NCBI GenBank assembly: GCA_017409005.1
Contig: JAFQTP010000002.1
Coordinates: 249,159 to 313,158, forward strand
Direction: 5' to 3'
Origin: Clostridia bacterium
Lineage (GTDB): Bacteria; Bacillota; Clostridia; Christensenellales; UBA1242
DNA length: 64,000 bases
Shown: piece after piece, positions 1-64,000 of the stretch
How positions within the stretch are numbered: the stretch's first letter is position 1
How the letters are laid out: the number at the start of each line of letters is the position of its first letter
Translations under genes and position numbers: made by a program
The notes under the pieces: generated by a model
Told to the model about the DNA's origin: nothing
The model's database searches: none
What the model saw: the letters and a program-made list of their open reading frames with translations, nothing else

Positions 1-1784
1 GCTGCAACACTATTGTAAACATTAAGCCCTCCGCCAATTACAATGTTGGTGTTAAAGGTTAGTGCGTAATAGTTGTTTGCAACAATTCCAATTTTTGTTT
101 TTTCAATAATTTGGTTTAGTAGTTTAATATCTGGTTCAAGTGCAAAGTTAGGTGTGTTTAGGTAAGGTGTTTTATTTTGTTGTGAGCATTTTGCAACAAA
201 GTTTTCAACCTCTTTTAAATTATATTCGTTTGGGTCAAGCACAACATTTTGCTTGGTAAACTTTTGGTTTAAGTTTTCAACAAATTCAAAATTATTAAAA
301 CTAATTGGATTGTAATTTATGTTTATGTTAACAGTCTTTAGTTTTGGTTTGTTTAATGCTGTTAAAACTTCAAAAACTTTTTCAAACACTTGGCGTCTAA
401 ATTCGTTTAATTTTTGTTTAGGAATAAAAACGCCATCTAGTTTTAGTATTTCCACTTGTGCATTAAACAATTCCGATTTTGAAAAGTTTTGTTTAATTTC
501 GGTTAGTGCTAGTGGCTGTTTTTGTGCTGGCTGTAACACATCGCCAAAAACCTTAAACTTAGTTTTGTTAATTTCAAACTCTGCTTCAATCTGTTTTCCG
601 CACTCGGCATAAACCTTAATGTTAACATCGCGTTTTTTAGTGTAATTTAAAACTTCGTTTTCTAAACCATAGTCAATAATTAAATTAACTAAATTGCCAA
701 CTGCAACTTTTTGTGTTGTGGTTAGTTTATAGTTGTTAGAATTAACTTGTTGTAAATCGAAAGCGGTTAGGGTATTGGTTTCGTGTGTGCCATCAAAAAA
801 TTTAAAAGTTGATTTTGGTGTTAGTGGTTGGTTAGAACTTATAAACACCTCATTAAATTTTTTACCATTGTTAACTTTTAAAACTTTGCCAACATTAATT
901 CCTATGTGGTTATTATAATTTGAAATAATGTTTCCGTTGCCATCAAAATAACCTTGTGTGTATTCGCGATTAAATCCAAGTTTTAAGTTTGTGAGGTTAA
1001 CTTTGTTTTTGTGCAATGCATTATAATATTCACGTGTGGCAGTTGCAACATAAAATGGTCGTCTTGCACGCCCTTCAATTTTAATTGCGTCAACACCTGC
1101 CTCTTTTAGTTTGTCTAACATGTTTATGGTGTTAAAATCTTTTGCACTAAGCAAATAACCATGCTTTAAAATTTTTCCGTTTTTAAGCAGAGAATAAGGT
1201 AATCGGCAAAGTTGTTTGCAACGTCCGCGGTTTCCGCTGGCATTATGCAAATAAGAACTTAAATAGCAATTACCCGAAAAAGCAACGCACAATGCTCCTT
1301 GCGCAAAATATTCAATTTCTACACTGCTATTTTGTTTTATTCGTTTAATTTCGTTTAGTGGTGTTTCGCGCGATAACACAACTCGCTTAATATTGTATTG
1401 TTCAAGGGCTTTAACGCCTTCTAAGTTATGAATGCCCATTTGTGTGCTTGCATGAATTTCAATTTCGGGGTAAAATTCGTGCACAAGTTTAATTAGCCCT
1501 ATGTCTTGAATAATAAATGCGTCAACACCTAAATTATAGGCATCAACAATAGTGTTTAATGCGGTTTGTAGTTCGGTGTTGGAAAACAAAATGTTAATTG
1601 CTAGGTGCACTTTAACGCCAAAAACATGAGCAAAGTTAACTGCTTCGCTAAGTGTGTTAATATTAAAGCCATCAATGTTGTTTCGTGCGTTAAACTGGTT
1701 TATTCCTAAATAAACCTCGTTTGCACCATTATAAACGGCTAGTTTTAAACTTTCTAGGTTTCCTGCTGGAGATAGTATTTTCAT
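1..1784 (-). CDS. U32 family peptidase, N-terminal ~594 codons (gene continues past left edge)
   Basis: Absent from the ORF track because no stop lies in the window. Minus-strand translation from ATG 1784-1782 reads MKILSPAGNLESLKLAVYNGANEVYLGINQFNARNN, later PEIEIHASTQ and SGNRGRCKQLCRL, blocks I recognise from peptidase U32. The frame stays open to position 1. Confidence 0.8.
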   Translation of the reverse strand, partial: MKILSPAGNLESLKLAVYNGANEVYLGINQFNARNNIDGFNINTLSEAVNFAHVFGVKVHLAINILFSNTELQTALNTIVDAYNLGVDAFIIQDIGLIKLVHEFYPEIEIHASTQMGIHNLEGVKALEQYNIKRVVLSRETPLNEIKRIKQNSSVEIEYFAQGALCVAFSGNCYLSSYLHNASGNRGRCKQLCRLPYSLLKNGKILKHGYLLSAKDFNTINMLDKLKEAGVDAIKIEGRARRPFYVATATREYYNALHKNKVNLTNLKLGFNREYTQGYFDGNGNIISNYNNHIGINVGKVLKVNNGKKFNEVFISSNQPLTPKSTFKFFDGTHETNTLTAFDLQQVNSNNYKLTTTQKVAVGNLVNLIIDYGLENEVLNYTKKRDVNIKVYAECGKQIEAEFEINKTKFKVFGDVLQPAQKQPLALTEIKQNFSKSELFNAQVEILKLDGVFIPKQKLNEFRRQVFEKVFEVLTALNKPKLKTVNININYNPISFNNFEFVENLNQKFTKQNVVLDPNEYNLKEVENFVAKCSQQNKTPYLNTPNFALEPDIKLLNQIIEKTKIGIVANNYYALTFNTNIVIGGGLNVYNSVA

Positions 1785-1922
1785 GTTTTTAGTATAGCAC
1801 ACAAACATTTTTACTTAAATTATTTTAATAATAAATAACTATTTAGTTTAATTTTTTATATTGCTCTTGAATTATTTTTATTTAATGATAAAATAAAATT
1901 GTAATAATTTTAAGAGGGTAAA

Positions 1923-3533
1923 ATGTTTAAACCAAAAACCGATAGTTTACAAGTTTTAATAGATTTGGGTTTTTTAATTCCGGTAAGCAATTTAACTTTG
2001 TATCATGGCAGAGCACGCGAACTTGGCGAAACTGATAATTGGAAAGTTAATCCGCAATTTAACAATGCTGGCAATGCAACCGGAAACCAAAACATTTTTG
2101 CTGTTTCTGCTCTTTCAACTGCAAGCCGTGCAGTTGCCGAAGAGTTTGCTAAAGCACGTGCAACCGAACTTGGCGGAGTGCCAGAAGTACATCAAATTTT
2201 TGTTAAAAACGGCACCGAATTAATTGTTAACTATAATTTTGATGTTTCACAACTTTCTGCTTTTGATAGGGCTAGATATCAAAAAGCACTTTTAGAACTA
2301 ACCAAACAATCAACATCGGCAATGGCTCCAACAACACTAAAACACCGCGAGGTTTACATTCCGGTTTATAAAGCACTTGTTAAAAAACGTGAAGAAAGCA
2401 AGTCAATATATATTTCCGAGCAAATGATTGAAGATGTTGTGGCTAGTTTAAATGTGCAGGGCATTAATGCCACAACACAATTAGTTTCAGAAGTTGCAGG
2501 GGCATTAAACGCAAGGCACTTGTTAATAAACAATCCAATTAAAGCAATGCACAAATTCACGTCTAAAGCCGACGATTTTGACCGCAACAACCTAACATTT
2601 ACGTTAAGTGGCAAAAAATTTGTTGGGCCATTTAATTTGCAATATGTTATGAGCTATTTATCGGCATATAACATTATTGGTTATTACACTCTGGTTAGGT
2701 CGGCAACACTAAATTCTAAAGAAATTGATGCTTACATAATTTTTAACACTAATCAAATTAATACAAAGCAAGCAATTAAGCAAAAAGAAGAAAGTGTTAA
2801 TAAAAAGTTTAGAGGTTTAACTAAAAAGTTTGAAGGTTGTATTTCTAACACCGAAATGTTTAATTTTTTGTTAACCTCAACCCCAAGGCAAACTGTTGAA
2901 TATTTTAAAGCAAACTATCCAATGGTTAAAGAAGTTTTAAATTTAAAAGACCACAACCGCGAAAATTTTTACATTAGCGAACACACCGAAACTGTTTTAA
3001 GAGTTTTTCAAGATTCGTTTGCGTCCGAAATTCCAAAGTCTTTAGTTCCAATTGTAAAAATTGCCATCATGTCGCATGATATGGGTAAAGGTGTAGCAAG
3101 ACAAAACGGCAAGCGTACGCAAGATGCCGAAAACAAACTTTATAGCCAAAAGTTTTTTACCGAGCTTGGCATAGGCGAAAAATACAAAAAACTTTTAGGG
3201 TTTATTGTTGGCGAAAGTCAAAGCTACACAACCATGTTTTATGTTCGTGGGCAAATGCAAGCAGGCGTTAGTTTAATTGACGAATGTAAAAAACTTTTAA
3301 CCGAGTGTTTTGAAACCGAGCCAACAAAAGATGAAGTTTATGCACTGGCAAAACTTTGCTCGTTAATGCAAACTTGCGACACCGCGTCTTACACTAAATA
3401 TGCCATAACACGCGACCAAGAAACTGGGGTGCACTATTACAACGATAATGCAATGTTTGCGTTGTCGCTAAAACAGCCAACCGGATTTTTAGGCAGAACT
3501 GTTAGAATGAAAAGCCCTAAAGGAATGGAATAA
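1923..3533 (+). CDS. HD-domain protein with large uncharacterised N-terminal region
   Basis: 536-aa ORF with AGAGGG RBS. The C-terminal third has the H..HD..D pattern (ISEHTETV, IAIMSHDMGKG, MQTCDTASY) of HD phosphohydrolases. I cannot name a family for the N-terminal ~330 aa. Confidence 0.5.
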   Translation: MFKPKTDSLQVLIDLGFLIPVSNLTLYHGRARELGETDNWKVNPQFNNAGNATGNQNIFAVSALSTASRAVAEEFAKARATELGGVPEVHQIFVKNGTELIVNYNFDVSQLSAFDRARYQKALLELTKQSTSAMAPTTLKHREVYIPVYKALVKKREESKSIYISEQMIEDVVASLNVQGINATTQLVSEVAGALNARHLLINNPIKAMHKFTSKADDFDRNNLTFTLSGKKFVGPFNLQYVMSYLSAYNIIGYYTLVRSATLNSKEIDAYIIFNTNQINTKQAIKQKEESVNKKFRGLTKKFEGCISNTEMFNFLLTSTPRQTVEYFKANYPMVKEVLNLKDHNRENFYISEHTETVLRVFQDSFASEIPKSLVPIVKIAIMSHDMGKGVARQNGKRTQDAENKLYSQKFFTELGIGEKYKKLLGFIVGESQSYTTMFYVRGQMQAGVSLIDECKKLLTECFETEPTKDEVYALAKLCSLMQTCDTASYTKYAITRDQETGVHYYNDNAMFALSLKQPTGFLGRTVRMKSPKGME

Positions 3534-3554
3534 TTAATAAATAATATAAAACAA

Positions 3555-3582
3555 AAAACAGCCAAATTGGGCTGTTTTTTAT
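3555..3582. terminator. intrinsic terminator (bidirectional hairpin)
   Basis: cagcc-aaatt-ggctg stem-loop flanked by an A-run and a T-run, between convergent genes. Confidence 0.6.
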
Positions 3583-3653
3583 TTATTAACATTCGTCTTA
3601 ACCAACAAGCAAGGTAAATTCGCCACGATAGTTTTTAAGTTGTTCTTTTTTAA

Positions 3654-4418
3654 TTATTTTTTGTTTCTCTTGTTTGAAAAATACTTTTTTAATTTTATGG
3701 TTTTAGATAGTAAAAAATAAATAAACACTGAAAGACCAACAGTTAACACTGTTGCAACAAGAACATAGCATGTTTGCCCCCAAAATGCACCCAAGTTAAC
3801 AACCCATTGTTGCCTAATAACCTCAACGGCATCTAAATTATTTTTATAAAAATTATGAAAATTTACATGTGTTAAGTTTGCAATTGGCGCAACAATTACG
3901 CAAAAAGAAAAATAGAATAAAATAACTTGCAAATAATCGTGGTTTGGATTTATTTCATATAGGTTTAAACTGAAAATTAAAAATGTTCCTAAAATAACTA
4001 AATTGTGAAAAATTACCGTATGGAAATCATTAAAATCATTAAAGAAATTTTCTATTGCACTACTACTATAAATAATATCTGGCATAATAATCATTAAAGT
4101 TAAAAGTGCAACACCCGAACATAGTGTTAGGTTTCTTATATGGTTTTTATACTTTCCTTTGGTTAAAGCCATTGTTGGGTATAAAAATACAAACAAACTG
4201 CAATAGTAAAGGGGCAGGTTTGCTAAATCGTAACCCATAACAATTGACCTAACTTGCTTTATAATTTCTAAAATTGTTATAATTGCAGCAATTACTTGAA
4301 TGGGTATTAATTTAATTGTTTCGCTTTTATCTTTTAACCATAAGCCAATAAAATAAGCCACAACACCAAATACAATAAAAGCAGGAATAACGGTTAATAA
4401 GTGTAATGTTGTCCACAT
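3654..4418 (-). CDS. polytopic membrane protein, function unknown
   Basis: 254 aa with multiple hydrophobic segments and a basic C-terminal tail. No catalytic motif recognised. Confidence 0.6.
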   Translation of the reverse strand: MWTTLHLLTVIPAFIVFGVVAYFIGLWLKDKSETIKLIPIQVIAAIITILEIIKQVRSIVMGYDLANLPLYYCSLFVFLYPTMALTKGKYKNHIRNLTLCSGVALLTLMIIMPDIIYSSSAIENFFNDFNDFHTVIFHNLVILGTFLIFSLNLYEINPNHDYLQVILFYFSFCVIVAPIANLTHVNFHNFYKNNLDAVEVIRQQWVVNLGAFWGQTCYVLVATVLTVGLSVFIYFLLSKTIKLKKYFSNKRNKK

Positions 4419-4597
4419 AAAAATAAATTCCTTTAACGTTTGATATCAACATTATAGCATGTTTTAATTTGTAGAGTGTATTGTTTTTTACTAGTCAATT
4501 GCAACTGTTTGGTTTTTTGTGAAATCGCAAAAATATAACAACAATAAATAACCTTTACAAAACAATAATAAAAAAATATACTATTAAAAAACAAAAG

Positions 4598-4870
4598 TTG
4601 GTAAACATGGCTATAAAAGAAACCGAACTTGCAACAAAATATTACAACGAACTTCGCGAACTTAAAGAAATTAAACCTTTAAACGAGTGTTATATTTCTG
4701 TTCCCCTAAAAGGACCCGAACTAGATGGTGTAGATGTTGAGGCGTTGAAAAGTGAACTAAAAATGCTAGGAGCATTTATTTGTATTAAAAAAAGTGTGTT
4801 AAACAACACTTTGGGTAGGGCAGAGGAGCGTTTGTGTATTGCGCTATTTCCGTTTGATAACCAAATTTAG
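4598..4870 (+). CDS. hypothetical protein (likely true start ATG 4607)
   Basis: 90-aa ORF. The track start is TTG, and ATG three codons in gives MAIKETEL. No motif recognised and no clear RBS. Confidence 0.4.
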   Translation: MVNMAIKETELATKYYNELRELKEIKPLNECYISVPLKGPELDGVDVEALKSELKMLGAFICIKKSVLNNTLGRAEERLCIALFPFDNQI

Positions 4871-4902
4871 AATTAATAACTTTTTTATGTTAAAGGTGAT
4901 GT

Positions 4903-5667
4903 ATGACAAAACTATATAACTATAGTGAACTATTGTTTGCAGTTATTTTTATTGTGATTTATGTTTTTGGCGCTAGCTTGTGCGATACGCTTTCAGCAGA
5001 GGTTGGCATTAGCAAAATTTTTACTGCGGTGTTTTTGCTTTTGTTTTCAATATTGTTGTTTGTGTGGATAAAACACAATCAATTAAGTCAAAAATATGGC
5101 TTATGTAAGCCAAAATTTAAAAGTAAATATTTTTTATTCTACGTGCCACTTGCTGTTTTAATTTCAACAAACTTTTGGTTTGGTGTAAAACTTAACTATT
5201 CGGTTTTTGAAAGTTTTTTAAATGTTGTTTCAATGTTATGTGTTGGTTTTGTTGAAGAAATAATTTTTCGTGGTTTTTTATTTAAAGCTATGGAAAAAGA
5301 TAATGTAAAAGCAGCAATAATTGTTTCAAGTGTAACATTTGGTTTAGGGCATTTTTTAAATTTATTTTCTGGTGGATTTGAACACTTGCTTTCAAATGTT
5401 TGCCAAGTGTTTTATGCAATGGCAGTTGGCTTTTTGTTTGTAATAATTTTCTATAAAGGTGGTTCGTTGATTTCATGTATAATAACACATAGTTTGGTTA
5501 ATGCAATGTCGGTGTTTCAAAACATGCAAGCAATGAATGATGTTGTTGAAATAATTGTTTCAGCGGTTATAATTGTGGTGGCGGTTACTTATTCGTTGGT
5601 CCTATTAAAAACTTTAAATAAACCTAAAATTGAAAGTCAAAACATAACCGGAACTGATAGTTTTTAA
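4903..5667 (+). CDS. CPBP family intramembrane glutamic endopeptidase (CAAX protease-like)
   Basis: 254 aa, polytopic. Carries the EEIIFRGFLF (EExxxR) and FGLGHFLN motifs typical of the CPBP/Abi family. Confidence 0.85.
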   Translation: MTKLYNYSELLFAVIFIVIYVFGASLCDTLSAEVGISKIFTAVFLLLFSILLFVWIKHNQLSQKYGLCKPKFKSKYFLFYVPLAVLISTNFWFGVKLNYSVFESFLNVVSMLCVGFVEEIIFRGFLFKAMEKDNVKAAIIVSSVTFGLGHFLNLFSGGFEHLLSNVCQVFYAMAVGFLFVIIFYKGGSLISCIITHSLVNAMSVFQNMQAMNDVVEIIVSAVIIVVAVTYSLVLLKTLNKPKIESQNITGTDSF

Positions 5668-5675
5668 ACTAAAAA

Positions 5676-5705
5676 ATCCTCAAGAATTTCTTGAGGGTTT
5701 TTGTT
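5676..5705. terminator. bidirectional intrinsic terminator
   Basis: cctcaag-aattt-cttgagg hairpin with an A-run before and a T-run after, between convergent genes. Confidence 0.7.
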
Positions 5706-5923
5706 TATTTGTGTTTGTTTCTAACATAAATTGCGCCATTAACAATTAGGCTAAATATTAACCATAGTGTGGCAATTAAAACTAAAATATAAACAATAAT
5801 CGAGCCTGCATTGTGTCCGCCAAAAATCCAGTATACAAGGTTGAACCTAAAAATTCCAACTAAGCCCCAATTTAAGCCGCCAATAAACAACACAATTAAA
5901 CTAATAATGTTTGCAATAATCAT
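5705..5923 (-). CDS. DUF378 family small membrane protein
   Basis: Start trimmed to ATG 5923 behind AAGGAGGA. 72 aa with the IGGLNWGLVG motif characteristic of DUF378. Confidence 0.8.
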   Translation of the reverse strand: MIIANIISLIVLFIGGLNWGLVGIFRFNLVYWIFGGHNAGSIIVYILVLIATLWLIFSLIVNGAIYVRNKHK

Positions 5924-6028
5924 GTTTAATTCCTCCTTAACCATATTGTGTTTCAAAACGTCCATTTTATGCATTAAAGCAATTTAAAGTAAAGGAGTTG
6001 CATTGCCACATTTTGGAAGTGTTAAAAA

Positions 6029-6058
6029 CAAAAACCAACCTAATTTAGGCTGGTTTTT
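6029..6058. terminator. intrinsic terminator hairpin
   Basis: aaaaaccaaccta / taggctggttttt stem with one mismatch, flanked by A and T runs, downstream of the MBL gene. Confidence 0.55.
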
Positions 6059-6070
6059 ACTTTTCTATTT

Positions 6071-6913
6071 TTAATTGTTGGTTTTGGTTGGTGGCAATAG
6101 CTGAACATCAAATTCTTTTCCGGCAGCAAGCCTAACAATTTTAACTTCTCTTAGGTTTTGCTCAAAATAACCAATAACATCGTCGGTTACACAATGCCCC
6201 AAATATAATTCTTTAACATTGTTTGCTTTTAAATAACTAATAGTTTGGTTAATAACATCTTTCTGTTTTTCTAAGTTTCTTAAATGAAACCCACCAAAAA
6301 CCGCATAAATTTGGTTTTGCCCAGTAACTTTTTTAGCGTGCTCAATGGTGTTGCAAACACCGCGATGCCCACAACCAGTTAAAATAAACAAACCTTGCAC
6401 GGTTGTAATTGCAATGCCCGAATCGTCCTCGGTGTAGTCAGTTTGTGTTAAGTTTTTGTCTAAAGTAGAAGCAAAATTGCCTTTTGCCTCAAAATCAACA
6501 ACCATAGGTATTTCACCTAAAAAGTAGCAATTTTCACAAAATTCTAGTGGTTGTTTAGTTACCACAACCTTGTGTTGTTTTTCTAACCTTTCTTGTTTAA
6601 TTGGCATGCCAAGATATATTCTTCTTCTAATCGACCACCTTTCTTTAAATGCGGCAGGGTGCAAAATAATTGTTTTGCCACCATTTAAATATGGCACTCC
6701 ATTTGTGTGGTCGCTGTGCCCATGTGTTAAAACAACTGTGCTAATTTTGTTTAAATCTAAGTTTAAAAGTTGTGCGTTCTTTAAAAATAAATCTGAATAT
6801 CCGGTATCTAACAAAAATTGTTGCCCAAACGCCTCAATCCAAACCGAAAGTCCTGCTTCGCCAATAAATAAACCATTATCTCTGTTTTCAGAAAGTATTT
6901 TTAATTTTATCAT
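6071..6913 (-). CDS. MBL-fold metallo-hydrolase
   Basis: Start trimmed to MIKLKILSEN (ATG 6913). Has the canonical VVLTHGHSDHTNG (HxHxDH) motif and a later GCGHRG. Confidence 0.8.
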   Translation of the reverse strand: MIKLKILSENRDNGLFIGEAGLSVWIEAFGQQFLLDTGYSDLFLKNAQLLNLDLNKISTVVLTHGHSDHTNGVPYLNGGKTIILHPAAFKERWSIRRRIYLGMPIKQERLEKQHKVVVTKQPLEFCENCYFLGEIPMVVDFEAKGNFASTLDKNLTQTDYTEDDSGIAITTVQGLFILTGCGHRGVCNTIEHAKKVTGQNQIYAVFGGFHLRNLEKQKDVINQTISYLKANNVKELYLGHCVTDDVIGYFEQNLREVKIVRLAAGKEFDVQLLPPTKTNN

Positions 6914-7032
6914 AACAAAGCTCCCATTACTTCTAGCGTACCACAAAATATGCCTTTATTACAAATAACAAATAAAAAATTGTTTTAATAATTGAACTTG
7001 AAAAACAAATAAAAAATAAATTTAATAAATTA

Positions 7033-7062
7033 TTGACAATAGGGGGTAATATTTGATATATT
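7033..7062 (+). promoter_or_regulatory. sigma-70-type promoter for the tRNA-Ser transcript
   Basis: TTGACA (7033-7038), 18-nt spacer, extended -10 TGaTATATT (7054-7062). Confidence 0.5.
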
Positions 7063-7132
7063 TAAATCGCACTTGAATTAAAAGCATCAAATTTTAACAC
7101 TTGTGCAAACTAAATAACATATAGAGTTGGCT

Positions 7133-7230
7133 GAGCGGAGGTAACACACAGTGTGTGTTAGCCAATGACTTGACTAACCTGACGGGCTATGGGCGAAAGA
7201 TTCTTTCGACCGCTCGTTAAAAAACTAAAT
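7133..7230 (+). ncRNA. unassigned structured leader or small RNA candidate upstream of tRNA-Ser
   Basis: Lies between the promoter and the tRNA, so it is probably co-transcribed. Contains a 16-nt copy of tRNA positions 3-18 (agagttggctgagcgg, 7133-7148). Also contains the reverse complement of the tRNA D-arm (ctttcgaccgctc, 7213-7225). Two hairpins: taacacac/gtgtgtta (7152-7170) and cgaaag/ctttcg (7204-7218). No RNA family recognised. Confidence 0.25.
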
Positions 7231-7245
7231 ACCATGGAGAGTTGG

Positions 7246-7333
7246 CTGAGCGGTCGAAAGCGGCGGTCTTGAAAACCGTTGATGTGAAAGCATCCTGGGG
7301 TTCGAATCCCTAACTCTCCGCCAAGAGGAACCG
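7246..7333 (+). tRNA. tRNA-Ser (anticodon UGA)
   Basis: 88 nt. Acceptor stem ggagagt/actctcc, anticodon loop cttgaaa (TGA), long variable arm, T-loop ggttcgaatcc, encoded CCA. Confidence 0.95.
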
Positions 7334-7334
7334 T

Positions 7335-7502
7335 ATTCTAATATACGGTTCTTTTATTTTTGTATCAAAGGTGTTGCAGGTTTTGTCGTTCCTACACAAA
7401 AAGTTCAACCAAAGCAATCACTTCATTATTTATACCTTGATAGAGATGAAAATGGAAATTGGATTAAATCTAGTAAAAAGAGTTCACAATAAATTGTGAG
7501 CC
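7335..7502 (+). other. detached 3' coding segment that would complete the recombinase ORF in the excised circular form
   Basis: Reading the int frame through the CCGCCAA core and continuing at 7335 gives 55 sense codons (EEPYSNIRFFYFCIKGVAGFVVPTQKVQPKQSLHYLYLDRDENGNWIKSSKKSSQ), then TAA at 7500-7502. It has no start codon of its own. Confidence 0.4.
7338..7371 (+). terminator. intrinsic terminator after tRNA-Ser (element-derived sequence)
   Basis: gaaccgtat-tctaat-atacggttc hairpin followed by cttttattttt. Confidence 0.7.
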
Positions 7503-7611
7503 CTTCTTTTATTGACTCCTTATATATTTGCTTTTGTTGTGCTTATCGTAGCATATTTTTCGTATAAATCAACGGAATAAAAAAATTGCATAATTAAATA
7601 CATTCTAAATT

Positions 7612-7641
7612 AAGCCAGGTAGAAATATCTGGCTTTTTTTA
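7612..7641 (+). terminator. intrinsic terminator upstream of the plus-strand gene block
   Basis: aagccag-gtagaaatat-ctggctt followed by a T-run. Its flanks are near-identical to the terminator at 13553-13584. Confidence 0.6.
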
Positions 7642-7768
7642 TTTTAGACAATTTTTTTGATTCTCTTTCGTTGATTTATACCTTTTTATCTTAAAGGTAA
7701 TTCATACAACCAAAATATACTCCTCTTGCCCTGCCAAAAGGCAAATTTATATAAGGAGGTTAAAAAGT

Positions 7769-8047
7769 ATGAATAGAAAGAAAGTTAAGTTCAGTTTAAC
7801 TAGATACTCTAAAAAAGGTTCATACAGGTTTATGGGCTATGGTGAAATTGATGAAAACAATCTTTATACAAAGAAAAAAGTTTATGAAGATTGCATTAAA
7901 AGTTGCCATAAAATGCTTAACAAACCCAATGAATACAAAGGTGGTTTTACACAATACGAAGAAATTGAATTTACAAATGATAAAAACCAACTTGTTGAAC
8001 TTGAACTAGAAGTAAGCTATGACTTATGGTTTAGAATTTTAAATTAA
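7769..8047 (+). CDS. hypothetical protein
   Basis: 92 aa with strong RBS TAAGGAGG. No motif recognised. Confidence 0.6.
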   Translation: MNRKKVKFSLTRYSKKGSYRFMGYGEIDENNLYTKKKVYEDCIKSCHKMLNKPNEYKGGFTQYEEIEFTNDKNQLVELELEVSYDLWFRILN

Positions 8048-8058
8048 GGAGTTAAATT

Positions 8059-8295
8059 ATGGAAAATTCAAAAAATTATTACTTAAAAGAATTTCAACTA
8101 TACGACGGTGAATGTTTTATCACTTTCAATATAGTTAGCATCAACTTTGAAAAGAAAACTATTGAAGTCGCTATTACCAATCGTGGGAAAATTAGTGTTA
8201 TTGAATATGACCTAAACCAAGATAAGAATGGCGATTTTTATTTTAGTTATGGTTGTGAAAGAACAAAAATTGAAATCAATGATTTTGAAGATTAA
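8059..8295 (+). CDS. hypothetical protein
   Basis: 78 aa with RBS AAGGAG, tightly packed with neighbours. Confidence 0.6.
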   Translation: MENSKNYYLKEFQLYDGECFITFNIVSINFEKKTIEVAITNRGKISVIEYDLNQDKNGDFYFSYGCERTKIEINDFED

Positions 8296-8309
8296 AAGGA
8301 GTTATAAAA

Positions 8310-8576
8310 ATGAGTAAAGAACTTGAAGAATTAGCATTTCTAAATGGATTAAGAGATGACTTAAAACAATTTGAAAGCAAAAACATTTATCGTTGTCCTT
8401 GTTGCGAAAAAATACAAGAATGGGACGACGTAAATTACAACCCTGAAGAAAATACTTACACTTGCCCACATTGTAAAGAAACATTTAATGAAATTGAATT
8501 AGAACATATCAACGCATTAGATTATTTTGTGGATATGTTTATTACTTACAAAAGTTTAAATAACAAGGAGATATAA
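8310..8576 (+). CDS. small zinc-ribbon protein
   Basis: 88 aa with RBS AAGGAG. Two CxxC pairs (CPCCEK and CPHCKE). Confidence 0.6.
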   Translation: MSKELEELAFLNGLRDDLKQFESKNIYRCPCCEKIQEWDDVNYNPEENTYTCPHCKETFNEIELEHINALDYFVDMFITYKSLNNKEI

Positions 8577-8578
8577 AA

Positions 8579-9520
8579 ATGAACGAATATACAATAAATG
8601 AAAACATTGCAAGAACTGCAAAAGAATTAAATAGTTTTAGTGATTATAAAGAAAATTCTGCTACAAACAATTATAGAAATTACCTAAAAAGATTTGAAGA
8701 AAATGTTAAAGAGTTAATGGAAGAATATCCAGAAAATATCAATGAAGAAGCGTTGCGACTTATTAAGTATTACAAAGATAGATATTCAAAGAAATTAGCA
8801 TTTGCAATAAATAAAAGCAACAGCATTGAAGCTAGAATGCCAAGTATTATGATTTCTGGCGCTGGAAATTTTAATTTTAGAAAGAAAGAAAAACAAAACC
8901 AAGCCAGAGATAGTTTTTGGAAAGAATATGGCGACTTATTCAATGAAGATAACTATTACTTTAACAAGATACGAACAATCATTACAAATAAAGTTATTTA
9001 TAGTGATGATGCACTTGCTATTGAAAAATTAGAAGCAAAAATTGACAGTTTAACTGAATATCAAAACAAAATGAAAAATGTAAATGCTTACTATAAGAAA
9101 AACAAAACATTAGATGGTTGCGAACTATTAAATGAAAACGAAATTAAAGAATTAAAAGAAAAGTTAGTTATGTTTCACTATTATAATCAGCCTTACCCAT
9201 CATTTGAACTCACAAATAACAACCAAAATTTGCACAGATTACAAGATAGATTAGAAAATTTAAAGAAATTAAAAAAACGTGCAAATACTGAAAATGAAAA
9301 CAAATACATAAAAGTTGAAGGATTAGAAGTTGTTGAAGATGCGACCGATATGAGAATAAGAATTATATTTGATGAAATTCCAAATGAACAAATAAGAACT
9401 TTATTAAAAAGATATGGCTTCAAATGGAGTCCAAAAAATAGTGCTTGGCAAAGACAACTTACAAGCAATGGCATTTATGCAACAAAAAGAGTTTTAGAAA
9501 AATTAAAGGAGCAAAAATAA
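8579..9520 (+). CDS. DUF3560-like protein
   Basis: 313 aa with RBS AAGGAG. MPSIMISGAGNFNFRKKEKQ and the C-terminal RYGFKWSPKNSAWQRQ resemble DUF3560 proteins of conjugative and integrative elements. This is from memory, not a search. Confidence 0.45.
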   Translation: MNEYTINENIARTAKELNSFSDYKENSATNNYRNYLKRFEENVKELMEEYPENINEEALRLIKYYKDRYSKKLAFAINKSNSIEARMPSIMISGAGNFNFRKKEKQNQARDSFWKEYGDLFNEDNYYFNKIRTIITNKVIYSDDALAIEKLEAKIDSLTEYQNKMKNVNAYYKKNKTLDGCELLNENEIKELKEKLVMFHYYNQPYPSFELTNNNQNLHRLQDRLENLKKLKKRANTENENKYIKVEGLEVVEDATDMRIRIIFDEIPNEQIRTLLKRYGFKWSPKNSAWQRQLTSNGIYATKRVLEKLKEQK

Positions 9521-9521
9521 T

Positions 9522-10460
9522 ATGAATGTAAAAGAAAAACTAAAAGATTTTTTAAATAACAATCAAACAAGAGAATTATGGCTTAATAGAAAAGATTTTA
9601 AGCCAACAAATTATGATGACATTATTAGATTGATAAAAATACCTTTCGGAAGATTTGACTATATTTACGGAATGGAAAACATTAGAAATAATAAACCTAC
9701 TCATTATAGCAACCCTTCGTTTTGTGGGATTATTGATACAAAAGATAATCAGTTATATGTAATTTCATATAATCTAACGCAAGTTGATCAAGATATTAAA
9801 TACACTTCAAGCAGTGCTTTAAATGAAAAGTTAAAAGAAATGTTATTACAAGCGTATGAAAAATTTGCAGAAACTGTTGAAGATGATTTAACAGAAGATG
9901 CTATTTATTACAACAGAAGAAATGCTGAAGATGACTACTACTATAATAGAAGGAACTTTTATCAATATACTCTTGGAATTAGCGAAAAAGAGATAGAAGA
10001 ACTTATAACATTTGTTGAAAACCCTACTGAATATGTAGACTTGTATATTAAAATGCTTGAATTAGATAAAAATAAACTTACACGACATATTAAGGAATGT
10101 AAATTACAAAGAAGATTAGCAAATTTATACTACAACGAAATTGAAACAAAACCTGAATATCATTATTTAAGATTGGCAAGAAAACTAAACGCTTCAATCC
10201 CAGAGAATGCAAAAACTGTCAATCTTTTTTACAAGCTTGATAATGGTGAAATAATGGAATGTAAATTTGAAGTATCTGGACTGAATTATGCCCCTTATGA
10301 TAAAGGCGAAAACTTGCATTTCAGTTATTTTAATTTAGATAAACAAGCAAGAGATAAATTAGAACAAGCAAATGGTAAAAAATACGATAATGTTTACATT
10401 AGAAACATAATGAAAGCTACATATAAAGGCAAAACTATTTATGAAAAGGAAGAAAAATAA
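9522..10460 (+). CDS. hypothetical protein
   Basis: 312 aa with RBS AAGGAG. No motif recognised. Confidence 0.6.
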   Translation: MNVKEKLKDFLNNNQTRELWLNRKDFKPTNYDDIIRLIKIPFGRFDYIYGMENIRNNKPTHYSNPSFCGIIDTKDNQLYVISYNLTQVDQDIKYTSSSALNEKLKEMLLQAYEKFAETVEDDLTEDAIYYNRRNAEDDYYYNRRNFYQYTLGISEKEIEELITFVENPTEYVDLYIKMLELDKNKLTRHIKECKLQRRLANLYYNEIETKPEYHYLRLARKLNASIPENAKTVNLFYKLDNGEIMECKFEVSGLNYAPYDKGENLHFSYFNLDKQARDKLEQANGKKYDNVYIRNIMKATYKGKTIYEKEEK

Positions 10461-10461
10461 A

Positions 10462-10716
10462 ATGAGAAATACGAAAGAATTAAAACCAATTTTAACAGCA
10501 CTATATTGTATAAATCAATGTGGTGCAAATGATATAGATATTAGAACACTTTGTGAATATGTTTTTAATAGAATTTTTGGAGGTTCAGCAAATATACTTG
10601 CATTATGTTGTTGTGGAAAAACAAAAGAAGAAATACTTTTAGAACTTGAACCAGTGTTAAAAGATACAAAATATAAAGAATATAAGGAAATGAGAGATGA
10701 ACATAGAAGACAATAA
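10462..10716 (+). CDS. hypothetical Cys-rich small protein
   Basis: Start trimmed to MRNTKEL (ATG 10462) behind AAGGAAG. 84 aa. Confidence 0.5.
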   Translation: MRNTKELKPILTALYCINQCGANDIDIRTLCEYVFNRIFGGSANILALCCCGKTKEEILLELEPVLKDTKYKEYKEMRDEHRRQ

Positions 10717-10966
10717 ATATGGATATAAAGTTTGTTATCAAAAAGATAATGAAAAACTGAAAAGGCATTTAGTTACTAACTCATATGATTTAGCAAAATG
10801 GGAAATTGAGAGATATGAAAAATCTCCACCTATAGACAAACAAAATCGCATTTTAGATAATGTGAAATGGTATATATTACCTGTAAAAACTTATTTTGAA
10901 TATTCAATACTTTGGAGAGGTTGTCCTTTTAGGGATTACCTCTCTGATTTTATTAAAAGGAGTTAA
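10697..10966 (+). CDS. hypothetical protein
   Basis: 89-aa ORF overlapping the previous gene by 20 nt. Weak RBS. Confidence 0.45.
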   Translation: MNIEDNKYGYKVCYQKDNEKLKRHLVTNSYDLAKWEIERYEKSPPIDKQNRILDNVKWYILPVKTYFEYSILWRGCPFRDYLSDFIKRS

Positions 10967-10968
10967 CA

Positions 10969-11643
10969 ATGATTAAGTTAGATTTAGAAACTAAAAATGA
11001 AGCTGAAAAAAGAATAAAAGATTATTTAGAAAACAATGTCAGCGAAATATTAGCAGAAAAAATCAATAACGGTGTTCATATAACCAAAGATGAAAAGATT
11101 TTAATCAATAAAAAGACACTATCTGGGTTTATGAAATACGCAGGAAGTGAAGCTAAAAAACTCGCAGAAAAAGGAGCAAATTTTGCTTGTATTGAAGATA
11201 TCACTGTTTATGGTTGGGCTATTCACTACTTTGAAGAAGAAAGTATTGAAGGCAATCTATATAACGAAGATGGAAGCGAATATAAAGTTGAAGTTAAAAC
11301 AACACCAAAACCTGCTCCAAAAGTTGAAAAACCAAAGAAAGAAAACAATCAACAAACACTATTTGATTTAATGAATTTCTGTGATGATGAACCTGAAAAA
11401 GAAGAACTTGAAGAACCACCTATTGAATATGACGAAGTTGAAGATTCTGATAATGATATAGACGACTTTACAGAAGAAGAAATTGAAGAAGCATTAGAAA
11501 TTGTTGCTGAAGAAACAAAACCTGTCGCAGACCTTCAAATTGACACTGAAACAGGCGAAATTAAGCCACAAACAAGTTCGTTTGATAAAGAAACAATGAT
11601 AATGCTTTATAGCTTATTAGATGGTAAAATGGAGGTTAAATAA
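10969..11643 (+). CDS. PcfK-like / AcrIIA9-family-like protein
   Basis: 224 aa. The N-terminal part (EKRIKDYLENN ... FMKYAGSEAKKLAEKGANFACIEDITVYGWAIHYFEEESIEG) resembles PcfK-like proteins. The C-terminal half is very acidic. It sits immediately upstream of a PcfJ-like gene, as in known elements. Confidence 0.45.
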   Translation: MIKLDLETKNEAEKRIKDYLENNVSEILAEKINNGVHITKDEKILINKKTLSGFMKYAGSEAKKLAEKGANFACIEDITVYGWAIHYFEEESIEGNLYNEDGSEYKVEVKTTPKPAPKVEKPKKENNQQTLFDLMNFCDDEPEKEELEEPPIEYDEVEDSDNDIDDFTEEEIEEALEIVAEETKPVADLQIDTETGEIKPQTSSFDKETMIMLYSLLDGKMEVK

Positions 11644-12957
11644 ATGATTACAGAAAAGAATATAAGAAAAATACCAAAGTATATAATTGAGTTAATAAAA
11701 CAAAAAGATAAAAATAAAAAGCAAGATGGAAATACAAGATTTTACAAGTATTTCACTAAATACAATAATGAATTGTGTGAAGTTACAGTTGCTGTTAGAA
11801 ACTATTACAAAAAATGGTTTTGCAAACAAGTTATTGTTCACGGCATACACTCGGATAAATGCTATTTACAAGATATTATGAGAGTTATGTCTTATTACAA
11901 AGTTGGTTGGTATCGTGAAGGAATATCAAGATATCCTAAATATCAAGATTATGATTGGGGTTGGCAATATGATAACTACTTCAATATGACTGAACCTGAA
12001 ATTGTAAACAAAGATTACATACTCACTTTACCAGAATATAAATACTCGGCAATAGACAAATATGATTATTGCAACACATTAAAATACTTACGCTTTTATG
12101 AAAAATATCCACAAGCTGAATTGTTGGTTAAAATTGGTTTATCAAATCTTGCAACAAGTAAACAAATCTTACAGAAATGTGCAAAAGATAAAAGTTTTTG
12201 CAAGTGGATATATAAAAACCAAGAAGAACTTAAAAAGCATAATTGCTATATATCTTCTATTATCAGAGCATACAACAAAAATTGCTCAATAAAAGAAATT
12301 TACGACTATGATAGATTCAACCTTGAATTTAGTCGTGAAGGCAACTTTACTAGACTTAAAGCAATGTTAAAAGAAAATGAGAAAGAAACTTTCTTAAAAT
12401 ACATAGTAAAACAAAAAACTAATGGATATAGCTATATAGATTACTTAAACGCTTGTGAGTATTTAGGTTTAGATATGAACGAAGAAAAACATAGATATCC
12501 ACATAATTTCAAGAAGTGGCACGATATTAGGATTGATCAATATCACACACAAAAAGCCATAGAAGATGAAAAAGCAAGAAAGGAACTATATAATAAATTC
12601 AAAAACGTTGCTGATAAGTATTTATCACTTGAACGACTTTTAGTAAAAGATGATTATGTTTGTTTAATTGCAAAAAGTCCAGCACAACTGATATTTGAAG
12701 GCGAACAACTAAATCACTGTGTAGGAAGAATGGGCTATGACCAAAAATTCATAAGAGAAGAGACTTTAATATTCTTTATACGAAATAGATTAGAACCAAA
12801 CACACCTTTCGTTACACTTGAATATTCGCTTAAAAATCATAAAGTTTTACAATGCTACGCTTATGGTGATACAAGACCAGCAGAACAAGTTTTAGAATTT
12901 GTTAATAAAACTTGGCTACCATACGCAAATAGAAAAATAAAAAAATTAGCTGTTTAG
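11644..12957 (+). CDS. PcfJ-like protein
   Basis: 437 aa. The C-terminal EGEQLNHCVGRMGY motif and the pairing with a PcfK-like gene support the call. Confidence 0.5.
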   Translation: MITEKNIRKIPKYIIELIKQKDKNKKQDGNTRFYKYFTKYNNELCEVTVAVRNYYKKWFCKQVIVHGIHSDKCYLQDIMRVMSYYKVGWYREGISRYPKYQDYDWGWQYDNYFNMTEPEIVNKDYILTLPEYKYSAIDKYDYCNTLKYLRFYEKYPQAELLVKIGLSNLATSKQILQKCAKDKSFCKWIYKNQEELKKHNCYISSIIRAYNKNCSIKEIYDYDRFNLEFSREGNFTRLKAMLKENEKETFLKYIVKQKTNGYSYIDYLNACEYLGLDMNEEKHRYPHNFKKWHDIRIDQYHTQKAIEDEKARKELYNKFKNVADKYLSLERLLVKDDYVCLIAKSPAQLIFEGEQLNHCVGRMGYDQKFIREETLIFFIRNRLEPNTPFVTLEYSLKNHKVLQCYAYGDTRPAEQVLEFVNKTWLPYANRKIKKLAV

Positions 12958-12969
12958 GAGGAAATAAAA

Positions 12970-13281
12970 ATGACTAATTATTATAGAATTACTGGCTATT
13001 GGCCAGAAAACGATTGCTGTTTTATAATGGACTCAAATGGAATGTTTGAAAAATTATGGCAATTCAGTTCTTACTTAATCTCAAAGGGATTAAAAGTATT
13101 AAAAGTTTCAAAAATAGAAAATGTGCTTGATATCAACATTGATAAAGTTCAATACGATACCGAGCACATTTTTTTAAGAGCAAATGCAGATGGTGAACCT
13201 GAATTTGTAAATCATGCAATAGATGGTATTACTTATCCAGCAGTTAAAGTTGCAGATAAATTATATATAATAAAGGAGTAA
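12970..13281 (+). CDS. hypothetical protein
   Basis: 103 aa with RBS TAGGAGG. Confidence 0.6.
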   Translation: MTNYYRITGYWPENDCCFIMDSNGMFEKLWQFSSYLISKGLKVLKVSKIENVLDINIDKVQYDTEHIFLRANADGEPEFVNHAIDGITYPAVKVADKLYIIKE

Positions 13282-13286
13282 AATGT

Positions 13287-13547
13287 ATGAATATATTAAA
13301 ACAATTATATTATGGCAATATTGCCGAAATTCATAGAAAATTGCCTAATAAAAATAAAGATTTGGAATTAAAACTATATGAAGAATTGAAAGATAAATTA
13401 AACGAAGAACAACTTAAACTATTTATAAAATATATTGATATATATGGCAAAAGAATGGATAAAGCATTAGAAGATAAATATATTCAAGGATTTAAAACAG
13501 GTCTTTTGATAGGTATGGAAACAAAGAAACTAAATTTAGATATATAA
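13287..13547 (+). CDS. hypothetical small helical protein
   Basis: 86 aa with RBS AAGGAG. The LYYGNIAE start is reminiscent of small proteins common on Firmicute mobile elements. Confidence 0.55.
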   Translation: MNILKQLYYGNIAEIHRKLPNKNKDLELKLYEELKDKLNEEQLKLFIKYIDIYGKRMDKALEDKYIQGFKTGLLIGMETKKLNLDI

Positions 13548-13552
13548 AACAT

Positions 13553-13584
13553 AAGCCAGGAGTGAAAACTCTTGGCTTTTTTTA
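13553..13584 (+). terminator. intrinsic terminator closing the plus-strand block
   Basis: aagccagg-agtgaaaact-cttggctt plus a T-run. Confidence 0.65.
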
Positions 13585-13600
13585 TGCTAGTTTAATCAAC

Positions 13601-13637
13601 AAAAAACCTACTAGGTTGTCCTAGTAGGTTTGTTTTT
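13601..13637. terminator. bidirectional intrinsic terminator
   Basis: cctactagg-ttgt-cctagtagg stem flanked by an A-run and a T-run. Confidence 0.75.
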
Positions 13638-14921
13638 TTATTCAACTGTTACTGTTATTTGTCCACTGCTATTGATTTTTACATAGGCTGTGTATAAATC
13701 ATTGCCTTCAGTTAACATTAAAGCATTTTCTCTGCCAAGAAGATCTCTCAATGCGGTATCTAAAACATCAACCCTTGTCGCTGAAGAAATCGGTGTAATA
13801 ATTGCATAATCGCCAGCTTCAAGAGAAATACTTTCAAAATAACTTTTTCCTGCAAATGATGGTGAGTTTGTTATTGCATAAGGGTCACTCGCCTCAAAAG
13901 TTGTAATTAAAACATCAACATCTTTTTCTCCGTCATAGTTATCTATATAACCTTGAGTATTTCTTTGTCTAACATCACTTGTAATTAAAATTGTTTTGCC
14001 TTGATATTCTATAGATATTACAATGGTTGTATCACCCATAGCATCAGAGTGCCAAGTATTGTTTTGACAATCTTCTGTTGATACTGGCAACATAAAATCT
14101 ATTGTGTAAGAATAAGTTGTTGCACTACCACTTTTCTTAAATGAATTGGTTATGTCGCAGTTGTTTTCTGCTACTTCTATCGTATTGCAGGTGTTAGGTA
14201 CATATTGTAAGGCATCTAAATAACAATCGTTAACATAAGAATCATCATGTTGTTGCCCTTCAATTCTTATTACTCTTGGTGTAAATAGGTTGCTTACATT
14301 ATAATTTTGAAGAACATAAGCCATTTCTCCTGTTCTTAAAGGGTTCGTATTTGTCAAAACAAAATAATCAATAGTTGTAACATTATAAACATATGTCAAT
14401 TGATCTTCTATAAGCATTTCAGTTTCAAGATCTGACATACCACTATCTATAAGCATATTTTTGCCATCAGGGAGTAGAACAAGCGTAAACAACCCTCCAC
14501 TTCCTGTATCAAAAGTGATGACTTCTAAATCTCTTACACTATTTACAACCAATGTATTGTCATATCCACAAATAGAGCATATAGTTCCATCGTGGTTTTC
14601 TTTGATTGTTGTTTCTTCACAAATGTCACATTGTTGCCAATGACCAGTGCTGTCATTTAAGTAAGTGTTTCCATATTCGCAAATATGGTTTGTATCATAC
14701 CCACAAACAGAACAAATATCTCCGTCGTGACTAGCCTTATCTTTCTTTTCATCACAACCATCACAAGTTAACCAATGCTCACTACTATTTCTAGACCAAG
14801 TTGTTGACCAATTATGAGTATGGGGATCATCTGGTGGATTGCTTCCACAAGCAGTGAGTGCAAAACTGCAAGGAATTAACAAGCAAATCGCAAGTATAAA
14901 TGATAAGAATTTCTTTTTCAT
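13638..14921 (-). CDS. lipoprotein with duplicated Cys/His-rich module and a degenerate ComEC-type MBL domain
   Basis: 427 aa. Signal peptide with lipobox LTAC-G. The Cys/His module occurs twice (SEHWLTCDGCDEKKDKASHDGDICSVCGYD and TGHWQQCDICEETTIKENHDGTICSICGYD). LLPDGKNMLIDSG and IDYFVLTNTNPLRTGE align with the ComEC-type MBL blocks, but HxHxDH is replaced by NTNPLR. Confidence 0.55.
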   Translation of the reverse strand: MKKKFLSFILAICLLIPCSFALTACGSNPPDDPHTHNWSTTWSRNSSEHWLTCDGCDEKKDKASHDGDICSVCGYDTNHICEYGNTYLNDSTGHWQQCDICEETTIKENHDGTICSICGYDNTLVVNSVRDLEVITFDTGSGGLFTLVLLPDGKNMLIDSGMSDLETEMLIEDQLTYVYNVTTIDYFVLTNTNPLRTGEMAYVLQNYNVSNLFTPRVIRIEGQQHDDSYVNDCYLDALQYVPNTCNTIEVAENNCDITNSFKKSGSATTYSYTIDFMLPVSTEDCQNNTWHSDAMGDTTIVISIEYQGKTILITSDVRQRNTQGYIDNYDGEKDVDVLITTFEASDPYAITNSPSFAGKSYFESISLEAGDYAIITPISSATRVDVLDTALRDLLGRENALMLTEGNDLYTAYVKINSSGQITVTVE

Positions 14922-14986
14922 AAATTACTCCTTTATATTTTTAAGTATAGCATATAATCTTTAATTTTGTTTTCAATTTTTCTAAA

Positions 14987-16354
14987 TTATTTTTTCTTTG
15001 GCAAAATTATTCCTGTTAAATCTGGGCTTGAATTAGACTCAATGAATTTAATAACATCTAATGAATGATAAATCTTAATGCCTTTTTCTCTCATTTTGAT
15101 ATAATCAGCATAATCTGTATAGTAATATTCTATATAGCATTTAACTGCTTTAACATTTATGCTTGAATAAATTTTCCCACCATTTTGTTCTATGTAATTT
15201 TGTATAGCTTTATATTCTTTAACAATTTTTGTATAACTATCTTCGCCACGATTTTTCATTGTAGCATAAAGTAATGTTTCTAAATCAACTTCATCATAAT
15301 AAGGATTTTCGCTAATATCCACATCTTTAAACATTGTAAAATATGGTGGATAAACTCTCGCTTTAACATCGTTCCAATATCTTGAAACACCAACTTTTTT
15401 AAGGTTTTCAAATCCTGCTGGTATTATGTTGTTGTCATTTTTAACAGAACTTATGGAATATCTATCATCTTCATCGTCTATTGAATATTCTTCTACCAAA
15501 TGTTCAAATATTTCTTTACAAGCTCTAACATCACTTAATGCGTTGTGGTGGGATAATGGTATATCAAATGTATCTGCAAGAGTGGTTAATTTTAAATCTC
15601 CAGCTTGATTTGTATAGTTATAATAATATTTTTTCGCTAACTGCATTGTATCAAGATAGCATTGTTGCTTTATTGATAGCCCATATCTTCTTAAATCTTT
15701 CTTAATTACGCTAATATCAAAACTTGCATTATGTGCAATAATAATAGCATCTTCATTTAGGTCTTTTGTAAGTTCTTCCCAAATACAATCAAAAGTGTCG
15801 CAATCTTCAACATCTTCTTCACAAATACCGTGAATTTCTTTATTTTTGGCACTAAAAGAACTATTTGGATTAACTAATGAATATTTTTCAGTTTCAACAC
15901 CATTTTCAACAAGAATTGAACCTATTGAACAAATAGTGTTATTTTGCAAATTTGCAGTTTCCACATCTAAAAACAAATATTGTGTATTTTCTTTGTAAAT
16001 ATCTTTTGCTTGTTTACTTTCACTAACAACAGGGTTAACAACATTTACTCTATTGACAACAGGTTTTACTTCAATAGGTTTTTGCTCAATAATAGGCTTT
16101 ATCTCTTTTGTTGGAGTTTCTTCAATTTTTTCTTCAGGTTTATCTTTATATTTTACTTTCCAAATCGTAAATAAAATAGCAAATACTAATGAAGCCATAA
16201 ACAAAATAACTAAAAAATACTCCCAAGCAGACATATTTTCAGAATCTGTCGGAGATGAACCTATCAAAATAAACGACAATATAAACAAACCCCAACTTGC
16301 TAAAACGGCAATATTTTTACCTTTTTTACTTAAATTTATAAACCAATTTTTCAT
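14987..16354 (-). CDS. membrane-anchored DEDDh 3'-5' exonuclease (DnaQ-like) with BRCT-like C-terminus
   Basis: 455 aa. Two N-terminal TM helices, a K/P/E/I-rich linker, then Exo I FLDVETAN, Exo II AHNASFDISV and Exo III HHNALSDV. The C-terminal NGGKIYSSINVKAV...EKGIKIYHSLDVIKFIE looks BRCT-like. Confidence 0.7.
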   Translation of the reverse strand: MKNWFINLSKKGKNIAVLASWGLFILSFILIGSSPTDSENMSAWEYFLVILFMASLVFAILFTIWKVKYKDKPEEKIEETPTKEIKPIIEQKPIEVKPVVNRVNVVNPVVSESKQAKDIYKENTQYLFLDVETANLQNNTICSIGSILVENGVETEKYSLVNPNSSFSAKNKEIHGICEEDVEDCDTFDCIWEELTKDLNEDAIIIAHNASFDISVIKKDLRRYGLSIKQQCYLDTMQLAKKYYYNYTNQAGDLKLTTLADTFDIPLSHHNALSDVRACKEIFEHLVEEYSIDDEDDRYSISSVKNDNNIIPAGFENLKKVGVSRYWNDVKARVYPPYFTMFKDVDISENPYYDEVDLETLLYATMKNRGEDSYTKIVKEYKAIQNYIEQNGGKIYSSINVKAVKCYIEYYYTDYADYIKMREKGIKIYHSLDVIKFIESNSSPDLTGIILPKKK

Positions 16355-16432
16355 TTGTAACTCCTTATTATAAAAACATTATAACATATAATTAAAAAAT
16401 TAGTGTTATTTCAAACAAATTGATTTGAATTT

Positions 16433-16987
16433 TTATGGCTCAATAATTATAGTTTTCAATCCTTTCTTTTGTGCATTTCTCACTGTATAACCAGTTCCAC
16501 CACCTTTACCATTGTAAAGAGCAATGACAAGTGAGGAATTATTAAGCATATAGTCGTTGCGTTCTAACATACATTTGTCTTGATATGTAGCATATAAACA
16601 ACGGACATTATCACATTTTGCTAATACTTTTTTATATCTCTCAATTTGATATGGTTTCCAAACTTTATACTGGTCTTTACAAGGTAATGCACCAATAAGC
16701 TTTATTTGTGGATATTCTTTTTTTAACTCTAAAATCATTTCAGCAACCATTATATCAAAGCCAAGAGCCATACCAGAAATAAAGTAAATGTATCCTTTAT
16801 TTATTGCATTTATAATTTCTTCTCTTAATCTAACTTTCATAGCCACGCATCTTTCATCGTCCTCGTTTTCACCCCAAGGCAACTTTTGCCATCTATGACC
16901 AGTGAAACAACAAGTGATTTCTCTTAACAGTTCGAATTCTTTCTCACAAACTTTTTTTAATTGTTTAATTTTTTCTAAAAAGCACAT
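16433..16987 (-). CDS. SLOG / DUF1273 (YpsA-like) family protein
   Basis: 184 aa. CCFTGHR, FISGMALGFDIMVAE and IGALPCKDQ blocks are typical of DUF1273. Confidence 0.65.
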   Translation of the reverse strand: MCFLEKIKQLKKVCEKEFELLREITCCFTGHRWQKLPWGENEDDERCVAMKVRLREEIINAINKGYIYFISGMALGFDIMVAEMILELKKEYPQIKLIGALPCKDQYKVWKPYQIERYKKVLAKCDNVRCLYATYQDKCMLERNDYMLNNSSLVIALYNGKGGGTGYTVRNAQKKGLKTIIIEP

Positions 16988-17119
16988 AATAACTCCTATA
17001 TAAGTCGCATTTCCATACTTATTATAACATAAAAAAGTGCAAAATCAAAGAGATTGTCGCATTTGCATACCTATAATTTTGCGACCAGTATGCTAAACTA
17101 TACCTATATAGGAGTTTAT

Positions 17120-17362
17120 ATGAAGGTTAGCAAGGCAATATCTATTAGAATTAGAGAGATATTAAAAGAGAAGAATATAACGCAATATAGGTTAGAAAAA
17201 GAATCTTGTATTCCACACGCAACTATGATGGATATAGTAAATGCAAAGAGAGAAAGTTGTAATGTTAAAACTTTAATACTTATCATTAGAACTCTGGGAA
17301 TAACAGTTTCTGAATTTTTTGACAGCCCTATATTTGAAAGCGAAGATTTGAATTTAGATTAG
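17120..17362 (+). CDS. XRE-family HTH regulator (paralog 1)
   Basis: Start trimmed to MKVSKAI (ATG 17120) behind GGAG. HTH ITQYRLEKESCIPHATMMDIVN. Confidence 0.7.
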   Translation: MKVSKAISIRIREILKEKNITQYRLEKESCIPHATMMDIVNAKRESCNVKTLILIIRTLGITVSEFFDSPIFESEDLNLD

Positions 17363-17415
17363 TAAAAAGCAAAGTTTCTTAAAATAATTGATAAAATTGT
17401 TTTAAGGAGTTTTTT

Positions 17416-17664
17416 ATGCAAAATATAAGCGACTGTATAGCGAAAAGAATAATTGAAATAGCCAAAAGCAAGAATATGAGTATTTACAAACTCGAACTTA
17501 AAGCAGGGATAAGCCATAGCACTATGTGTTGTCTATTAAATGGTAAATATCGTGGTGCGAATATAAGAACTGTATTTTTAATTATTCAAGCATTAGAAAT
17601 ATCTGTATTGGAGTTTTTTGATAGTCCATTATTTAAAGATTTAGACAACATAAATTTAGATTAA
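17416..17664 (+). CDS. XRE-family HTH regulator (paralog 2)
   Basis: 82 aa with RBS AAGGAG. Clearly paralogous to the upstream gene, and both share the tail EFFDSP.F....NLD. Confidence 0.7.
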   Translation: MQNISDCIAKRIIEIAKSKNMSIYKLELKAGISHSTMCCLLNGKYRGANIRTVFLIIQALEISVLEFFDSPLFKDLDNINLD

Positions 17665-17684
17665 AATTTGATTATTTGATTGCA

Positions 17685-17744
17685 GGGCGTGTGCTTGTCT
17701 TGAACAAGTGGTGTCGCTTTGCTCCACCAGACAAGCACACGCCC
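17685..17744. repeat. 60-nt GC-rich perfect-stem hairpin (inverted repeat)
   Basis: gggcgtgtgcttgtct (17685-17700) pairs perfectly with agacaagcacacgccc (17729-17744). Confidence 0.8.
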
Positions 17745-17774
17745 AGAAACGAAACAAAGTTGAAACAAAGCAAT

Positions 17775-17847
17775 AAACGGTGGCTAAATGTGGGGTTATC
17801 ACGCAAGCTTTCTGCTAACCCTCACATTCTTAACGCCACCGTTTTTT
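17775..17847. repeat. 70-nt two-segment hairpin, possibly also the plus-strand terminator
   Basis: aaacggtggc/gccaccgttt outer stem and aatgtggggtta/taaccctcacatt inner stem with a 1-nt bulge, followed by a T-run. It abuts the Rep stop codon. Confidence 0.75.
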
Positions 17848-18877
17848 AGTTGCATTTTCTCATTCTTGCGATAACTTCTGGCGAAACTTTCCCTATAAGT
17901 TCACCTTCATCAAGGCACATAAAATCATCAAAGAGCAATAACTTTCTATCTTCTTGACCTATTGTGCATACAATATCATCTTCAATAATATCTGATATAA
18001 AGTATTGATAAAGCCCTTTTGAATACACGATTTTTTCTTCAGTTTTTTCCAAATACTTCATAATGTATGACATTTCTTCAAGTAAGTCATATTTGCTCCT
18101 TATTGGTTCAAAGTCAGAACGACCAAATCTTTGATTAAAATATGAATTTTGCAGTGTAATAGTGCGTCTTTTAAGCTTAAAATTGTAATCATTGTGTTCT
18201 TCAATTTCGCCAGGCATAGTTCCTTCAGGAATATAAAACAAGCCGTGAAAATGCAACCTCTTTGTTTCTGGTGCACGTTCCCAAACTCCAATATATTTCC
18301 AACCTCTACGAGAAGAAAAGTTTTGTAATGCTATTTTAAGTTTTTTTCTAAAACTATGTTCTGAATGGAGTTTATCATCATAAGTAAACGTGCAAAAATA
18401 GTTAAAGTTTACTAAATTTGCTTTTCTAATCATGCGAACTCTGCGACAGATCAAGTTTCTTTGCTTTCTATCAAAATTAACATTTACAAATGCCTCACAT
18501 TTTTCATAGTCATCAAAGTATTCTCGCATATCTTTTAATATCATTTTCTTGCGTTCTTTTTTCTTCAAATCAATATATTTTGCATACAATTCATTAAATA
18601 GTTCTTTCTTTGTTATTTGTTTAGTCCTTTTAGGTCGTTTCTCTGCCGATATTGGTGTTTCTTCAACTATTTCAGACACTTCTTCAAAAGAAAAATTTTC
18701 TTCAATTTCAGACGAAATAAGGGGCTCGGATAATTCCGAGTCCTTTACTTCATCAATAGCAACAGTAATTGTTTCCTCTGGTAGTTTTGGTCGCTTTTTA
18801 GTTGGTCTTGTAGTTCGTGGAATAGCGATATAATGACTACCATCAAAATATACTTTCGCTTCAGCATACCAAGCCAT
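17846..18877 (-). CDS. HUH-superfamily rolling-circle replication initiator (Rep)
   Basis: Start trimmed to MAWYAEAK (ATG 18877) behind AAGGAGG. Motif I FCTFTY, motif II RLHFHGLFY (HUH), motif III YIMKYLEK (YxxK). Confidence 0.75.
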   Translation of the reverse strand: MAWYAEAKVYFDGSHYIAIPRTTRPTKKRPKLPEETITVAIDEVKDSELSEPLISSEIEENFSFEEVSEIVEETPISAEKRPKRTKQITKKELFNELYAKYIDLKKKERKKMILKDMREYFDDYEKCEAFVNVNFDRKQRNLICRRVRMIRKANLVNFNYFCTFTYDDKLHSEHSFRKKLKIALQNFSSRRGWKYIGVWERAPETKRLHFHGLFYIPEGTMPGEIEEHNDYNFKLKRRTITLQNSYFNQRFGRSDFEPIRSKYDLLEEMSYIMKYLEKTEEKIVYSKGLYQYFISDIIEDDIVCTIGQEDRKLLLFDDFMCLDEGELIGKVSPEVIARMRKCN

Positions 18878-18963
18878 AAAACCTCCTTTTATTGCCACTT
18901 TTGGATTTAACTTTGCAAGTTATAGTGGTATATAAAATTAAGTTTCTTGACTAATTCCATACA

Positions 18964-19248
18964 CTATTTTTTCTTTCTAAATAACTTTTTAAATAAATGC
19001 CATTTTTCTTTCTTTGGCTTATTCGCATTTTCTTTTTCTTTAATTTTTTTCTTAAACTCTTTTTGGAATTTTCTATCTTCTTTGTCAATCAACTTAAAAT
19101 GTCGTTTCATATTTTTGAAAATATATTTTCCAATCTTATTGTTATATTTTTCAGGAACATAATCACATGTATCAAGCATATGAGCAAAAGTGTCATAATA
19201 CTTGTCCAGCGTTTGATTTATAAGCTTATTCTTATTGTAATTTATCAC
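18964..19248 (-). CDS. hypothetical highly basic protein
   Basis: 94 aa. Its GTG start overlaps the TGA stop of the upstream gene (GTGA). Lys-rich C-terminus. Confidence 0.5.
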   Translation of the reverse strand: MINYNKNKLINQTLDKYYDTFAHMLDTCDYVPEKYNNKIGKYIFKNMKRHFKLIDKEDRKFQKEFKKKIKEKENANKPKKEKWHLFKKLFRKKK

Positions 19249-20057
19249 GCACTTTTCCTCCTTTGATAAAAGTTTTTAGGAAGTTCGTCATCAACTTCTT
19301 CAAGATATTTAATATATCCTTCAAGTGATTCTTCCGTAGGTTGACTTTCTTGAATATCAAAATCTTCGTTCATATGACCATCATAAAATTTAGGTTTACA
19401 ACATTGGCTATCATATAATGCAAAAACATTATAATCAGCAACAACAATTTCTTCAGAATAGCAAGTTTTATCTTTCTTACCAGAAGCCATATATTTATCA
19501 AATAACTGGCTATTTTCTATCTTTCTTATACGCCATTTTAATTTACAAACTCTGCCATAATCATCATAGTAAATATCAAGTTTCATAATTTCTATAAACT
19601 GCGCCAACTCTCTGATATTTACGTCAATGAGCATAGGTCTTTGAGTATCAAGAAAAATATCTAAATTGTTATGACCATGTTGCTCATACCAACGAGATTG
19701 CCATTCAGGAAAATACATTGACATTCTGCTGTTAAGATACTTTTGAGCTTCTGTAATTCCTATTGCTTCAAATGGGTAATTGAAATGCGTTTTAACAAAA
19801 TCATTTTTAAAACCCAAACGATAAGGGTTTATAACTCGGCTAAGCCGAGGACTATACCCAAATTTACGGAATTTAATGCTATAATTAGAACTCACGCAAT
19901 GTTTAGGTATAGTCAGCTTAAAGCCATTATTGTTTTTTGTAATAATTTCTTTTGCCATTTTACGATTTCTTTCACTATCAAAAGCAATTTGTCTTAAACA
20001 ATGTGTCATAAAACAAGTTTTACCTGTGCGAGGTGGAGCAAAGATAATCGTTATCAT
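19245..20057 (-). CDS. Zot / filamentous-phage pI-like P-loop ATPase (no TM segment)
   Basis: 270 aa. Walker A at the extreme N-terminus (MITIIFAPPRTGKT). ITEAQKYLNSR and NNLDIFLDTQRPMLIDVNIRELAQFIE parallel M13 pI LDECGTWFNTR and WDIIFLVQDLSIVDKQARSALAEHV. Confidence 0.6.
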   Translation of the reverse strand: MITIIFAPPRTGKTCFMTHCLRQIAFDSERNRKMAKEIITKNNNGFKLTIPKHCVSSNYSIKFRKFGYSPRLSRVINPYRLGFKNDFVKTHFNYPFEAIGITEAQKYLNSRMSMYFPEWQSRWYEQHGHNNLDIFLDTQRPMLIDVNIRELAQFIEIMKLDIYYDDYGRVCKLKWRIRKIENSQLFDKYMASGKKDKTCYSEEIVVADYNVFALYDSQCCKPKFYDGHMNEDFDIQESQPTEESLEGYIKYLEEVDDELPKNFYQRRKSA

Positions 20058-20068
20058 TTTTCACCACC

Positions 20069-22639
20069 TTAAATAGTGTAAATATCGTATCCATCAGTAG
20101 TTGTGCCAGATTTAGCAAAACCTTGTGAAGTAACTAATGCAGTAGATAAACCTTGCTTCAAATATACGGTTGTAGCATTTGCTAACAATAATCCATCATC
20201 AGAAGTTAAAGATGCAATAGTTGAACTTTCAATATAAACGGTTGCTAACTCATAGCATTCTGCAAATGCTTCGGTATCAATAGTTGTAACAGTAGAAGGG
20301 ATTACAATACTTTCCAAACTACAACAGCAATAGAACGCATACTCATAAAGTCTTGTAAGTTGTGAATCTTCTTCAAAATATACATTTTTCAAATTGCAAC
20401 AATATTCAAAAGCATAATCTTCAATAGAAGTTAATGATTTTGGTAAAGTTATTGTTTCAAAAGAACATTCAAAAAATGCGTCTAATGCAATATATCTTAA
20501 CTTTGAATTAGGTTCAAAAGTTATACTTGATAAATTACTTTCAGCAAAAGCATAATTGTCAATACCGCTTACAGTTGCAGGAATAACAATAGATTTAAGT
20601 CCTGTATTTCTAAACAATCTATAATTTATTGAACTTAATTTTGAATTTGCGCCAAAAGTTGCACTTGTTAAACTTCCACAATTTTCAAATACACCTTCGC
20701 CCAAATAAGTCAATGCTGAATTATCTGCAAATGTTATACTTGTAAGATTTCCACAACCTCTAAACACTTCATCATCAATTTCAGTAATCGCACTTGAAAA
20801 AACTAAATCGCCAGCAAGTTCATCATTATTGCAAGCCGTAATTTTTGTTCCTTCTACAACAATATCTCCACTTGAAACAAGGTCATTCCAAGTTCTTGTC
20901 ATAGTTCCATTTACAAATAATCCAGATTGCATACTAAATACTGCTACAAATTCAGTATTTTCTGTAATAGGATAACTTGCTAAATCAACTATAGTAGAGC
21001 CATCAATAGACCAACCCAAGAAATTATAGCCACTCTTTGATGGTGTTGCGTTCATGGTTGCATATCCATTTTTAGCAACAGAAGTTGTTCCAAAAGTAGA
21101 GCCATCAACTGTAAATGTTACGGTTAAGTTTTGAATAAATCTTGCTACAAATTTTGTGTGTCCTGTAATTGAAATAGTTTCTGGATTTACAACTGTTCCA
21201 TTAAGAGTCCAACATTCAAACATATAGCCATCTTTTGTAGGATTTGCAGGAAGTGAGGCTTTTCCATTTTTGCTTACAATTTGAGTATTATAAACAGCAT
21301 CATCTACCATAAATTCAACATCATAGCTATAAATAATATCTGCAACAAAAGTTTCTGCACCTGTAATCTTGTAAGTAGATAAATCAACTTTTGTTCCATT
21401 TAACAACCAACCATTAAAAGTTTTATAAGTTGTATTTTCTACACCAACTGCATTAGCATAATTTCCATTTCTAACTTGTTGAGTTTCAACAACTTGGTCT
21501 TCATACATAAATGTAACAGTGTGAAGTTGAGTGAATTTTGCATAATAAGTTGTGTTTACTGTAATAGCAGTAGTATTAGGATTTACAATGTCTACGCCAT
21601 TTGTAGTCCAGCCATCAAATTCATATCCTTCCATTGAAGGTGTTGATGGGATAGTAGGATAACCATTCTTAACAACAACTTGGCTGTCGTAAAATTCGTT
21701 ATTTACCATAAATTTAACGTCATACTTGTAAGTTACATTTGCAACAAATCTTGTGTTTGTTTGAACTTGATAAGTAGATAAATCAACTTGAACTCCGTCA
21801 ACAGTCCAATAGTTAAAGATAACATAATCAGTTGAAGTTGGAGTTGTTACAGTTGCTATGCTATTCTTTGCAAGTATTTGAATATTGTAAACGCTTCCAG
21901 CAAATTCAAAAGTTGCTACAACTTGTTCGCCATTTTCAAGGTTTGCAATATATTGTTCGTAATACGCAACTGTTCTTTCAAGTTCTGCAATACGATTTTG
22001 TAATGCAACGACATTGCTTGAATTGTTTTGTAATTGCATTGTTAAGTCGCTGATTTGAGCATTAAGATTAGTAATTTGAGCATTTAAACTATTTATTGTT
22101 TCAACATTAAGAGCATTAGTTGTTTGTAATTGAGAGATTAAAGCTTGTAAATTAGCAATTTGATTATTCAAAACTGCAATTTCTTCATCTTTATCTTCAT
22201 TGCTTTCAGTTAATGTTTTAACTTGTTTTTCTAAACTTGCTTTTTCAGCATTTAAGCTTGTAATCGTTGCTTCGTTTTGATTTTTAATATCTGTTAAATT
22301 AGCAACTTGCGTTTCTAAACCTTGTTTTGTTTGAGTAAGGTTTTTTATTTGAGTTTCGCAATCTTGATTAGCATAAGTTAATAGAGTTACTTGGTCAGTC
22401 AAAGTTGTAATTGTATCTCTATAACTGTTAATCAATTCTTCATATTCAGCTTTATCGGTAAGTGCTGTATCGTATCCGTCTTCGTATGCTTTATTCAAAT
22501 CTTCTTGCGTATAAAGTCCTGTTCCAGATAAACCTTCTTGAACTTTATTAAAATTTGTAATACCCCAAACGAGAACGAAGGCAAAAGCACCAACAAATAG
22601 CAAACTAAATATTAAACTTAATACTTTTTTAGTTTCCAT
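20069..22639 (-). CDS. N-terminally anchored coiled-coil / B-repeat / BspA-type LRR surface protein (candidate receptor-binding protein)
   Basis: 856 aa. One N-terminal TM helix and ~190 aa of heptad-rich coiled coil. Five repeats carry GY.F.GW-type motifs (EGYEFDGWTTNG, DGYMFECWTLNG, SGYNFLGWSIDG and others). About 10 Cys-containing LRRs follow at the C-terminus. Confidence 0.65.
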   Translation of the reverse strand: METKKVLSLIFSLLFVGAFAFVLVWGITNFNKVQEGLSGTGLYTQEDLNKAYEDGYDTALTDKAEYEELINSYRDTITTLTDQVTLLTYANQDCETQIKNLTQTKQGLETQVANLTDIKNQNEATITSLNAEKASLEKQVKTLTESNEDKDEEIAVLNNQIANLQALISQLQTTNALNVETINSLNAQITNLNAQISDLTMQLQNNSSNVVALQNRIAELERTVAYYEQYIANLENGEQVVATFEFAGSVYNIQILAKNSIATVTTPTSTDYVIFNYWTVDGVQVDLSTYQVQTNTRFVANVTYKYDVKFMVNNEFYDSQVVVKNGYPTIPSTPSMEGYEFDGWTTNGVDIVNPNTTAITVNTTYYAKFTQLHTVTFMYEDQVVETQQVRNGNYANAVGVENTTYKTFNGWLLNGTKVDLSTYKITGAETFVADIIYSYDVEFMVDDAVYNTQIVSKNGKASLPANPTKDGYMFECWTLNGTVVNPETISITGHTKFVARFIQNLTVTFTVDGSTFGTTSVAKNGYATMNATPSKSGYNFLGWSIDGSTIVDLASYPITENTEFVAVFSMQSGLFVNGTMTRTWNDLVSSGDIVVEGTKITACNNDELAGDLVFSSAITEIDDEVFRGCGNLTSITFADNSALTYLGEGVFENCGSLTSATFGANSKLSSINYRLFRNTGLKSIVIPATVSGIDNYAFAESNLSSITFEPNSKLRYIALDAFFECSFETITLPKSLTSIEDYAFEYCCNLKNVYFEEDSQLTRLYEYAFYCCCSLESIVIPSTVTTIDTEAFAECYELATVYIESSTIASLTSDDGLLLANATTVYLKQGLSTALVTSQGFAKSGTTTDGYDIYTI

Positions 22640-22649
22640 TTAGTCCTCC

Positions 22650-23162
22650 TTATAGAATTTCAATCACTCTTAAACGAATGCCATTATCAGAGAAATATTG
22701 CTCTAAAAATGAAGCACTTTCTTGACCTGTCGTAACGAGTGTTAATTGTGTTTTATTACTTAAAAATTGAATTGATATTTTCATAGTAGAATTGCAGACA
22801 ATATTTCCGTTTGTATCGTAAAAGTCCATATTTACAATAGAGAAAACTGAACCAGCATTTATTTCACTGCCAACCAAAACATAGTCGTTTAGGACAACTT
22901 TGTATTGTTTCTTTTCTCCATTAAAATCATCAACTTTTAACAAATCTTTTTCAAAACTATAAGTGTCTGTGTCGTCATATAAGTCGTGGTAGAAAACTAC
23001 ACTTGTGCTTGAATAATTAAACGATTCCTGACTGAATTTATTTGAAATATCAATAGAGCCATTTACATAACTTTCTGCTTTTACTTCACGATAAAGTTCA
23101 ATGCCACAAAAGACACCAACAACTATCAAAATAAAGCAGATTAAGTAGGTATACCATTTCAT
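22650..23162 (-). CDS. N-terminally anchored membrane protein
   Basis: 170 aa with RBS AGGAGG. ATGA overlap with the upstream gene. Single TM helix at residues ~5-25. Confidence 0.6.
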   Translation of the reverse strand: MKWYTYLICFILIVVGVFCGIELYREVKAESYVNGSIDISNKFSQESFNYSSTSVVFYHDLYDDTDTYSFEKDLLKVDDFNGEKKQYKVVLNDYVLVGSEINAGSVFSIVNMDFYDTNGNIVCNSTMKISIQFLSNKTQLTLVTTGQESASFLEQYFSDNGIRLRVIEIL

Positions 23163-24451
23163 AGTTCTACCTCCTGATATTCGTTATTTATTGCATTTGG
23201 AGCAATATCAAACTCCAAACCTTTTGAATACTTAAATGTTTGTAATTGAGTGTCATACAATGATTTTTCAAGTAAATATATTTTTTGTGAATTACCTGTA
23301 ATTGTAAGAGTGTCAATTTCAAAACCTTCAAATGCGTTATAATCAAGTCCAACAATATTGATATTTTTATCTTTCAAATATTGAGAGTTTAAATCAATGT
23401 TAATATTGACTTTCGCGCGAGGCATTTCATCAAACATTTTCTTTGTATCCATGTTTAGCGAAAGGAAATAACCTTGATAAACATCACTGTATCTATAAGA
23501 AAAATCATCTTCATCAAGCGTATAAACCATTCTTTCTTGCCAGTAAGTTGTGTCAATTTCTTCTTCAACTATGTCGTAACTTGGGTTACAATCAATAATT
23601 CCAAACAACGATTGAGTGCTGTTTCTTGCACCATTTTCGTCATAATGAAACTTCAAAACTGAATAATTTTTGATAATGTCAGTAACATTATCTTCTTTGT
23701 ATTTTCCAGATTCTAAATCATACTCTCGAATAGTAAAATACTCGCTTAAATCAACTGTAATATAGTAGTCGCCATAACCTTGATTATTTGTCCTTATTGC
23801 TTCCATACAATCAGCAAAAACATTCAAATAGTTGTAGTAAAGAATGTTTGTAATAGGTTGATTATAAAGCCATAAAGACCACCAACTACGCTTATAAGTA
23901 GTCCATTCGTAAGTTCCTGTAAGTTGGATCTGAAAAGCACGATTATCAATTTTGATAGTAAAGGCACTTTCACGATTAAGTTGAGTTCTTAATTTGTTTC
24001 CTTCCCAGCTAATGCCATTAGTCGTATCATAATAACTAAAAGCACTGCTTTCATATCTTTGGGCTTCTTGTTCTGTGGTTTCTGTAATAACTAAATCACT
24101 TTGTTTTAAATCTCCAAGATATTGCATACCTGTTGAACGATAAGCGTTAGAAGATAAAGAATAATCAGTAAAGTAATTAAACTTTAATTCTTGCAAAGCA
24201 ATACCATTGTTTTTAGCATTGCTAAAAAAGTTTGCTTCCATAAAATATCGTTCTTCAAATTCATTTTTTTGTTCTTCGGTTAAATCATCAGACGCAACTA
24301 TATCAAGAGCAATTTGATTGTCTATATAGTTCGTGCCGACAGTTATATCTTTAACAAAGAAATGATAGTAGCCATAAGCAAGGGATACACAAAGACCAAT
24401 TATTGCGAGAAAAACAAAACAGCAGTTTCCAATAACTTTTAATGTCTTCAT
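23159..24451 (-). CDS. N-terminally anchored membrane protein
   Basis: Start trimmed to MKTLKVIG (ATG 24451) behind AAGGAGGA. 430 aa with one N-terminal TM helix and an aromatic-rich ectodomain. Confidence 0.6.
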   Translation of the reverse strand: MKTLKVIGNCCFVFLAIIGLCVSLAYGYYHFFVKDITVGTNYIDNQIALDIVASDDLTEEQKNEFEERYFMEANFFSNAKNNGIALQELKFNYFTDYSLSSNAYRSTGMQYLGDLKQSDLVITETTEQEAQRYESSAFSYYDTTNGISWEGNKLRTQLNRESAFTIKIDNRAFQIQLTGTYEWTTYKRSWWSLWLYNQPITNILYYNYLNVFADCMEAIRTNNQGYGDYYITVDLSEYFTIREYDLESGKYKEDNVTDIIKNYSVLKFHYDENGARNSTQSLFGIIDCNPSYDIVEEEIDTTYWQERMVYTLDEDDFSYRYSDVYQGYFLSLNMDTKKMFDEMPRAKVNINIDLNSQYLKDKNINIVGLDYNAFEGFEIDTLTITGNSQKIYLLEKSLYDTQLQTFKYSKGLEFDIAPNAINNEYQEVEL

Positions 24452-24473
24452 AAATCCTCCTTGTAAATTTATT

Positions 24474-24520
24474 AAAAAAGAAAAAAGCACTATAAGAATT
24501 GTTAGTTCTAAATAGTGCTT
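24474..24520 (-). terminator. intrinsic terminator after the small membrane-protein genes
   Basis: Minus strand: agcactat ... atagtgct hairpin followed by ttttttctttttt. Confidence 0.6.
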
Positions 24521-24529
24521 TTAGAGTTG

Positions 24530-24688
24530 TTATATTAAGCCATTCCAACCAAATATATTTAAAGCTTCTGCAAGCCACTGTATCGCAGTTGCAAGAAAAT
24601 CAAATATTTTAGATATAATGCTTAACGGCCAAGTTCCAAATAACACCACTAAAACAATTATCAAAATTGTTATGAATAAGTTTTTCAT
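24530..24688 (-). CDS. small hydrophobic protein (52 aa, below ORF-track cutoff)
   Basis: Manual translation gives MKNLFITILIIVLVVLFGTWPLSIISKIFDFLATAIQWLAEALNIFGWNGLI. It starts 12 nt after the stop of the 69-aa gene. Confidence 0.5.
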   Translation of the reverse strand: MKNLFITILIIVLVVLFGTWPLSIISKIFDFLATAIQWLAEALNIFGWNGLI

Positions 24689-24700
24689 AGGAAATTAGCC

Positions 24701-24910
24701 TTATGCAATAGGTGTTTCAGTAATCGCTTCGGCTACCTGTTCAGCTGAATCTGCAATAGTTCCAGCATTGCCACCAAACCATTCACAAACTTGTTCACCA
24801 AAAGTTAGTCCATTAACAGAACAACCAATAGCAACAGCTAAACTGAATAGTAAAATAGCACCAACAATTCCTAAAATAATCCATAGAGCAATTTTTAGTT
24901 TTTCGTTCAT
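24701..24910 (-). CDS. small membrane protein (candidate virion or envelope component)
   Basis: 69 aa with RBS AGGAGGAA. N-terminal TM helix (IALWIILGIVGAILLFSLAVAIG) and an acidic C-terminal tail. Confidence 0.6.
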   Translation of the reverse strand: MNEKLKIALWIILGIVGAILLFSLAVAIGCSVNGLTFGEQVCEWFGGNAGTIADSAEQVAEAITETPIA

Positions 24911-24937
24911 AAATTCCTCCTGTAATTAGATTTTTGC

Positions 24938-25285
24938 TTATCTCATAAGCATTTTTAACAATGACTTATCAGATGCTTTAAATGGTTTAATTTTACATTC
25001 GTAAATTTCGCCATTTTCATCAACAGAACGAACCAAGAAAGAATTTCCAGAAACAACATTTCCAGAAGCGTCTTTAAGTTCGTATGGAACAGCTACAAGT
25101 TCAGCTTTCATCTCATTGCCAAAAACAATGTCTAAAACTGTATAACCACCAAAATCAGGTGGAGTAACGGCAATTTTAACGTCTTTGCCTCTAATACTAC
25201 CTTTGATAAAATAGGTGTAGAATGATTTACCATTCTTTTCAATTAACTCTCTTTCAACAACAATAACATTTTCTTTTTTTGCCAT
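24938..25285 (-). CDS. hypothetical beta-rich protein (possible ssDNA-binding role, by position only)
   Basis: 115 aa with RBS GGAGG. No motif recognised. It occupies the slot just before the small membrane proteins. Confidence 0.5.
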   Translation of the reverse strand: MAKKENVIVVERELIEKNGKSFYTYFIKGSIRGKDVKIAVTPPDFGGYTVLDIVFGNEMKAELVAVPYELKDASGNVVSGNSFLVRSVDENGEIYECKIKPFKASDKSLLKMLMR

Positions 25286-25548
25286 TATTTTTTACCTCCA
25301 ATTTGTCTTGAATATTTCTTTGCTTCGGTCTTTGATTTACCTTCATTTAAAGCTTTCTTGTATTTGAAAATACCAATGTGGTCATTTTTCATTTGCAAAG
25401 CACCAATTCTTACGCACGCTTCCTTGTCTGTTAAAGGTTGTCCTTCCTTTGGACCGTGCATGTGGACTTTGTTTTTTAATTCTTCTGCATAACGTTTAGC
25501 TCTAGTATTTGGACTAAGCCAACGTCTTTCTCTAACTTTATTTGCCAT
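25285..25548 (-). CDS. hypothetical basic protein
   Basis: Start trimmed to MANKVRERR (ATG 25548) behind AAGGAGAA. 87 aa, Lys/Arg-rich. Confidence 0.55.
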   Translation of the reverse strand: MANKVRERRWLSPNTRAKRYAEELKNKVHMHGPKEGQPLTDKEACVRIGALQMKNDHIGIFKYKKALNEGKSKTEAKKYSRQIGGKK

Positions 25549-25724
25549 TTGATTCTCCTTAAAATATTTTGTTTGTTTGCCTTTATATAGGGCTATTAAG
25601 TTGTTAATAATTGTGAGATAATCACTGAAACAACACGTCTCCTGCGATATATAGTGGTAGACGGCCATCTTTACTTTTAAAAACCACAATCAATCGTTCA
25701 AAATTTCATTTATCTCAACAATTT

Positions 25725-25970
25725 TTAATCAATGTATTTGCGTATATAACTTGCTGAACGCATACGCTTTCCATTGATATTTTTGCCACGAACTTTATAA
25801 ACAAGTTCGTAGTCAGTATCTCTTTTTCTAGTGCGAAGTAGGTAAATGTCATCACTCATAATTAGGGTGTTGCCTTTACCACTGCGACATAGAGATACTT
25901 TTTGACAAACAATGTAATCTTTTGTGCGATAAACATTGTCTGCCTCCATAAAGTAATCAACGGTAGTCAT
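25725..25970 (-). CDS. hypothetical protein
   Basis: 81 aa with RBS AAGGAGGAA. ATGA overlap with the upstream gene. Confidence 0.55.
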   Translation of the reverse strand: MTTVDYFMEADNVYRTKDYIVCQKVSLCRSGKGNTLIMSDDIYLLRTRKRDTDYELVYKVRGKNINGKRMRSASYIRKYID

Positions 25971-26236
25971 AACTTTTCCTCCTTTTTAATTTTGTTATCA
26001 ACAATCTCTTTGGCTTTTTCTTTCTTCTTTTGGTTAATAAATTCACCAAATTGTTGTTGATATTTTTGGAGCATAATGCCTGATATTCTGTGAATAAGTT
26101 CTTCTTGCATATCAGTAAGACCGTTAATATTTAGTTCTGTAACTTTTACATAAAGAGGAACATTCGTTAAATAACTACCGTCAGCATTACGAAGCCCTAT
26201 ATATGCAACTTTTTGATACATTTCACTCACAAGCAT
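25967..26236 (-). CDS. hypothetical protein
   Basis: Start trimmed to MLVSEMYQ (ATG 26236) behind AAGGAGAA. 89 aa. Confidence 0.55.
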   Translation of the reverse strand: MLVSEMYQKVAYIGLRNADGSYLTNVPLYVKVTELNINGLTDMQEELIHRISGIMLQKYQQQFGEFINQKKKEKAKEIVDNKIKKEEKL

Positions 26237-26308
26237 TTTCTCCTTTTTAGATTTGAGAGATTTAACACCTCTCACTTAATAGGCACGAAAATTGCAAAAA
26301 GGGACTCC

Positions 26309-26749
26309 CTAAATGCAAAATTTTTTAATTTTTTTATAAATTTTTCTTAATCGGTTGCGAATTGCTGTATGGTCAATGCCTAATTCTTGTGCTATTTCAG
26401 CTTGTGAACGTCCTTTAAAATAAATTTCATATATAAGCCATTGTTGTTCTTTTGAAAGGGTTGAAATTGCCTTGTGTAATTCTTCATACATTTCATCTTT
26501 AATAAGTTTTTCTTCTAAATCTGATTCTTCATCTTCAAACTCGTGTCCGTTTTCAAGAGATAGGTCAAGAGATTGATGACGCCTTGTTTCTTTTAATTCA
26601 GACAAATACTGTTCATGTTCTGCAACAATATATTCGTGCATAACTTGCGCATCTGCTTTTTCAAGTAATTTTGCAGTTTTGTCATCTACCATTGCATAAA
26701 TTGTTTTAGTTTCATTGTTCTTTGTAATTTGTGTTGTTAATTTTTTCAT
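26309..26749 (-). CDS. sigma-70 region-4-type transcription regulator
   Basis: Start trimmed to MKKLTTQI (ATG 26749) behind AAGGAG. The C-terminal LSKEQQWLIYEIYFKGRSQAEIAQELGIDHTAIRNRLRKIYKKI is a region-4 HTH. Confidence 0.6.
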   Translation of the reverse strand: MKKLTTQITKNNETKTIYAMVDDKTAKLLEKADAQVMHEYIVAEHEQYLSELKETRRHQSLDLSLENGHEFEDEESDLEEKLIKDEMYEELHKAISTLSKEQQWLIYEIYFKGRSQAEIAQELGIDHTAIRNRLRKIYKKIKKFCI

Positions 26750-26771
26750 TTCCGACTCCTTGAATTTGAAA

Positions 26772-26857
26772 TCCACAGAGCCGTATTTCCACAAACAAAA
26801 AGACGGCATGAAAAGCTTTTGAGATTTGCTTTCCAATGCCGTCTAACGGTCTGTGGA
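26772..26857 (-). promoter_or_regulatory. nested hairpin containing an intrinsic terminator between the first gene and the sigma-like gene
   Basis: Inner stem agacggcat/atgccgtct is followed on the minus strand by ttttgtttg. Outer stem tccacaga(g)ccgt/acggtctgtgga encloses it. Confidence 0.5.
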
Positions 26858-26882
26858 CTTATATATTTAATTTGTAAAGACT

Positions 26883-27035
26883 TTACGCTGTCTTTAAAGC
26901 GTTTTGAATTTTGACACTACCATCATCAAGAAATTCAATTAAAGTTCTTTCACCTTTAATAACAATTTCAACAAGACGCTTGGCTTTATCAATACAACAA
27001 ACAAGTCTATTGCTACCATTTCTAACTTCTTGCAT
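26883..27035 (-). CDS. hypothetical small protein (first gene of minus-strand operon)
   Basis: Start trimmed to MQEVRNGSN (ATG 27035) behind AAGGAGGAAG. 50 aa. Confidence 0.5.
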   Translation of the reverse strand: MQEVRNGSNRLVCCIDKAKRLVEIVIKGERTLIEFLDDGSVKIQNALKTA

Positions 27036-27133
27036 ATTGCTTCCTCCTTTTATAAATTGACTAACCATAAACCTTTGTTTCGGTGATTACAACTGCATTA
27101 TATAAAAGGAATTTTTGAAAAACCATCACATTA

Positions 27134-27263
27134 CTTTTCATTTACTCCAATGTTTTCCAGCATTTATAAAGTTTGATTAACACTGAAAACAAAAAAGCCA
27201 TCACTAACTTGTGATGACTAAAACAAAACTCTTATTTACTCTCAAAAACTCTCATTTACTCTC
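27134..27263. promoter_or_regulatory. divergent control region with three copies of a TCATTTACTC-type repeat
   Basis: The three copies are cttttcatttactcc (27134-27148), actcttatttactctc (27228-27243) and actctcatttactctc (27248-27263). The last two are in tandem 20 bp apart. A catcac/gtgatg hairpin lies between copy 1 and copy 2. Confidence 0.4.
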
Positions 27264-27300
27264 GTTTTGGAAATATTTGGAAAATTTTTTTTGAAAACCC

Positions 27301-27329
27301 TTGACTTTAAAAGTGAATGTTTATATAAT
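27301..27329 (+). promoter_or_regulatory. consensus-like promoter of the repressor gene
   Basis: TTGACT (27301-27306), 17-nt spacer, TATAAT (27324-27329). Confidence 0.6.
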
Positions 27330-27371
27330 GTTATCGTAAGCAAATGCTTATGATAGAAAGGAAACAATATT

Positions 27372-27977
27372 ATGAGAACCAAAGATAAAGAGTTAATGAA
27401 GAAGATGCTTAATTACATTAACGACAGCTTTGAAAAGACAGGCAGAACTCCGACTTATAGAGAAATAGCAAGTGAATTTTCTATTACAAGTGGTTGTGTA
27501 AGCAACTATATTAAAGAAATGGCTGAAAAGAATATGTTAGAAAATTCTTCTGGTAGTCGTGGTATAAGAACTCTTAAAATGAAAAAATCAAACAATGCTA
27601 TTGAACAATTAGGAGTTGTTGGTTCTATTGCTTGTGGAAGTCCTATGTATGCAGAAGAAAACATAGAAACCTACATATCTTTTCCAAGAGCATTATTAGG
27701 AAATGGTGAATTTTTTATTCTACGAGCAAATGGCGAAAGTATGATTGATGCTGGAATTGATGATGGCGATCTTGTAATTATACGAAAACAAGAAACTGCT
27801 GAAGAAGGCGACATTATTGTTGCTCTTATAAATGATGAGGCAACCTTAAAAAGATTTTATCGTGATAAGAAAAAAAGAAAAATAAGGTTGCACCCAGAAA
27901 ATGCAAAGCTTGAAGATATGTATTTTGATAATATCGCAATTCAAGGTGTTGCAATTAAGGTCATTAAGGACCTATAA
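27372..27977 (+). CDS. LexA/CI-like S24 peptidase repressor
   Basis: 201 aa. N-terminal winged HTH. IACGSPMYAEE occupies the position of the LexA VAAG cleavage loop, giving Cys-Gly as in UmuD. Ser nucleophile in NGESM and Lys in TLKRF. Confidence 0.8.
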   Translation: MRTKDKELMKKMLNYINDSFEKTGRTPTYREIASEFSITSGCVSNYIKEMAEKNMLENSSGSRGIRTLKMKKSNNAIEQLGVVGSIACGSPMYAEENIETYISFPRALLGNGEFFILRANGESMIDAGIDDGDLVIIRKQETAEEGDIIVALINDEATLKRFYRDKKKRKIRLHPENAKLEDMYFDNIAIQGVAIKVIKDL

Positions 27978-28128
27978 ACTTGATAATAATATAAAATTTG
28001 CCCCGAATTTTATGTTGTTATATATATTCACATAAGTAATAGACTCGTTCATGTGGAATCCCAACCCTGTAATTAGTTTATTAAATCTAAAACTTATGTG
28101 TTTTGGGATTTGGAGGTGTTTTACAAAA

Positions 28129-28302
28129 ATGGAAAAACCTAAAAGAGTTAAGGTCTGTTGCCCTGATTGTTCTAAATACTTTATGGCTACACCTAAAGAA
28201 GATGGCTCAATTAGTAAGCAATGTCCTAATTGTAAAGTTGTTGTTTTCATTAAAGAAAGAAATGGGAACGAAAAACTAATCAAATTAAAATATGTTAAAT
28301 AA
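28129..28302 (+). CDS. Com-like zinc-ribbon protein
   Basis: Start trimmed to MEKPKRVK (ATG 28129) behind GGAGG. 57 aa with CPDC...CPNC, a size and pattern like Mu Com-family proteins. Confidence 0.45.
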   Translation: MEKPKRVKVCCPDCSKYFMATPKEDGSISKQCPNCKVVVFIKERNGNEKLIKLKYVK

Positions 28303-28526
28303 TCAAAATCTAATGCGTTTATAAAGCAAAATTAAGGTTGGGTTGAAACATTATCAGTGGTAAGTCCTTATTCACTACTTTATAAATAAGATTCGTGGTA
28401 TGTGTTCTTTGAAACACCTTGACGAATGTGGTTATCGAGAGAAATCACACAGTTGGGGTGTTTTTCTATACTTGTTTTTAGAAAAACATCTCAATATCTA
28501 ATTCAAATCAAGGAGTTGTAATTAAG

Positions 28527-28835
28527 ATGATAGAAATGGAAAAGATTAGAAATGATTTGAAAGATATTCGTTATTATGTATCTCGCAAGAAAGTTTTTGA
28601 TGCTAATTCTGATTTTGTTGGGGTTAACAATATCACTGAAAAACTAAAAATGTATAATGATGCTGTTTGTTCGGCTTCTCCAAGATTGTATGATATTTAT
28701 GTGTCGTTGTATTTGAATAATCAAACACAAGAATCTTTATCTGAAATTTTGGGTTATTCGTTTCAAACAATATCAAGGTTAAATGTCCAACTTTTAAATC
28801 ATTTCTACAAAAAATTGAATGAAAATGTTGCTTAA
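28527..28835 (+). CDS. small sigma-70 region-4-like HTH protein
   Basis: 102 aa with RBS AAGGAG. LYLNNQTQESLSEILGYSFQTISRLNVQLLNHF resembles a region-4 HTH of phage or ICE late regulators. Confidence 0.45.
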   Translation: MIEMEKIRNDLKDIRYYVSRKKVFDANSDFVGVNNITEKLKMYNDAVCSASPRLYDIYVSLYLNNQTQESLSEILGYSFQTISRLNVQLLNHFYKKLNENVA

Positions 28836-28849
28836 TAAAAATTTAGTTT

Positions 28850-29000
28850 TTGAAATTGCCTTTGCTTTGTGTAGTGCCACCTTTGGTTAAATTGTCAAGG
28901 GAAACTGAATTATCCCTCGTAAAGCATAAGTCAGTTTCTTTATCCTTGACAATCTAACTTTTCAAAGGTGGCGAAAAGTTGGGTGCAAAGGCAATTTGCA
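28850..29000. repeat. ~150-nt four-segment imperfect palindrome immediately upstream of the recombinase gene
   Basis: Four perfect stems: aaattgcctttgc/gcaaaggcaattt (13 bp), gccacctttg/caaaggtggc (10 bp), attgtcaagg/ccttgacaat (10 bp) and gaaactga/tcagtttc (8 bp). Confidence 0.8.
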
Positions 29001-29030
29001 AAATTAAACACTAAAAGGAGTTTAGAATAG

Positions 29031-30572
29031 ATGGAAAGTTGTGTAATATATGCTAGATTTAGTTCACACGGTCAAAATGAACAAAGTATTGAAGCACAAG
29101 TTCGTATTTGTAAAGAATTTGCAGAAAGTAAAGGTTTGAAAACTGTTAATATTTATAATGATAAAGCAAGAACAGGAACAAACGATTCTCGGCCAGAATT
29201 TCAAAAAATGATTACTGACGCTCAAAGTGGTGCTTTTAAGTATATCATTGTTTATATGTTTGACAGATTTGCGAGAAACCGTAGAGATAGCATTATGTAT
29301 AAAGAAATGCTTAAAGAAAAATATGGCATAAAGGTTTTGTCGGCATTAGAACCTATTGCAGAAGATGAAGGTGGCGAATTTTATGAAATGTTTTTGGACT
29401 GGAACGCAGAAAAATATAGCAAACGACTTTCAAAACGTGTTAAAGATGGGCTTGATACAAGTGTTGCAAATGGAACTTTTTGTGGTGGCTATTTGATATA
29501 TGGCTACAAAATTGATTATGAACCTATTGCTGGCAAAGTTGGTAAATTTATAAAAAGAGTTGTAATCAATGAAGAAGAAGCCGAAGTTGTTAAATTTGTT
29601 TTTGAACAATATGACAAAGGTATTCCTAAACTAGAAATCGCACAGGCACTAAATGAAAAAGGATTACGATATAAAGGCAAACCTTTTAAAGGAAGAACTT
29701 TTGATAAATATCTTGTAAACAAAAAATACACTGGCGAATTTGAATTTGGTGGAAGACATTGTGATAATATGTATCCTCAAATTGTTTCAAAAGAATTATT
29801 TGACAGAGTTCAAAAGAGATTGAATAAAAACAAATACTTTTTAGGTGGCGTTAACAAAGCTAAAATTGAATATTTATTGACAGGCAAACTGTTTTGTGGG
29901 CATTGTGGAACAGAAATGGTTTCAGATGGTGGCGTTAGTAAAACTGGTGCTACTCATTACTATTATGCTTGCAAGAAAAAGAAAAAATCTCAATGTGATA
30001 AACGCAGAGAAAATAAAGATAAGTTGGAATTTTATGTTGTATCTTGTGTGCGCGATTTTCTTTCAGACAAGAAAAACGCAGAAGTTGCAACAAATGACGT
30101 TTTGGCTTATTACGAAAAAAGAACTGATACAAGTGTATTGAAATCAGTTCAAACAAAAATTGCTAATGCTAAAAAGGAAATTGAAGAACTTGCAGATTCT
30201 TTTGTAAAAGCAAAAAACAAACTTTTACAAGATACCATTGAAAAGAAAATGGAAGAATATGAAATATTGCTTAATGATTTAATGTATCAAGAAGCTCAAC
30301 TTGAATTAGAGCGTGGATACAAGATAACAAAAAAAGACATACTTGAATTTGTCGCAGAAATATTAAAAGGCGACCTAAATGATAAAGATTATCAAAAGAA
30401 ACTTATTGACAATCTTGTTAGTCAAGTTTATGTCAGTGATGATGATACGGTTGTATATTTATATATAAAAGGTGGAAACACTATTGATTTGCGTGATATA
30501 GATGATACAAAAGAAGCTATAAAAATGGCTAATTCTGTTAGAATGCAATCACCACCGTCCCGCCAAAATTAA
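29031..30572 (+). CDS. large serine recombinase (integrated-form ORF)
   Basis: 513 aa with RBS AAAGGAG. N-terminal resolvase domain (VIYARFSSHGQNEQSIEAQ), recombinase domain, zinc ribbon CGHCG...YYYACKKKKKSQC, and a C-terminal coiled coil. Confidence 0.9.
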   Translation: MESCVIYARFSSHGQNEQSIEAQVRICKEFAESKGLKTVNIYNDKARTGTNDSRPEFQKMITDAQSGAFKYIIVYMFDRFARNRRDSIMYKEMLKEKYGIKVLSALEPIAEDEGGEFYEMFLDWNAEKYSKRLSKRVKDGLDTSVANGTFCGGYLIYGYKIDYEPIAGKVGKFIKRVVINEEEAEVVKFVFEQYDKGIPKLEIAQALNEKGLRYKGKPFKGRTFDKYLVNKKYTGEFEFGGRHCDNMYPQIVSKELFDRVQKRLNKNKYFLGGVNKAKIEYLLTGKLFCGHCGTEMVSDGGVSKTGATHYYYACKKKKKSQCDKRRENKDKLEFYVVSCVRDFLSDKKNAEVATNDVLAYYEKRTDTSVLKSVQTKIANAKKEIEELADSFVKAKNKLLQDTIEKKMEEYEILLNDLMYQEAQLELERGYKITKKDILEFVAEILKGDLNDKDYQKKLIDNLVSQVYVSDDDTVVYLYIKGGNTIDLRDIDDTKEAIKMANSVRMQSPPSRQN

Positions 30573-30602
30573 AACTAATCCCAACGTAGATTAGTTTTTT
30601 TG
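30572..30602 (+). terminator. intrinsic terminator (probably the original tRNA-Ser terminator)
   Basis: aaactaatc-ccaacgta-gattagttt followed by a T-run, 6 nt after the CCGCCAA repeat. Confidence 0.7.
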
Positions 30603-30657
30603 TTCATATAACAAGGTTTTAGTTTTTCAAATTTAGAAATTTTGTTAATATATAATC

Positions 30658-31521
30658 ATGAGAAAGTTTAAGCAAATTTATATAGAAATAACTAATATAT
30701 GTAATCTTAATTGTTCGTTTTGTCCTAAAAATAGCAGGCCTAAAAAATTTATGACGGTAGAGGAGTTTGACGTAATTACAACTGAAATATCTCCTTTAAC
30801 AAACACCATTTGTTTGCATCTTATGGGAGAGCCTTTGTTGCACCCAAATATAAAAGAAATATTTGAAATTTGTAACAAAAAAAATTTAAACGTATATTTA
30901 ACAACAAACGGAACACTTATCAAGCAAAACTTAGATTTATTAAAATCTGGTTATGCAAAAAGAATATCAGTTAGTCTGCATAGTTTTGAGGCGAACAATA
31001 ACTCTAATTCTTTAAATGCTTATTTAGAAGATGTTCTGCAATCTTGCAAAGAAATTGCCAACAATAGCAAAACTTGCATCGAATTTAGATTGTGGAATGA
31101 GAATGGTAATAAAAAAGCCAAAAACGCGTTAAACAAAAATATAATAGAAAAAATAAACAAAACATTTAACACCAATCTGGTTAACACAAATTTACAAAGC
31201 CACATAAGTTTAACCAACAAAATTTATATAAGTTTTGCCGATACTTTCGAGTGGCCAATTAACACGGAAAATCAAGAAAAGAATTGTGCAAAATTTTGCT
31301 ATGGCTTACGTTCTCATTTTGGGATTTTATGCGATGGAACTGTTGTTGCTTGCTGTTTAGATAGCGAAGGGAAGCTTGCACTTGGCAATATTTTTGAAAG
31401 CAACATAACCAACATTTTAAACACACCACGTGCTAAAAACATTTATAAAGGATTTAGTGATAGAAACATTACAGAAGAATTTTGCAAGACCTGCACTTAT
31501 GCAAATAAATTTCTTGGCTAA
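30658..31521 (+). CDS. radical SAM protein with C-terminal Cys-rich (SPASM/twitch-like) region
   Basis: 287 aa. CNLNCSFCP (CxxxCxxC) near the N-terminus. C-terminal Cys cluster CDGTVVACCLD...CKTC. Confidence 0.75.
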   Translation: MRKFKQIYIEITNICNLNCSFCPKNSRPKKFMTVEEFDVITTEISPLTNTICLHLMGEPLLHPNIKEIFEICNKKNLNVYLTTNGTLIKQNLDLLKSGYAKRISVSLHSFEANNNSNSLNAYLEDVLQSCKEIANNSKTCIEFRLWNENGNKKAKNALNKNIIEKINKTFNTNLVNTNLQSHISLTNKIYISFADTFEWPINTENQEKNCAKFCYGLRSHFGILCDGTVVACCLDSEGKLALGNIFESNITNILNTPRAKNIYKGFSDRNITEEFCKTCTYANKFLG

Positions 31522-31648
31522 ACCTTATTAAAAACTAATTTTTAAATAGATTGGTTTTTATTTAAAAGCTATTTAATTTGGCTATTAACATTTTTAACAA
31601 TTTTAAATTTGTGATACTATATAGATATTATAGTTTAGGAGCATAATT

Positions 31649-32350
31649 ATGGATTTAAGAGTTTTTGGATTAGTGCATTGGATTTATTTATTAATCACTC
31701 TAACACTTTCGGCAGTGGGCTTATTTTTTGCCAAAAAATATGCAAAAACCGAAAAAACACAAAACATTATTTTAAAAAGCATTGCAGGAATGTTGCTTAT
31801 CTGGATTTTGTTAAACAGACTATCGCAAGTGTTTAGATATGAAGAAACCAGATGGTATTTAATTATTCCAGATAGTTTTTGTGGAATGACTAGCTTAGTG
31901 TTGGCACTTTCGGTTTTACTTGGTAAAAAAGACAACATTGTTTATCATTTTGTTTGGTTTATTTCGTTAGTAGGAACAATTATAACATTAGTGTATCCTT
32001 CATTTTTAGACCAATCTTCAAGTGTGTTCTATTTGCCAACCATTTCAGGGCTATTACACCACAGCCTATCGCTTGTTATGACAATTGCTCTACTATTGTT
32101 TAATCAAATACATATCACATACAAAAAATGGTATAGCACAGTGTTTGGCTTTACTGCATATTTCACTGTTGGTGCTTTTCAAATGTCGGTATTTGGATTA
32201 AGCGACGCATTCCACATTGTTGAACCAATGCTTGATGGCACACCACTAACAGCTTGGGTTGTTGCACCAATTTATATTGCTGGTTATAGCATTGTGGTGT
32301 TGGTTATTGAACTAATTCGTAAATATAAAAACAAAAAAGAGGGCAATTAA
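31649..32350 (+). CDS. polytopic membrane protein, function unknown
   Basis: 233 aa with 6-7 hydrophobic segments. General resemblance to the membrane protein at 3654-4418. Confidence 0.6.
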   Translation: MDLRVFGLVHWIYLLITLTLSAVGLFFAKKYAKTEKTQNIILKSIAGMLLIWILLNRLSQVFRYEETRWYLIIPDSFCGMTSLVLALSVLLGKKDNIVYHFVWFISLVGTIITLVYPSFLDQSSSVFYLPTISGLLHHSLSLVMTIALLLFNQIHITYKKWYSTVFGFTAYFTVGAFQMSVFGLSDAFHIVEPMLDGTPLTAWVVAPIYIAGYSIVVLVIELIRKYKNKKEGN

Positions 32351-32445
32351 ACAAAAAATAAGTGTGTTTTATATGCAATTATTTTAGTTGTTAACATAAT
32401 CATTAACATAATTAGTTGTATGTTTCACTTGCTCATTCAAACTAA

Positions 32446-32482
32446 AAAACTCTAACCAAAATGGTTAGAGTTTTCTTTTTTA
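32446..32482. terminator. bidirectional intrinsic terminator
   Basis: ctctaacc-aaaat-ggttagag hairpin with flanking A and T runs. Confidence 0.7.
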
Positions 32483-32506
32483 TAAAGCTTATTAATTTAA
32501 AAACAT

Positions 32507-32965
32507 CTACTTTATTTCGCCACTAACAAATTTAACATTGTTTCTTAAATTTGTGCCGTTTGCTTGATAGTCGTTATAAAATAGTTGCGATATTTCTGGT
32601 GGCATAAGTGGAAGTGTAGGGATTTTTGCAATATCAATAAGTTTAGGTATGTAAAGCCCGTTATTACGGTTGTCTTGAAATTCTTCGCCAGTGCCCGAGC
32701 CAAACTCGCCAGAAACCCATTTTGCAACATAAAAATGTTCAATGCTGTTTTGATTTTCGTAGGTATAAACTTTTTTAAGTGGTTCAACAACAATTCCAAA
32801 CTCTTCAAACACTTCGCGTTTAACACATTCTTCCTCGGTTTCGTTTTGCTCCATTCCTCCGCCAGGAAAAGTGTAAAAAATTCTATCTTGTTTTTCACGA
32901 TACATTGAAACAAGTTTTTCGTCTTTTACTATAATTGCTCTTACACGAATTCTTTTTTCGTTCAT
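32507..32965 (-). CDS. NUDIX hydrolase
   Basis: 152 aa. Nudix box GGGMEQNETEEECVKREVFEEFG. Confidence 0.85.
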   Translation of the reverse strand: MNEKRIRVRAIIVKDEKLVSMYREKQDRIFYTFPGGGMEQNETEEECVKREVFEEFGIVVEPLKKVYTYENQNSIEHFYVAKWVSGEFGSGTGEEFQDNRNNGLYIPKLIDIAKIPTLPLMPPEISQLFYNDYQANGTNLRNNVKFVSGEIK

Positions 32966-33047
32966 GAGTGCTCCTTAAATTGTTTTTAGCATTATATCAT
33001 ATTGTTTCAATGTTGATAAAATAATTATTAAAAATAAAATTTAATTA

Positions 33048-33075
33048 TTGACATCAAACTTTATTGTGTTATAAT
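33048..33075 (+). promoter_or_regulatory. promoter with extended -10
   Basis: TTGACA (33048-33053), 16-nt spacer, TGtTATAAT (33067-33075). It drives a ~155-nt leader. Confidence 0.55.
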
Positions 33076-33235
33076 CAAAATGCGTAATCCCTATACCATT
33101 CCGGATTAAATTAGCGCTGGGAATTTTCTAAAACTTTTAGAACTTCTTATGAATGGACAAAAAACAACTTATGCTGTTTTTGTTTATTCGTGAGAAGTTT
33201 TTTTAACAGCAAAAAAACAAATAAGGAGAAAGAAA

Positions 33236-33772
33236 ATGAAAGTACTAATTGGAACAAAAAATCCAGGAAAAATTGAAGGAGCAAAAAGGGCACTAGCAAA
33301 ATATTTTGACAACTTTGAACTTGAAGGCGTAAAAGTTTCGTCTGATGTTGCCGACCAACCAGTAGGCATTGAAACCTATAATGGTGCGTTAAACAGAGTT
33401 AACAATTTAGTTGCCTACGCCAAACAAAACAATATTGAAGCCGATTTGTTTTTGTCGGTTGAATCGGGGTTAACTAGCGAACTTGGGTTTTGGGCAATAA
33501 CAAACATTGCCGTAATTAAAAATTCCAAAGGCGAAATGGGGGTTGGCTCAAGTGCAAGTTTTCCAGTTCCTAACAAATATGTTGAGCAAATTAAAACTCA
33601 AACTTTGGGCACTGTTATGGATAACATTTTTAACGAAAGCGATTTAAGAAGTTCAACTGGCGGAATTGGTTTGTTAACACGTGAAGTTATTACCAGAATT
33701 GATTTAACTTGTGATGCATTTTTAATGGCTCTAACTCCATTTATTAACAGTGTTTGGAACGATAATAATTAA
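33236..33772 (+). CDS. YjjX-like inosine/xanthosine triphosphatase (DUF84 NTPase)
   Basis: 178 aa. MKVLIGTKNPGKIEGAKRAL ... SDVADQPVG ... ETYNGALNR matches the non-canonical purine NTP phosphatase family. Confidence 0.7.
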   Translation: MKVLIGTKNPGKIEGAKRALAKYFDNFELEGVKVSSDVADQPVGIETYNGALNRVNNLVAYAKQNNIEADLFLSVESGLTSELGFWAITNIAVIKNSKGEMGVGSSASFPVPNKYVEQIKTQTLGTVMDNIFNESDLRSSTGGIGLLTREVITRIDLTCDAFLMALTPFINSVWNDNN

Positions 33773-33790
33773 ACATAACTTAAAAAATTT

Positions 33791-33826
33791 AAAGCCTAAG
33801 CATATTTTTGCTTGGGCTTTTTTAAA
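33791..33826 (+). terminator. intrinsic terminator
   Basis: aagcctaagc ... gcttgggctt hairpin plus a T-run. Confidence 0.6.
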
Positions 33827-33898
33827 TTAGTTTTTTTATATGTTAGTGTTAGTAATTTTTTTTAATTTGTGATAATATATGACTAAGAGAGGTGGAGT

Positions 33899-34702
33899 AT
33901 GAAAACAGTTGTAATAACAGGTAGTGGCAGAGGGTTTGGTTTTGAAATGGCCAAAATTTTTAAGGCTAACAATTTTAATGTTGTGTTAACCGATATTAAC
34001 GAAGAAAATTTAGCAGCGGCAAAATTTGAGGTTGAACAACTTCCAACACAATCTAAGGTTATTAGCGTTGTGTGCGATGTTACCAAACATGCTCAAATAG
34101 AAAATTTGTGGGCTGAAGCCGTTAAAGCTTTTGGTGGTGTTGATATTTGGATTAACAATGCAGGAGTTAATCAACCAGACAAACCAATGTGCGAACTAAC
34201 TCAAAAAGAAATCGATTTTTTAGTTGATGTTGACTTAAAAGGTGCAGTTTATGGCAGTAAGTTGGCGTTTAAGCACATGAAAGAGCAAGGCTACGGTCAA
34301 ATTTATAATGTTGAGGGCTATGGAAGCAACGACGCCATGATGACAGGGTTAACCTTATACGGCACCACAAAACGTGCCATAACTTATTTCACACAAGCGT
34401 TAGCAAAAGAAAGTGAAGACTTAACCGATGGCAAAGTTTGTGTGTGCAGGCTAACACCTGGCATTATGATTACTGAGTTTATTAAAAGTGCAAACGGCGG
34501 TAAAACAAAAATTGAACTGCCAGAAAAAACTAAAAAAGTTTATAACATTTTGGGCGACTATCCGCAAACCATTGCAAACTATTGCGTGCCAAGAATGATT
34601 AAAAACACTAAAAACAATGCAAAAATTGTTTGGTTAACAAATGCCAGAGCTTTTGCAAGGTTTTTAACTGCCGGCTTTAATAAACGTAACTTTTTTGAAT
34701 AA
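33899..34702 (+). CDS. SDR family oxidoreductase
   Basis: 267 aa. TGSGRGFG cofactor motif, NNAG, and YGTTK (YxxxK). Confidence 0.85.
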   Translation: MKTVVITGSGRGFGFEMAKIFKANNFNVVLTDINEENLAAAKFEVEQLPTQSKVISVVCDVTKHAQIENLWAEAVKAFGGVDIWINNAGVNQPDKPMCELTQKEIDFLVDVDLKGAVYGSKLAFKHMKEQGYGQIYNVEGYGSNDAMMTGLTLYGTTKRAITYFTQALAKESEDLTDGKVCVCRLTPGIMITEFIKSANGGKTKIELPEKTKKVYNILGDYPQTIANYCVPRMIKNTKNNAKIVWLTNARAFARFLTAGFNKRNFFE

Positions 34703-34721
34703 TTTATTTTGTAATAAAAAT

Positions 34722-34755
34722 AAAAAAAGAATGGATTTGTTCCATTCTTTTTATT
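34722..34755. terminator. bidirectional intrinsic terminator
   Basis: agaatgga-tttgt-tccattct hairpin with flanking A and T runs. Confidence 0.7.
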
Positions 34756-34760
34756 TAAAA

Positions 34761-35396
34761 TTATTTTGTTTGCATTCCGCTTTCGGCGCCAAGTTTTTGT
34801 TGTGTTGAATGTTGAAGTTTTCCAAATTCGGTTAAACCACGGTCTAAATCCATAAACCTGCGTTGTTTACCTTTTGAATCGGTTAAAACACTTTCAACCA
34901 CACCAATAATTGTTTTGTTTCCATGCACATCGGTGGTAAAGCCGTCCATTGGAAGTTCGGTTAAAGAAAGACTTACACTAGTTGGTTTGTTGTTTCTTGT
35001 TTCCGAGTAAACAACATTAACACCATAATTAACCGAATTAATTTCTAAAAATGTGTGTGTAGGAATGTAAACTTTGTTTGGGTCTAGTTTTGCATGTTCA
35101 AGTGCATCAATAAGCCCAGCATATGGTTCAACAGTTTCGCCAGTTTTTGGGTTGGTGCCATAGTTTAATGGCATTCTAAACACATTGCGTTCAAAAAAAT
35201 CCCATTGCCAACCAAACTCAGGGTTTTCGATTTGGCTAGATTCATATAAATCGGAACTAATTTGTTTTGCTAAGTGTTTAATAAATTTGTTGCGTTGTTC
35301 GGCACTTTCAAACGCTTTGCCACCGTTATATGCGTCTAAAGTTTTTGCTGTAACATAAGCCATGTTAAATGCTCTTGGAAAATAACTTAAATTCAT
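34761..35396 (-). CDS. hypothetical soluble protein
   Basis: 211 aa with RBS GAGGTGG. No motif recognised. Confidence 0.55.
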   Translation of the reverse strand: MNLSYFPRAFNMAYVTAKTLDAYNGGKAFESAEQRNKFIKHLAKQISSDLYESSQIENPEFGWQWDFFERNVFRMPLNYGTNPKTGETVEPYAGLIDALEHAKLDPNKVYIPTHTFLEINSVNYGVNVVYSETRNNKPTSVSLSLTELPMDGFTTDVHGNKTIIGVVESVLTDSKGKQRRFMDLDRGLTEFGKLQHSTQQKLGAESGMQTK

Positions 35397-35538
35397 TTTG
35401 CCACCTCGGTTTGTTTAATAAAATATTACACATAAAATATACCACCAAGTTGGCATTTCGTCAATACTCAATTTTTATAAAATTTGGCTTAAATGCTAAA
35501 AAGCACACCTAAACTTATGTGCTTTTGTTTGTGTTATA

Positions 35539-36393
35539 TTATCGTTTGTTTTGTGTGCCACTTTCAGTTTGTGTTTCGGCATTTATTGTGGTTGGTTCTG
35601 TTTTAGGATTATTGTTTGTTTTTGTGTTTTGTGTGGACACACTTTCGTTTAAGTTTTTAGTTTGTGTTTCTTGTTTGTTTCTGCCCAACTTTTCGCCAAG
35701 TTTAACCACAAAGTTTTCAATTTGAGGTTGATATTTAAAACTTAAATAAAATAGCGCAATTCCCACCAAAACAATAACAATCCAAACAGGAATTCCCCAA
35801 CCGCTAAACGGAATTAATAATCCACTTCCTAAAAAGCAAGTGCATGCAATTGCAATTGGACGTGTAATTAAGTTTGTGAAAAAGAAAAATTTATAGGTTA
35901 TGTTGGTTGTGGCACCAACAATTAAGCATAAAATATCGTCTGGAAACACCGGAAACAACATCATTAAAAAGAACACATATTTGCCACGGTCAAGTTTCGA
36001 TTGCCATTTTTCGGTGGTCTCAGTTCCAACAACCCAAGCAACAAGTTTTTCGCCAAAGTGTCGGCCAATCCAAAACGAAAACATGCTTGCACACATAACC
36101 GAAACAAAACTAATTAAAAGCGTAATCCATGGTCCAAACACAAGGGTTCCTGCCACAGTTGTAACAAATGCCGGAATAGGCAAAAGCGTTACTTGTAAAA
36201 ACTGGATAATAAAAAATATTGCGTAACTATACACTCCGCCGTTTAAAATTATTTGTTGTAGTTGTTCGGCATTGCTAATTTTATCTAAAGTTCCACTTAG
36301 TTTAAGTGGTAAATAAATTGCTAGGGCAATAACAACAAAAACAAGTGCAATTATTAATGTTTTATATATTTTTATTTTTGTTTCGCGTTCCAT
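35539..36393 (-). CDS. TVP38/TMEM64 (DedA-superfamily) membrane protein with low-complexity tail
   Basis: Start probably MERETKIK (ATG 36393). LLPIPAFVTTVAGTLVFGPW and FWIGRHFG blocks. The C-terminal ~55 aa are T/Q/N/K-rich. Confidence 0.7.
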   Translation of the reverse strand: MERETKIKIYKTLIIALVFVVIALAIYLPLKLSGTLDKISNAEQLQQIILNGGVYSYAIFFIIQFLQVTLLPIPAFVTTVAGTLVFGPWITLLISFVSVMCASMFSFWIGRHFGEKLVAWVVGTETTEKWQSKLDRGKYVFFLMMLFPVFPDDILCLIVGATTNITYKFFFFTNLITRPIAIACTCFLGSGLLIPFSGWGIPVWIVIVLVGIALFYLSFKYQPQIENFVVKLGEKLGRNKQETQTKNLNESVSTQNTKTNNNPKTEPTTINAETQTESGTQNKR

Positions 36394-36496
36394 ACAATAA
36401 TTATAGCACAAAAAGTTTAACATAAAAGTAAATTGCGGTTATTTTAAAAAGTTGCATATTGAACTAACCATGTTTTTATGTTAAAATATTTGTGTT

Positions 36497-37072
36497 ATGG
36501 AAAATGTTAGATTACAAGAAATTGAAAAATCAATAAAAAAATTTTCACCGCAAGCGGTTACGCAGGTTGTGTATAATAAAAAACTTGGCAAACAATTGTT
36601 GTTGGTGTTTACAAGCTCCACACACCGCAACATTATGGTGTTCGACGATTCGCATGGGTTAAACGAACTTGGTGTAATTCGTTATAGTTTGCATTCCAAT
36701 TCAATGTTTATTTCCGAATTTGAGGTGTCTGAAGCGTTGCAATGTTGTGGCGTTGGCAGAACAATTTTCGAATTTGCTGCTGCACATGCCGATGCGGTTG
36801 GTGTTAATAATTTATATGGCTATGCTAAACCAACCAATGCAATTAAAGGTGTTTCAAAACCAAATCAAAACTGCTATGCCGCCGAACTAGCGGCACTTAT
36901 TAAAATATACGAAAAACTTGGTTGTTCTTTCGATCACCCAGAAAATAAAAACACCATGGATAAAAAGTTTACACAAAGTTGGCAACCAACTCAAAAATAT
37001 TTAGCTTTGCCAGCCGAGCAACTTCAAATGTTAAAACAAGTTGTAGAAACAGAAAAACAGCGTAGATTATAA
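36497..37072 (+). CDS. GNAT-family acetyltransferase-like protein
   Basis: 191 aa. LQCCGVGRTIFEFAAAHA fits the Q/RxxGxG/A acetyl-CoA loop. Confidence 0.5.
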   Translation: MENVRLQEIEKSIKKFSPQAVTQVVYNKKLGKQLLLVFTSSTHRNIMVFDDSHGLNELGVIRYSLHSNSMFISEFEVSEALQCCGVGRTIFEFAAAHADAVGVNNLYGYAKPTNAIKGVSKPNQNCYAAELAALIKIYEKLGCSFDHPENKNTMDKKFTQSWQPTQKYLALPAEQLQMLKQVVETEKQRRL

Positions 37073-37082
37073 AGTATGTAAA

Positions 37083-37116
37083 TAAAGAGCCTAACAAATT
37101 GGCTCTTTATTTTTTA
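37083..37116 (+). terminator. intrinsic terminator
   Basis: aaagagcc ... ggctcttt hairpin plus a T-run. Confidence 0.65.
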
Positions 37117-37252
37117 TCAAGCAAATTTAGCCACTTTTTTAAAGTTTGGTTAAACATAACTAAATTTAATTTGCATTTTTAAAAGTTTGTGTGTTTGGCA
37201 ATAATTTGATATACTTACTTTAGTTGAAAAAATCAACAAAAAAGGAAAAAGT

Positions 37253-39433
37253 ATGGATATTACATTACAACTATCACAAGAGTTTGGCACAACCTTAACT
37301 CACACCACAAACATTATTAATTTAATGGACGAGGGGTGCACAATTCCTTTCATTGCAAGATATCGTAAGGAACTTACTGGCAGTGCCGACGACCAAATGC
37401 TTAAAAATTTTGAGGACCGCTTAAAATATTTAAGAAGTTTAACAAAACGTAAAGAAGAAGTTTTTAAACTTATCGACGAACAAGGCAACATGACCGACGA
37501 AATTAAAAAATCGTTAGACGAAGCCTTAACATTAACCGAAGTTGAAGATATTTATAGGCCATTCAAGCCAAAACGTAAAACTCGTGCATCGGTTGCTATT
37601 GCAAAAGGTTTGCAACCTCTTGCCGATTTTATTTTAAAACAAGCAAATCCAAAATTAGAGGAAGAAGCTGCAAAATTTGTTGACGCCGAAAAAGAAGTAA
37701 ACAGCACAGAAGAAGCAATTCAAGGTGCCAAAGATATTATTGCCGAAATGATTTCCGACAATGCAAATCTTCGTAAAATTTTGCGTGAAAAAATGGCTAA
37801 ATTTGGCGAAATTCACACAAAATTAAATCCTAAAAAAGCCGATGCTGAAGGTGCTTATGTTTATGCCGATGTTTATGCTGCATATAAAGCAAAAATTAAA
37901 GATACTCCAAGTTTTAGAATTTTAGCAATTAATCGTGGCGAAAAAGAAGACTTTTTAAAAGTTAGCCTAGAACTTAACGAAGAAGACGCCTTAAAAGAAA
38001 TTCATAAAATGTTTATTTTAAAAAATAGCTGTTTTGAAGAACTTTTAAAAGAGGTTTGCCTAGATAGCTATAAACGTTTAATTTTTGATAGCATCGAGCG
38101 TGAAATTAGAAACGACCTAACAACTGCAGCAAACGAACAAGCAATTAAAATGTTTGGTGTTAATTTACGTCCGCTTCTTATGCAAGCACCACTTAAAGGT
38201 AAAGTTATTTTGGGCTTAGACCCTGCATACAGAACTGGTTGTAAAATTGCAGTTATTAACGAACTTGGTGCGGTTTTAGATACAACTGTTATTTATCCAA
38301 CACCTCCACAAAACAAAATTGCCGAGGCCGAAGATAGGCTTACAATGCTTATTGAAAAACACGATGTAGATGTTATTTCAATAGGTAACGGAACTGCAAC
38401 TAAAGAAAGTGAAATTTTTGTTGCTAACCTAATTAAAAAACTAAACCGCAAAGTTGCCTATGCCGTTGTAAACGAGGCTGGTGCTTCAGTTTATTCGGCA
38501 AGCAAACTTGGGGCTCAAGAGTTCCCGGATTTCGACGTTGCACTTCGTAGTGCAGTTTCAATTGCTCGTAGGTTACAAGACCCTCTTGCCGAGCTTATTA
38601 AAATTGATGTTAAATCAATTGGCGTTGGGCAATATCAACACGATATGCCTCAAGCAAGGCTTAGCGAAGTGTTAGATGGCGTTGTTGAAAGTTGCGTTAA
38701 CAGCGTTGGCGTAGACGTTAACACCGCAAGTGCAAGTTTGTTATCGCACGTTGCAGGTTTAAATAGTTCAATTGCTAAAAACATTGAAGCATATAGGCAC
38801 GAAAAGGGCACAATAAATTCTCGTGAGGAACTTAAAAAAGTGCCTAAATTAGGCGCAAAAGCGTTTGAACAATGTGCTGGTTTCTTGCGTGTAACAAACT
38901 CTAAAAACATTTTAGATAATACCGGTGTGCACCCAGAGGCATATGAGGCAACACATAGGTTACTTAAATATTTTAATTTGTCTGAATCCGACATTAAAAA
39001 TGGCAACCTAGAACTTTTACCTAAACTTGTTGAAAAAGAGGGCGTTGAAAAAGTTGCAAACACAATTAACATCGGTGTTCCAACTTTAACCGACATTGTT
39101 AACGAACTATTAAAACCGGGTCGCGATGTTCGTGACGAACTTCCTAAACCAGTTTTAAAAAGCGAGCTACTTTCAATTGAAGACCTAAAACCAGGAATGG
39201 TTTTAACAGGTATTGTTCGTAATGTTATTGACTTTGGTGTGTTTGTAGATATTTCGGTGCATCAAGATGGTTTGGTTCATATTTCCGAAATTAGCAAAGA
39301 CTTTATTAAACATCCATCAGAAGTTTTAAAAGTTGGCGATGTTGTTAATGTTAAAGTTTTAAATGTTGATGTTAACAAAAAACGTATTAGCTTAACCATT
39401 AAAGGTTGCGATAAAGCACCAGACGAAGAATAG
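37253..39433 (+). CDS. tex: Tex-like transcription accessory protein (S1 domain)
   Basis: 726 aa. IPFIARYRKELTG near the N-terminus, a YqgF-like region and a C-terminal S1 domain (GMVLTGIVRNVIDFGVFVDI). Confidence 0.9.
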   Translation: MDITLQLSQEFGTTLTHTTNIINLMDEGCTIPFIARYRKELTGSADDQMLKNFEDRLKYLRSLTKRKEEVFKLIDEQGNMTDEIKKSLDEALTLTEVEDIYRPFKPKRKTRASVAIAKGLQPLADFILKQANPKLEEEAAKFVDAEKEVNSTEEAIQGAKDIIAEMISDNANLRKILREKMAKFGEIHTKLNPKKADAEGAYVYADVYAAYKAKIKDTPSFRILAINRGEKEDFLKVSLELNEEDALKEIHKMFILKNSCFEELLKEVCLDSYKRLIFDSIEREIRNDLTTAANEQAIKMFGVNLRPLLMQAPLKGKVILGLDPAYRTGCKIAVINELGAVLDTTVIYPTPPQNKIAEAEDRLTMLIEKHDVDVISIGNGTATKESEIFVANLIKKLNRKVAYAVVNEAGASVYSASKLGAQEFPDFDVALRSAVSIARRLQDPLAELIKIDVKSIGVGQYQHDMPQARLSEVLDGVVESCVNSVGVDVNTASASLLSHVAGLNSSIAKNIEAYRHEKGTINSREELKKVPKLGAKAFEQCAGFLRVTNSKNILDNTGVHPEAYEATHRLLKYFNLSESDIKNGNLELLPKLVEKEGVEKVANTINIGVPTLTDIVNELLKPGRDVRDELPKPVLKSELLSIEDLKPGMVLTGIVRNVIDFGVFVDISVHQDGLVHISEISKDFIKHPSEVLKVGDVVNVKVLNVDVNKKRISLTIKGCDKAPDEE

Positions 39434-39467
39434 TTTGTTTACTATTTAAAACTCTATATAAAAAAAT

Positions 39468-39500
39468 AAAAGCAGATAGAATTTCTATCTGCTTTTTGTT
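39468..39500. terminator. bidirectional intrinsic terminator
   Basis: aagcagataga-att-tctatctgctt hairpin with flanking A and T runs. Confidence 0.75.
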
Positions 39501-39518
39501 TTTGTTTAATAATTTTAA

Positions 39519-39974
39519 TTATTTTGCTTCCATTCCAGTGTCAGTTTTAGGTAAATTAATGCTTGTGCAGTTTAAATATACTGGCTCGATTCTGGAATTA
39601 TATTCAAAGTGTTTTTTATCAACTGCAGCTTTAAGTTTTCTGCCTGTGATAAGTTGTTCGGCAGAAAGTCCGCTTGATAAAAGTTTGTTTGCTTTTTTGT
39701 TGAAACGATTATATTCATATTCTAATAGTTGAATTGCTTGCTCAGCCCACTCATACTTTGTGTGTGATTGTTCGTATTTAATAGTGTTTTGTGTGCCTCT
39801 GTTATCAATTACATATTGAAGTTTTTTGCAAATTTCATCAACTGCATTATCTCTAAAATTTTCGTTGGTGCCATCTAGCATTTGTTCGCATAATGCTTTT
39901 AATTTGATAAAGTTTACGTCTGATTTACTTTTTTTACCTAAAACAAATTGTTTAAATTTTTCTGATAATTTCAT
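39519..39974 (-). CDS. orphan helical protein A (LPKTD motif)
   Basis: 151 aa. N-terminus MKLSEKFKQFVLGKKSK and LPKTD at residues 141-145. It follows gene B by 21 nt. Confidence 0.6.
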   Translation of the reverse strand: MKLSEKFKQFVLGKKSKSDVNFIKLKALCEQMLDGTNENFRDNAVDEICKKLQYVIDNRGTQNTIKYEQSHTKYEWAEQAIQLLEYEYNRFNKKANKLLSSGLSAEQLITGRKLKAAVDKKHFEYNSRIEPVYLNCTSINLPKTDTGMEAK

Positions 39975-39995
39975 AAATTTTCCTTTTATATGTTA

Positions 39996-40673
39996 TTATT
40001 TTTTTAAGGCAGCATTTCTTGCTGCTTCCATTTCGGCTTGAACTTGTTTTGCTTGGTCGTCGCGAGCATAATAACTTTTTGTTTCAACACACAAAGTTTT
40101 GTGTGCTGGTTGCATTTGTGTAATGTATAAAGCATACTTTTGGTCGATTGCTTGTTTTGTTGCTGTAATACGTTCAAGTTGTTCTTTAATAATTTGAGCG
40201 GTGTCGTCGGTTATAATAAAATGATTTTGGCTTAAAACAAGCTTTTTAATTTGCTCAAATGTTTCGCAAAACTTAGCATATTCTGCACACATTTTTGCAA
40301 TGTATCCTTTTGCTTGTTCTGGGTTGGTTCCGCAGGTGCGTTCAATTCTTGAAATCATGTTGTCAAATTCTTCTAAAAAAGCAACACCGGTAATTCCTTT
40401 AATTTCGCATTCAATATTAAAGCGTTTAAATTTTGTTTTGTTATCTGGTTCGTATTTTGCGTAGTTTGCAACACGTTCCATGTTTCCTCTAACGCAAAGG
40501 TCAAAATTTCCATCGCTTAAATATTTTACTTCGCCAGCTAAAATTTGTTCGCCTAAAGTTTCAAAACGCACAACCTCTGCCTCAATTGTTTTGGTTCTTT
40601 TTTTAGAAGGTTGTAACGATTTTTTAAAAGATTCCATGGCTTTAACTAGCGGATTCTTTTTATCTAATGCCAT
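39996..40673 (-). CDS. orphan helical protein B
   Basis: 225 aa. Basic N-terminus LVKAMESFKKSLQPSKKRTK. Near-consensus promoter upstream. Confidence 0.6.
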   Translation of the reverse strand: MALDKKNPLVKAMESFKKSLQPSKKRTKTIEAEVVRFETLGEQILAGEVKYLSDGNFDLCVRGNMERVANYAKYEPDNKTKFKRFNIECEIKGITGVAFLEEFDNMISRIERTCGTNPEQAKGYIAKMCAEYAKFCETFEQIKKLVLSQNHFIITDDTAQIIKEQLERITATKQAIDQKYALYITQMQPAHKTLCVETKSYYARDDQAKQVQAEMEAARNAALKK

Positions 40674-40703
40674 AAATACCTCGCATTTTTTATTTGCCTA
40701 ATA

Positions 40704-40732
40704 ATTATATCATGCTTAACCGCAAAATGCAA
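40704..40732 (-). promoter_or_regulatory. promoter of genes B-A
   Basis: Minus strand: TTGCAT, 17-nt spacer, TATAAT. Confidence 0.6.
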
Positions 40733-40814
40733 TACCCAACTTTAAAAATGCCTTTATTTGGTGCTTTTTTGTGTGGATTTGGGCTTATGGTTTGTTTTGG
40801 TGCTTAAAAATTTA

Positions 40815-40847
40815 AAACAAAAAACAGGCTGTTTGCCTGTTTTTTTA
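40815..40847 (-). terminator. intrinsic terminator after gene C
   Basis: acaggc/gcctgt hairpin with a T-run on the minus strand. Confidence 0.6.
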
Positions 40848-40853
40848 GTATAA

Positions 40854-41318
40854 TTATTTTTTTAACTCAGCGGTTTGAGGTGCCACAGCTACGGCTTGAG
40901 GTGTTTCTTTTTTCGCACCTGTTTCTGCTGCTAAAACTTGAGAATAGTAATCAATGTGTTTAGCAACAATTTTGTCGTTTAATTCTTGAATTTGTTGTCC
41001 TAGTGTTGAACTGTCTTTTTTGGTGTGAGTTAAATAAAAGTCAAAAATTTCTGCTGCTTCTTTTTGTGCTTCGGTTAATTTAGCCATTTCAATATAGAAT
41101 GCTGTTCTTAAAACCGAAAAAGAGTCGTTATCGTGTTTTGTTTTAATGCCATCTAGGTTTGAAGCAACTGTGTGTAAATCGGTTGCCATTTCAACTAATT
41201 TAGCAACATTTTCGTCGTTAGCATAGGTATTTTTGCCCGCTTCAATTTCTGCAAGTCTATCTCTAACTGTTTGTTGGTTTAAATATTTTGCCATTTTAAA
41301 AAAATTAACAATTCCCAT
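40854..41318 (-). CDS. orphan helical protein C
   Basis: 154 aa. N-terminus MGIVNFFKMAKYL, with RBS GGAGGAA. Confidence 0.6.
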   Translation of the reverse strand: MGIVNFFKMAKYLNQQTVRDRLAEIEAGKNTYANDENVAKLVEMATDLHTVASNLDGIKTKHDNDSFSVLRTAFYIEMAKLTEAQKEAAEIFDFYLTHTKKDSSTLGQQIQELNDKIVAKHIDYYSQVLAAETGAKKETPQAVAVAPQTAELKK

Positions 41319-41359
41319 TTTAATTCCTCCGCGAATATATATTATCTCTTACAACTATT

Positions 41360-41388
41360 ATTATATCATAAGTTAACGCTTTTTTCAA
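41360..41388 (-). promoter_or_regulatory. promoter of gene C
   Basis: Minus strand: TTGAAA, 17-nt spacer, TATAAT. Confidence 0.6.
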
Positions 41389-41397
41389 TAATGAATA

Positions 41398-41973
41398 TTA
41401 TTTATTTGGTGTTGGAGCAGTTGTTTGTGTGTTCTGTGCTTCTAAACTTTTAATTTTTGCAATTCTTGCTTTTAACAAAACAGGAGTTAGTGCTGAAAAT
41501 CTATCTAAATATTTATCTTTAGCCTCTAAAACTTGTTTGTGTGTGTAAGCAATGCTATCTAAAAGTGCAGTTCTGTCGGTTTTAGGCAAATGTTTTTGTT
41601 TTTTAACATATTCAACTGCGGCAGTATGGCTAGGCACATAGTGTGTTTCATAAGACGAAACAACTTTGTCTTCATTTTCTTCAACTTTATAATATGTTTC
41701 ACTAAAAACATCTGCAACTTCGCCTTCGCGTTTTAGTGGAACCATTTCCATGATTTTGCCATTAACATATTCTTTAACTTCACCAAACCAAGATTCGCTA
41801 AAATAACTAATATCGCCAGTTAAATTAATAATAGCATTTGCTTTTGATGTGTAGGTGTGTTTAATATGTTTTTGAACTTCTTCGTAAGTTGGCTGATATT
41901 TTTTGCTGAACACTTTAACTAATTTTGCTTTTGTTCCTTGTTTTAATTCTTTAAATTTTTCAACTAATCCCAT
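41398..41973 (-). CDS. orphan protein D (LPKTD motif)
   Basis: 191 aa. N-terminus MGLVEKFKELKQGTKAK and LPKTD at residues 129-133, with RBS GAGGTGG. Confidence 0.6.
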   Translation of the reverse strand: MGLVEKFKELKQGTKAKLVKVFSKKYQPTYEEVQKHIKHTYTSKANAIINLTGDISYFSESWFGEVKEYVNGKIMEMVPLKREGEVADVFSETYYKVEENEDKVVSSYETHYVPSHTAAVEYVKKQKHLPKTDRTALLDSIAYTHKQVLEAKDKYLDRFSALTPVLLKARIAKIKSLEAQNTQTTAPTPNK

Positions 41974-42006
41974 AGTGCCACCTCAATTTTTTATTTTTGC
42001 ACATTT

Positions 42007-42035
42007 AATGTAACACACATTTTTAACAATTTCAA
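42007..42035 (-). promoter_or_regulatory. promoter of gene D
   Basis: Minus strand: TTGAAA, 17-nt spacer, TACATT. It shares the 14-mer atttcaatagcaaa with the gene E promoter. Confidence 0.5.
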
Positions 42036-42099
42036 TAGCAAATTTTTATAAAATTAATAAAATATTAAAAATGTTAGGTGTAATTGCCAAACACAAAAG

Positions 42100-42138
42100 T
42101 AAAAAAAAACAAAAAGCAGACTTAAAAAATCTGCTTTT
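42100..42138 (-). terminator. intrinsic terminator after gene E
   Basis: agcaga/tctgct hairpin followed by a long T-run on the minus strand. Confidence 0.6.
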
Positions 42139-42142
42139 AATT

Positions 42143-42673
42143 TTAACGTTTGCTTGGTGTGGTTACTTGTGTAATTAACGCTTCAATTTGGTTGTGGTTA
42201 GAATATTGTGCGTCAAGTTTATCAAAGCTAGCTTTTTCTGCTAACACAAGTGCGTGATATCTTTTTGCTGCTTTCTTTTGAGTGGAGGTTGCTTTTGAAG
42301 CCATAAATTCTGCAAACATTGTTTGCTCGCGTGAAAATAGTGTTCTAATTGCAATAATATCTAGGTCAGCAACATCTAGGCGACTTCTAATATATGATGG
42401 GCTCCATTTAATGTTTCCGGCTTTAATAACTCTAACACAGTCTTCATGAATTGCAGGAATTTCAGCTATTGCTTCCTTATATGTTTTTTCACTTGGTGCA
42501 TCAATTTCAATGGTTCCATCGGCAATGCCTTCAGCTAAAGTAATATAGTCGTCGGTTAAAACCGCTTTAATAAAATCTTGTTTAATTGTTTCGCCATCAG
42601 TTTTAGGTAAAACCTCTGGTGTTGTATCTTTTCTTTTTGCTTCTTCAATCATTTCAGGTGTTAATTTTGCCAT
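42143..42673 (-). CDS. orphan protein E (LPKTD motif)
   Basis: Start trimmed to MAKLTPEM (ATG 42673) behind AGAGAGGT. 176 aa with LPKTD at residues 22-26. Confidence 0.6.
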   Translation of the reverse strand: MAKLTPEMIEEAKRKDTTPEVLPKTDGETIKQDFIKAVLTDDYITLAEGIADGTIEIDAPSEKTYKEAIAEIPAIHEDCVRVIKAGNIKWSPSYIRSRLDVADLDIIAIRTLFSREQTMFAEFMASKATSTQKKAAKRYHALVLAEKASFDKLDAQYSNHNQIEALITQVTTPSKR

Positions 42674-42701
42674 AAACTTTACCTCTCTTTTTAACAAAAT
42701 T

Positions 42702-42730
42702 ATTTTAACATATTATATCTATCATTTCAA
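42702..42730 (-). promoter_or_regulatory. promoter of gene E
   Basis: Minus strand: TTGAAA, 17-nt spacer, TAAAAT. Confidence 0.5.
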
Positions 42731-42792
42731 TAGCAAAACAAAAAAGTAATAAAAAAGTTTAAGCTTTTGGTTTGCTTAAACTTAATTTAGCA

Positions 42793-43284
42793 TTAATCAA
42801 TTCTGCCAGTTAATTCGCCAAACTCTTTAAGTTCAAAAAATTTATTTTGTCTTAGTGCCTCATAAACAATAATTGCAACTGAGTTCGATAAATTTAAACT
42901 TCTGGCATCATTAATCATAGGTATGCGTATGCAGGTTTCGTAGTGTTGTTTTAACAAACTTTCACGCAAGCCAAAACTTTCTTTACCAAACACAATAAAA
43001 CAATCGTTAGGGTAGTTAACTTCGGTATAGGTGTGTTTGCTTTTTGTGCTTGCAAAATAAAATGTTTTATCTTTGTTTTGTTCATACACTTGTTCAAAAC
43101 TATCAACCACTTCAACGTTTGCTAGGTCGAAGTAGTCAAGTCCTGCACGTTTAAAATGTTTATCATCTAACAAAAATCCTAGTGGCTTTACTAAATATAG
43201 TTTGCAACCTGTGGCGGCGCAAGTTCTAATAATGTTGCCAGCATTTTGCGGTATTTCTGGTTCTACAAGTACAACTGAAATCAT
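42793..43284 (-). CDS. trmL: tRNA (cytidine/uridine-34 2'-O)-methyltransferase, SpoU/TrmL type
   Basis: 163 aa. EPEIPQNAGNIIRTCAATG and LNLSNSVAIIVYEALRQ blocks. Confidence 0.85.
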   Translation of the reverse strand: MISVVLVEPEIPQNAGNIIRTCAATGCKLYLVKPLGFLLDDKHFKRAGLDYFDLANVEVVDSFEQVYEQNKDKTFYFASTKSKHTYTEVNYPNDCFIVFGKESFGLRESLLKQHYETCIRIPMINDARSLNLSNSVAIIVYEALRQNKFFELKEFGELTGRID

Positions 43285-43347
43285 AATTAAATTTTCCTTA
43301 TGTTTTTATTTTACTTTAAAAATGCCGAAAAGTTTCGGCATTAAATT

Positions 43348-43533
43348 TTACCAATCGTATGGTCCATTGTTGTGTGTTTTAACATCGTCGTAATATTCAA
43401 AATATTTTGCTTTAAATCTTGCTGCCTCGGAGTTTTGTTTTGTTTTGTTTGCTTTTGGCTTTAAGGTTTTAGGTTTTTGTGGTGGTTGCGGTGTAACTGA
43501 GTTTTTGTTTTGCTTATTGTTAGTTTCTGTCAT
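43348..43533 (-). CDS. small basic low-complexity protein (uncertain)
   Basis: 61-aa ORF. K/P/Q/N-rich, ending YFEYYDDVKTHNNGPYDW. No clear RBS. Confidence 0.35.
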   Translation of the reverse strand: MTETNNKQNKNSVTPQPPQKPKTLKPKANKTKQNSEAARFKAKYFEYYDDVKTHNNGPYDW

Positions 43534-43543
43534 AAACCACCCA

Positions 43544-44137
43544 CTATTTTGACATATTTAGTTTATTTAATAAATCTTTAATTGCTCTGCCACGGTGCGA
43601 AACCGAATTTTTTTCTTCAGCAGTTGCAAGCCCAAAACACTTGTTTAACTCGGTTGAGTGAAACAAACAATCATAGCCAAAACTGGTGTCGCCAACTTCT
43701 TTAGTTAAAATGGTTCCGTTAACTTCGCCTTTACCAACAATTGTTTCTCCGTTTGGTTTTTGTAAAGTTATAACACAAACAAACTTTGCATTTCTATTAA
43801 TTTTGCCCTCTAGGTTTTTAAGTAAAAAATCGCGGTTTTGTTGGTCGTTGTGGTTTCCTCCATAACGTGCACTATAAACACCAGGCTCGCCATTAAGTGC
43901 CTCCACGCAAAGTCCGCTGTCGTCGGCCATAACCATATAGTTTAAGTTTTTACTTTTTAAAAAGTTTGAAATAGCAGTTGTTTTAATTTTTGAGTTTTCT
44001 TCAAAAGTTGTGCCGTCTTCAATAATATCTTCATTAAAACCAATTTCTTTCATTGGAACAACTTCGTAAGTGTTAAAAATTTCTTTAAACTCTTTAATTT
44101 TGTGTGCGTTGTTGCTAGCTAAAATAATTTTTTCCAT
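43544..44137 (-). CDS. rdgB: XTP/dITP diphosphatase (RdgB/HAM1)
   Basis: Start trimmed to MEKIILASNNAHKIKEF (ATG 44137). EDGTTFEENS, ADDSGL and GFGYDCLF blocks. Confidence 0.85.
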   Translation of the reverse strand: MEKIILASNNAHKIKEFKEIFNTYEVVPMKEIGFNEDIIEDGTTFEENSKIKTTAISNFLKSKNLNYMVMADDSGLCVEALNGEPGVYSARYGGNHNDQQNRDFLLKNLEGKINRNAKFVCVITLQKPNGETIVGKGEVNGTILTKEVGDTSFGYDCLFHSTELNKCFGLATAEEKNSVSHRGRAIKDLLNKLNMSK

Positions 44138-44150
44138 AAATAAAAATCCT

Positions 44151-44996
44151 TTAAATATTGTTTTGTTTTTTAAAAGTTTTAATTGTGTTTTTAAGTAGCA
44201 TTGCAATGGTAAGTGGTCCAACACCACCTGGCACTGGTGAAATGTAACTACACTTGTTTTTCATTTCTTCAAAATTACAATCGCCGCATAAACCTTGTTC
44301 GTCTCTAACAATGGCAACGTCAACAACAACTGCACCTTTTTTAATCATGGTGCTATTTAAAAAGTTGCGTTTTCCAACTGCGGTAATAATAACATCTGCT
44401 TTTTTGGTGTAAGGTGTAATATCGCCCGAGTGGCTGTGGCAAACTGTTACTGTTGCATTAGCTGAAAGTAAAAGTTGCTCAAGTGGCTTGCCCACAAGCA
44501 AACTTCGGTTAATAATTACGGCATGTTTGCCTTCTAGCGCTATGTTATATTCTTTAAGCAGTTCCATAACTCCGGTTGGTGTGCATGCAGTTAAGCACCA
44601 TTCTTTGGTTAACAATTTTCCAAGGTTAACACTGCTAAGACCATCAACATCTTTAATTGGGTCAATACAATTTAGGGCACTACGTTCGTTAAAACCTTTT
44701 GGCAGTGGCAACTGCAACAAAATTCCGTTAATAGTTTCGTCGCCATTAAGGTTGGTTAATTTTGCTTCTAATTCCTCTTGTGTAATGGTTGCCGGAAGTT
44801 CTACCGAAACACTTTCAATGCCAATATATTTGCACGCGTTCTTTTTGTTTTTAACATAAATTTGGCTTGCAGGGTTGTCGCCAACTATAACAACTGCTAG
44901 TTTAGGTGTTTTGCCAGTTTGTTTAATTAAGTTTTCTGTTTCAAATTTTAATTCGTCTTTAATTTTTTGTGATAATGCTTTTCCGTCTAAAATCAT
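44151..44996 (-). CDS. folD: bifunctional methylenetetrahydrofolate dehydrogenase/cyclohydrolase
   Basis: Start trimmed to MILDGKALS (ATG 44996) behind GAGGT. VGDNPASQIYV, INGILLQLPLP and SPVPGGVGPLTIAML blocks. Confidence 0.9.
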   Translation of the reverse strand: MILDGKALSQKIKDELKFETENLIKQTGKTPKLAVVIVGDNPASQIYVKNKKNACKYIGIESVSVELPATITQEELEAKLTNLNGDETINGILLQLPLPKGFNERSALNCIDPIKDVDGLSSVNLGKLLTKEWCLTACTPTGVMELLKEYNIALEGKHAVIINRSLLVGKPLEQLLLSANATVTVCHSHSGDITPYTKKADVIITAVGKRNFLNSTMIKKGAVVVDVAIVRDEQGLCGDCNFEEMKNKCSYISPVPGGVGPLTIAMLLKNTIKTFKKQNNI

Positions 44997-45199
44997 TTTA
45001 TACCTCAAATTTAATTGTAACAAATAAAAATTTTTTTGTATATAAAATTTAACTTTATGGTTAGGTTTTTAAAATTATACAATTAAATTAATATAATTGC
45101 TTTGTTTAATTTAACTAACATTAAATTTAAAAACGAATATTGAATTATATAAAATTTAATGCTACAATAAAAATGTAATAAAATTTTTTGAGGTGAGCC

Positions 45200-47671
45200 A
45201 TGGACCCAAGAAAACTTAAACAATTAGTTTTAAAAATTTTTATGGACAACCAAAACCTAGAAGGAACCAGCCCAGAATCTGTTGCATATTTTATTGAAAA
45301 GCAACTTTCTGAATATAACATTAAGCGCAAACGTGTTTTAGGCATAATTGATGTTTTGGTAAAAGAAGGGAAACTAAACATAGTTAAAGGTAAAAAGGGC
45401 TCTCAAATTGTAGTTAAGCCCCGTTCTGAAGCTTACGGAACTTTAATTGTTTTTCCTAGAGGAAGAGGAGGGCAAATTATTGTATCTGGCACTAACACAA
45501 AACTTTATGTTGCATCTGAAGATTGTGCTGCATATCGCTCAGGCGACCAAGTGGGGTTTAGGGTTGATGGAAACAATAAAACCATTATTACTTCACGCAT
45601 TAAATCGGGTGGAGCAACAAATGCTGGCATTCCGGTTAATTCAACCGAACTGATTAAAGGTTTTGTTATTAAAAATGAATATGGTGCCTACGAATTTGTG
45701 GCCGAAGATAAACGCAAATATCCACATTCAATGCTTATTTTAAATTCTGGCAGTTTTAACAATTTAGATAATGCAGTTGTGGTTGTTAAGCCGTCCGAGG
45801 CTGATTCAATGCGAGTTAATTCAAGTGTTGAAGTTGTTGAGGTTTCTGGTCGTATTGGCGAGCCTTTAGCTGAAACCAATGCAATTGCAATTGAGGCAAA
45901 TGTTTCAATAATGCCAACACCATACGAAGAAAAGCAGTCGGTCGAAATGCCAACTGAAGTTGATTTAACGCAATACAACTTAACCGATGAAGATGGCAAC
46001 TATTTGGGGGAATATGATTCTAAAAAAGATGATTATGTTGATTTACGTGGAAAAATGTTTACCACAGTAGACCCTTTTGATTGCCGAGATATGGACGATT
46101 CGGTTTATACTGAAATTGATGAAGATGGTAATTTAGTAACTTATTCTGCTATTGCCGACGTAACTGAATATATAAGACCTAACACACCATTATGGGAAAA
46201 AGCTGTTAAACAATGCTTCACACTTTACACGCCGTATAAAGCGTTTGCCATGATTAACGAACTTTTAGCTAACGGAATTTTATCGCTCAACGAAGGACAA
46301 GACCGTTTAACAATGTGTGTAAGAACTGTAATAGATAAAAACACAGGTAAACGCATTGATGGCAAAACCAAAATTATGCATGCTGTAATTAATAGTAGAA
46401 AAAAATTTAGTTATGAAGAAACTCAAGGTTTACTAGATAGTCCAGAGGGCAAGCAAACCTTGGTTCAAATTGCAGCAAGAATTGCTAAAGGTGAAAAATT
46501 TGTTCCTACCACAACACTGGAGGCTTTGGCTTTAAATAAAATTTGTTCCGATAAAATTTGGGGCAACTTTAATAGTCGTAACACCTTAAATATTGATCGC
46601 AACGATGAAAAACGCTATGTTTTAGACGAAACCGGCACACGCGTTTTAGATATTGTTAGAAAAGAACATATTCCAACCATGAGCATGATTGAAGCGTTAA
46701 TGATTAATGCAAATGAAGCAGTTGCTGAATACACACGCGACAACAAACTTAATTCGGTTTATCGTGTACACGACGAGGGCAATGCCGAAAAACTAGAACG
46801 TTTGCGTGCAGTTTTGGATACCTTTGGCATAACCTATACTGGTAATGGCGATAATATTAGTTTACAAAAACTTATTAAAGACAACGCAAATTCACCTTAT
46901 TCTGATACAATTAAAGAAATGGTTTTGCGTACACAATCTAAGGCAAAATATTCTAATCACCCATATCCATCAGATAAATTTGGAAACGAAAAACCAGAAT
47001 GTAAATGCCATAGTGCACTTCAAAGCGAATGTTATACACACTTTACATCTGGCATTCGCCGTATGGCTGATCTAATTGTTCAATATGCAATTAAAGAACA
47101 TTTGCGTGGGCACGGGCAAGCATTCACCGAAGAATATGTTGCGCAAATTTCGGCGCTTATTAGTAGTCAGGAACTTGCAATTGAAGAAGCTGAACACAAA
47201 ATTAACGACCTACACGAAGCTATTTGGGCAGAAGACCATATTAACGAGGTTATGGAAGGCCGCATTGTTTCCTTTACACCAGATTTTGTTATTTTAGAAG
47301 ATTTTGAAAAAGGTGTAAGAGTTCATGTTAAAATGGACGAAATGTTTCCTAATTGCACAATGGATTCAACTGGTGCTGTAATGTATAATGCAAATGGCGA
47401 AGTTGTTGGACGTTGGTGCGATAAAGTAACATACAAAATATGTGCTGCCGACAGGGTGGGTCGCATGGTTTATGCAAGCACAAACCTAAACATGGTTTAT
47501 CAAAACCCATATGCTTCTGGTGTCGACTATCAAACTTTAATGGGCGAAATTGCACAGGATACTGCATCAAGTTTGGTAGATGGTTTTAAAACCTTTCAAG
47601 GAATAAAAAATGGCCAGGTAGCTCAACCAACAAAACCCACACCAGGCAATAATGGCATGGGTAAAAAATAA
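45200..47671 (+). CDS. rnr: RNase R / RNB-family 3'-5' exoribonuclease
   Basis: 823 aa with RBS GAGGTGAG. RNB catalytic block VDPFDCRDMDDSVY and YRVHDEGN. A C-terminal S1-like region and a basic tail. Confidence 0.8.
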   Translation: MDPRKLKQLVLKIFMDNQNLEGTSPESVAYFIEKQLSEYNIKRKRVLGIIDVLVKEGKLNIVKGKKGSQIVVKPRSEAYGTLIVFPRGRGGQIIVSGTNTKLYVASEDCAAYRSGDQVGFRVDGNNKTIITSRIKSGGATNAGIPVNSTELIKGFVIKNEYGAYEFVAEDKRKYPHSMLILNSGSFNNLDNAVVVVKPSEADSMRVNSSVEVVEVSGRIGEPLAETNAIAIEANVSIMPTPYEEKQSVEMPTEVDLTQYNLTDEDGNYLGEYDSKKDDYVDLRGKMFTTVDPFDCRDMDDSVYTEIDEDGNLVTYSAIADVTEYIRPNTPLWEKAVKQCFTLYTPYKAFAMINELLANGILSLNEGQDRLTMCVRTVIDKNTGKRIDGKTKIMHAVINSRKKFSYEETQGLLDSPEGKQTLVQIAARIAKGEKFVPTTTLEALALNKICSDKIWGNFNSRNTLNIDRNDEKRYVLDETGTRVLDIVRKEHIPTMSMIEALMINANEAVAEYTRDNKLNSVYRVHDEGNAEKLERLRAVLDTFGITYTGNGDNISLQKLIKDNANSPYSDTIKEMVLRTQSKAKYSNHPYPSDKFGNEKPECKCHSALQSECYTHFTSGIRRMADLIVQYAIKEHLRGHGQAFTEEYVAQISALISSQELAIEEAEHKINDLHEAIWAEDHINEVMEGRIVSFTPDFVILEDFEKGVRVHVKMDEMFPNCTMDSTGAVMYNANGEVVGRWCDKVTYKICAADRVGRMVYASTNLNMVYQNPYASGVDYQTLMGEIAQDTASSLVDGFKTFQGIKNGQVAQPTKPTPGNNGMGKK

Positions 47672-47684
47672 ATTACTAAAAATA

Positions 47685-47720
47685 AAAACCAACCTAAAAA
47701 GGTTGGTTTTTTGTTTTTTA
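47685..47720. terminator. bidirectional intrinsic terminator
   Basis: aaaaccaacc-taaaaa-ggttggtttt hairpin. Confidence 0.75.
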
Positions 47721-47735
47721 CCTATATAAAATGTT

Positions 47736-48590
47736 TTACTTTTGAGGCCCGTCGTTAAAATACAAAACTCCTAAAGTGTGCTCGCCACAATGGCTAGTAA
47801 TGGTTGAGCCTGCGGTGGTTTCGTAAATATTTTTAAATGTTGCGTGTTCGCCCAATGTTGCTCTAACGGCAGCAACCATTTCTGGTGTTGCGCTAGTGTA
47901 GGTTATAAAGCACATTGTTGGGTCGTAATTATTAAATTCTTCTAAAGTATCTTTAACATAATCGGCAACAACGTTTTCCATTTTTCCACGATATTTTTTA
48001 TGTACGCCCATTTTGCCATCTTTAACAATAATTGATGGTCTAATTTTTAAAATGTTTGCACCAAGTAGTGCTACTGCCGAGCAACGTCCGCCTTTGTGTA
48101 AGTAGTCTAGGCGTTCAACAACAAAACTTGCCTGAACGTGTGGAACGCGAGCGTTAACTTTTTGCACAATTTCGTCTAGGTTCTTGCCTTCGTCGCGTAG
48201 CTTGCAGGCATATAAAACAAGTAAACCAATACCTGTTGAAAGGCTTTTAGGGTCAATAACTCTAACTTTATCGTTCTTTTTAGCGCTTTTAGTTGCGTTA
48301 TTGTAGCATGCACTTATATCTGAACCAATAGTAAAGTGGATAAGTCCATCATATTCTTTTAAAACTTCTTCGAAAAATTCGTCATACTGAAACTCGTTAT
48401 TTGCACTTGTTTTTGGCAATTGTTTTGTTTTTGAAACGTATTCAAAAATGTTTTCAGGTGTAATGTTAACGCCATCTTCATACGAAGTGTCGCCCAAATT
48501 AATGGTTAATGGTAAAAGTTTAATGTTGTTTGCTTCTAGTTGCTCTTTAGATAGGTCGCAAACGCTATCGCAGGTAATTGCTATTTTCAT
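47736..48590 (-). CDS. DegV family fatty-acid-binding protein
   Basis: 284 aa. MKIAITCDSVCDL start, TSANN and LHKGGR-type blocks. Confidence 0.85.
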   Translation of the reverse strand: MKIAITCDSVCDLSKEQLEANNIKLLPLTINLGDTSYEDGVNITPENIFEYVSKTKQLPKTSANNEFQYDEFFEEVLKEYDGLIHFTIGSDISACYNNATKSAKKNDKVRVIDPKSLSTGIGLLVLYACKLRDEGKNLDEIVQKVNARVPHVQASFVVERLDYLHKGGRCSAVALLGANILKIRPSIIVKDGKMGVHKKYRGKMENVVADYVKDTLEEFNNYDPTMCFITYTSATPEMVAAVRATLGEHATFKNIYETTAGSTITSHCGEHTLGVLYFNDGPQK

Positions 48591-48723
48591 AATTCAAATC
48601 CTTAAAGCTTATTTCCTTTTTTAGCCTAAGATAATTGTAACACAAATTAACATTCGGTCAAACAAATATAAAAAAACTTTACGTTTATTTGATTAAATCT
48701 AACATATTTAGTAAAATTGTGCT

Positions 48724-49473
48724 ATGAACGAAAATTTACATAGTGGTCATCGTGGTAGGTTAAGGGAATTTGCCTATAACAACAATTTTAAAAATTTGCC
48801 AGAACATCAAATGCTAGAATTATTGTTATCTTATGTTATTCCACGTAAAGATACTAACCCAATTGCTCATAAATTAATAAAAGAATTTGGAAGTTTTTCT
48901 GGTGTGCTAGATGCAAACATTGAAGATTTGTTAAAAGTTGATGGCATTGGAAATAAAACTGCAAACTTTTTAGTAAGTCTAAAACACTTCTTTTATGCCT
49001 ATAATGCAGGCAAAGTTAATAAGCACGAAACAATTTTAAACACCCTAGACGCTGTTAATTTTATTAAAGGTGTGTTGGGAGGTAAAAGTGTAGAAGAGTT
49101 TTATGTTGTTTGCATCGATAATGCAAACAAGGTTAAGTTATGCCAAAACATTAGCACAGGTGTGGTTAACAAAACAAATGTAGATGTTAGGCGTGTTATG
49201 GAAGTTGTGTTTAAAAGCAATGCTAGCAATGTTATTGTTTGCCACAACCACCCAACCGGAAATTCTAAGCCAAGTGCTGCCGACGACAAATTAACAAAAG
49301 CATTGTTAACAACTTTAACACTAAATGGCATTACTATGCTAGACCACATAATTTTAGCTACTGCCGATTATTTTAGTTATAACAAAAGCGGACTTATTCA
49401 AAAATATATGCAAGATGTAACTAATTTATTGTCTAACCCAATAGCAATGCAAAAACCATGCAAATATAACTAA
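48724..49473 (+). CDS. radC: RadC-like JAB/MPN domain protein
   Basis: 249 aa. N-terminal HGHRGRLRE, an HhH segment, and the JAMM motif VCHNHPTGNSKPSAAD. Confidence 0.85.
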   Translation: MNENLHSGHRGRLREFAYNNNFKNLPEHQMLELLLSYVIPRKDTNPIAHKLIKEFGSFSGVLDANIEDLLKVDGIGNKTANFLVSLKHFFYAYNAGKVNKHETILNTLDAVNFIKGVLGGKSVEEFYVVCIDNANKVKLCQNISTGVVNKTNVDVRRVMEVVFKSNASNVIVCHNHPTGNSKPSAADDKLTKALLTTLTLNGITMLDHIILATADYFSYNKSGLIQKYMQDVTNLLSNPIAMQKPCKYN

Positions 49474-49494
49474 TTAACATATAAATTAGAAACA

Positions 49495-49532
49495 AAAAAG
49501 GATAGAGTTTAACTTCTATCCTTTATTTTTTA
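49495..49532. terminator. bidirectional intrinsic terminator
   Basis: aggatagag ... ctatcct hairpin with flanking A and T runs. Confidence 0.65.
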
Positions 49533-51278
49533 TTATCTAATTTTAATATGCACTTCACGTAATTGTTTTTCGGTTACGTAGCCTGGTGCGCCCATCATTA
49601 AGTCTTGTGCTTTTTTGTTCATAGGGAACGCAATAATTTCTCTAATAGATGGTTCGTCAAGTAGTAACATAATCATGCGGTCAACCCCTGGTGCAATACC
49701 TGCGTGTGGAGGGGCACCAAATTTAAATGCTGTGTAAAGTGCGCCAAATTTTACTTGAAGCTCTTGTTCGGTGTAACCAGCAATTTTAAACGCTTCGGTC
49801 ATAATTTCTGGGTCGTGGTTTCTAACGGCACCACTGCTTAGTTCAATGCCGTTTACAACAATGTCGTATTGATAAGCAAGAACATCTAAAGGTTGTTTAG
49901 TTTTTAATGCTTCTAGCCCACCTTGTGGCATGCTAAATGGGTTGTGGCTAAAATCAATTTTGCCAGTTTCTTTATCAAGTTCAAACATAGGGAAGTCAAT
50001 AATCCAGCAAAATTTGTAAATATCTTTTTCAATTAAGTCTAGTTTGGTTGCAATTTCGGTTCTAAGCGCTCCAATAATTTTGTGGCATTCGTCGTATGGG
50101 TCGGCAATAATAAAAATAGAATCTCCAACTTTTGCATCGCAAGCCTCAATCATGGCTTGTTTTTCTTGGTCGGTCATAAATTTTAAAATTGGTCCAACCA
50201 TTTCCATACCCTCTTGAACTTTAACCCAAGCCAAACCTTTTGCGCCTTGTTCTAGTGCAAAGTCGGTAAGTTCGTCGTAAAATTTACGTCCTTGTCCTTC
50301 ACAACACACGCAAATAGCTTTAACAGTTTTATCTTTAAAAGCACCAAATGTTGTGTGCTCAAACACTTTAGTTAAGTCTTTTAATTTAAGTGGGTTTCTA
50401 AGGTCTGGTTTGTCGGTTCCATAGGTTTCAATTGCAGTTTTATATGGTATGCGTTCAAAAGGAACTTTATCAATTTTATATTTACCATATTTTTCAAAAA
50501 TTTTAGGTAAAACTTCTTCCATAACTTTAAACACATCTTCTTGTGTGGCAAAACTCATTTCCATATCTAGTTGGTAAAATTCGCCAGGTGAGCGGTCGGC
50601 ACGAGCGTCTTCGTCTCTAAAACATGGCGCAATTTGAAAATATTTATCAAATCCCGATGCCATTAAAAGTTGTTTAAATTGTTGAGGTGCTTGTGGTAGA
50701 GCATAAAATTGACCATGGTGTAGTCTGCTTGGAACAATAAAGTCGCGAGCACCTTCTGGTGAAGAAGCAGTTAAAATTGGTGTTTGAACTTCTGTAAAGT
50801 CAAGGTCTATCATGGCACTGCGTAACGATTGAATAACTTTGCTTCTAAACACAATGTTTTTCTTAACATCTGGGTTTCTAAGGTCTAAAAATCTATATTT
50901 TAATCTTAGTTCTTCTGAAACCGATTTCGAATCGTCAATTTCAAAAGGAGGGGTTGTTTGGCAAGCACTAATTAAACTAATTTCACTTACGTCCACCTCA
51001 ACTTCGCCAGTTTTAAGTTTGGTGTTAATTGTTTCGTCGGCACGTTTAATAACTGTTCCTTTAATGCTAATAACACTTTCTTTACTTAATTTAAATGTTG
51101 GTTCAACATGTAAAACAAGTTGAGTAATGCCATAGTGGTCGCGCAGGTCAACAAAAGTAATTCCGCCATGGTCTCTAATTGTTGAAATCCAACCAGAAAG
51201 CATAACTTGCTTTCCAATATCCTGTTTAGTTAGTTCTCCGCAAGTGTGTGTGCGGTATGTTGTTTGAATTTTATCCAT
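49533..51278 (-). CDS. aspS: aspartate--tRNA ligase
   Basis: 581 aa. Class II motifs (FRDEDARADR, GIELSSGAVRNHD, GGIAPGVDRMIMLL) and an N-terminal OB domain. Confidence 0.95.
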   Translation of the reverse strand: MDKIQTTYRTHTCGELTKQDIGKQVMLSGWISTIRDHGGITFVDLRDHYGITQLVLHVEPTFKLSKESVISIKGTVIKRADETINTKLKTGEVEVDVSEISLISACQTTPPFEIDDSKSVSEELRLKYRFLDLRNPDVKKNIVFRSKVIQSLRSAMIDLDFTEVQTPILTASSPEGARDFIVPSRLHHGQFYALPQAPQQFKQLLMASGFDKYFQIAPCFRDEDARADRSPGEFYQLDMEMSFATQEDVFKVMEEVLPKIFEKYGKYKIDKVPFERIPYKTAIETYGTDKPDLRNPLKLKDLTKVFEHTTFGAFKDKTVKAICVCCEGQGRKFYDELTDFALEQGAKGLAWVKVQEGMEMVGPILKFMTDQEKQAMIEACDAKVGDSIFIIADPYDECHKIIGALRTEIATKLDLIEKDIYKFCWIIDFPMFELDKETGKIDFSHNPFSMPQGGLEALKTKQPLDVLAYQYDIVVNGIELSSGAVRNHDPEIMTEAFKIAGYTEQELQVKFGALYTAFKFGAPPHAGIAPGVDRMIMLLLDEPSIREIIAFPMNKKAQDLMMGAPGYVTEKQLREVHIKIR

Positions 51279-51310
51279 TTTTTAATTATCTCCTAAATTT
51301 TAATTACACT

Positions 51311-51353
51311 AAAAATTAAAAAACAACGCTTGAGGTTTTCCCCAAGCGTTGTT
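51311..51353 (-). terminator. leader terminator (attenuator) upstream of aspS
   Basis: Minus strand: aacaacgcttgggg-aaaa-cctcaagcgttgtt followed by a T-run, about 30 nt before the aspS RBS. Confidence 0.6.
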
Positions 51354-51578
51354 AACGTTTTTTAAGTGTAGTAAAAGAAAACCCAAGTTTATTGTGTTAC
51401 GTTAAAGTTATTATTATTATTGTTGTTAACTAAAATAACTTTCACCACTTGAAAAGTTCTCCCTTTTTGTTTTGCAATATAATGCTAGCACTTTTAGGTT
51501 TAATTGTCAACACTAAATTTTAACATTTGTAACATCTAACAAACCTTAAACTATAGTTTAAATTTGCATTAATTTTAA

Positions 51579-52310
51579 TTATTTTTCGTTAAAAGCGTCG
51601 GTAAAAGCACTTCTAAAGTCAACGGTACTATTAATTTTGTTTGAAATAGCGTCAATGCGGTTTTGTTTTCCGGCAACAATTAAATAGTCGTTTTCTTGAA
51701 TAACAGTTTCGTCCTCTGGTTCTAAAACCTCGCTTCCACGTTTAATCATTAAAACCGAAACTTTAAATTTTCTTTGAAATTTAATTTCGTCAATGGTTTT
51801 CCCAACCCAATTTTCTTGACATTTAAGTTCAATAATTTTAAATTCGTCGGTTAGGGCAGCTGCTTCGTTAACGGTTGGGTTATCTAAAGCAGTTGCAAGT
51901 TTTTTACTTAAAAACACTTCTGGAAACACAACCAAGTCGGCTCCAATGCGTTCTAAAAGCTTTTTGTGTTGCTCGCTTTGTGCTTTTGCAATTATGTAAG
52001 GAATTTTTAAGTCTTTACAAATAAGTGTGGTTAACACACTGGCTTCAATGTTATTTCCAATGCAAACAACAGCACAATCAAAATTTTGAGCTCCTAGTTG
52101 GTGTAAAACATCTTGTTTGGTTGTATCGGCAACAACAGCGCTTGTAACACTGCTTGCAATTGAGTGTACAACTTGTTGGTCAGTGTCAATGGCTAGCACT
52201 TGGTGGCCTAAATTTGCTAGGTTTAGTGCCAAACTTTTTCCAAAACGGCCAAGGCCAATAATAACAAAATCTTCTAATTTATCTGGTAATTCGGTTTCAA
52301 ATTCTTGCAT
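51579..52310 (-). CDS. ktrA: Ktr/Trk potassium uptake system, NAD-binding peripheral subunit
   Basis: 243 aa. IIGLGRFGKSLA Rossmann motif, with TrkA-N plus TrkA-C layout. Confidence 0.8.
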   Translation of the reverse strand: MQEFETELPDKLEDFVIIGLGRFGKSLALNLANLGHQVLAIDTDQQVVHSIASSVTSAVVADTTKQDVLHQLGAQNFDCAVVCIGNNIEASVLTTLICKDLKIPYIIAKAQSEQHKKLLERIGADLVVFPEVFLSKKLATALDNPTVNEAAALTDEFKIIELKCQENWVGKTIDEIKFQRKFKVSVLMIKRGSEVLEPEDETVIQENDYLIVAGKQNRIDAISNKINSTVDFRSAFTDAFNEK

Positions 52311-52334
52311 AAAAATCTCCTTAAATACTATATG

Positions 52335-53717
52335 TTATCCAACAATTATTTTGCTGTCTACATATTCTATTACATTTTCTGTTGTGTTGCTTTGTTTAAA
52401 TACAAGTGGTACGGTTAGCATTCCAACACGCCCAATAAACATTAATATAATTAAAACAAACTTTGAGGGTATACTTAATATTGGAGTAATTCCTAAACTT
52501 AAACCTGATGTTGAAATTGCAGAAATGCATTCAAACAATATTTCGTCAAATGTAAAAACTCCGTCAAATTCAAATATGCTAATTAATAAACAAGAAACCC
52601 CCAATAACAAAATTGCAGAAAGCAATAATTTTATGGCTTTATTTATTGTTTTACTACTAATATTTTTGTGGTTAACATTTATGCTTCCGTCGTTTAAAGG
52701 TTGTTTAAATAGCATCACTAAAAGAACAAATAGTGTAGTTGTTTTAATTCCTCCGGCAATGCTCATTGGAGATCCTCCAATAATCATTAAAATATTTGTT
52801 AAAGCTATGCTAGTGCCAGTTAAACCTGCTTGATTAATTGCCGCAAAACCAGCGGTTCGGGGTGTTATTGACTGAAAAAAACAATTTAATATTTTATAGA
52901 ATACATTCATTTCTCCAATTGTATTAGGGTTGTTCCATTCAAAAACAGCAAAAAGTAAAGCCCCACCAACAATTAAAATATTTGTAACTATTAAAACAAC
53001 TTTTGTTTGAAATGCTAGTTTTTGGCCTTTTCGTTTAAAATTAAAAATATCAAACAAAACAATAAAGCCAATTCCGCCGGATACAATAAGTAGCATTATA
53101 GGTATTAAAACAAAAGCGTTATTGTTAAGTGAAATTAAACTAGAAAGTTCCGGTGTTTTTAATCCTAAAGGGTCAAAACCTGCATTGCAAAATGCTGAAA
53201 TAGACAAAAACAATGCATTAAAACAGCCTTTCCAAAAATTTCCTGTAAACGCAACCATACTAGGTGTTAACACCAAAAAGCCAACAAATTCAATAGAAAA
53301 AATGGTTATGATTATTTTTTTTACCATTTTAACAACGCCTTGGGTATTGTCTTTGTTCAAACTTTCTTGCAGTGTCATTCTAGCGGCATAATTAATTTTT
53401 TTGCCTAGCAACATAAAAACTAGGCAAGTTAAACTAACAAAGCCTAGACCTCCAATTTGAATTAGAAGCATTACAATAATTTGACCAAACAAACTAAAGT
53501 GTTTTGCTATATCTATAACACTAAGCCCGGTTACGCACACGGCACTAGTGCTTGTGAATAATGAATCTACAAAACTATACCATTGCCTATTTACATGTGA
53601 AATTGGCAGACATAATAAAAAGGCTCCTATTAATATAATACCAATAAAACCAAATACAATTGTTTTTGCAGGTGTAAGCTTAAAAAGTTTATTTTTTAAA
53701 AAATTACGAGTTTTCAT
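52335..53717 (-). CDS. ktrB: Ktr/Trk potassium uptake system, membrane subunit
   Basis: Start probably MKTRNFLK (ATG 53717). Polytopic, with repeated pore-loop motifs (CVTGLSV, CNAGFD, RTAGFA, STSGLSLG). Confidence 0.8.
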   Translation of the reverse strand: MKTRNFLKNKLFKLTPAKTIVFGFIGIILIGAFLLCLPISHVNRQWYSFVDSLFTSTSAVCVTGLSVIDIAKHFSLFGQIIVMLLIQIGGLGFVSLTCLVFMLLGKKINYAARMTLQESLNKDNTQGVVKMVKKIIITIFSIEFVGFLVLTPSMVAFTGNFWKGCFNALFLSISAFCNAGFDPLGLKTPELSSLISLNNNAFVLIPIMLLIVSGGIGFIVLFDIFNFKRKGQKLAFQTKVVLIVTNILIVGGALLFAVFEWNNPNTIGEMNVFYKILNCFFQSITPRTAGFAAINQAGLTGTSIALTNILMIIGGSPMSIAGGIKTTTLFVLLVMLFKQPLNDGSINVNHKNISSKTINKAIKLLLSAILLLGVSCLLISIFEFDGVFTFDEILFECISAISTSGLSLGITPILSIPSKFVLIILMFIGRVGMLTVPLVFKQSNTTENVIEYVDSKIIVG

Positions 53718-53955
53718 ACTTATGTAGTTTAGCACATTTGTGGTTAAAGAAGCAACCAATTACAAAATCACCCCTATTTTAATGTTAACAAGCTAAAATA
53801 TGCTGGTTAAAGGAGTTTTTTAATAATTAGTAAAAATAAATAATTTATTCAAAGTAACCAAACATCGCTGCAAAGTGTGCTTACGATAAAAATTATCTAA
53901 ATAATATTTAAAGTTGTTTTGCTATAAATTTTATAAGTGATAAAATTAAACTAAT

Positions 53956-55410
53956 ATGAAAAAGTTGGGAATTTTATGTCATGTAACAAGTTTAATAAGC
54001 AAATTTGGTGTGGGCGATTTTGGTGAGTCCAGTTTTAACTTTATAAATTGTTTACGTGATAACAACATACAATTCTGGCAAATATTACCGCTAAATAACG
54101 TAAATTCCTATAATTGTCCATATGGCTCGTTGTCAACCGAAACAATTGACGAAATGTTTGTGGATTTAAACGATTTAATTTGTAAAGGGTTGTTAACACA
54201 AAAAGATGTTTCTAAATTAATAAAAAATTCTAACACCCCAAAAGTAAATTATAAATTTGTGCGTTCCGAAAAGTTAAAACTTTTTACAAAAGCATATAAG
54301 GCTTTAACAAAACCAGAACTTGCCAAATTACAAGCATATGCACTTAAAAATCCGGTTATTTTTAATTACGCTTACTACAAAACTTGGCTTGAAGTTGCCA
54401 GAGTTTATTCGTGGCGTGATATTAATAAGGTATATTGGAATCCAAACAACCTAGCAAGCAAAAAGTTTATAGAAGAAAATAAATATGTTTTTACAAAATA
54501 TATTTTCTTTCAAAAAACACTTTTCGAACAATGGGCACAGGTTAAAAAGTATGCAAACAAAAATGGGATAAAAATTATTGGCGACCTTCCAATTTATTCC
54601 GATAAAGACTCGGTTGATGTGTTTTTAAACCATAAAAACTTTTTGCTGGGCACCAACTATTTGCCACTTGCAACAGGTGGAACTCCGCCAGATGGGTTTA
54701 ACACAGCTGGTCAGGATTGGGGCACTTGTGTTTGGAATTGGAATTATTTAAAGAAAACCAATTACGAATATTTAATTAACCGAATTGTTAATGCACACAA
54801 AAAGTTTGATTATTTAAGGTTAGACCATTTTCCGGGGTTGGTTGAATATTATGCTAATTCAAAGGTTAAAGGCGTTAGGTCGGCATATTTTAAAGGTGGC
54901 GGACTAAGGTTTTTTACTGAACTTGGTAAAAATGTTAACACAAACAACTTAATTATTGAAGATTTGTTTGCTATGACACCTGATTGTCTTGCGGTTAAAA
55001 ACTTATTTAAATTAAAAGGCATGAATGTTTTGCAGTTTGGGTTTGATACAGATACAAACAATCCACACTTGCCACAAAATGTTTCAAAAAACACAGTTTA
55101 CTATTTGGGAACACACGATAACAACACCTTTTTGGGGTTTTTAAATGGCTTAAATCGTGAACAAACAAAAACTGTTGCAAATTTATTAAATTCAAAAACA
55201 ATAATAAAAAAAGATATTGTAATAAGCGCAATAAATAGCATGATGGCAAGCAAAAGTGATATAATTATTTTGCAGGCGCAGGACCTACTAATGCAAGGCG
55301 AGGAACACCGCATGAACATTCCGGGTCAGGCTGCAAATTGTTGGGAATATAAACTTCCAATAAACTATAAATTTAAAATAAAACAAACATTACAAAAAAT
55401 TAGGAGATAA
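53956..55410 (+). CDS. malQ: 4-alpha-glucanotransferase (GH77 amylomaltase)
   Basis: 484 aa. YLRLDHFPGL, GDLPIY, IEDLF and LGTHDNNT blocks. Confidence 0.8.
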   Translation: MKKLGILCHVTSLISKFGVGDFGESSFNFINCLRDNNIQFWQILPLNNVNSYNCPYGSLSTETIDEMFVDLNDLICKGLLTQKDVSKLIKNSNTPKVNYKFVRSEKLKLFTKAYKALTKPELAKLQAYALKNPVIFNYAYYKTWLEVARVYSWRDINKVYWNPNNLASKKFIEENKYVFTKYIFFQKTLFEQWAQVKKYANKNGIKIIGDLPIYSDKDSVDVFLNHKNFLLGTNYLPLATGGTPPDGFNTAGQDWGTCVWNWNYLKKTNYEYLINRIVNAHKKFDYLRLDHFPGLVEYYANSKVKGVRSAYFKGGGLRFFTELGKNVNTNNLIIEDLFAMTPDCLAVKNLFKLKGMNVLQFGFDTDTNNPHLPQNVSKNTVYYLGTHDNNTFLGFLNGLNREQTKTVANLLNSKTIIKKDIVISAINSMMASKSDIIILQAQDLLMQGEEHRMNIPGQAANCWEYKLPINYKFKIKQTLQKIRR

Positions 55411-55411
55411 T

Positions 55412-56905
55412 ATGGTAACACTACTTATTTTAGACGGCTGGGGACTTAACGACAAATTTGAAGGAAATGCAATCAAATTGCAAGGAACACCTAATTTAGA
55501 TAAATTAAACAAATATCCTTATGCTACACTTGATGCAGCAGGTGAAGAGGTTGGTTTAACTCCAAATCAAATGGGCAACAGCGAAGTGGGGCATTTAAAT
55601 TTGGGAGCGGGCAGAATTGTTTATCAAGACCTTCCTAAAATTAATAAAGAAATTAAAGAAGGTTCATTTTTTGAAAATCCTGCATTAAAACAAACAATGC
55701 AACACGTTGTAAAAAATGGTTCTAATTTACATTTAATGGGTTTACTATCAGATGGCGGAGTTCATGCACACATTAACCACTTAAAGGCTCTTATTGATAT
55801 GGCTGAAAAGTATGGAGTTAAAAATGTTTATATTCATGCTTTCACAGATGGACGTGATACATTAGTTGATGCTGGCATTGGCTATGTTAATGAAATTGAA
55901 GAATATGCAAAGGGACGTGCAAAAATTGCAACCATTATGGGGCGTGTTCAAATTATGGACCGTGAAAATCGTTGGGATAGAATTGAAAGGTCGTATAATG
56001 TTTTGGTTAGGGGAATTGCCCCAAGTTGTGAAAGCGCTGTTGAAGCATTAAAACAAAGCTATAATAAGGGCGTTTTCGATGAGTTTGTTGAGCCAGTTGT
56101 TATTGATAAAAACGGCAAAATTTCTGAAAACGATGGTGTAATTTTTTATAACTATCGCACCGACAGGGCAAGGGAAATAACCGAAGCCATAACTCAAACT
56201 GGTTTTGATAAATTTAATGTTGAAAAATTTAACAATTTATGTTATTGCTGCATGACAGAATATTCTAGCGATTTTACCGGAGTATTAGTAGCATATCCAC
56301 CAGAAAAAGTTACAAACAACCTATCAAAACTTATTTCTGATAAAGGTTTAAAACAATTCCATGTTGCCGAAACAACAAAGTATGCACACGTAACGTTTTT
56401 CTTTAATGGTGGAATTGAAAAAGAATATAAAAATGAAACACGTAAATTAATTGATTCTATTAATGTTAAAGATTTTTCAGAATATCCACAAATGCGTGCA
56501 AAAGAAATAACCGAAGAGGCAGTTAAAGCAATTGAAAGCAAAAATTACGATTTTGTTTTAATTAACATATCAAACCCAGATATGATTGGTCATACTGGCA
56601 AAATTGATGCATGCAAACAAGCGGTTAAAGTTTGCGACGAATGTGCATATAAAATTGCAATGGCAACACTAAATGTTGGTGGCGATTGCATTATTACGGC
56701 AGACCACGGAAACATTGAAGAATTAATTGACGATGAGGGCAATGTTCAAACTGCTCATACAACAAATTTGGTTCCAGTTTGGTTGGTTAGCGAAAAACAC
56801 AAAAACGTTAAACTAAATAATGGTGCACTATGTAATGTTGCACCAACAGTGTTAAAACTTATGGGAATAGAAATTCCTAATTTTATGAAAAAACCATTGT
56901 TTTAA
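55412..56905 (+). CDS. gpmI: 2,3-bisphosphoglycerate-independent phosphoglycerate mutase
   Basis: 497 aa. LLILDGWG, NSEVGHLNLGAGR, SDGGVHAH and ADHGN blocks. Confidence 0.95.
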   Translation: MVTLLILDGWGLNDKFEGNAIKLQGTPNLDKLNKYPYATLDAAGEEVGLTPNQMGNSEVGHLNLGAGRIVYQDLPKINKEIKEGSFFENPALKQTMQHVVKNGSNLHLMGLLSDGGVHAHINHLKALIDMAEKYGVKNVYIHAFTDGRDTLVDAGIGYVNEIEEYAKGRAKIATIMGRVQIMDRENRWDRIERSYNVLVRGIAPSCESAVEALKQSYNKGVFDEFVEPVVIDKNGKISENDGVIFYNYRTDRAREITEAITQTGFDKFNVEKFNNLCYCCMTEYSSDFTGVLVAYPPEKVTNNLSKLISDKGLKQFHVAETTKYAHVTFFFNGGIEKEYKNETRKLIDSINVKDFSEYPQMRAKEITEEAVKAIESKNYDFVLINISNPDMIGHTGKIDACKQAVKVCDECAYKIAMATLNVGGDCIITADHGNIEELIDDEGNVQTAHTTNLVPVWLVSEKHKNVKLNNGALCNVAPTVLKLMGIEIPNFMKKPLF

Positions 56906-56922
56906 AGTTTAAAATGTTTAAC

Positions 56923-56955
56923 AAAAAAAGACCTATAATTAGGTCTTTTTTTTAT
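56923..56955. terminator. bidirectional intrinsic terminator
   Basis: aagaccta-taat-taggtctt hairpin with flanking A and T runs. Confidence 0.75.
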
Positions 56956-56978
56956 GCTTATAAACTAAAAATGTTTTA

Positions 56979-58226
56979 TTATTTTAAAACAACTTTCATA
57001 AAGTTCTTTTTGCCTTTTTTAATAATGCAAACTCCATCAGTAAAATCAGCTTCGGTTATTCCGTAGTTAAAATCTTTTTGAACTTCGCCATTAACAAGCA
57101 CGCCACCTTGCTCGCACATACGTCTGCCTTCGCTTTTAGATTGAACAAGTTTTGTTGTTGCAAGAACATCTACAAGTGTAATTGGAAGGTTAGATTTTTC
57201 AACCTCAAATGTTGGTGCATTATCTAAATTGCCTTGACCACTAAATAGTGCTTTGCTTGCCTCTTCGGCAATTTTAGCGTCTTCTTCGCCTCTAACAAAT
57301 TTTGTAATTTCATAACTTAACACTTTTTTTGCATTAACAATATCTTCGGCAATAAGTTTTCTAACTTCTTCCATATCAATATCGGTAAACAATGCAAACA
57401 TCATTTCAACACAAGCATCTGGTGTTTGGTAAACCCCTTGGTAAAAATCGTAAGCTGAAATTTTATCGCGGTCAATCCAAATTGCACCTTTTTCGGTTTT
57501 GCCCATCTTTTTGCCTTCTGGTGTTAAAAGTAGTGGGTTGGTTGCACCAACAAGTTGAATATCGGTTCCGTTTGCAAAGTTAAGTTTACGTTGAAGTTCA
57601 ACACCAGCAACAATGTTTCCCCATTGGTCGCCACCACCATATTGAAGGGTGCAACCATATTCACGGTTTAAATGAATAAAATCGTAAGCTTGCATTAGCA
57701 TGTAGCCCATTTCAAAAAAGGTTAGTCCGCCTTCTTCTAAGCGGTTTGCATAAATTTCGTTTGAAAGCATTTTATTAACGTTAAAATGAACACCAATTTC
57801 ACGCATAAAATCAATGTAATCATATCCGTTAAACCAATCGGCATTATTAACAATAACTGCAGGGTTTTCGCCCTCAAAATCTAAAAATACTTTTAATGTG
57901 TTTTTAATTTTTTCAATGTTTGAATTAATTTCTTCTTTAGTAAGCATTTTTCTTAGTTCGGTTTTGCCAGTTGGGTCGCCAACACATGCAGTTGCTCCGC
58001 CCATAAGCAAAATTACTTTGTGTCCAGCCTTTTGAAAACGACGCAAAATGCAATATGGCACGCAGTGTCCAATGTGTAAACTATCGGCAGTAGGGTCGGT
58101 ACCCTCATAAAGTGTAATTGGAGTTCCGCTTGAAAGCATTTCCATTAGTTTATCTTCGTCGGTGCACTGGTATAGCAGTCCACGGTCGTTTAATGTTTTA
58201 AATAAATTTGTATCAACTTTTGTCAT
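56979..58226 (-). CDS. tyrS: tyrosine--tRNA ligase
   Basis: Start trimmed to MTKVDTNLF (ATG 58226) behind AAGGAG. HIGH motif (SLHIGH), KMSKS-type KMGKT, and a C-terminal S4 domain. Confidence 0.95.
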   Translation of the reverse strand: MTKVDTNLFKTLNDRGLLYQCTDEDKLMEMLSSGTPITLYEGTDPTADSLHIGHCVPYCILRRFQKAGHKVILLMGGATACVGDPTGKTELRKMLTKEEINSNIEKIKNTLKVFLDFEGENPAVIVNNADWFNGYDYIDFMREIGVHFNVNKMLSNEIYANRLEEGGLTFFEMGYMLMQAYDFIHLNREYGCTLQYGGGDQWGNIVAGVELQRKLNFANGTDIQLVGATNPLLLTPEGKKMGKTEKGAIWIDRDKISAYDFYQGVYQTPDACVEMMFALFTDIDMEEVRKLIAEDIVNAKKVLSYEITKFVRGEEDAKIAEEASKALFSGQGNLDNAPTFEVEKSNLPITLVDVLATTKLVQSKSEGRRMCEQGGVLVNGEVQKDFNYGITEADFTDGVCIIKKGKKNFMKVVLK

Positions 58227-58227
58227 A

Positions 58228-58551
58228 TTATTCTCCTTTGCGCTCAACGCTTTTTAAATATATTTTTTTATCAAATGCACCACGCTTTTGTGCTTTTTGT
58301 TTTCTAATGTTTTCAACTTCGTTTAAATCTATGTTTTTTAGGTTTGCAATTGCATAAACCACTTCCATAAGGTCGGCAAGTTCCTCTGGGTCGTTTGCCT
58401 CAATAAATTCGTTAGCTTCTTCTAAAAGTTTTTTATTAAGTTCGCTTAAATATCGGTCGTCCTTTAAAGTTTCGTAATTTGGTTTGTCGCCACTTGCTTC
58501 AATAATTTCTGGTATCTTATCTCTAACAAGTTTATTGTAAACATCTGCCAT
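58228..58551 (-). CDS. MazG-like nucleoside triphosphate pyrophosphohydrolase (small all-alpha type)
   Basis: Start trimmed to MADVYNKLVRDKIPEII (ATG 58551) behind GAGGT. 107 aa, with an EEANEF...EELADLMEV acidic helix pair. Confidence 0.6.
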   Translation of the reverse strand: MADVYNKLVRDKIPEIIEASGDKPNYETLKDDRYLSELNKKLLEEANEFIEANDPEELADLMEVVYAIANLKNIDLNEVENIRKQKAQKRGAFDKKIYLKSVERKGE

Positions 58552-58565
58552 AATAAACCTCACAT

Positions 58566-58795
58566 AAAAAAGCACACCGCCTTAATTTTTAAGGACGAAG
58601 TGTGCTTTCGTGGTACCACCTTAATTCGTTTAAGTTAAACTTAAACCTTAATTAACTTTGTTAACGTAAAAGTTATACGACTTGCTCGCAAAGTGTAATT
58701 CAAAATTAATTTGTGAAAGTTTTTCAGCAACCAACTTCTCTCTAAACACATAAATTAATTTCTACTAAGTTTTGTTCAACGCAAGTAAAAACTAA
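58566..58795 (-). promoter_or_regulatory. T-box leader (tRNA-Tyr responsive, inferred)
   Basis: Minus strand carries AGAGAG, UAC-A candidate specifiers, the T-box sequence AAGGTGGTACCACG (58607-58620) and an overlapping terminator agcacac...gtgtgct followed by a T-run. Confidence 0.8.
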
Positions 58796-58799
58796 CCTC

Positions 58800-58828
58800 A
58801 TATTACCTAACTTTGCTTCAAATGTCAA
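58800..58828 (-). promoter_or_regulatory. promoter of the T-box operon
   Basis: Minus strand: TTGACA, 17-nt spacer, TAATAT. Confidence 0.6.
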
Positions 58829-58929
58829 TAAAAACATTAAAATTGCCAGTTTTTAACTTTATACAATTTGACTAAACCGGTTTAGTTTAGTAAAATATGT
58901 GTAATAATTAAAAGTGTGGGGTTACTATT

Positions 58930-59403
58930 ATGGCAACAAAAAACACAAAAAACGAACAACCTGTTGTTGAAACAGCAGTTCAAACCACTGCAGAAACAAA
59001 CACAACTGAAACCAAAAAACCAAAAATTCAATTAAACCGCTATCAAATTATAAGCATTGTTTGTGCTTCTCTTTTAGTTGCACTAGCACTTGGTGTTGGT
59101 ATTTATTTTATTGTTAAAGGGGCTAAAGAAAAAGACCCAGGTTATACTCCACCTGCAGTTGTTTTAACTGCCGATAACTACAATCAAATTACAAATGGTA
59201 TGACATACGCCGAAGTTTTCGAAATTTTAGGTTCTGGCAAACGTTCAACTAACAATGAAGTTGGTCAATTAAACTACACATGGCAAGACAACAGCGGACA
59301 CTATATTGTTATAACATTTACTGCAACAGCAGGAACAGGCGAAAACGCAGGTTTGGTTCCGGGCATTGTTATTTCTAAGGCACAAATCGGTATTTTAGAT
59401 TAA
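58930..59403 (+). CDS. membrane-anchored DUF3862-like protein
   Basis: 157 aa. A TM helix after a T/E-rich N-terminus. The ITNGMTYAEVFEILG block resembles DUF3862. Confidence 0.5.
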   Translation: MATKNTKNEQPVVETAVQTTAETNTTETKKPKIQLNRYQIISIVCASLLVALALGVGIYFIVKGAKEKDPGYTPPAVVLTADNYNQITNGMTYAEVFEILGSGKRSTNNEVGQLNYTWQDNSGHYIVITFTATAGTGENAGLVPGIVISKAQIGILD

Positions 59404-59529
59404 TTTTTTGTTGATAATTAAAAGCCAACCCAGCAGGGGTTTGTTTTTATTTTTATTTGTGTTGGGTATATTGAAAAAATGCTGTTAACATGTTAAAATA
59501 AATAAAATTAAAAAAAGGGATACAAAAAT

Positions 59530-61005
59530 ATGTCTCATGCACAATTAATAACCGATTTTAATAATGCACGAACAAACGACGATAGGGCAACAGTTATAAC
59601 TAACTACATTTTAACTTATCGCCGCAATATTGCTCCAGGAACAGCAGCCATTAGTAATTGCTTGTTTTTTAACGCGTCAGTTACTCCGCAAGATAGGAAA
59701 TATATTTTAAACAAAGTTAGGCGCGGTGTTGTTGCAGCTTTACAATTCGACTATCCTGAAATAGATAACACTAATTTAGGTTTTGATTTTGATAAATTAG
59801 AAGAGTTATCTAACAATTTTGATCAATCTTACTTAACTTCTAAAAAATGGCAGTCTCAACCTGTTTTGTTTGATTCTAATATTTTAGCAACATTAAACAT
59901 GGTTCCAAAAATTCCAATTAATTTTGCGGGTAGAGTTACTCCGGTAGATTATAACGATAAAAGCAACATAACAGTTTCAACTGTTCGAAATAGCGAATAT
60001 ATTTCAAACTCGGCGCAATTTTACATAGACCCACAACAAAAACATTTATTTTCAACAGTAACAACATTAACATTTACTCCTGTTAGTGCTACCTATGCTG
60101 CCGCAAATCCGGCACACCTAAGTGCAACAACACTTATGAACGATGCAAATTTTACAAGACAATTAGATGTTTGCACCTATGTTATACCCGAGGGCGACCC
60201 TAATAGGGCTATAAATATTATTCGTTACGATGGCACAGGTTTTCCACACAACAACCAGGTTTTTTATAGTCCGCAACATCAAAGAATAATTGGTTTAAGG
60301 GCGGAAGTTCCGCATTTTCATTTTCCTAGCCACATCGAAGCGTTGCTTTACACAAAAAAACAAAGTGCCAATCCTGCCGATAAAGGTTTTACATCGGCTG
60401 GTTGCAATGCAATTAGTTGTAAACAATTACAACAATATTTGCAATATCTAGATGGCTTAACTGAAACGCAACTACAAAACGAGAAATCTTATAACATGCC
60501 ATTTTTGTTAGCGAAAACTTCAAATGTAACTTACAATTTAAATATTAAACAAGTGTTAAATAACTATGTAAACACAGCAAGACACACCGAACTAACGGTT
60601 AACACCATGAGGCATATTGAAGATTTATATCGTGAAATGCAGTATATTCAAAATCCGTTAAGTGGCTCGGCAGACAACCCACAATCACCAACACCGCCAG
60701 GAACAAATCCAAGCAATAATCCAAATGTGGGTCCATTAATTACAAACCCAACTATAAACATTCCAGATGTTGGAAAAAACAAACCGCCAACAAAAACTTC
60801 TTCTTTTTCTGATTTAATTGTTGCTTTAGGCGTTTTGCAATTAGTTCACGACAAACAAGAGGCTGAAAAAAATTCAGTTGTTAAAGCTGAAATGGTTGCA
60901 TTAGAAGCTGTTGTTGCAAAATCGGTTATAGAATCTATGTCGTTCATTATTAACAACGTAAATCAACCTACACTAAAAAAAGATGAAGAAACCATGGGTG
61001 TTTAA
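59530..61005 (+). CDS. hypothetical protein with Pro-rich linker
   Basis: 491 aa. No TM helix and no motif I can place. VPHFHFPSH and a P/N-rich segment (QSPTPPGTNPSNNPNVGP). Confidence 0.55.
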   Translation: MSHAQLITDFNNARTNDDRATVITNYILTYRRNIAPGTAAISNCLFFNASVTPQDRKYILNKVRRGVVAALQFDYPEIDNTNLGFDFDKLEELSNNFDQSYLTSKKWQSQPVLFDSNILATLNMVPKIPINFAGRVTPVDYNDKSNITVSTVRNSEYISNSAQFYIDPQQKHLFSTVTTLTFTPVSATYAAANPAHLSATTLMNDANFTRQLDVCTYVIPEGDPNRAINIIRYDGTGFPHNNQVFYSPQHQRIIGLRAEVPHFHFPSHIEALLYTKKQSANPADKGFTSAGCNAISCKQLQQYLQYLDGLTETQLQNEKSYNMPFLLAKTSNVTYNLNIKQVLNNYVNTARHTELTVNTMRHIEDLYREMQYIQNPLSGSADNPQSPTPPGTNPSNNPNVGPLITNPTINIPDVGKNKPPTKTSSFSDLIVALGVLQLVHDKQEAEKNSVVKAEMVALEAVVAKSVIESMSFIINNVNQPTLKKDEETMGV

Positions 61006-61031
61006 TGGTGGGTGCTATTAAGGAAGTAAAC

Positions 61032-61406
61032 ATGTATAATTTAGAAGAATTAATTTCGTTACTAAAACAATATTCTAGTGGTTTAAAATTTAATAAACTC
61101 ATGAACGAACAATATTTTGTTGATACAGGGTTGTTTTTTATGAAAACCACTAATGGGTTGCCAATTTATTTGGTAAATAACAATGGTAAAACATATTTTG
61201 CCGACTACGGAAAAACCTTTTCCGATTTAGAAATACATTTTGAAAAACTTGATAAACAAACCCAAGTTTTAATTAGAAACAGATTAAAACGAATTGGTGT
61301 AATTTTTGATGGCTTAACTTTAAAATTTGAGGTTTTTCAAGGATTTGAAGTGGGAGCACTTAATGCAATGATAAGTGCAATGCTATTTATTGAAATGTTA
61401 GTTTAA
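61032..61406 (+). CDS. hypothetical protein (DUF1828-like pattern)
   Basis: Start trimmed to MYNLEELI (ATG 61032) behind AAGGAAG. 124 aa. GLPIYLVNNNGKTYFADYGKTFSDLE is reminiscent of DUF1828. Confidence 0.45.
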   Translation: MYNLEELISLLKQYSSGLKFNKLMNEQYFVDTGLFFMKTTNGLPIYLVNNNGKTYFADYGKTFSDLEIHFEKLDKQTQVLIRNRLKRIGVIFDGLTLKFEVFQGFEVGALNAMISAMLFIEMLV

Positions 61407-61439
61407 AAAAAGATGCAGATTTTCTGCATCTTTTTTTTG
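61405..61439. terminator. bidirectional intrinsic terminator
   Basis: agatgcaga-ttt-tctgcatct hairpin with flanking A and T runs. Confidence 0.8.
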
Positions 61440-63314
61440 TTAATTAAATTGGCTGTTGTAAAGGTTATAGTAAAATCCTTTTTGTTTCATAAGTTCGTTA
61501 TGGTTGCCTTGTTCAACAATGTCGCCTTTGTTAACAACCAAAATTTTGTCGGCATTAACAATGGTTGAAAGTCTATGTGCAATAACAAAACTTGTTCTGC
61601 CTTTCATGGCAACTTTCATTGCTTTTTGAATTAACACTTCGGTTCGTGTGTCAATGTTAGAAGTTGCTTCGTCTAAAATAATTAAATCTGGTTTTGCAAT
61701 TAAGGCACGCGCAATGGTAAGCAGTTGTTTTTGTCCTTGCGAAATGTTTGTTGCATTTTCGTTAATAATGGTGTCGTATCCATTTTCTAGGGTGGTAATA
61801 AAGTAGTGTGCGTGCACAGCTTTACAAACTTCAATCATTTCTTCGTCGGTGGCTTCAGGGTTGCCATATTTTAAGTTGTCTTTAATTGTTCCGCCAAACA
61901 ACCATGTATCTTGCAAAACCATTCCAATTTTTTGGCGTAAATTGCTTCTTGAAACGGTTTTAGTATCAATTCCATCAATGGTAATTTGTCCGTCGTTTAA
62001 TTCGTAGAAACGCATAATTAAATTAACAATTGTAGTTTTTCCGGCACCGGTTGGGCCAACTAAAGCAACCATTTGACCACTATCAATTTTGCAATTAACA
62101 TCATTTAATAAAATTTTGTTAGGATTGTAACCAAATGTTAAATTTTTAAATTCAACATCACCTTTTAATTTTGTAAATGTGTTGGTAACATTGTATGTTA
62201 CTTCTTCGGTTTCGTCTAAAATTTCAAAAACACGTTCGCAAGCAGCAAGTGTGGTTTGAAAAACATTAAAAATTTGAGCAAGTTGAGTAAGTGGTCGTGT
62301 AAATTGTTGGCTATACTCTAAAAATGTTACTAAATAACCAAACTCTAGGGCAAATTCAAAAATTCCAAAACCTTTTCCGCCTTGAGGTATGCCATTTAAA
62401 ATAAATATACAAGCAACCAAACTCAACACCACATATCCAAAATTTGTTGCAAAATTAATAAGTGGCATAAGTAGTCCTGCATAAAAATGGCTTTTTTGGC
62501 TACTTTCGTAAAGTTGATTGTTCATTTGCTCAAATTCTTCAATGGCTTTATCTTCGTTAGCATATGCTTTAACAGTTTTTTGGTTTGTGTAGGTTTCTTC
62601 AATGTGTCCGTTAACACGGCCAAGGTCTTTAGCTTGTCGGCTAAAATATTTTTGGCTGTGTTTCATAACAAAACGGCTAAGTATCATTGCAAGTGGCAAA
62701 AGCAGTAAAACAATTAGAGTTAACCAAACGTTAATTGTTAACATCATAACAAGCACGCCAACAACTGTTATAACGCAGTTAATTAATTGGTTTAAACTTT
62801 GTTGTAAACTTTGCTGAATGCTATCAACATCGTTAACAAACACGCTAAGCACGTCGCCAGTTTCACGAGTGTCGTAATAGTTTAATGGAAGTTTGTTTAG
62901 TTTTGTTTTTAGTTTTTCTCTAATACTATACGAAACTTTAACTGAAGCTTTTCCCATTAGAACTTGGCTAATCATGTTAAACACATAGTTTAAAGCATAT
63001 AAAACTGCCATAACAACTAAACACGTAATAATTGAGCCAAACGAGTTGCTGTTTGTTGCAAATAAACTAATTTCGGTTAGTGCTTTACCCATAATTTTAG
63101 GAATAAATACCGAAACAATTATTGCAATAGTTGAAAAAATTAAAGTTAAAATTAATGGTGTTTTAATAACATTTAATTCTTTAATGAATTTTTTTAAAGT
63201 GCCTTTAAAATCTTTTGGCTTTTCGCCAGCCCTAAGTCCAGGTGGACCACCGCCAGGTCCGCGTCCACCACGTGGACCACGCATAGGAGGATTATTATTT
63301 TTTTCTTCAGCCAT
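61440..63314 (-). CDS. ABC transporter permease/ATP-binding protein (exporter half)
   Basis: 624 aa. Gly/Pro/Arg-rich N-terminus and a six-TM domain. Walker A GPTGAGKTT, signature ISQGQKQ, Walker B LILDEATS. Confidence 0.9.
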   Translation of the reverse strand: MAEEKNNNPPMRGPRGGRGPGGGPPGLRAGEKPKDFKGTLKKFIKELNVIKTPLILTLIFSTIAIIVSVFIPKIMGKALTEISLFATNSNSFGSIITCLVVMAVLYALNYVFNMISQVLMGKASVKVSYSIREKLKTKLNKLPLNYYDTRETGDVLSVFVNDVDSIQQSLQQSLNQLINCVITVVGVLVMMLTINVWLTLIVLLLLPLAMILSRFVMKHSQKYFSRQAKDLGRVNGHIEETYTNQKTVKAYANEDKAIEEFEQMNNQLYESSQKSHFYAGLLMPLINFATNFGYVVLSLVACIFILNGIPQGGKGFGIFEFALEFGYLVTFLEYSQQFTRPLTQLAQIFNVFQTTLAACERVFEILDETEEVTYNVTNTFTKLKGDVEFKNLTFGYNPNKILLNDVNCKIDSGQMVALVGPTGAGKTTIVNLIMRFYELNDGQITIDGIDTKTVSRSNLRQKIGMVLQDTWLFGGTIKDNLKYGNPEATDEEMIEVCKAVHAHYFITTLENGYDTIINENATNISQGQKQLLTIARALIAKPDLIILDEATSNIDTRTEVLIQKAMKVAMKGRTSFVIAHRLSTIVNADKILVVNKGDIVEQGNHNELMKQKGFYYNLYNSQFN

Positions 63315-63316
63315 AA

Positions 63317-64000
63317 CTATTTACCCTCCTTTTTAACTTTGTTGTGTTTGGTTTGGCTATCAACAATTTCTACATATTCTGGGCAATTTTTTAGTAATTC
63401 TTCGTGTGTGCCAACTCCAACAGCCTCGCCATCGTTTAAAACAATAATTTTATCGGCATTTTGAATGGTGTTAACACGTTGAGCAACAATAATAATGGTT
63501 GCATCTTTAACATTTTCTTTAATATTTTTTCTAATTTGGGCATCGGTTTTAAAGTCTAAAGCACTAAAACTATCGTCAAATATGTAAACACAAGGTTTTT
63601 TAAGTAGGGCGCGTGCAATGTTTAAGCGTTGTTTTTGTCCGCCACTTAGGTTTCCTGCGCCTTTTTGAATTAAATAATCATATCCTTCAGGCTTTTCCAT
63701 AATAAATTCGTGTGCACAAGCAAGTTTTGCGGCTGCAATCATTTCTTCGTCGGAAACATTTTCGTTTGCATACTTTAAGTTTTCTCTAATTGTTCCACCA
63801 AAAAGTTCAACAGTTTGGCTTGCTAATGCAACGTGTTTTCGTAGGTCGGTAGGGTTATAATCTCTAAGGTCAACACCATCTAGCATTATTTCGCCTTTGG
63901 TTACGTCATAAAACCTAGGAATTAGGTTAATTACCGTGCTTTTTCCACTTCCGGTGCCACCAATAATTGCCAATGTTTGATTTGGTTCAACTTTAAAGCT
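63317..64000 (-). CDS. ABC transporter permease/ATP-binding protein, C-terminal part (gene continues past right edge)
   Basis: Walker A GGTGSGKST, signature LSGGQKQRL, Walker B IFDDSFSALD. The frame stays open upstream of the track's internal Met, to the window end. Confidence 0.85.
   Translation of the reverse strand, partial: SFKVEPNQTLAIIGGTGSGKSTVINLIPRFYDVTKGEIMLDGVDLRDYNPTDLRKHVALASQTVELFGGTIRENLKYANENVSDEEMIAAAKLACAHEFIMEKPEGYDYLIQKGAGNLSGGQKQRLNIARALLKKPCVYIFDDSFSALDFKTDAQIRKNIKENVKDATIIIVAQRVNTIQNADKIIVLNDGEAVGVGTHEELLKNCPEYVEIVDSQTKHNKVKKEGK

What the first reader, a model, noticed from the sequence alone, without database searches (positions are those of the whole stretch)
7328..30602. 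23-kb integrated element at the 3' end of tRNA-Ser(UGA), bounded by a CCGCCAA direct repeat
The heptamer CCGCCAA, GC-rich in an AT-rich genome, occurs at the tRNA discriminator/CCA end (7328-7334). It occurs again at 30560-30566, 6 nt before a terminator hairpin that looks like the original tRNA terminator. The DNA between the two copies is accessory: a large serine recombinase at the right end, an S24 repressor, an HUH Rep, a Zot-like ATPase and about 35 orphan genes. Both flanks are housekeeping. The element looks composite, with a plus-strand accessory block, a cargo triad and a virus-like module. It could be two fused elements mobilised by a single recombinase.
Basis: partly seen in the sequence, partly recalled or inferred. 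Interest (0 to 1): 0.6.

Follow-up and report, generated by a model that had tools for sequence, protein, structure and literature searches.

The report
Serine-integrase filamentous prophage in tRNA-Ser
A 23.2-kb prophage resembling a filamentous phage sits exactly at the 3' end of a serine tRNA gene, inserted by a large serine integrase from a clade that targets tRNA ends and whose own gene loses its tail on integration.

Summary
The heptamer alone is not significant. In them the tRNA-Ser 3' end joins directly to 30567 onward, 100% identical on both sides, which defines a 23,242-bp insertion.

The same element (at least 99.7% identical) also sits at tRNA-Ser(GCU) and tRNA-Ser(GGA) genes, and its integrase has at least 8 different right junctions. 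It has therefore moved recently.

The mobilising enzyme is a 513-aa large serine recombinase. Its attP is a 48-bp inverted repeat centred on tRNA nt 71-72. The outer attP motif copies the tRNA T-loop and lies 5 bp further out than in attB, as in the published LSR model.

The attP core lies inside the integrase ORF. Integration therefore replaces a conserved C-terminal tail of about 55 aa (remnant at 7325-7492).

The cargo includes an inovirus-like module: an HUH Rep, a Zot-like ATPase, small membrane proteins and hairpins next to Rep. It also carries a LexA-like repressor and a 10-kb accessory block.

I found no evidence for "two fused elements". No circular junction was found in any collection.

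The parts
7236..7323 (+). tRNA-Ser(UGA), intact after integration. Nt 73-76 (GCCA) are supplied by the element if the crossover is at nt 71-72.
   Evidence: ARAGORN; Rfam; identical to the empty-site contig L001.
7300..7342 (+). attL. It consists of the B half-site (7300-7318; T-loop GTTCGAAT at 7300-7307, half-site positions 19-12) and the P' half-site (7319-7342; ATTCTAAT at 7335-7342, positions 17-24). The predicted crossover dinucleotide is CC at 7318-7319. The shared core CCGCCA is at 7318-7323.
   Evidence: Half-site table; empty site; LSR geometry from PMC3783163.
7324..7362 (+). Element-borne hairpin plus T-run directly after the tRNA. It is a replacement terminator, and its loop holds the P' outer motif. 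The feature is conserved in relatives, with the stem arms differing but staying complementary.
   Evidence: Terminator scan; left ends of L044, L056, L071 and L058.
7325..7492 (+). Detached 3' end of the integrase ORF. It encodes 55 codons plus a stop, in frame with 29031-30566 across attP, and carries the conserved motifs C-[ILV]-K-G-V-A-G and NG-x-[FW]-[IV]-K. It has no start codon of its own.
7769..13547 (+). Accessory block on the plus strand, 11 ORFs. It includes a primase-like protein (phrog_19458) at 8579-9520, PcfK-like at 10969-11643, PcfJ-like at 11644-12957 and DUF6809 at 13287-13547.
   Evidence: Pfam; PHROGs; PcfJ and 103-aa homologues in MT835493.
13638..16987 (-). Three cargo genes: a 427-aa protein of unknown function, a 455-aa protein with a DEDDh (DnaQ-like) exonuclease domain, and a 184-aa YpsA-type SLOG protein. 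They may form a defence or nucleic-acid-processing cassette. This was not established.
   Evidence: Pfam; PADLOC domain-level hits only; NCBIfam.
17054..17664 (+). Two Cro/C1-type HTH proteins.
   Evidence: Pfam.
17665..17845 (-). Intergenic region just 3' of rep with two long GC-rich hairpins (about 17684-17745 and 17778-17845). It is a candidate ssDNA origin or packaging signal.
   Evidence: DNA fold with z = -6.5; inverted repeat I15; relatives also carry a long hairpin 3' of Rep.
17846..18898 (-). Rolling-circle Rep of the G2P/ORF2 family. Motifs: FCTFTY, HFH (216-218) and YIMKY (278-282).
   Evidence: Pfam PF23343, 37.7 bits against a cutoff of 27.8; motifs.
19245..20057 (-). Zot/pI-like P-loop ATPase (270 aa, Walker A GKT). 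No transmembrane segment was found.
   Evidence: phrog_197, E = 2.5e-8; Pfam Zot at 20.2 bits against a cutoff of 20.3; 35% identity to the Zot of bajarodino virus 12; model matches 2r2a at E = 9.5e-8.
20069..25285 (-). Virion-like block. It holds an 856-aa protein (N-terminal TM, coiled coil, Listeria-Bacteroides repeats, BspA-type LRR), a 170-aa and a 443-aa protein with N-terminal TM segments, and 52-aa and 69-aa hydrophobic proteins that are coat-protein candidates. A 115-aa protein is a possible ssDNA-binding protein; this is inferred from its position only.
   Evidence: Pfam; hydropathy; conserved with the LSR in many relatives.
25285..27068 (-). Early/regulatory genes on the minus strand: 134-, 81- and 102-aa proteins, a sigma-70 region-4 protein (26309-26836) and a 61-aa protein.
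   Evidence: Pfam; PHROGs.
27372..27977 (+). LexA-like S24 repressor. The Ser (GESM) and Lys (LKRF) residues are present. The cleavage site reads CG.
   Evidence: Pfam; PDB 3k2z at E = 4.5e-29; promoter-like site at 27301-27329.
28051..28835 (+). Two small genes upstream of int: an 83-aa zinc-ribbon-like protein and a 102-aa protein with a weak sigma region-4-like HTH. They are candidates for an int regulator or a directionality factor. This was not tested.
   Evidence: The 102-aa protein is 100% identical in elements whose integrases are only 69% identical.
29031..30572 (+). Large serine recombinase in its prophage form (513 aa). The last full codon (AAT) and the stop (30570-30572) are host DNA.
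   Evidence: Pfam Resolvase + Recombinase + Zn_ribbon_recom; sequence.
30537..30579 (+). attR. It consists of the P half-site (30537-30560; GTTAGAAT at 30537-44, positions 24-17) and the B' half-site (30561-30579; AAACTAAT at 30572-79, which is ATTAGTTT on the other strand at positions 19-12). The core CCGCCA is at 30560-30565.
30572..30602 (+). The original terminator of the tRNA (weak hairpin plus T7). It now lies behind the integrase gene.
   Evidence: It follows the tRNA directly in the empty-site contigs L001 and L003.

Best explanation
This is a complete, recently mobile temperate element of 23,242 bp. It is most likely a prophage of the filamentous-phage order Tubulavirales with an unusually large accessory load. 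It is integrated at the 3' end of tRNA-Ser(UGA) by its own large serine recombinase (LSR).

Shown by the data:
- The insertion is precise.
- Nearly identical copies occupy three tRNA-Ser isoacceptor genes.
- The recombinase belongs to a large clade in gut Clostridia/Christensenellales MAGs whose members sit next to tRNA-Ser, tRNA-Ala or tRNA-Met 3' ends.

Inferred from anatomy:
- attP is a 48-bp site, 30537-30566 joined to 7325-7342. Two inverted 8-bp motifs (GTTAGAAT / ATTCTAAT) flank 32 bp.
- The centre of attP, and so the 2-bp crossover, falls on tRNA nt 71-72 (CC).
- In attB the left half-site is the tRNA T-arm and acceptor stem. The T-loop GTTCGAAT serves as the outer (zinc-ribbon-domain) motif and lies 5 bp closer to the centre than in attP. 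This is the published feature that distinguishes attB from attP for serine integrases.
- The element carries GCCA and a hairpin terminator, so the tRNA stays intact and terminated.

Because the attP core lies inside the integrase ORF, two forms of the enzyme are predicted. The excised circle would encode a 567-aa integrase with a conserved tail of about 55 aa. The prophage encodes a 513-aa form that ends in host DNA. I propose that this tail swap reports the integration state to the enzyme, for example through its stability, its activity or its directionality. This last step is speculative.

The LexA-like repressor suggests SOS-linked induction. Rep together with the hairpin region suggests rolling-circle ssDNA replication. 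The Zot-like ATPase and the membrane proteins suggest extrusion of filaments.
For: Precise empty site: L001 and L003 are 100% identical to both flanks and overlap only in CCGCCA(A).

Recent mobility:
- Copies at least 99.7% identical lie at tRNA-Ser(GCU) (L007, L008, L013, L014) and tRNA-Ser(GGA) (L009).
- Six distinct right junctions were seen in DNA.
- Eight distinct C-terminal tails occur within one 90%-identity integrase cluster.
- The empty and the occupied Ser(UGA) site co-occur in sample ERZ28653878 (L001 and L011).

LSR identity: Resolvase + Recombinase + Zn_ribbon_recom.

Clade: 66 loci were found in GTDB genomes. The tRNA lies upstream and its last nucleotides are repeated in the int 3' end in L044 (Ser), L056 and L071 (Ala) and L058 (Met). 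Core types are listed.

Site geometry: the P and P' motifs match 8-10 of 10 at positions 24-15, and the T-loop sits at positions 19-12 in B. This matches positions 16-24 against 11-19 in Rutherford et al. 2013 (PMC3783163).

The tail is coding:
- The integrase frame stays open for 49-56 codons in 5 lineages, while other frames are mostly closed.
- L056 and L071 differ at 5 of 156 nt, all at third codon positions and all synonymous.
- A 12-nt indel keeps the frame.
- A profile of the tail finds 75 database ORFs. Their similarity starts exactly at the core, and their N-termini are unrelated translated tRNA.

Virus-like module:
- Rep Pfam hit and HUH motifs.
- Zot by PHROG, by PDB sequence and by fold against 2r2a.
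- 35% identity to the Zot of a circular 9.8-kb Inoviridae genome.
- N-terminal TM segments or hydrophobic small proteins, in canonical order.
- Hairpins next to Rep here and in relatives.

Repressor: LexA-like with an intact Ser/Lys dyad.
Against: - No attP junction, and no integrase ORF carrying the tail, was found anywhere. This covers the protein database, IMG/VR and JGI metagenomes, where the one hit (L095) is a solo left end. Excision and the long isoform are therefore inferred.
- A strong intrinsic-terminator-like hairpin lies between the core and most of the tail. It could stop int transcripts in the circular form.
- No recombination directionality factor was identified.
- At 23.2 kb the element is larger than the deposited inovirus genome it best matches (9.8 kb).
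- The Zot-like protein has no TM segment, and its Pfam score is just under the cutoff.
- No coat protein or ssDNA-binding protein was identified by homology.
- The B' half-sites of other insertion sites match the outer motif only loosely.
- It is not shown that the three tRNA-Ser sites belong to one host species.
Confidence: 0.8

Rival explanations
1. The element is a composite of two independent elements fused in tandem: a left accessory element and a right virus-like element. Both would be moved by the single recombinase.
For: There are three blocks with different strand bias and slightly different G+C: 0.276 for 7325-13600 against 0.31 for 17850-27100. Relatives exist that hold only Rep plus small genes plus the LSR, or the virion module without the left block. 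Tandem arrays and remnants of related elements do occur elsewhere, in L029 and L035.
Against: There is no second CCGCCA, no P or P' arm and no tail motif inside 7325-30559. The whole unit is found intact at the tRNA-Ser(GCU) site on one contig (L008 + L018). The left end plus the left block always travel together in 9 contigs. PcfJ and 103-aa homologues occur in the same distant record (MT835493) as homologues of Rep, the 115-aa and 134-aa proteins, the S24 repressor and the 102-aa protein.
Confidence: 0.1
2. The element is not a virus. It would be an integrative rolling-circle plasmid or mobilisable island. The Zot-like ATPase and membrane proteins would serve another export function, and PcfJ/PcfK would point to a conjugative lifestyle.
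For: PcfJ and PcfK are families named from a conjugative plasmid. No coat protein or SSB was recognised by homology. The size is 23 kb. Small relatives of 3.8-10 kb lack the Zot module altogether. No encapsidated or circular copy was found in IMG/VR.
Against: No relaxase, coupling protein or type IV secretion gene was detected in any family scan. Rep belongs to the filamentous-phage/plectrovirus G2P-ORF2 family. The best structural match of the ATPase is the Zot N-domain, by four orders of magnitude. The gene order (small TM proteins, large anchored proteins, then Zot) is that of inoviruses. The closest deposited Zot belongs to a circular Inoviridae genome from a faecal virome.
Confidence: 0.15
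3. The 55-codon read-through across attP is not a real coding region. Its conservation would reflect DNA or RNA functions of the left end: the P' arm, the tRNA terminator, and a promoter or accessory binding sites.
For: Part of the conserved peptide (FFYFC) is simply the U-tract of the terminator read as codons. No database protein fuses the recombinase to the tail. The isolated tail gives only a moderate model (pLDDT 73, pTM 0.29) with no fold match.
Against: All five differences between L056 and L071 are third-position and synonymous in this frame. The frame stays open for 49-56 codons in an AT-rich genome, where I estimate by hand that chance would give about 1%. Motifs well downstream of the terminator (Y-L...R...NG-x-F-x-K) are conserved across Ser- and Ala-targeting lineages whose integrases are only about 65% identical. 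An indel preserves the frame. The ORFs lack any consistent start codon of their own.
Confidence: 0.15
4. The element is a fixed, decaying prophage remnant that no longer moves.
For: No circular junction was observed. Remnants of related elements exist, such as the L035 mini-remnant and the L095 solo end.
Against: An empty site 100% identical on both sides exists in the same set of metagenomes. Copies at least 99.7% identical lie at different tRNA genes and flanks. All major ORFs are intact.
Confidence: 0.03

Closest known systems
Large serine integrases of temperate phages (Listeria A118/LI, phiC31, Bxb1, SPbeta)
   Same: The domain set is the same: Resolvase, Recombinase and a zinc ribbon. 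The zinc ribbon is followed by a coiled-coil-like stretch, judged by eye. attP is about 48 bp and attB about 38 bp, both quasi-palindromic. The central dinucleotide is non-palindromic. The outer (ZD) motif is shifted 5 bp inward in attB (against PMC3783163).
   Different: The target is the 3' end of a tRNA gene rather than a protein-coding gene or intergenic site. The B-arm outer motif is the universal T-loop. The attP core lies inside the integrase ORF. The best identity to any integrase in the deposited phage collection is 37%.
phiRSM-type filamentous phages of Ralstonia (serine recombinase, tRNA-Ser)
   Same: A filamentous-phage-type element integrates through a serine-family recombinase at the 3' end of a tRNA-Ser gene, with a repressor next to the integration module (PMC4471427).
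   Different: The phiRSM Int is a small resolvase/invertase-type enzyme without the Recombinase and zinc-ribbon domains. Its core is 13 bp, and its attP lies between int and the repressor gene. Its hosts are Gram-negative and its genomes are about 9 kb.
tRNA-targeting genomic islands and prophages with tyrosine integrases (including Pf4 and Pf5)
   Same: Integration is at a tRNA 3' end, and the element restores the tRNA sequence.
   Different: No tyrosine recombinase is present. The repeat is 6 nt rather than tens of nt. Mageeney et al. 2020 state that large serine integrases had not been known to target tRNA genes, and they found only 14 of 297 candidates, which they flagged as needing proof (PMC7192596).
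Integration-dependent immunity of mycobacteriophage BPs
   Same: attP lies inside a gene. The prophage therefore encodes a C-terminally shortened protein, and the free phage encodes a longer one (PMC4557955).
   Different: In BPs the split gene is the repressor, the integrase is a tyrosine recombinase, and the lost tail is an ssrA-like degradation tag. Here the split gene is the serine integrase itself, and the function of the tail is unknown.
SSV1-type 'suicidal' integrases of archaeal viruses
   Same: The attachment site lies within the integrase gene (PMC8371274).
   Different: Those are tyrosine recombinases whose gene is disrupted by integration, and the cited review (PMC8371274) describes them as exclusive to archaea. 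Here only the last 55 or so codons are exchanged, and all catalytic and DNA-binding domains stay intact.
Inoviruses from genome and metagenome mining, and bajarodino virus 12 (PQ006185)
   Same: A Zot/pI-like ATPase with 35% identity over 190 aa, an RCR Rep, small hydrophobic proteins and an integrase-plus-repressor module.
   Different: This element is 23.2 kb against 9.8 kb. It uses an LSR, whereas that genome's integrase is annotated only as 'integrase', of untyped class. It also carries sigma-like and LexA-like regulators and a 10-kb accessory block. Its 6-nt repeat is below the 10-bp or longer att criterion used in the large inovirus survey (PMC6813254).

Membership tests
Large serine recombinase (serine integrase) integration module | N-terminal resolvase catalytic domain, followed by a Recombinase domain and a zinc-ribbon domain | tested here: met
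   PF00239 at 1.9e-26, PF07508 at 4.4e-17 and PF13408 at 4.7e-9, in that order.
Large serine recombinase (serine integrase) integration module | attP of about 50 bp and attB of about 40 bp, imperfect inverted repeats around a 2-bp crossover, with the outer ZD motif 5 bp closer to the centre in attB | tested here: met
   The motif sits at positions 24-17 in P and P' and at 19-12 in B (and in B' of the window site). This holds in 5 lineages. The criterion comes from PMC3783163. The crossover position itself is inferred, not measured.
Large serine recombinase (serine integrase) integration module | Precise insertion shown by comparing an occupied site with an empty one | tested here: met
   L001 and L003 against the window, 100% identical on both sides.
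Large serine recombinase (serine integrase) integration module | A recombination directionality factor for excision | not testable with these tools
   RDFs share no common family. The candidates are the 83-aa and 102-aa proteins at 28051-28835.
Inovirus / Tubulavirales prophage | pI/Zot-like morphogenesis ATPase | tested here: met
   phrog_197 at 2.5e-8. 2r2a matches by sequence at E = 0.003 and by fold at E = 9.5e-8. Pfam Zot scores 20.2 against a cutoff of 20.3. The usual C-terminal membrane segment was not found.
Inovirus / Tubulavirales prophage | Rolling-circle HUH Rep of the pII/G2P type | tested here: met
   PF23343 scores 37.7 bits, above its cutoff of 27.8. The HUH and YxxKY motifs are present.
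Inovirus / Tubulavirales prophage | Small hydrophobic coat proteins and an ssDNA-binding protein between the rep/regulatory genes and the adsorption genes | tested here: inconclusive
   52-aa and 69-aa proteins with one hydrophobic segment each sit in the expected place. No family match was found for them or for the 115-aa protein.
Inovirus / Tubulavirales prophage | Structured intergenic region (origin or packaging hairpins) | tested here: met
   Two long hairpins lie 3' of rep, z = -6.5. Relatives carry a long hairpin in the same position. Function was not tested.
Inovirus / Tubulavirales prophage | Circular ssDNA genome packaged in filaments | not testable with these tools
   No circular contig or attP junction was found.
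tRNA-integrating islands with tyrosine integrase | A tyrosine recombinase next to the att site | tested here: not met
   No Phage_integrase hit in any of about 38 ORFs scanned in and around the element. The only recombinase is the LSR.
phiRSM-type integration (small serine recombinase at tRNA-Ser) | A resolvase/invertase-size recombinase without Recombinase and zinc-ribbon domains | tested here: not met
   The enzyme is 513 aa and has both extra domains.
Integration-dependent isoform switch (BPs-like) | attP inside an ORF, so that the prophage and free forms encode proteins with different C-termini | tested here: met
   The core lies in codons 510-512 of int, and the stop codon is in the host flank. 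The tail ORF is conserved under a synonymous-only pattern.
Integration-dependent isoform switch (BPs-like) | The two isoforms differ in stability or activity | not testable with these tools
   This needs biochemistry or genetics. The model of the tail alone is uninformative.

The most novel reading that the evidence does not exclude
This element represents a clade of large serine integrases that has specialised on tRNA genes. Its attP imitates the tRNA T-loop and acceptor end. That would explain how it switches between Ser, Ala and Met tRNAs and between Ser isoacceptors. Its attP core is embedded in the integrase reading frame, so integration removes a conserved tail of about 50 aa. The integrase would then exist as a 'free-form' and a 'prophage-form' enzyme with different stability, activity or directionality. 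That would be a built-in sensor of integration state. I know of no such description for serine integrases, and the literature searches run here found none.
Probability: 0.4. Interest if true: 0.75.

Novelty: new variant of a known kind. Interest (0 to 1): 0.55.

Why it matters
Serine integrases are leading tools for inserting large DNA. Their natural targets were thought to avoid tRNA genes: a 2020 survey found only 14 of 297 candidates at tRNA or tmRNA genes and asked for proof (PMC7192596).

This window gives a clean natural before-and-after pair and a family of 66 or more related loci. It shows a simple logic for retargeting: keep the T-loop as the outer motif and change the inner half-site.

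An integrase whose C-terminus changes on integration would offer a new handle on directionality, which is the main open problem in serine-integrase biology and engineering.

The element also adds a large, temperate, filamentous-phage-like prophage in uncultured gut Clostridia. Surveys that require att repeats of 10 bp or more would miss it.

Tried and rejected
1. I searched for the circular attP junction or the long integrase.
   - A protein search with the 567-aa form found 1,385 relatives. The 12 longest or best-covering proteins I inspected all had unrelated tails after ...SPPSRQ.
   - The 90% cluster has no 567-aa member.
   - The tail profile found only short ORFs.
   - attP-specific DNA patterns gave 0 hits in IMG/VR and 0 in held loci.
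   - One JGI hit (L095) is a solo left end not joined to int.
2. The heptamer is not evidence of an att site, because its count is not significant.
3. A Zot search in IMG/VR found no relatives.
4. PADLOC on the three cargo genes gave only domain-level exonuclease hits, so I make no defence-system call.
5. NCBIfam added nothing beyond the DnaQ-like domain and a weak sigma-like HTH.
6. The AlphaFold model of the tail alone (pLDDT 73, pTM 0.29) had no fold match with E below 2.9.
7. The internal repeat search found no hidden att site.
8. I considered whether many right flanks of relatives are native tRNA terminators or P' arms of neighbouring elements. The CGAAC motif often sits at attP-like spacing, and L029 is clearly a tandem case. 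I left this unresolved.
9. G+C content of the flanks cannot settle whether the Ser(UGA), Ser(GCU) and Ser(GGA) sites lie in one species.

Full report
**Observation.** ARAGORN and Rfam place tRNA-Ser(UGA) at 7236-7323 on the plus strand. CCGCCAA covers the last six nucleotides of the tRNA plus one, at 7318-7324. The second copy at 30560-30566 is correct. The heptamer occurs 8 times in the window against 3.5 expected, so it proves nothing by itself.

**Empty site.** Looking up the right-flank radical-SAM protein (30658-31521) returned short metagenome contigs. In L001 (ENA ERZ28653878) and L003 (Logan SRR12529064) the 3' part of the tRNA is followed directly by AATTAAAACTAATCCCAACGTAGATTAGTTTTTTT and the radical-SAM gene. 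By blastn, L001 1-55 equals window 7270-7324 and L001 49-1650 equals window 30560-32161. Both are 100% identical, and the only overlap is CCGCCAA. The insertion is therefore exactly 23,242 bp.

**Recent mobility.**
- Look-ups of the first element gene and of the 102-aa gene next to int returned many contigs from ruminant-gut metagenomes.
- The left end is at least 99.7% identical to the window from 7298 onward. Upstream of it, however, lie different tRNAs: Ser(GCU) in L007, L008, L013 and L014, and Ser(GGA) in L009. The junction is always ...CTCTCCGCCA|AGAGGAACCG.
- One 27-kb contig (L008 plus L018) carries the whole element, about 23.3 kb, at the Ser(GCU) gene.
- Six different right junctions are seen in DNA.
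- The 90%-identity cluster of the integrase holds 13 proteins. Adding the tails of P0001 and of the window form gives eight different tails after ...SPPSR.
- The base after CCA is A, C or T at different sites, so the shared core is CCGCCA.
- Sample ERZ28653878 contains both the empty and the occupied Ser(UGA) site (L001, L011).

**The recombinase and its clade.** The 513-aa protein has Resolvase, Recombinase and zinc-ribbon domains in the order typical of large serine recombinases. A scan of one genome per GTDB species found 66 related loci, mostly Clostridia and Christensenellales gut MAGs. One of them is a goat-caecum MAG with a 99% identical enzyme. No integrase in the deposited phage collection exceeds 37% identity.

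In four relatives the other end of the element lies within reach:
- L044: tRNA-Ser(GCU), an element of only about 3.8 kb.
- L056 and L071: tRNA-Ala(CGC).
- L058: tRNA-Met(CAU).

In each, the last nucleotides of the tRNA are repeated inside the 3' end of the integrase ORF. Among 53 loci with at least 50% identity, 27 carry CCGCCA, at least 8 carry CTCCACCA and 2 carry CTCTACCA.

**Site architecture.** I wrote all half-sites from the outside toward the centre.
- P and P' share a 10-nt outer motif at positions 24-15: GTTAGAATGC / ATTAGAATAC in the window, and GTTCAAACGC on both arms in L044 and L058.
- The two motifs are separated by 32 bp, and the midpoint falls on tRNA nt 71-72 (CC, or CT for Met).
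- In the B arm the T-loop GTTCGAAT/GTTCAAAT occupies positions 19-12, which is 5 bp closer to the centre.
- The B' arm of the window site has ATTAGTTT at positions 19-12.

This matches the structural model of Rutherford et al. 2013, in which the zinc-ribbon-domain motif lies at bp 16-24 in attP and bp 11-19 in attB (PMC3783163). The window attP is therefore predicted to be 30537-30566 joined to 7325-7342, with crossover at 7318-7319 / 30560-30561.

With that crossover, nt 73-76 of the tRNA in attL come from the element. This explains why identity extends beyond the two crossover bases.

The P' motif sits in the loop of a hairpin followed by a T-run (7324-7362). This hairpin replaces the displaced terminator. 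The feature is conserved in relatives, where the two stem arms differ in sequence but stay complementary to each other.

**The integrase gene spans attP.** The stop codon of the prophage form (30570-30572) is host DNA. Joining 30566 to 7325 keeps the frame open for another 55 codons, which gives a 567-aa protein.
- The same frame is open for 49-56 codons in L044, L056, L071 and L095, while the other two frames are mostly closed.
- L056 and L071 differ at five positions in 156 nt. All five are third codon positions and synonymous.
- A 12-nt indel in the hairpin keeps the frame.
- The peptides share C-[ILV]-K-G-V-A-G-[FI]-[VI] and, further on, Y-L...R...NG-x-[FW]-[IV]-K.
- A profile of the tail finds 75 database ORFs of 24-98 aa. 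Their N-termini are unrelated, and several are the tRNA T-arm read as protein ('GFES'). Their similarity begins exactly at the core.

I conclude that the tail is coding and can only be translated as the C-terminus of the integrase from the excised form.

Two caveats remain. No fused protein or attP junction was found in any collection. The terminator-like hairpin also lies within this reading frame. The function of the tail is unknown. Its isolated model is a pair of beta-hairpins of moderate confidence with no fold match.

**What the element carries.**

*Minus strand, 27068 down to 17846:*
- A 61-aa protein and a sigma-70 region-4 protein.
- Four small proteins, including a 115-aa protein in the position of an ssDNA-binding protein.
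- 69-aa and 52-aa hydrophobic proteins.
- 443-aa and 170-aa proteins with N-terminal membrane segments.
- An 856-aa protein with an N-terminal anchor, a coiled coil and BspA-type LRR repeats.
- The Zot-like ATPase, a basic 94-aa protein, and Rep.

*Rep:* it matches the G2P/ORF2 family above threshold and has the FCTFTY, HFH and YIMKY motifs.

*The ATPase:*
- It hits phrog_197.
- It matches the Neisseria Zot N-domain 2r2a by sequence.
- Its AlphaFold model (pLDDT 73) matches 2r2a by fold at E = 9.5e-8, four orders better than the next hit.
- It is 35% identical to the Zot of bajarodino virus 12, a circular 9.8-kb Inoviridae genome from rodent faeces.

*Hairpins next to rep:* the 180 nt just 3' of rep fold into two long GC-rich hairpins (z = -6.5). 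Four relatives have a long hairpin in the same place.

*Plus strand, next to int:*
- A LexA-like S24 repressor with the Ser/Lys dyad.
- An 83-aa zinc-ribbon-like protein.
- A 102-aa protein with a weak sigma-like HTH.

*Left 10 kb:* this region encodes a primase-like protein (phrog_19458, E = 1e-72), PcfK- and PcfJ-like proteins, DUF6809, a DnaQ-like exonuclease protein and a YpsA SLOG protein.

**Composite or not.** Relatives show that the family is modular.
- Some have only Rep and small genes plus the integrase.
- L020 has a different virion block.
- L017 and L019 swap the LRR protein for DUF285 variants.

For this element, however, there is no internal att-like sequence. The 23-kb unit moves as a whole. 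PcfJ and 103-aa homologues lie in the same human-faecal phage scaffold (MT835493) as homologues of Rep, the 115-aa and 134-aa proteins, the S24 repressor and the 102-aa protein. Modular mosaicism is supported. A tandem fusion of two elements is not.

**Comparison with what is known.**
- Mageeney et al. 2020 wrote that large serine integrases had not been known to target tRNA genes. They found 14 of 297 such cases and asked for experimental proof (PMC7192596). My literature searches found no later description.
- The phiRSM filamentous phages integrate at tRNA-Ser through a small resolvase-type serine recombinase (PMC4471427).
- An attachment site inside a gene is known for the BPs repressor (PMC4557955).
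- It is also known for archaeal SSV-type tyrosine integrases, which the review describes as exclusive to archaea (PMC8371274).
- The large inovirus survey required att repeats of at least 10 bp (PMC6813254). That criterion would miss this element.

**Verdict.** As a prophage at a tRNA gene it is ordinary. Three features make it a new variant of a known kind and worth a bench test: the enzyme class, the T-loop mimicry of attP, and the integrase ORF that is cut at attP.

Noticed in passing
window 7107-7138 vs 7222-7253: A 32-nt direct repeat (91% identical) duplicates the leader and first 18 nt of the tRNA-Ser gene 115 bp upstream of the real gene. It may be a remnant of an older rearrangement at this locus (family D9).
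   Followed up: no
window 58588-58788 (-): A T-box leader scoring 116 bits, well above the Rfam gathering score. It is unrelated to the element.
   Followed up: no
L035 about 12750-12950: A miniature remnant. A left end (CCGCCAA, hairpin, NGVAG motif) is followed after about 20 nt by a right-end P arm (TTAGAATGCAAACACCACCGTCCCGC). It looks like an element whose interior was deleted, and it lies downstream of an intact relative.
   Followed up: partly
L029 11536-11600 and about 16400-16550: This goat-caecum MAG carries a 99% identical integrase. There the integrase 3' end abuts a P'-like arm (GCGTTCGAAC) of a different element instead of a plain terminator, and a second left end lies 4.9 kb further on. 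This suggests tandem arrays of related elements at one tRNA.
   Followed up: partly
L044 3452-7327: A minimal relative. tRNA-Ser(GCU), about 2.2 kb of DNA and the integrase make an element of only about 3.8 kb with the same attP architecture. It could be a satellite or a stripped-down integrative module.
   Followed up: partly
window 28527-28835; L017, L019, L020, L022, L024: The 102-aa protein just upstream of int is 100% identical in elements whose integrases are only 69% identical. This indicates a recombination breakpoint between the two genes.
   Followed up: no
window 20069-22639; L017 and L019: The 856-aa LRR_5 protein is replaced by 945- and 921-aa DUF285-containing variants in otherwise closely related elements. 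This is the pattern expected of a host-recognition cassette.
   Followed up: no
L095 7520-7770: A left end with the full tail ORF is preceded not by a tRNA but by two CCCGCCAA copies 70 nt apart, with a terminator between them. It is followed by an AraC-type gene instead of the usual cargo.
   Followed up: partly
database proteins P0133-P0202: Gene callers, including NCBI's (hypothetical protein IJW32_03370), annotate small 'proteins' that start inside tRNA genes and run into the detached integrase tail. These look like annotation artefacts of this element family.
   Followed up: yes
L007 4146-5354: The left flank of the Ser(GCU) insertion site carries a reverse-transcriptase (RVT_1) gene. The right flank in L025 carries an N6 DNA methylase. 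This neighbourhood may itself be an accessory or defence region.
   Followed up: no

What the first reader, a model, noticed from the sequence alone, without database searches (positions are those of the whole stretch)
7328..7502. Crossover core lies inside the recombinase ORF: excision would append 55 codons stored at the other end of the element
In the integrated state the recombinase ends ...SPPSRQN-stop (30570-30572), and its last codons use host-side sequence. Joining the two ends at the shared CCGCCAA core continues the same frame at 7335. It then reads EEPYSNIRFFYFCIKGVAGFVVPTQKVQPKQSLHYLYLDRDENGNWIKSSKKSSQ before TAA at 7500-7502. That is 55 sense codons with no stop in AT-rich DNA, in the single frame the core alignment dictates. 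The episomal form would therefore encode a ~567-aa Int and the prophage form a 513-aa Int. Integration-dependent remodelling of an int or repressor C-terminus is known for tyrosine-recombinase systems: Myxococcus Mx8 intP/intX, SSV1, and mycobacteriophage BPs-type integration-dependent immunity. I do not know of it as a described feature of large serine recombinases. One caveat is that the tRNA terminator hairpin (7338-7371) sits inside the extension. The open frame could still be fortuitous.
Basis: seen in the sequence. Interest (0 to 1): 0.7.

Follow-up and report, generated by a model that had tools for sequence, protein, structure and literature searches.

The report
Serine integrase gene spans its attP
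A 23-kb mobile element sits at the end of a serine tRNA gene, and its recombination site lies inside the last codons of its own large serine integrase gene, so the free circular form should make an integrase with a conserved extra 55-residue tail that the integrated form lacks.

Summary
The extension runs 7325-7489, with TAA at 7490-7492.

Metagenome contigs carry the predicted empty site: the tRNA-Ser 3' end joined directly to the sequence right of CCGCCAA. The element is therefore window 7325-30566. The same element also sits at two other tRNA-Ser genes with identical junctions.

In 129 homologous integrases (62-98% identity) the sequence is conserved up to ...R-Q/H. After that come 104 different tails of 0-202 aa. 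The crossover therefore lies inside the ORF across the whole clade.

The att sites fit the large-serine-recombinase model. attP is GTTAGAAT-N15-CC-N15-ATTCTAAT and attB is GTTCGAAT (tRNA T-loop)-N10-CC-N10.

The 55-codon tail is not a chance ORF. Homologous tails follow the core in more than 20 other loci. Only the integrase-continuous frame stays open, and substitutions are mostly synonymous (pN/pS about 0.3). The tail has no start codon of its own.

Two relatives have integrase and tail contiguous. No circular junction of this exact element was found, and the tail's function is unknown.

I found no description of this for serine integrases. I rate it a new variant of a known kind.

The parts
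7236..7323 (+). tRNA-Ser(UGA) gene, the integration target. It is intact through its encoded CCA.
   Evidence: ARAGORN; Rfam tRNA model, 57 bits.
7300..7342 (+). attL. The B-type left half-site is GTTCGAAT (tRNA T-loop, 7300-7307) followed by N10. The predicted crossover dinucleotide CC is at 7318-7319. The P'-type right half-site is N15 followed by ATTCTAAT (7335-7342).
   Evidence: Motif and spacing table across about 40 junctions; sequence.
7318..7324 (+). Left copy of the shared CCGCCAA. The crossover must lie inside it. GCCA restores the tRNA 3' end.
7324..7355 (+). Element-supplied intrinsic terminator hairpin (13-bp stem plus T-run). It follows tRNA-Ser in the prophage and forms tail codons 1-10 in the episome.
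   Evidence: Terminator scan. The hairpin is conserved in all P' arms.
7325..7492 (+). 55-codon tail plus TAA (7490-7492). It has no start codon and is in frame with the integrase only after attL x attR joining. The conserved core is RFFYFCIKGVAGFVVPTQK...HYL..R..GNWIK.
   Evidence: Translation; homologous tails; codon-position and pN/pS tests; only this frame stays open; no own start codon.
7482..7501 (+). Second terminator-like hairpin, with the tail's TAA in its loop. It is the likely transcription end of the episomal int gene.
   Evidence: An equivalent hairpin follows the tail stop in the L020 cassettes.
7325..30566 (.). The integrated element, 23.2 kb. It encodes primase, PcfK/PcfJ-like proteins, a DEDDh exonuclease, a YpsA-like protein, a G2P-type Rep, a Zot-like ATPase, an 856-aa LRR/Flg_new protein, a sigma-r4 protein, an S24/LexA-like repressor and the integrase.
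   Evidence: Empty site; Pfam, PHROGs and PADLOC annotation; a near-identical copy elsewhere.
29031..30572 (+). Large serine recombinase, prophage form (513 aa). Codons 1-512 come from the element. Codon 513 (AAT) and the TAA come from host DNA.
   Evidence: Pfam Resolvase, Recombinase and Zn_ribbon_recom domains; AF2 model with a coiled coil at residues 329-445 and a disordered end from residue 501.
30537..30579 (+). attR. The P-type left half-site is GTTAGAAT (30537-30544, codons V-R-M) followed by N15. CC is at 30560-30561. The B'-type right half-site is N10 followed by AAACTAAT (30572-30579).
   Evidence: sequence.
30560..30566 (+). Right copy of the shared CCGCCAA, lying inside integrase codons S510-R511-Q512.
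30571..30601 (+). Native tRNA-Ser terminator hairpin (aaaactaatc...gattagtttt plus T-run). In the prophage it lies directly behind the integrase stop codon.
   Evidence: Read directly. The scan does not flag it because the stem has fewer than 3 G-C pairs.

Best explanation
The element 7325-30566 is an integrative element, probably an inovirus-like prophage. Its large serine recombinase (LSR) uses the 3' end of tRNA-Ser genes as attB.

The 48-bp attP is GTTAGAAT-N15-CC-N15-ATTCTAAT and lies wholly inside the episomal int reading frame. Its left half is the last 8 conserved codons of int (V-R-M-Q-S-P-P-S). Its right half starts with GCCA, which rebuilds the tRNA end.

Integration cuts the ORF after ...S-R-Q(CA). 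The host side then supplies an arbitrary ending, here N-stop, and the native tRNA terminator now follows int. The element's P' arm supplies a replacement terminator for tRNA-Ser.

Excision or circularisation rejoins int to a 55-codon segment stored at the far end. This gives a 567-aa integrase that ends at a TAA inside a second terminator.

Shown here: the boundaries, the core, the att architecture, the clade-wide variable tails, and the purifying selection on the tail in the int frame.

Inferred: the tail is translated only as the C-terminus of the episomal or tandem-junction integrase. Ribosomes reading through the P' hairpin would suppress termination there. The tail would modulate integrase stability or reaction direction, so that episomal and prophage integrase differ. 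I consider a hydrophobic degron or autoregulatory appendage most likely, but the tail's role is untested.
For: Boundaries and mobility:
- Empty attB contigs exist.
- An element with 98-100% identical proteins sits at three different tRNA-Ser genes, always with the junction ctctccgcca|agaggaaccg. Its attR arms diverge right after CCGCCAA.
- Occupied (L030) and empty (L007) sites occur in one sample.

Variable integrase ends:
- 129 homologs are conserved to R-Q/H and then carry 104 distinct tails of 0-202 aa.
- Cluster members at least 90% identical carry at least 8 different tails.

att architecture:
- The T-loop-like motif lies at N10 in tRNA arms and at N15 in int and P' arms. This 5-bp offset is what the LSR model expects.

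The tail is coding:
- It is found after the core in L004, L010-L026 and P0121-P0132.
- Variable columns by codon position 1/2/3 are 8/5/15 and 6/1/11 outside the search pattern.
- pS is 0.64 and pN is 0.20 over 13 tails. For the pair L013-L023, pS is 0.60 and pN is 0.04.
- Changes include synonymous Leu and Arg first-position changes and an in-frame indel.
- Only the int-continuous frame is stop-free, and the tail has no own start codon.
- A terminator sits over the tail's stop codon.

Int and tail contiguous:
- P0051/L004 and P0150/L024.

Domain integrity:
- All folded domains end before residue 500, so the prophage form is complete.
Against: - No circular junction of this exact element was found. 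No 567-aa protein was found either (no full-length hit).
- The int-plus-tail junction in L024, and the int-plus-P' junction in L014 (a different, 10-aa tail), lie in tandem arrays, not in proven episomes. L004 is too short to tell.
- A strong terminator hairpin sits at tail codons 1-10 and could stop most int transcripts.
- Some copies break the frame. L015 has a stop at codon 2 and L017 has a frameshift.
- Short variants end 2-5 codons after GFVV. Other P' arms give unrelated tails, for example ERLRSNTNVK* in L014.
- Many tails sit in int-less cassettes whose P-arm remnant carries a stop codon. Selection through an int fusion is indirect in those cases.
- AF2 gives no structure for the tail (pLDDT 26-43), and there is no Pfam match.
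Confidence: 0.72

Rival explanations
1. The overlap of attP with the int 3' end is real, but the tail is a by-product. Conservation of 7325-7489 would reflect DNA- or RNA-level functions of the P' arm: the integrase half-site, the tRNA terminator, a promoter or an origin. The extra residues on episomal integrase would be neutral.
For: The first 10 or so tail codons are the P' half-site plus the terminator hairpin. A sigma-70-like promoter match lies on the minus strand at 7368-7340. Short-tail variants, frame-broken copies and unrelated P' tails exist. The tail module persists in int-less cassettes. AF2 predicts a disordered tail.
Against: Downstream of the hairpin, substitutions are concentrated at third codon positions. 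They include synonymous CTA/TTA and CGA/AGA changes, and pN/pS is about 0.3 or lower. Divergent copies show conservative amino-acid replacements, such as FFYFCLKGIPAIIIPT against FFYFCIKGVAGFVVPT. The stop position is conserved. All five other frames contain stops.
Confidence: 0.17
2. The conserved segment is an independent small gene, or part of one on either strand, that is expressed in the prophage. It would not be an integrase extension.
For: Gene callers annotate 59-114-aa ORFs over it in 12 metagenome or MAG contigs.
Against: Those ORFs all have unrelated N-termini, which are translated tRNA 3' ends or cassette remnants. They become homologous only from the R-Q junction onward. The window has no in-frame ATG/GTG/TTG. 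Reverse frames and the other forward frames carry stops in most copies.
Confidence: 0.06
3. The 7-bp identity and the open frame are chance, and the real element ends elsewhere.
For: A 7-bp repeat alone is weak evidence. An open frame of 55 codons occurs by chance in about 1% of positions.
Against: The empty site is exactly as predicted. Three independent insertions have identical joints. Similarity to other copies stops at 30566. The family-wide pattern agrees.
Confidence: 0.01

Closest known systems
Integration-dependent immunity of mycobacteriophage BPs and relatives, including M. abscessus prophages
   Same: attP lies inside an ORF. The viral and prophage products therefore differ at their C-termini, and host DNA supplies the new stop codon. 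These elements often sit at tRNA 3' ends (PMC8092301).
   Different: In those systems the split gene is the repressor, the recombinase is a tyrosine integrase, and the lost tail is often an ssrA-like -AA degradation tag. Here the split gene is the recombinase itself, it is a large serine recombinase, and the tail ends ...WIK, ...FCK or ...KSSQ.
Myxococcus phage Mx8 intP/intX (from my own knowledge, not checked in the library)
   Same: attP lies within the 3' part of int, so integration changes the integrase C-terminus.
   Different: Mx8 uses a tyrosine recombinase. I know of no evidence there for a conserved, selected episome-only tail module shared among elements.
SSV1-type 'suicidal' archaeal integrases
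   Same: The recombination site lies within the integrase's own gene (PMC8371274).
   Different: Those are tyrosine recombinases, and integration splits the gene into two non-functional parts. The review states this is exclusive to archaea. Here only a post-domain tail is exchanged and the prophage integrase keeps all its domains.
Ralstonia filamentous phages phiRSM1 and phiRSM3
   Same: A filamentous-phage-type element is integrated by a serine recombinase at the 3' end of a tRNA-Ser gene (PMC3816273).
   Different: That recombinase is a small resolvase/invertase type. Its 13-nt core attP is intergenic, between ORF14 and ORF15, so the recombinase ORF is unchanged by integration.
Canonical large serine integrases (A118/LI, Bxb1, phiC31)
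   Same: The domain set is the same. The att sites are short (about 40 bp attB, about 50 bp attP) around a 2-bp crossover. The distal motif sits about 5 bp further out in attP half-sites than in attB half-sites (the model of Rutherford et al. 2013, from my own knowledge). Searches match this.
   Different: Their attP sites are described as lying next to int, not inside it. Use of tRNA genes by such integrases was called previously unreported, at 14 of 297 cases (PMC7192596).
phiRSS0 ORF13 and XerCD, and Tn4451 TnpX (the latter from my own knowledge)
   Same: Circularisation or integration changes a gene product or its expression at the element joint. ORF13 loses 26 aa on integration. Tn4451 forms a tnpX promoter at the circle joint.
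   Different: ORF13 is a regulator and the recombinase is the host XerCD. In Tn4451 the effect is on the promoter at the 5' end of tnpX, not on the protein's C-terminus.

Membership tests
Large serine recombinase (serine integrase) | N-terminal resolvase catalytic domain with the conserved Arg and Ser nucleophile | tested here: met
   PF00239, E = 1.9e-26, residues 5-148. R9, S11 and S12 are invariant in 46 family members.
Large serine recombinase (serine integrase) | Recombinase domain, zinc-ribbon domain and an embedded coiled coil | tested here: met
   PF07508 and PF13408. The AF2 model has long helices at residues 329-445 between the zinc-ribbon strands.
Large serine recombinase (serine integrase) | Short att sites with a 2-bp crossover, and a distal motif about 5 bp further out in attP than in attB half-sites | tested here: met
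   The motif lies at N15 in int 3' ends and P' arms and at N10 in tRNA arms, across about 40 junctions. The exact dinucleotide (predicted CC) is inferred from symmetry only.
Large serine recombinase (serine integrase) | Unidirectional integration, with excision requiring a recombination directionality factor | not testable with these tools
   No RDF was identified. This needs biochemistry or genetics.
Integration-dependent C-terminal remodelling (BPs-type, Mx8-type) | attP core inside an ORF, so that episomal and prophage products differ at the C-terminus | tested here: met
   The episomal product is deduced, not observed for this element.
Integration-dependent C-terminal remodelling (BPs-type, Mx8-type) | Tyrosine-family integrase | tested here: not met
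   The recombinase is of the serine type.
Integration-dependent C-terminal remodelling (BPs-type, Mx8-type) | The removed tail is an ssrA-like degradation tag (-AA), or the two forms are shown to differ functionally | tested here: not met
   The tails end ...KSSQ...NWIK or ...DFCK. A functional difference is not testable here.
tRNA-gene-targeting integrative element | Insertion at a tRNA 3' end, with the element restoring the displaced tRNA sequence | tested here: met
   tRNA-Ser is intact through CCA. The element supplies GCCA plus a terminator. Three tRNA-Ser isoacceptors are used: UGA, GCU and CGA.
Inovirus (filamentous prophage) | Rolling-circle Rep, a Zot/pI-type assembly ATPase, small coat proteins and a small genome | tested here: inconclusive
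   REP_ORF2-G2P, E = 2.6e-9. Zot-like phrog_197, E = 2.9e-7, but the Pfam Zot match is below its cut-off. Coat proteins were not examined. At 23 kb the element is large for an inovirus.

The most novel reading that the evidence does not exclude
A whole clade of large serine integrases in gut and rumen Clostridia may use the position of attP inside int as a state sensor. The episomal enzyme would carry a conserved, selected tail of about 50 aa that changes its stability or directionality, and the prophage enzyme would lose it. The tail module would also be carried by int-less cassettes stacked behind tRNA-Ser genes. A cassette landing next to a resident int gene would then re-equip that integrase. 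This would be an integron-like cassette system run by a serine integrase.
Probability: 0.3. Interest if true: 0.85.

Novelty: new variant of a known kind. Interest (0 to 1): 0.7.

Why it matters
Large serine integrases are major genome-engineering tools. They are usually treated as fixed proteins with an attP next to the gene. In this clade, annotation from prophages gives the wrong C-terminus, and the natural episomal enzyme may behave differently.

This would extend integration-dependent gene remodelling, so far described for tyrosine-recombinase and XerCD systems, to the serine family. It also documents serine integrases that read the tRNA T-loop and acceptor end as attB, a use that was still called unreported in 2020. 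It gives a simple testable pair, the 513-aa and 567-aa forms, for asking how directionality or integrase turnover is set.

Tried and rejected
- IMG/VR scan for the back-translated tail motif: 0 hits.
- IMG/VR search with the integrase: only distant or attR-type loci.
- Exact look-up of the deduced 567-aa protein: not in the collection. The search with the 567-aa chimera gave no full-coverage hit.
- AF2 model of the 567-aa form with a 46-sequence alignment: tail pLDDT 26-43, so no fold and no docking. I ran no fold search.
- Pfam on two tail variants: nothing significant.
- BLASTP of the tail against the integrase C-terminus, to test a noticed Y-x-x-IKG resemblance: no alignment, so I dropped the idea.
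- Rfam on 6900-7800: only the tRNA.
- Repeat search between the two ends: no direct repeat longer than the heptamer.
- Literature searches for a serine integrase with attP inside int: none found.
- An independent small gene, a reverse-strand gene, and a chance ORF were each considered and rejected.

Full report
**1. The observation**

The window carries one tRNA gene, tRNA-Ser(UGA), at 7236-7323. A 513-aa ORF lies at 29031-30572. It has Resolvase, Recombinase and Zn_ribbon_recom domains, so it is a large serine recombinase, or LSR.

CCGCCAA occurs at 7318-7324, covering the tRNA 3' end plus one base. It occurs again at 30560-30566, inside codons S510-R511-Q512.

The correct values are 7325, 7490-7492, and 7324-7355 for the hairpin.

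By base composition, 55 open codons are expected at about 1% of positions. In the prophage state no ATG/GTG/TTG ORF exists in that frame.

**2. Element boundaries**

I looked up the host radical-SAM protein that lies right of int (30658-31521). This returned three short metagenome contigs. Two of them, L007 and L009, read tRNA-Ser ...ggttcgaatccctaactctccgccaa|aattaaaactaatcccaacgtagattag..., followed by that gene. That is the predicted empty attB.

The element is therefore 7325-30566, and the crossover lies inside the shared heptamer. The integrase's last codon (AAT) and its stop codon are host DNA.

A 95-97.5% identical copy exists in a goat-caecum MAG (JAFQDL010000015.1). It sits at a tRNA-Ser(GCU) gene. 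Its similarity to the window starts inside the tRNA and stops exactly at 30566.

Contigs whose element proteins are 98-100% identical to the window's place the same element at three different tRNA-Ser genes. The joint is always ctctccgcca|agaggaaccg. The corresponding attR arm is different each time, for example ccgccaa|cataatgttcac in L005.

One ENA sample holds both the occupied site (L030) and the empty site (L007). The element therefore appears to be recently mobile.

**3. A property of the whole clade**

I searched with the deduced 567-aa protein and listed the 120 best of 1,413 relatives (62-98% identity). Their lengths run from 454 to 714 aa.

I aligned these 120 plus 26 cluster members to the conserved C-terminus, and 129 aligned to its last residue. 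All 129 are conserved up to ...V(Q/R)(T/M)Q..P..R-(Q/H) and unrelated afterwards. There are 104 distinct tails of 0-202 aa, with a median of 12 aa.

Thirteen proteins cluster at 90% identity or more with the window integrase. Between them they have at least 8 different endings. The R-Q versus R-H alternation shows that the base after ...GCCA already depends on context.

**4. att-site anatomy**

I compared about 40 junctions.
- tRNA left arms carry GTTCGAAT, the T-loop, 10 nt from a CC dinucleotide.
- int 3' ends carry GTTAGAAT (codons V-R-M) 15 nt from the same CC.
- P' arms carry the inverted motif ATTCTAAY 15 nt to the right.
- The window's B' arm has AAACTAAT at 10 nt, a 6-of-8 match.

attP is therefore a symmetric 48-bp site and attB a site of about 38 bp. 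The distal motif is shifted by 5 bp between them. This matches the established LSR half-site model (Rutherford et al. 2013, from my own knowledge).

The predicted crossover is CC at 7318-7319 and 30560-30561. This rests on symmetry alone. The following GCCA is kept in P' and rebuilds the tRNA end.

The whole attP sits inside the episomal int ORF.

**5. Is the tail real coding sequence?**

A protein search with the tail found 12 small annotated ORFs, P0121-P0132. Their N-termini are unrelated: they are translated tRNA ends or other sequence. They become homologous exactly from the R-Q junction onward.

A DNA scan with the back-translated CIKGVAGFV motif found 12 loci in MAGs and 1 in a JGI metagenome. 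In every locus the motif lies in the same register after ...CGCCA.

Two long-tail families exist.
- One ends PTQKVQPKQSLHYLYLDRDENGNWIK.
- The other ends PTQKIEYTQTHYL.QKRN.FGDFCK.

There are also short forms ending 2-5 codons after GFVV. More divergent copies also occur, for example FFYFCLKGIPAIIIPTIKFVPKQSFHYLNLKRDEHGNWIK.

I scored substitutions outside the codons fixed by my search pattern.
- Variable columns fall 8/5/15 and 6/1/11 on codon positions 1/2/3.
- Summed Nei-Gojobori proportions over 13 tails are pS 0.64 and pN 0.20. For the pair L013-L023 they are 0.60 and 0.04.
- The changes include synonymous CTA/TTA and CGA/AGA changes and an in-frame indel.
- Only the int-continuous frame is free of stops across the long-tail copies.
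- The window's TAA lies in the loop of a second terminator-like hairpin at 7482-7501. An equivalent hairpin follows the tail stop in the L020 cassettes.

There are exceptions. L015 has a stop at tail codon 2. L017 has a frameshift in an A-run.

I conclude that the tail is protein-coding under purifying selection. It lacks its own start codon. It can be read only from an ORF that crosses the att core.

**6. Integrase and tail seen together**

P0051 (L004, a 2.6-kb JGI contig) and P0150 (L024, a 24.7-kb Logan contig) are integrases 69% identical to the window's. Their ORFs continue across cccgccaa into EQPYPN...IFYFCIKGVAGFVVKR* and EESYSNIRFFYFCYKGVVGFVVPTQKDPTKAFT* respectively.
- Within FYFCIKGVAGFVV, all seven nucleotide differences between L004 and the window are synonymous.
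- L024 is a tandem arrangement. Int is followed by a neighbouring P' arm and then an int-less island.
- L014 is also tandem, but the neighbouring P' arm there gives a different tail, ERLRSNTNVK*.
- L004 is too short to classify.
- I did not find a circular junction of the window's own element.

**7. Mechanism**

Shown:
- Integration exchanges what follows codon 512.
- It swaps terminators. The P' hairpin (7324-7355) now follows tRNA-Ser, and the native tRNA terminator (30571-30601) now follows int.

Inferred:
- In the episome, int is translated through attP and the P' hairpin to the TAA at 7490. This gives a 567-aa protein.
- Coupled ribosomes may prevent the hairpin from terminating transcription there.
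- All folded domains end before residue 500, and the crossover lies in a disordered linker. The prophage enzyme is therefore complete, and the tail is an appendage.
- The tail's hydrophobic core, RFFYFCIKGVAGFVV, suggests a degron or autoregulatory peptide. Nothing here tests that.
- AF2 gives no confident structure for the tail, and it has no Pfam family.

**8. Weak points**
- The tail module is also kept in int-less cassettes whose P-arm remnants often contain stop codons. Selection through an int fusion there would have to act when modules sit next to an int gene, or earlier in their history.
- Other P' arms give unrelated tails.
- The terminator at tail codons 1-10 could make most episomal int transcripts non-stop.

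These points keep a neutral by-product reading alive, at about 0.17.

**9. Comparison with known systems**

Integration-dependent change of a C-terminus is described in three kinds of system.
- Repressors of BPs-type phages, with tyrosine integrases (PMC8092301).
- phiRSS0 ORF13, with XerCD (PMC3816273).
- Mx8 int (from my own knowledge).

Gene-splitting 'suicidal' integrases are stated to be exclusively archaeal tyrosine recombinases (PMC8371274).

phiRSM phages use a small serine recombinase at a tRNA-Ser 3' end, but their attP is intergenic.

Use of t(m)RNA genes by serine integrases was called previously unreported, at 14 of 297 cases (PMC7192596).

A large LSR survey does not mention tRNA targets or an attP inside the gene (PMC10083194).

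I found no description of an LSR whose attP lies in its own ORF. The library is incomplete, so this is absence of evidence only.

**10. Verdict**

The finding is confirmed and extended. It is a new variant of a known kind. The structural part is certain. The functional role of the tail is open.

Noticed in passing
L010 10033-10957; L020 (reverse-oriented) 1210-2713 and 2713-4338; L026 428-5229; L014 (reverse-oriented) 2267-7135; L023 100-7613: Int-less cassettes of 0.9-5 kb are stacked in tandem behind tRNA-Ser genes. Each one has GCCA and a P' hairpin, then (often) the tail ORF and a terminator, then a promoter, a cargo gene and a terminator. It ends with a 30-nt P arm that is a remnant of an int 3' end (for example NSVRLESLPSRQ). 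Cargo includes YjbR, rubrerythrin with glycosyltransferases, and a 427-aa signal-peptide protein. They look like satellites mobilised in trans by this integrase clade, in an integron-like array.
   Followed up: partly
window 13638-14921 (-): A 427-aa protein with no significant Pfam family has homologs at 40-68% identity that are the sole cargo of two adjacent cassettes in L020. Fragments of it occur next to P' arms in L013, L017, L019, L022 and L026.
   Followed up: partly
window 7107-7215: A partial duplicate lies just upstream of tRNA-Ser. It copies the tRNA-Ser 5' part and its upstream AAACTAAATA (7107-7138 against 7222-7253, 91% identity), followed by about 80 nt of GC-richer sequence. 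ARAGORN and Rfam do not call it a tRNA.
   Followed up: no
window 17846-26836 (-) and 8579-12957 (+): The element's content suggests an inovirus-like prophage of a Gram-positive host with added modules. It has a G2P-type Rep, a Zot-like ATPase, an 856-aa LRR_5/Flg_new protein (possibly an adsorption protein), a primase (phrog_19458, E = 1e-72), PcfK/PcfJ, a DEDDh exonuclease resembling PADLOC PDC-S48, and a YpsA/SLOG protein.
   Followed up: partly
L004 316-621 versus 806-2344: There is mosaicism at the int module. The 102-aa ORF upstream of int is 100% identical to window 28527-28835, but the adjacent integrase is only 69% identical. L024 shows the same pattern, at 99% against 69%. This suggests exchange of int-attP modules between otherwise near-identical elements.
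   Followed up: no
Proteins P0066/P0083, P0090/P0101/P0105, P0065/P0116: Other groups of integrases that differ in sequence share long, similar tails after R-Q. An example is KPKSNTKVFGLGFSFAKI.VLSAFF... These could be further conserved P' tail families or shared host B' arms. Recurrent ..IRTL.. and ..KPKSN.. tails look like translated hairpins or T-loop-like motifs.
   Followed up: no
L015 116-150 and 310-344: Two tRNA-Ser 3'-half sequences (atcctggggttcgaatccctattcttCCgcca) occur where ARAGORN calls no full tRNA. One shares its right arm with a P arm at L015 2672. These may be displaced fragments or rearranged att sites within an array.
   Followed up: no
L007 and L030 (ENA ERZ28653878); L009 and L034 (Logan SRR12529064): An empty tRNA-Ser(UGA) site co-occurs in the same sample with an element left-end (attL) contig. 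In ERZ28653878 the occupied site is the same tRNA-Ser(UGA) (L007 empty, L030 occupied). In SRR12529064 the occupied contig L034 carries the tRNA-Ser(GCU)-type junction instead. Both indicate a population polymorphic for the insertion, or ongoing excision.
   Followed up: partly
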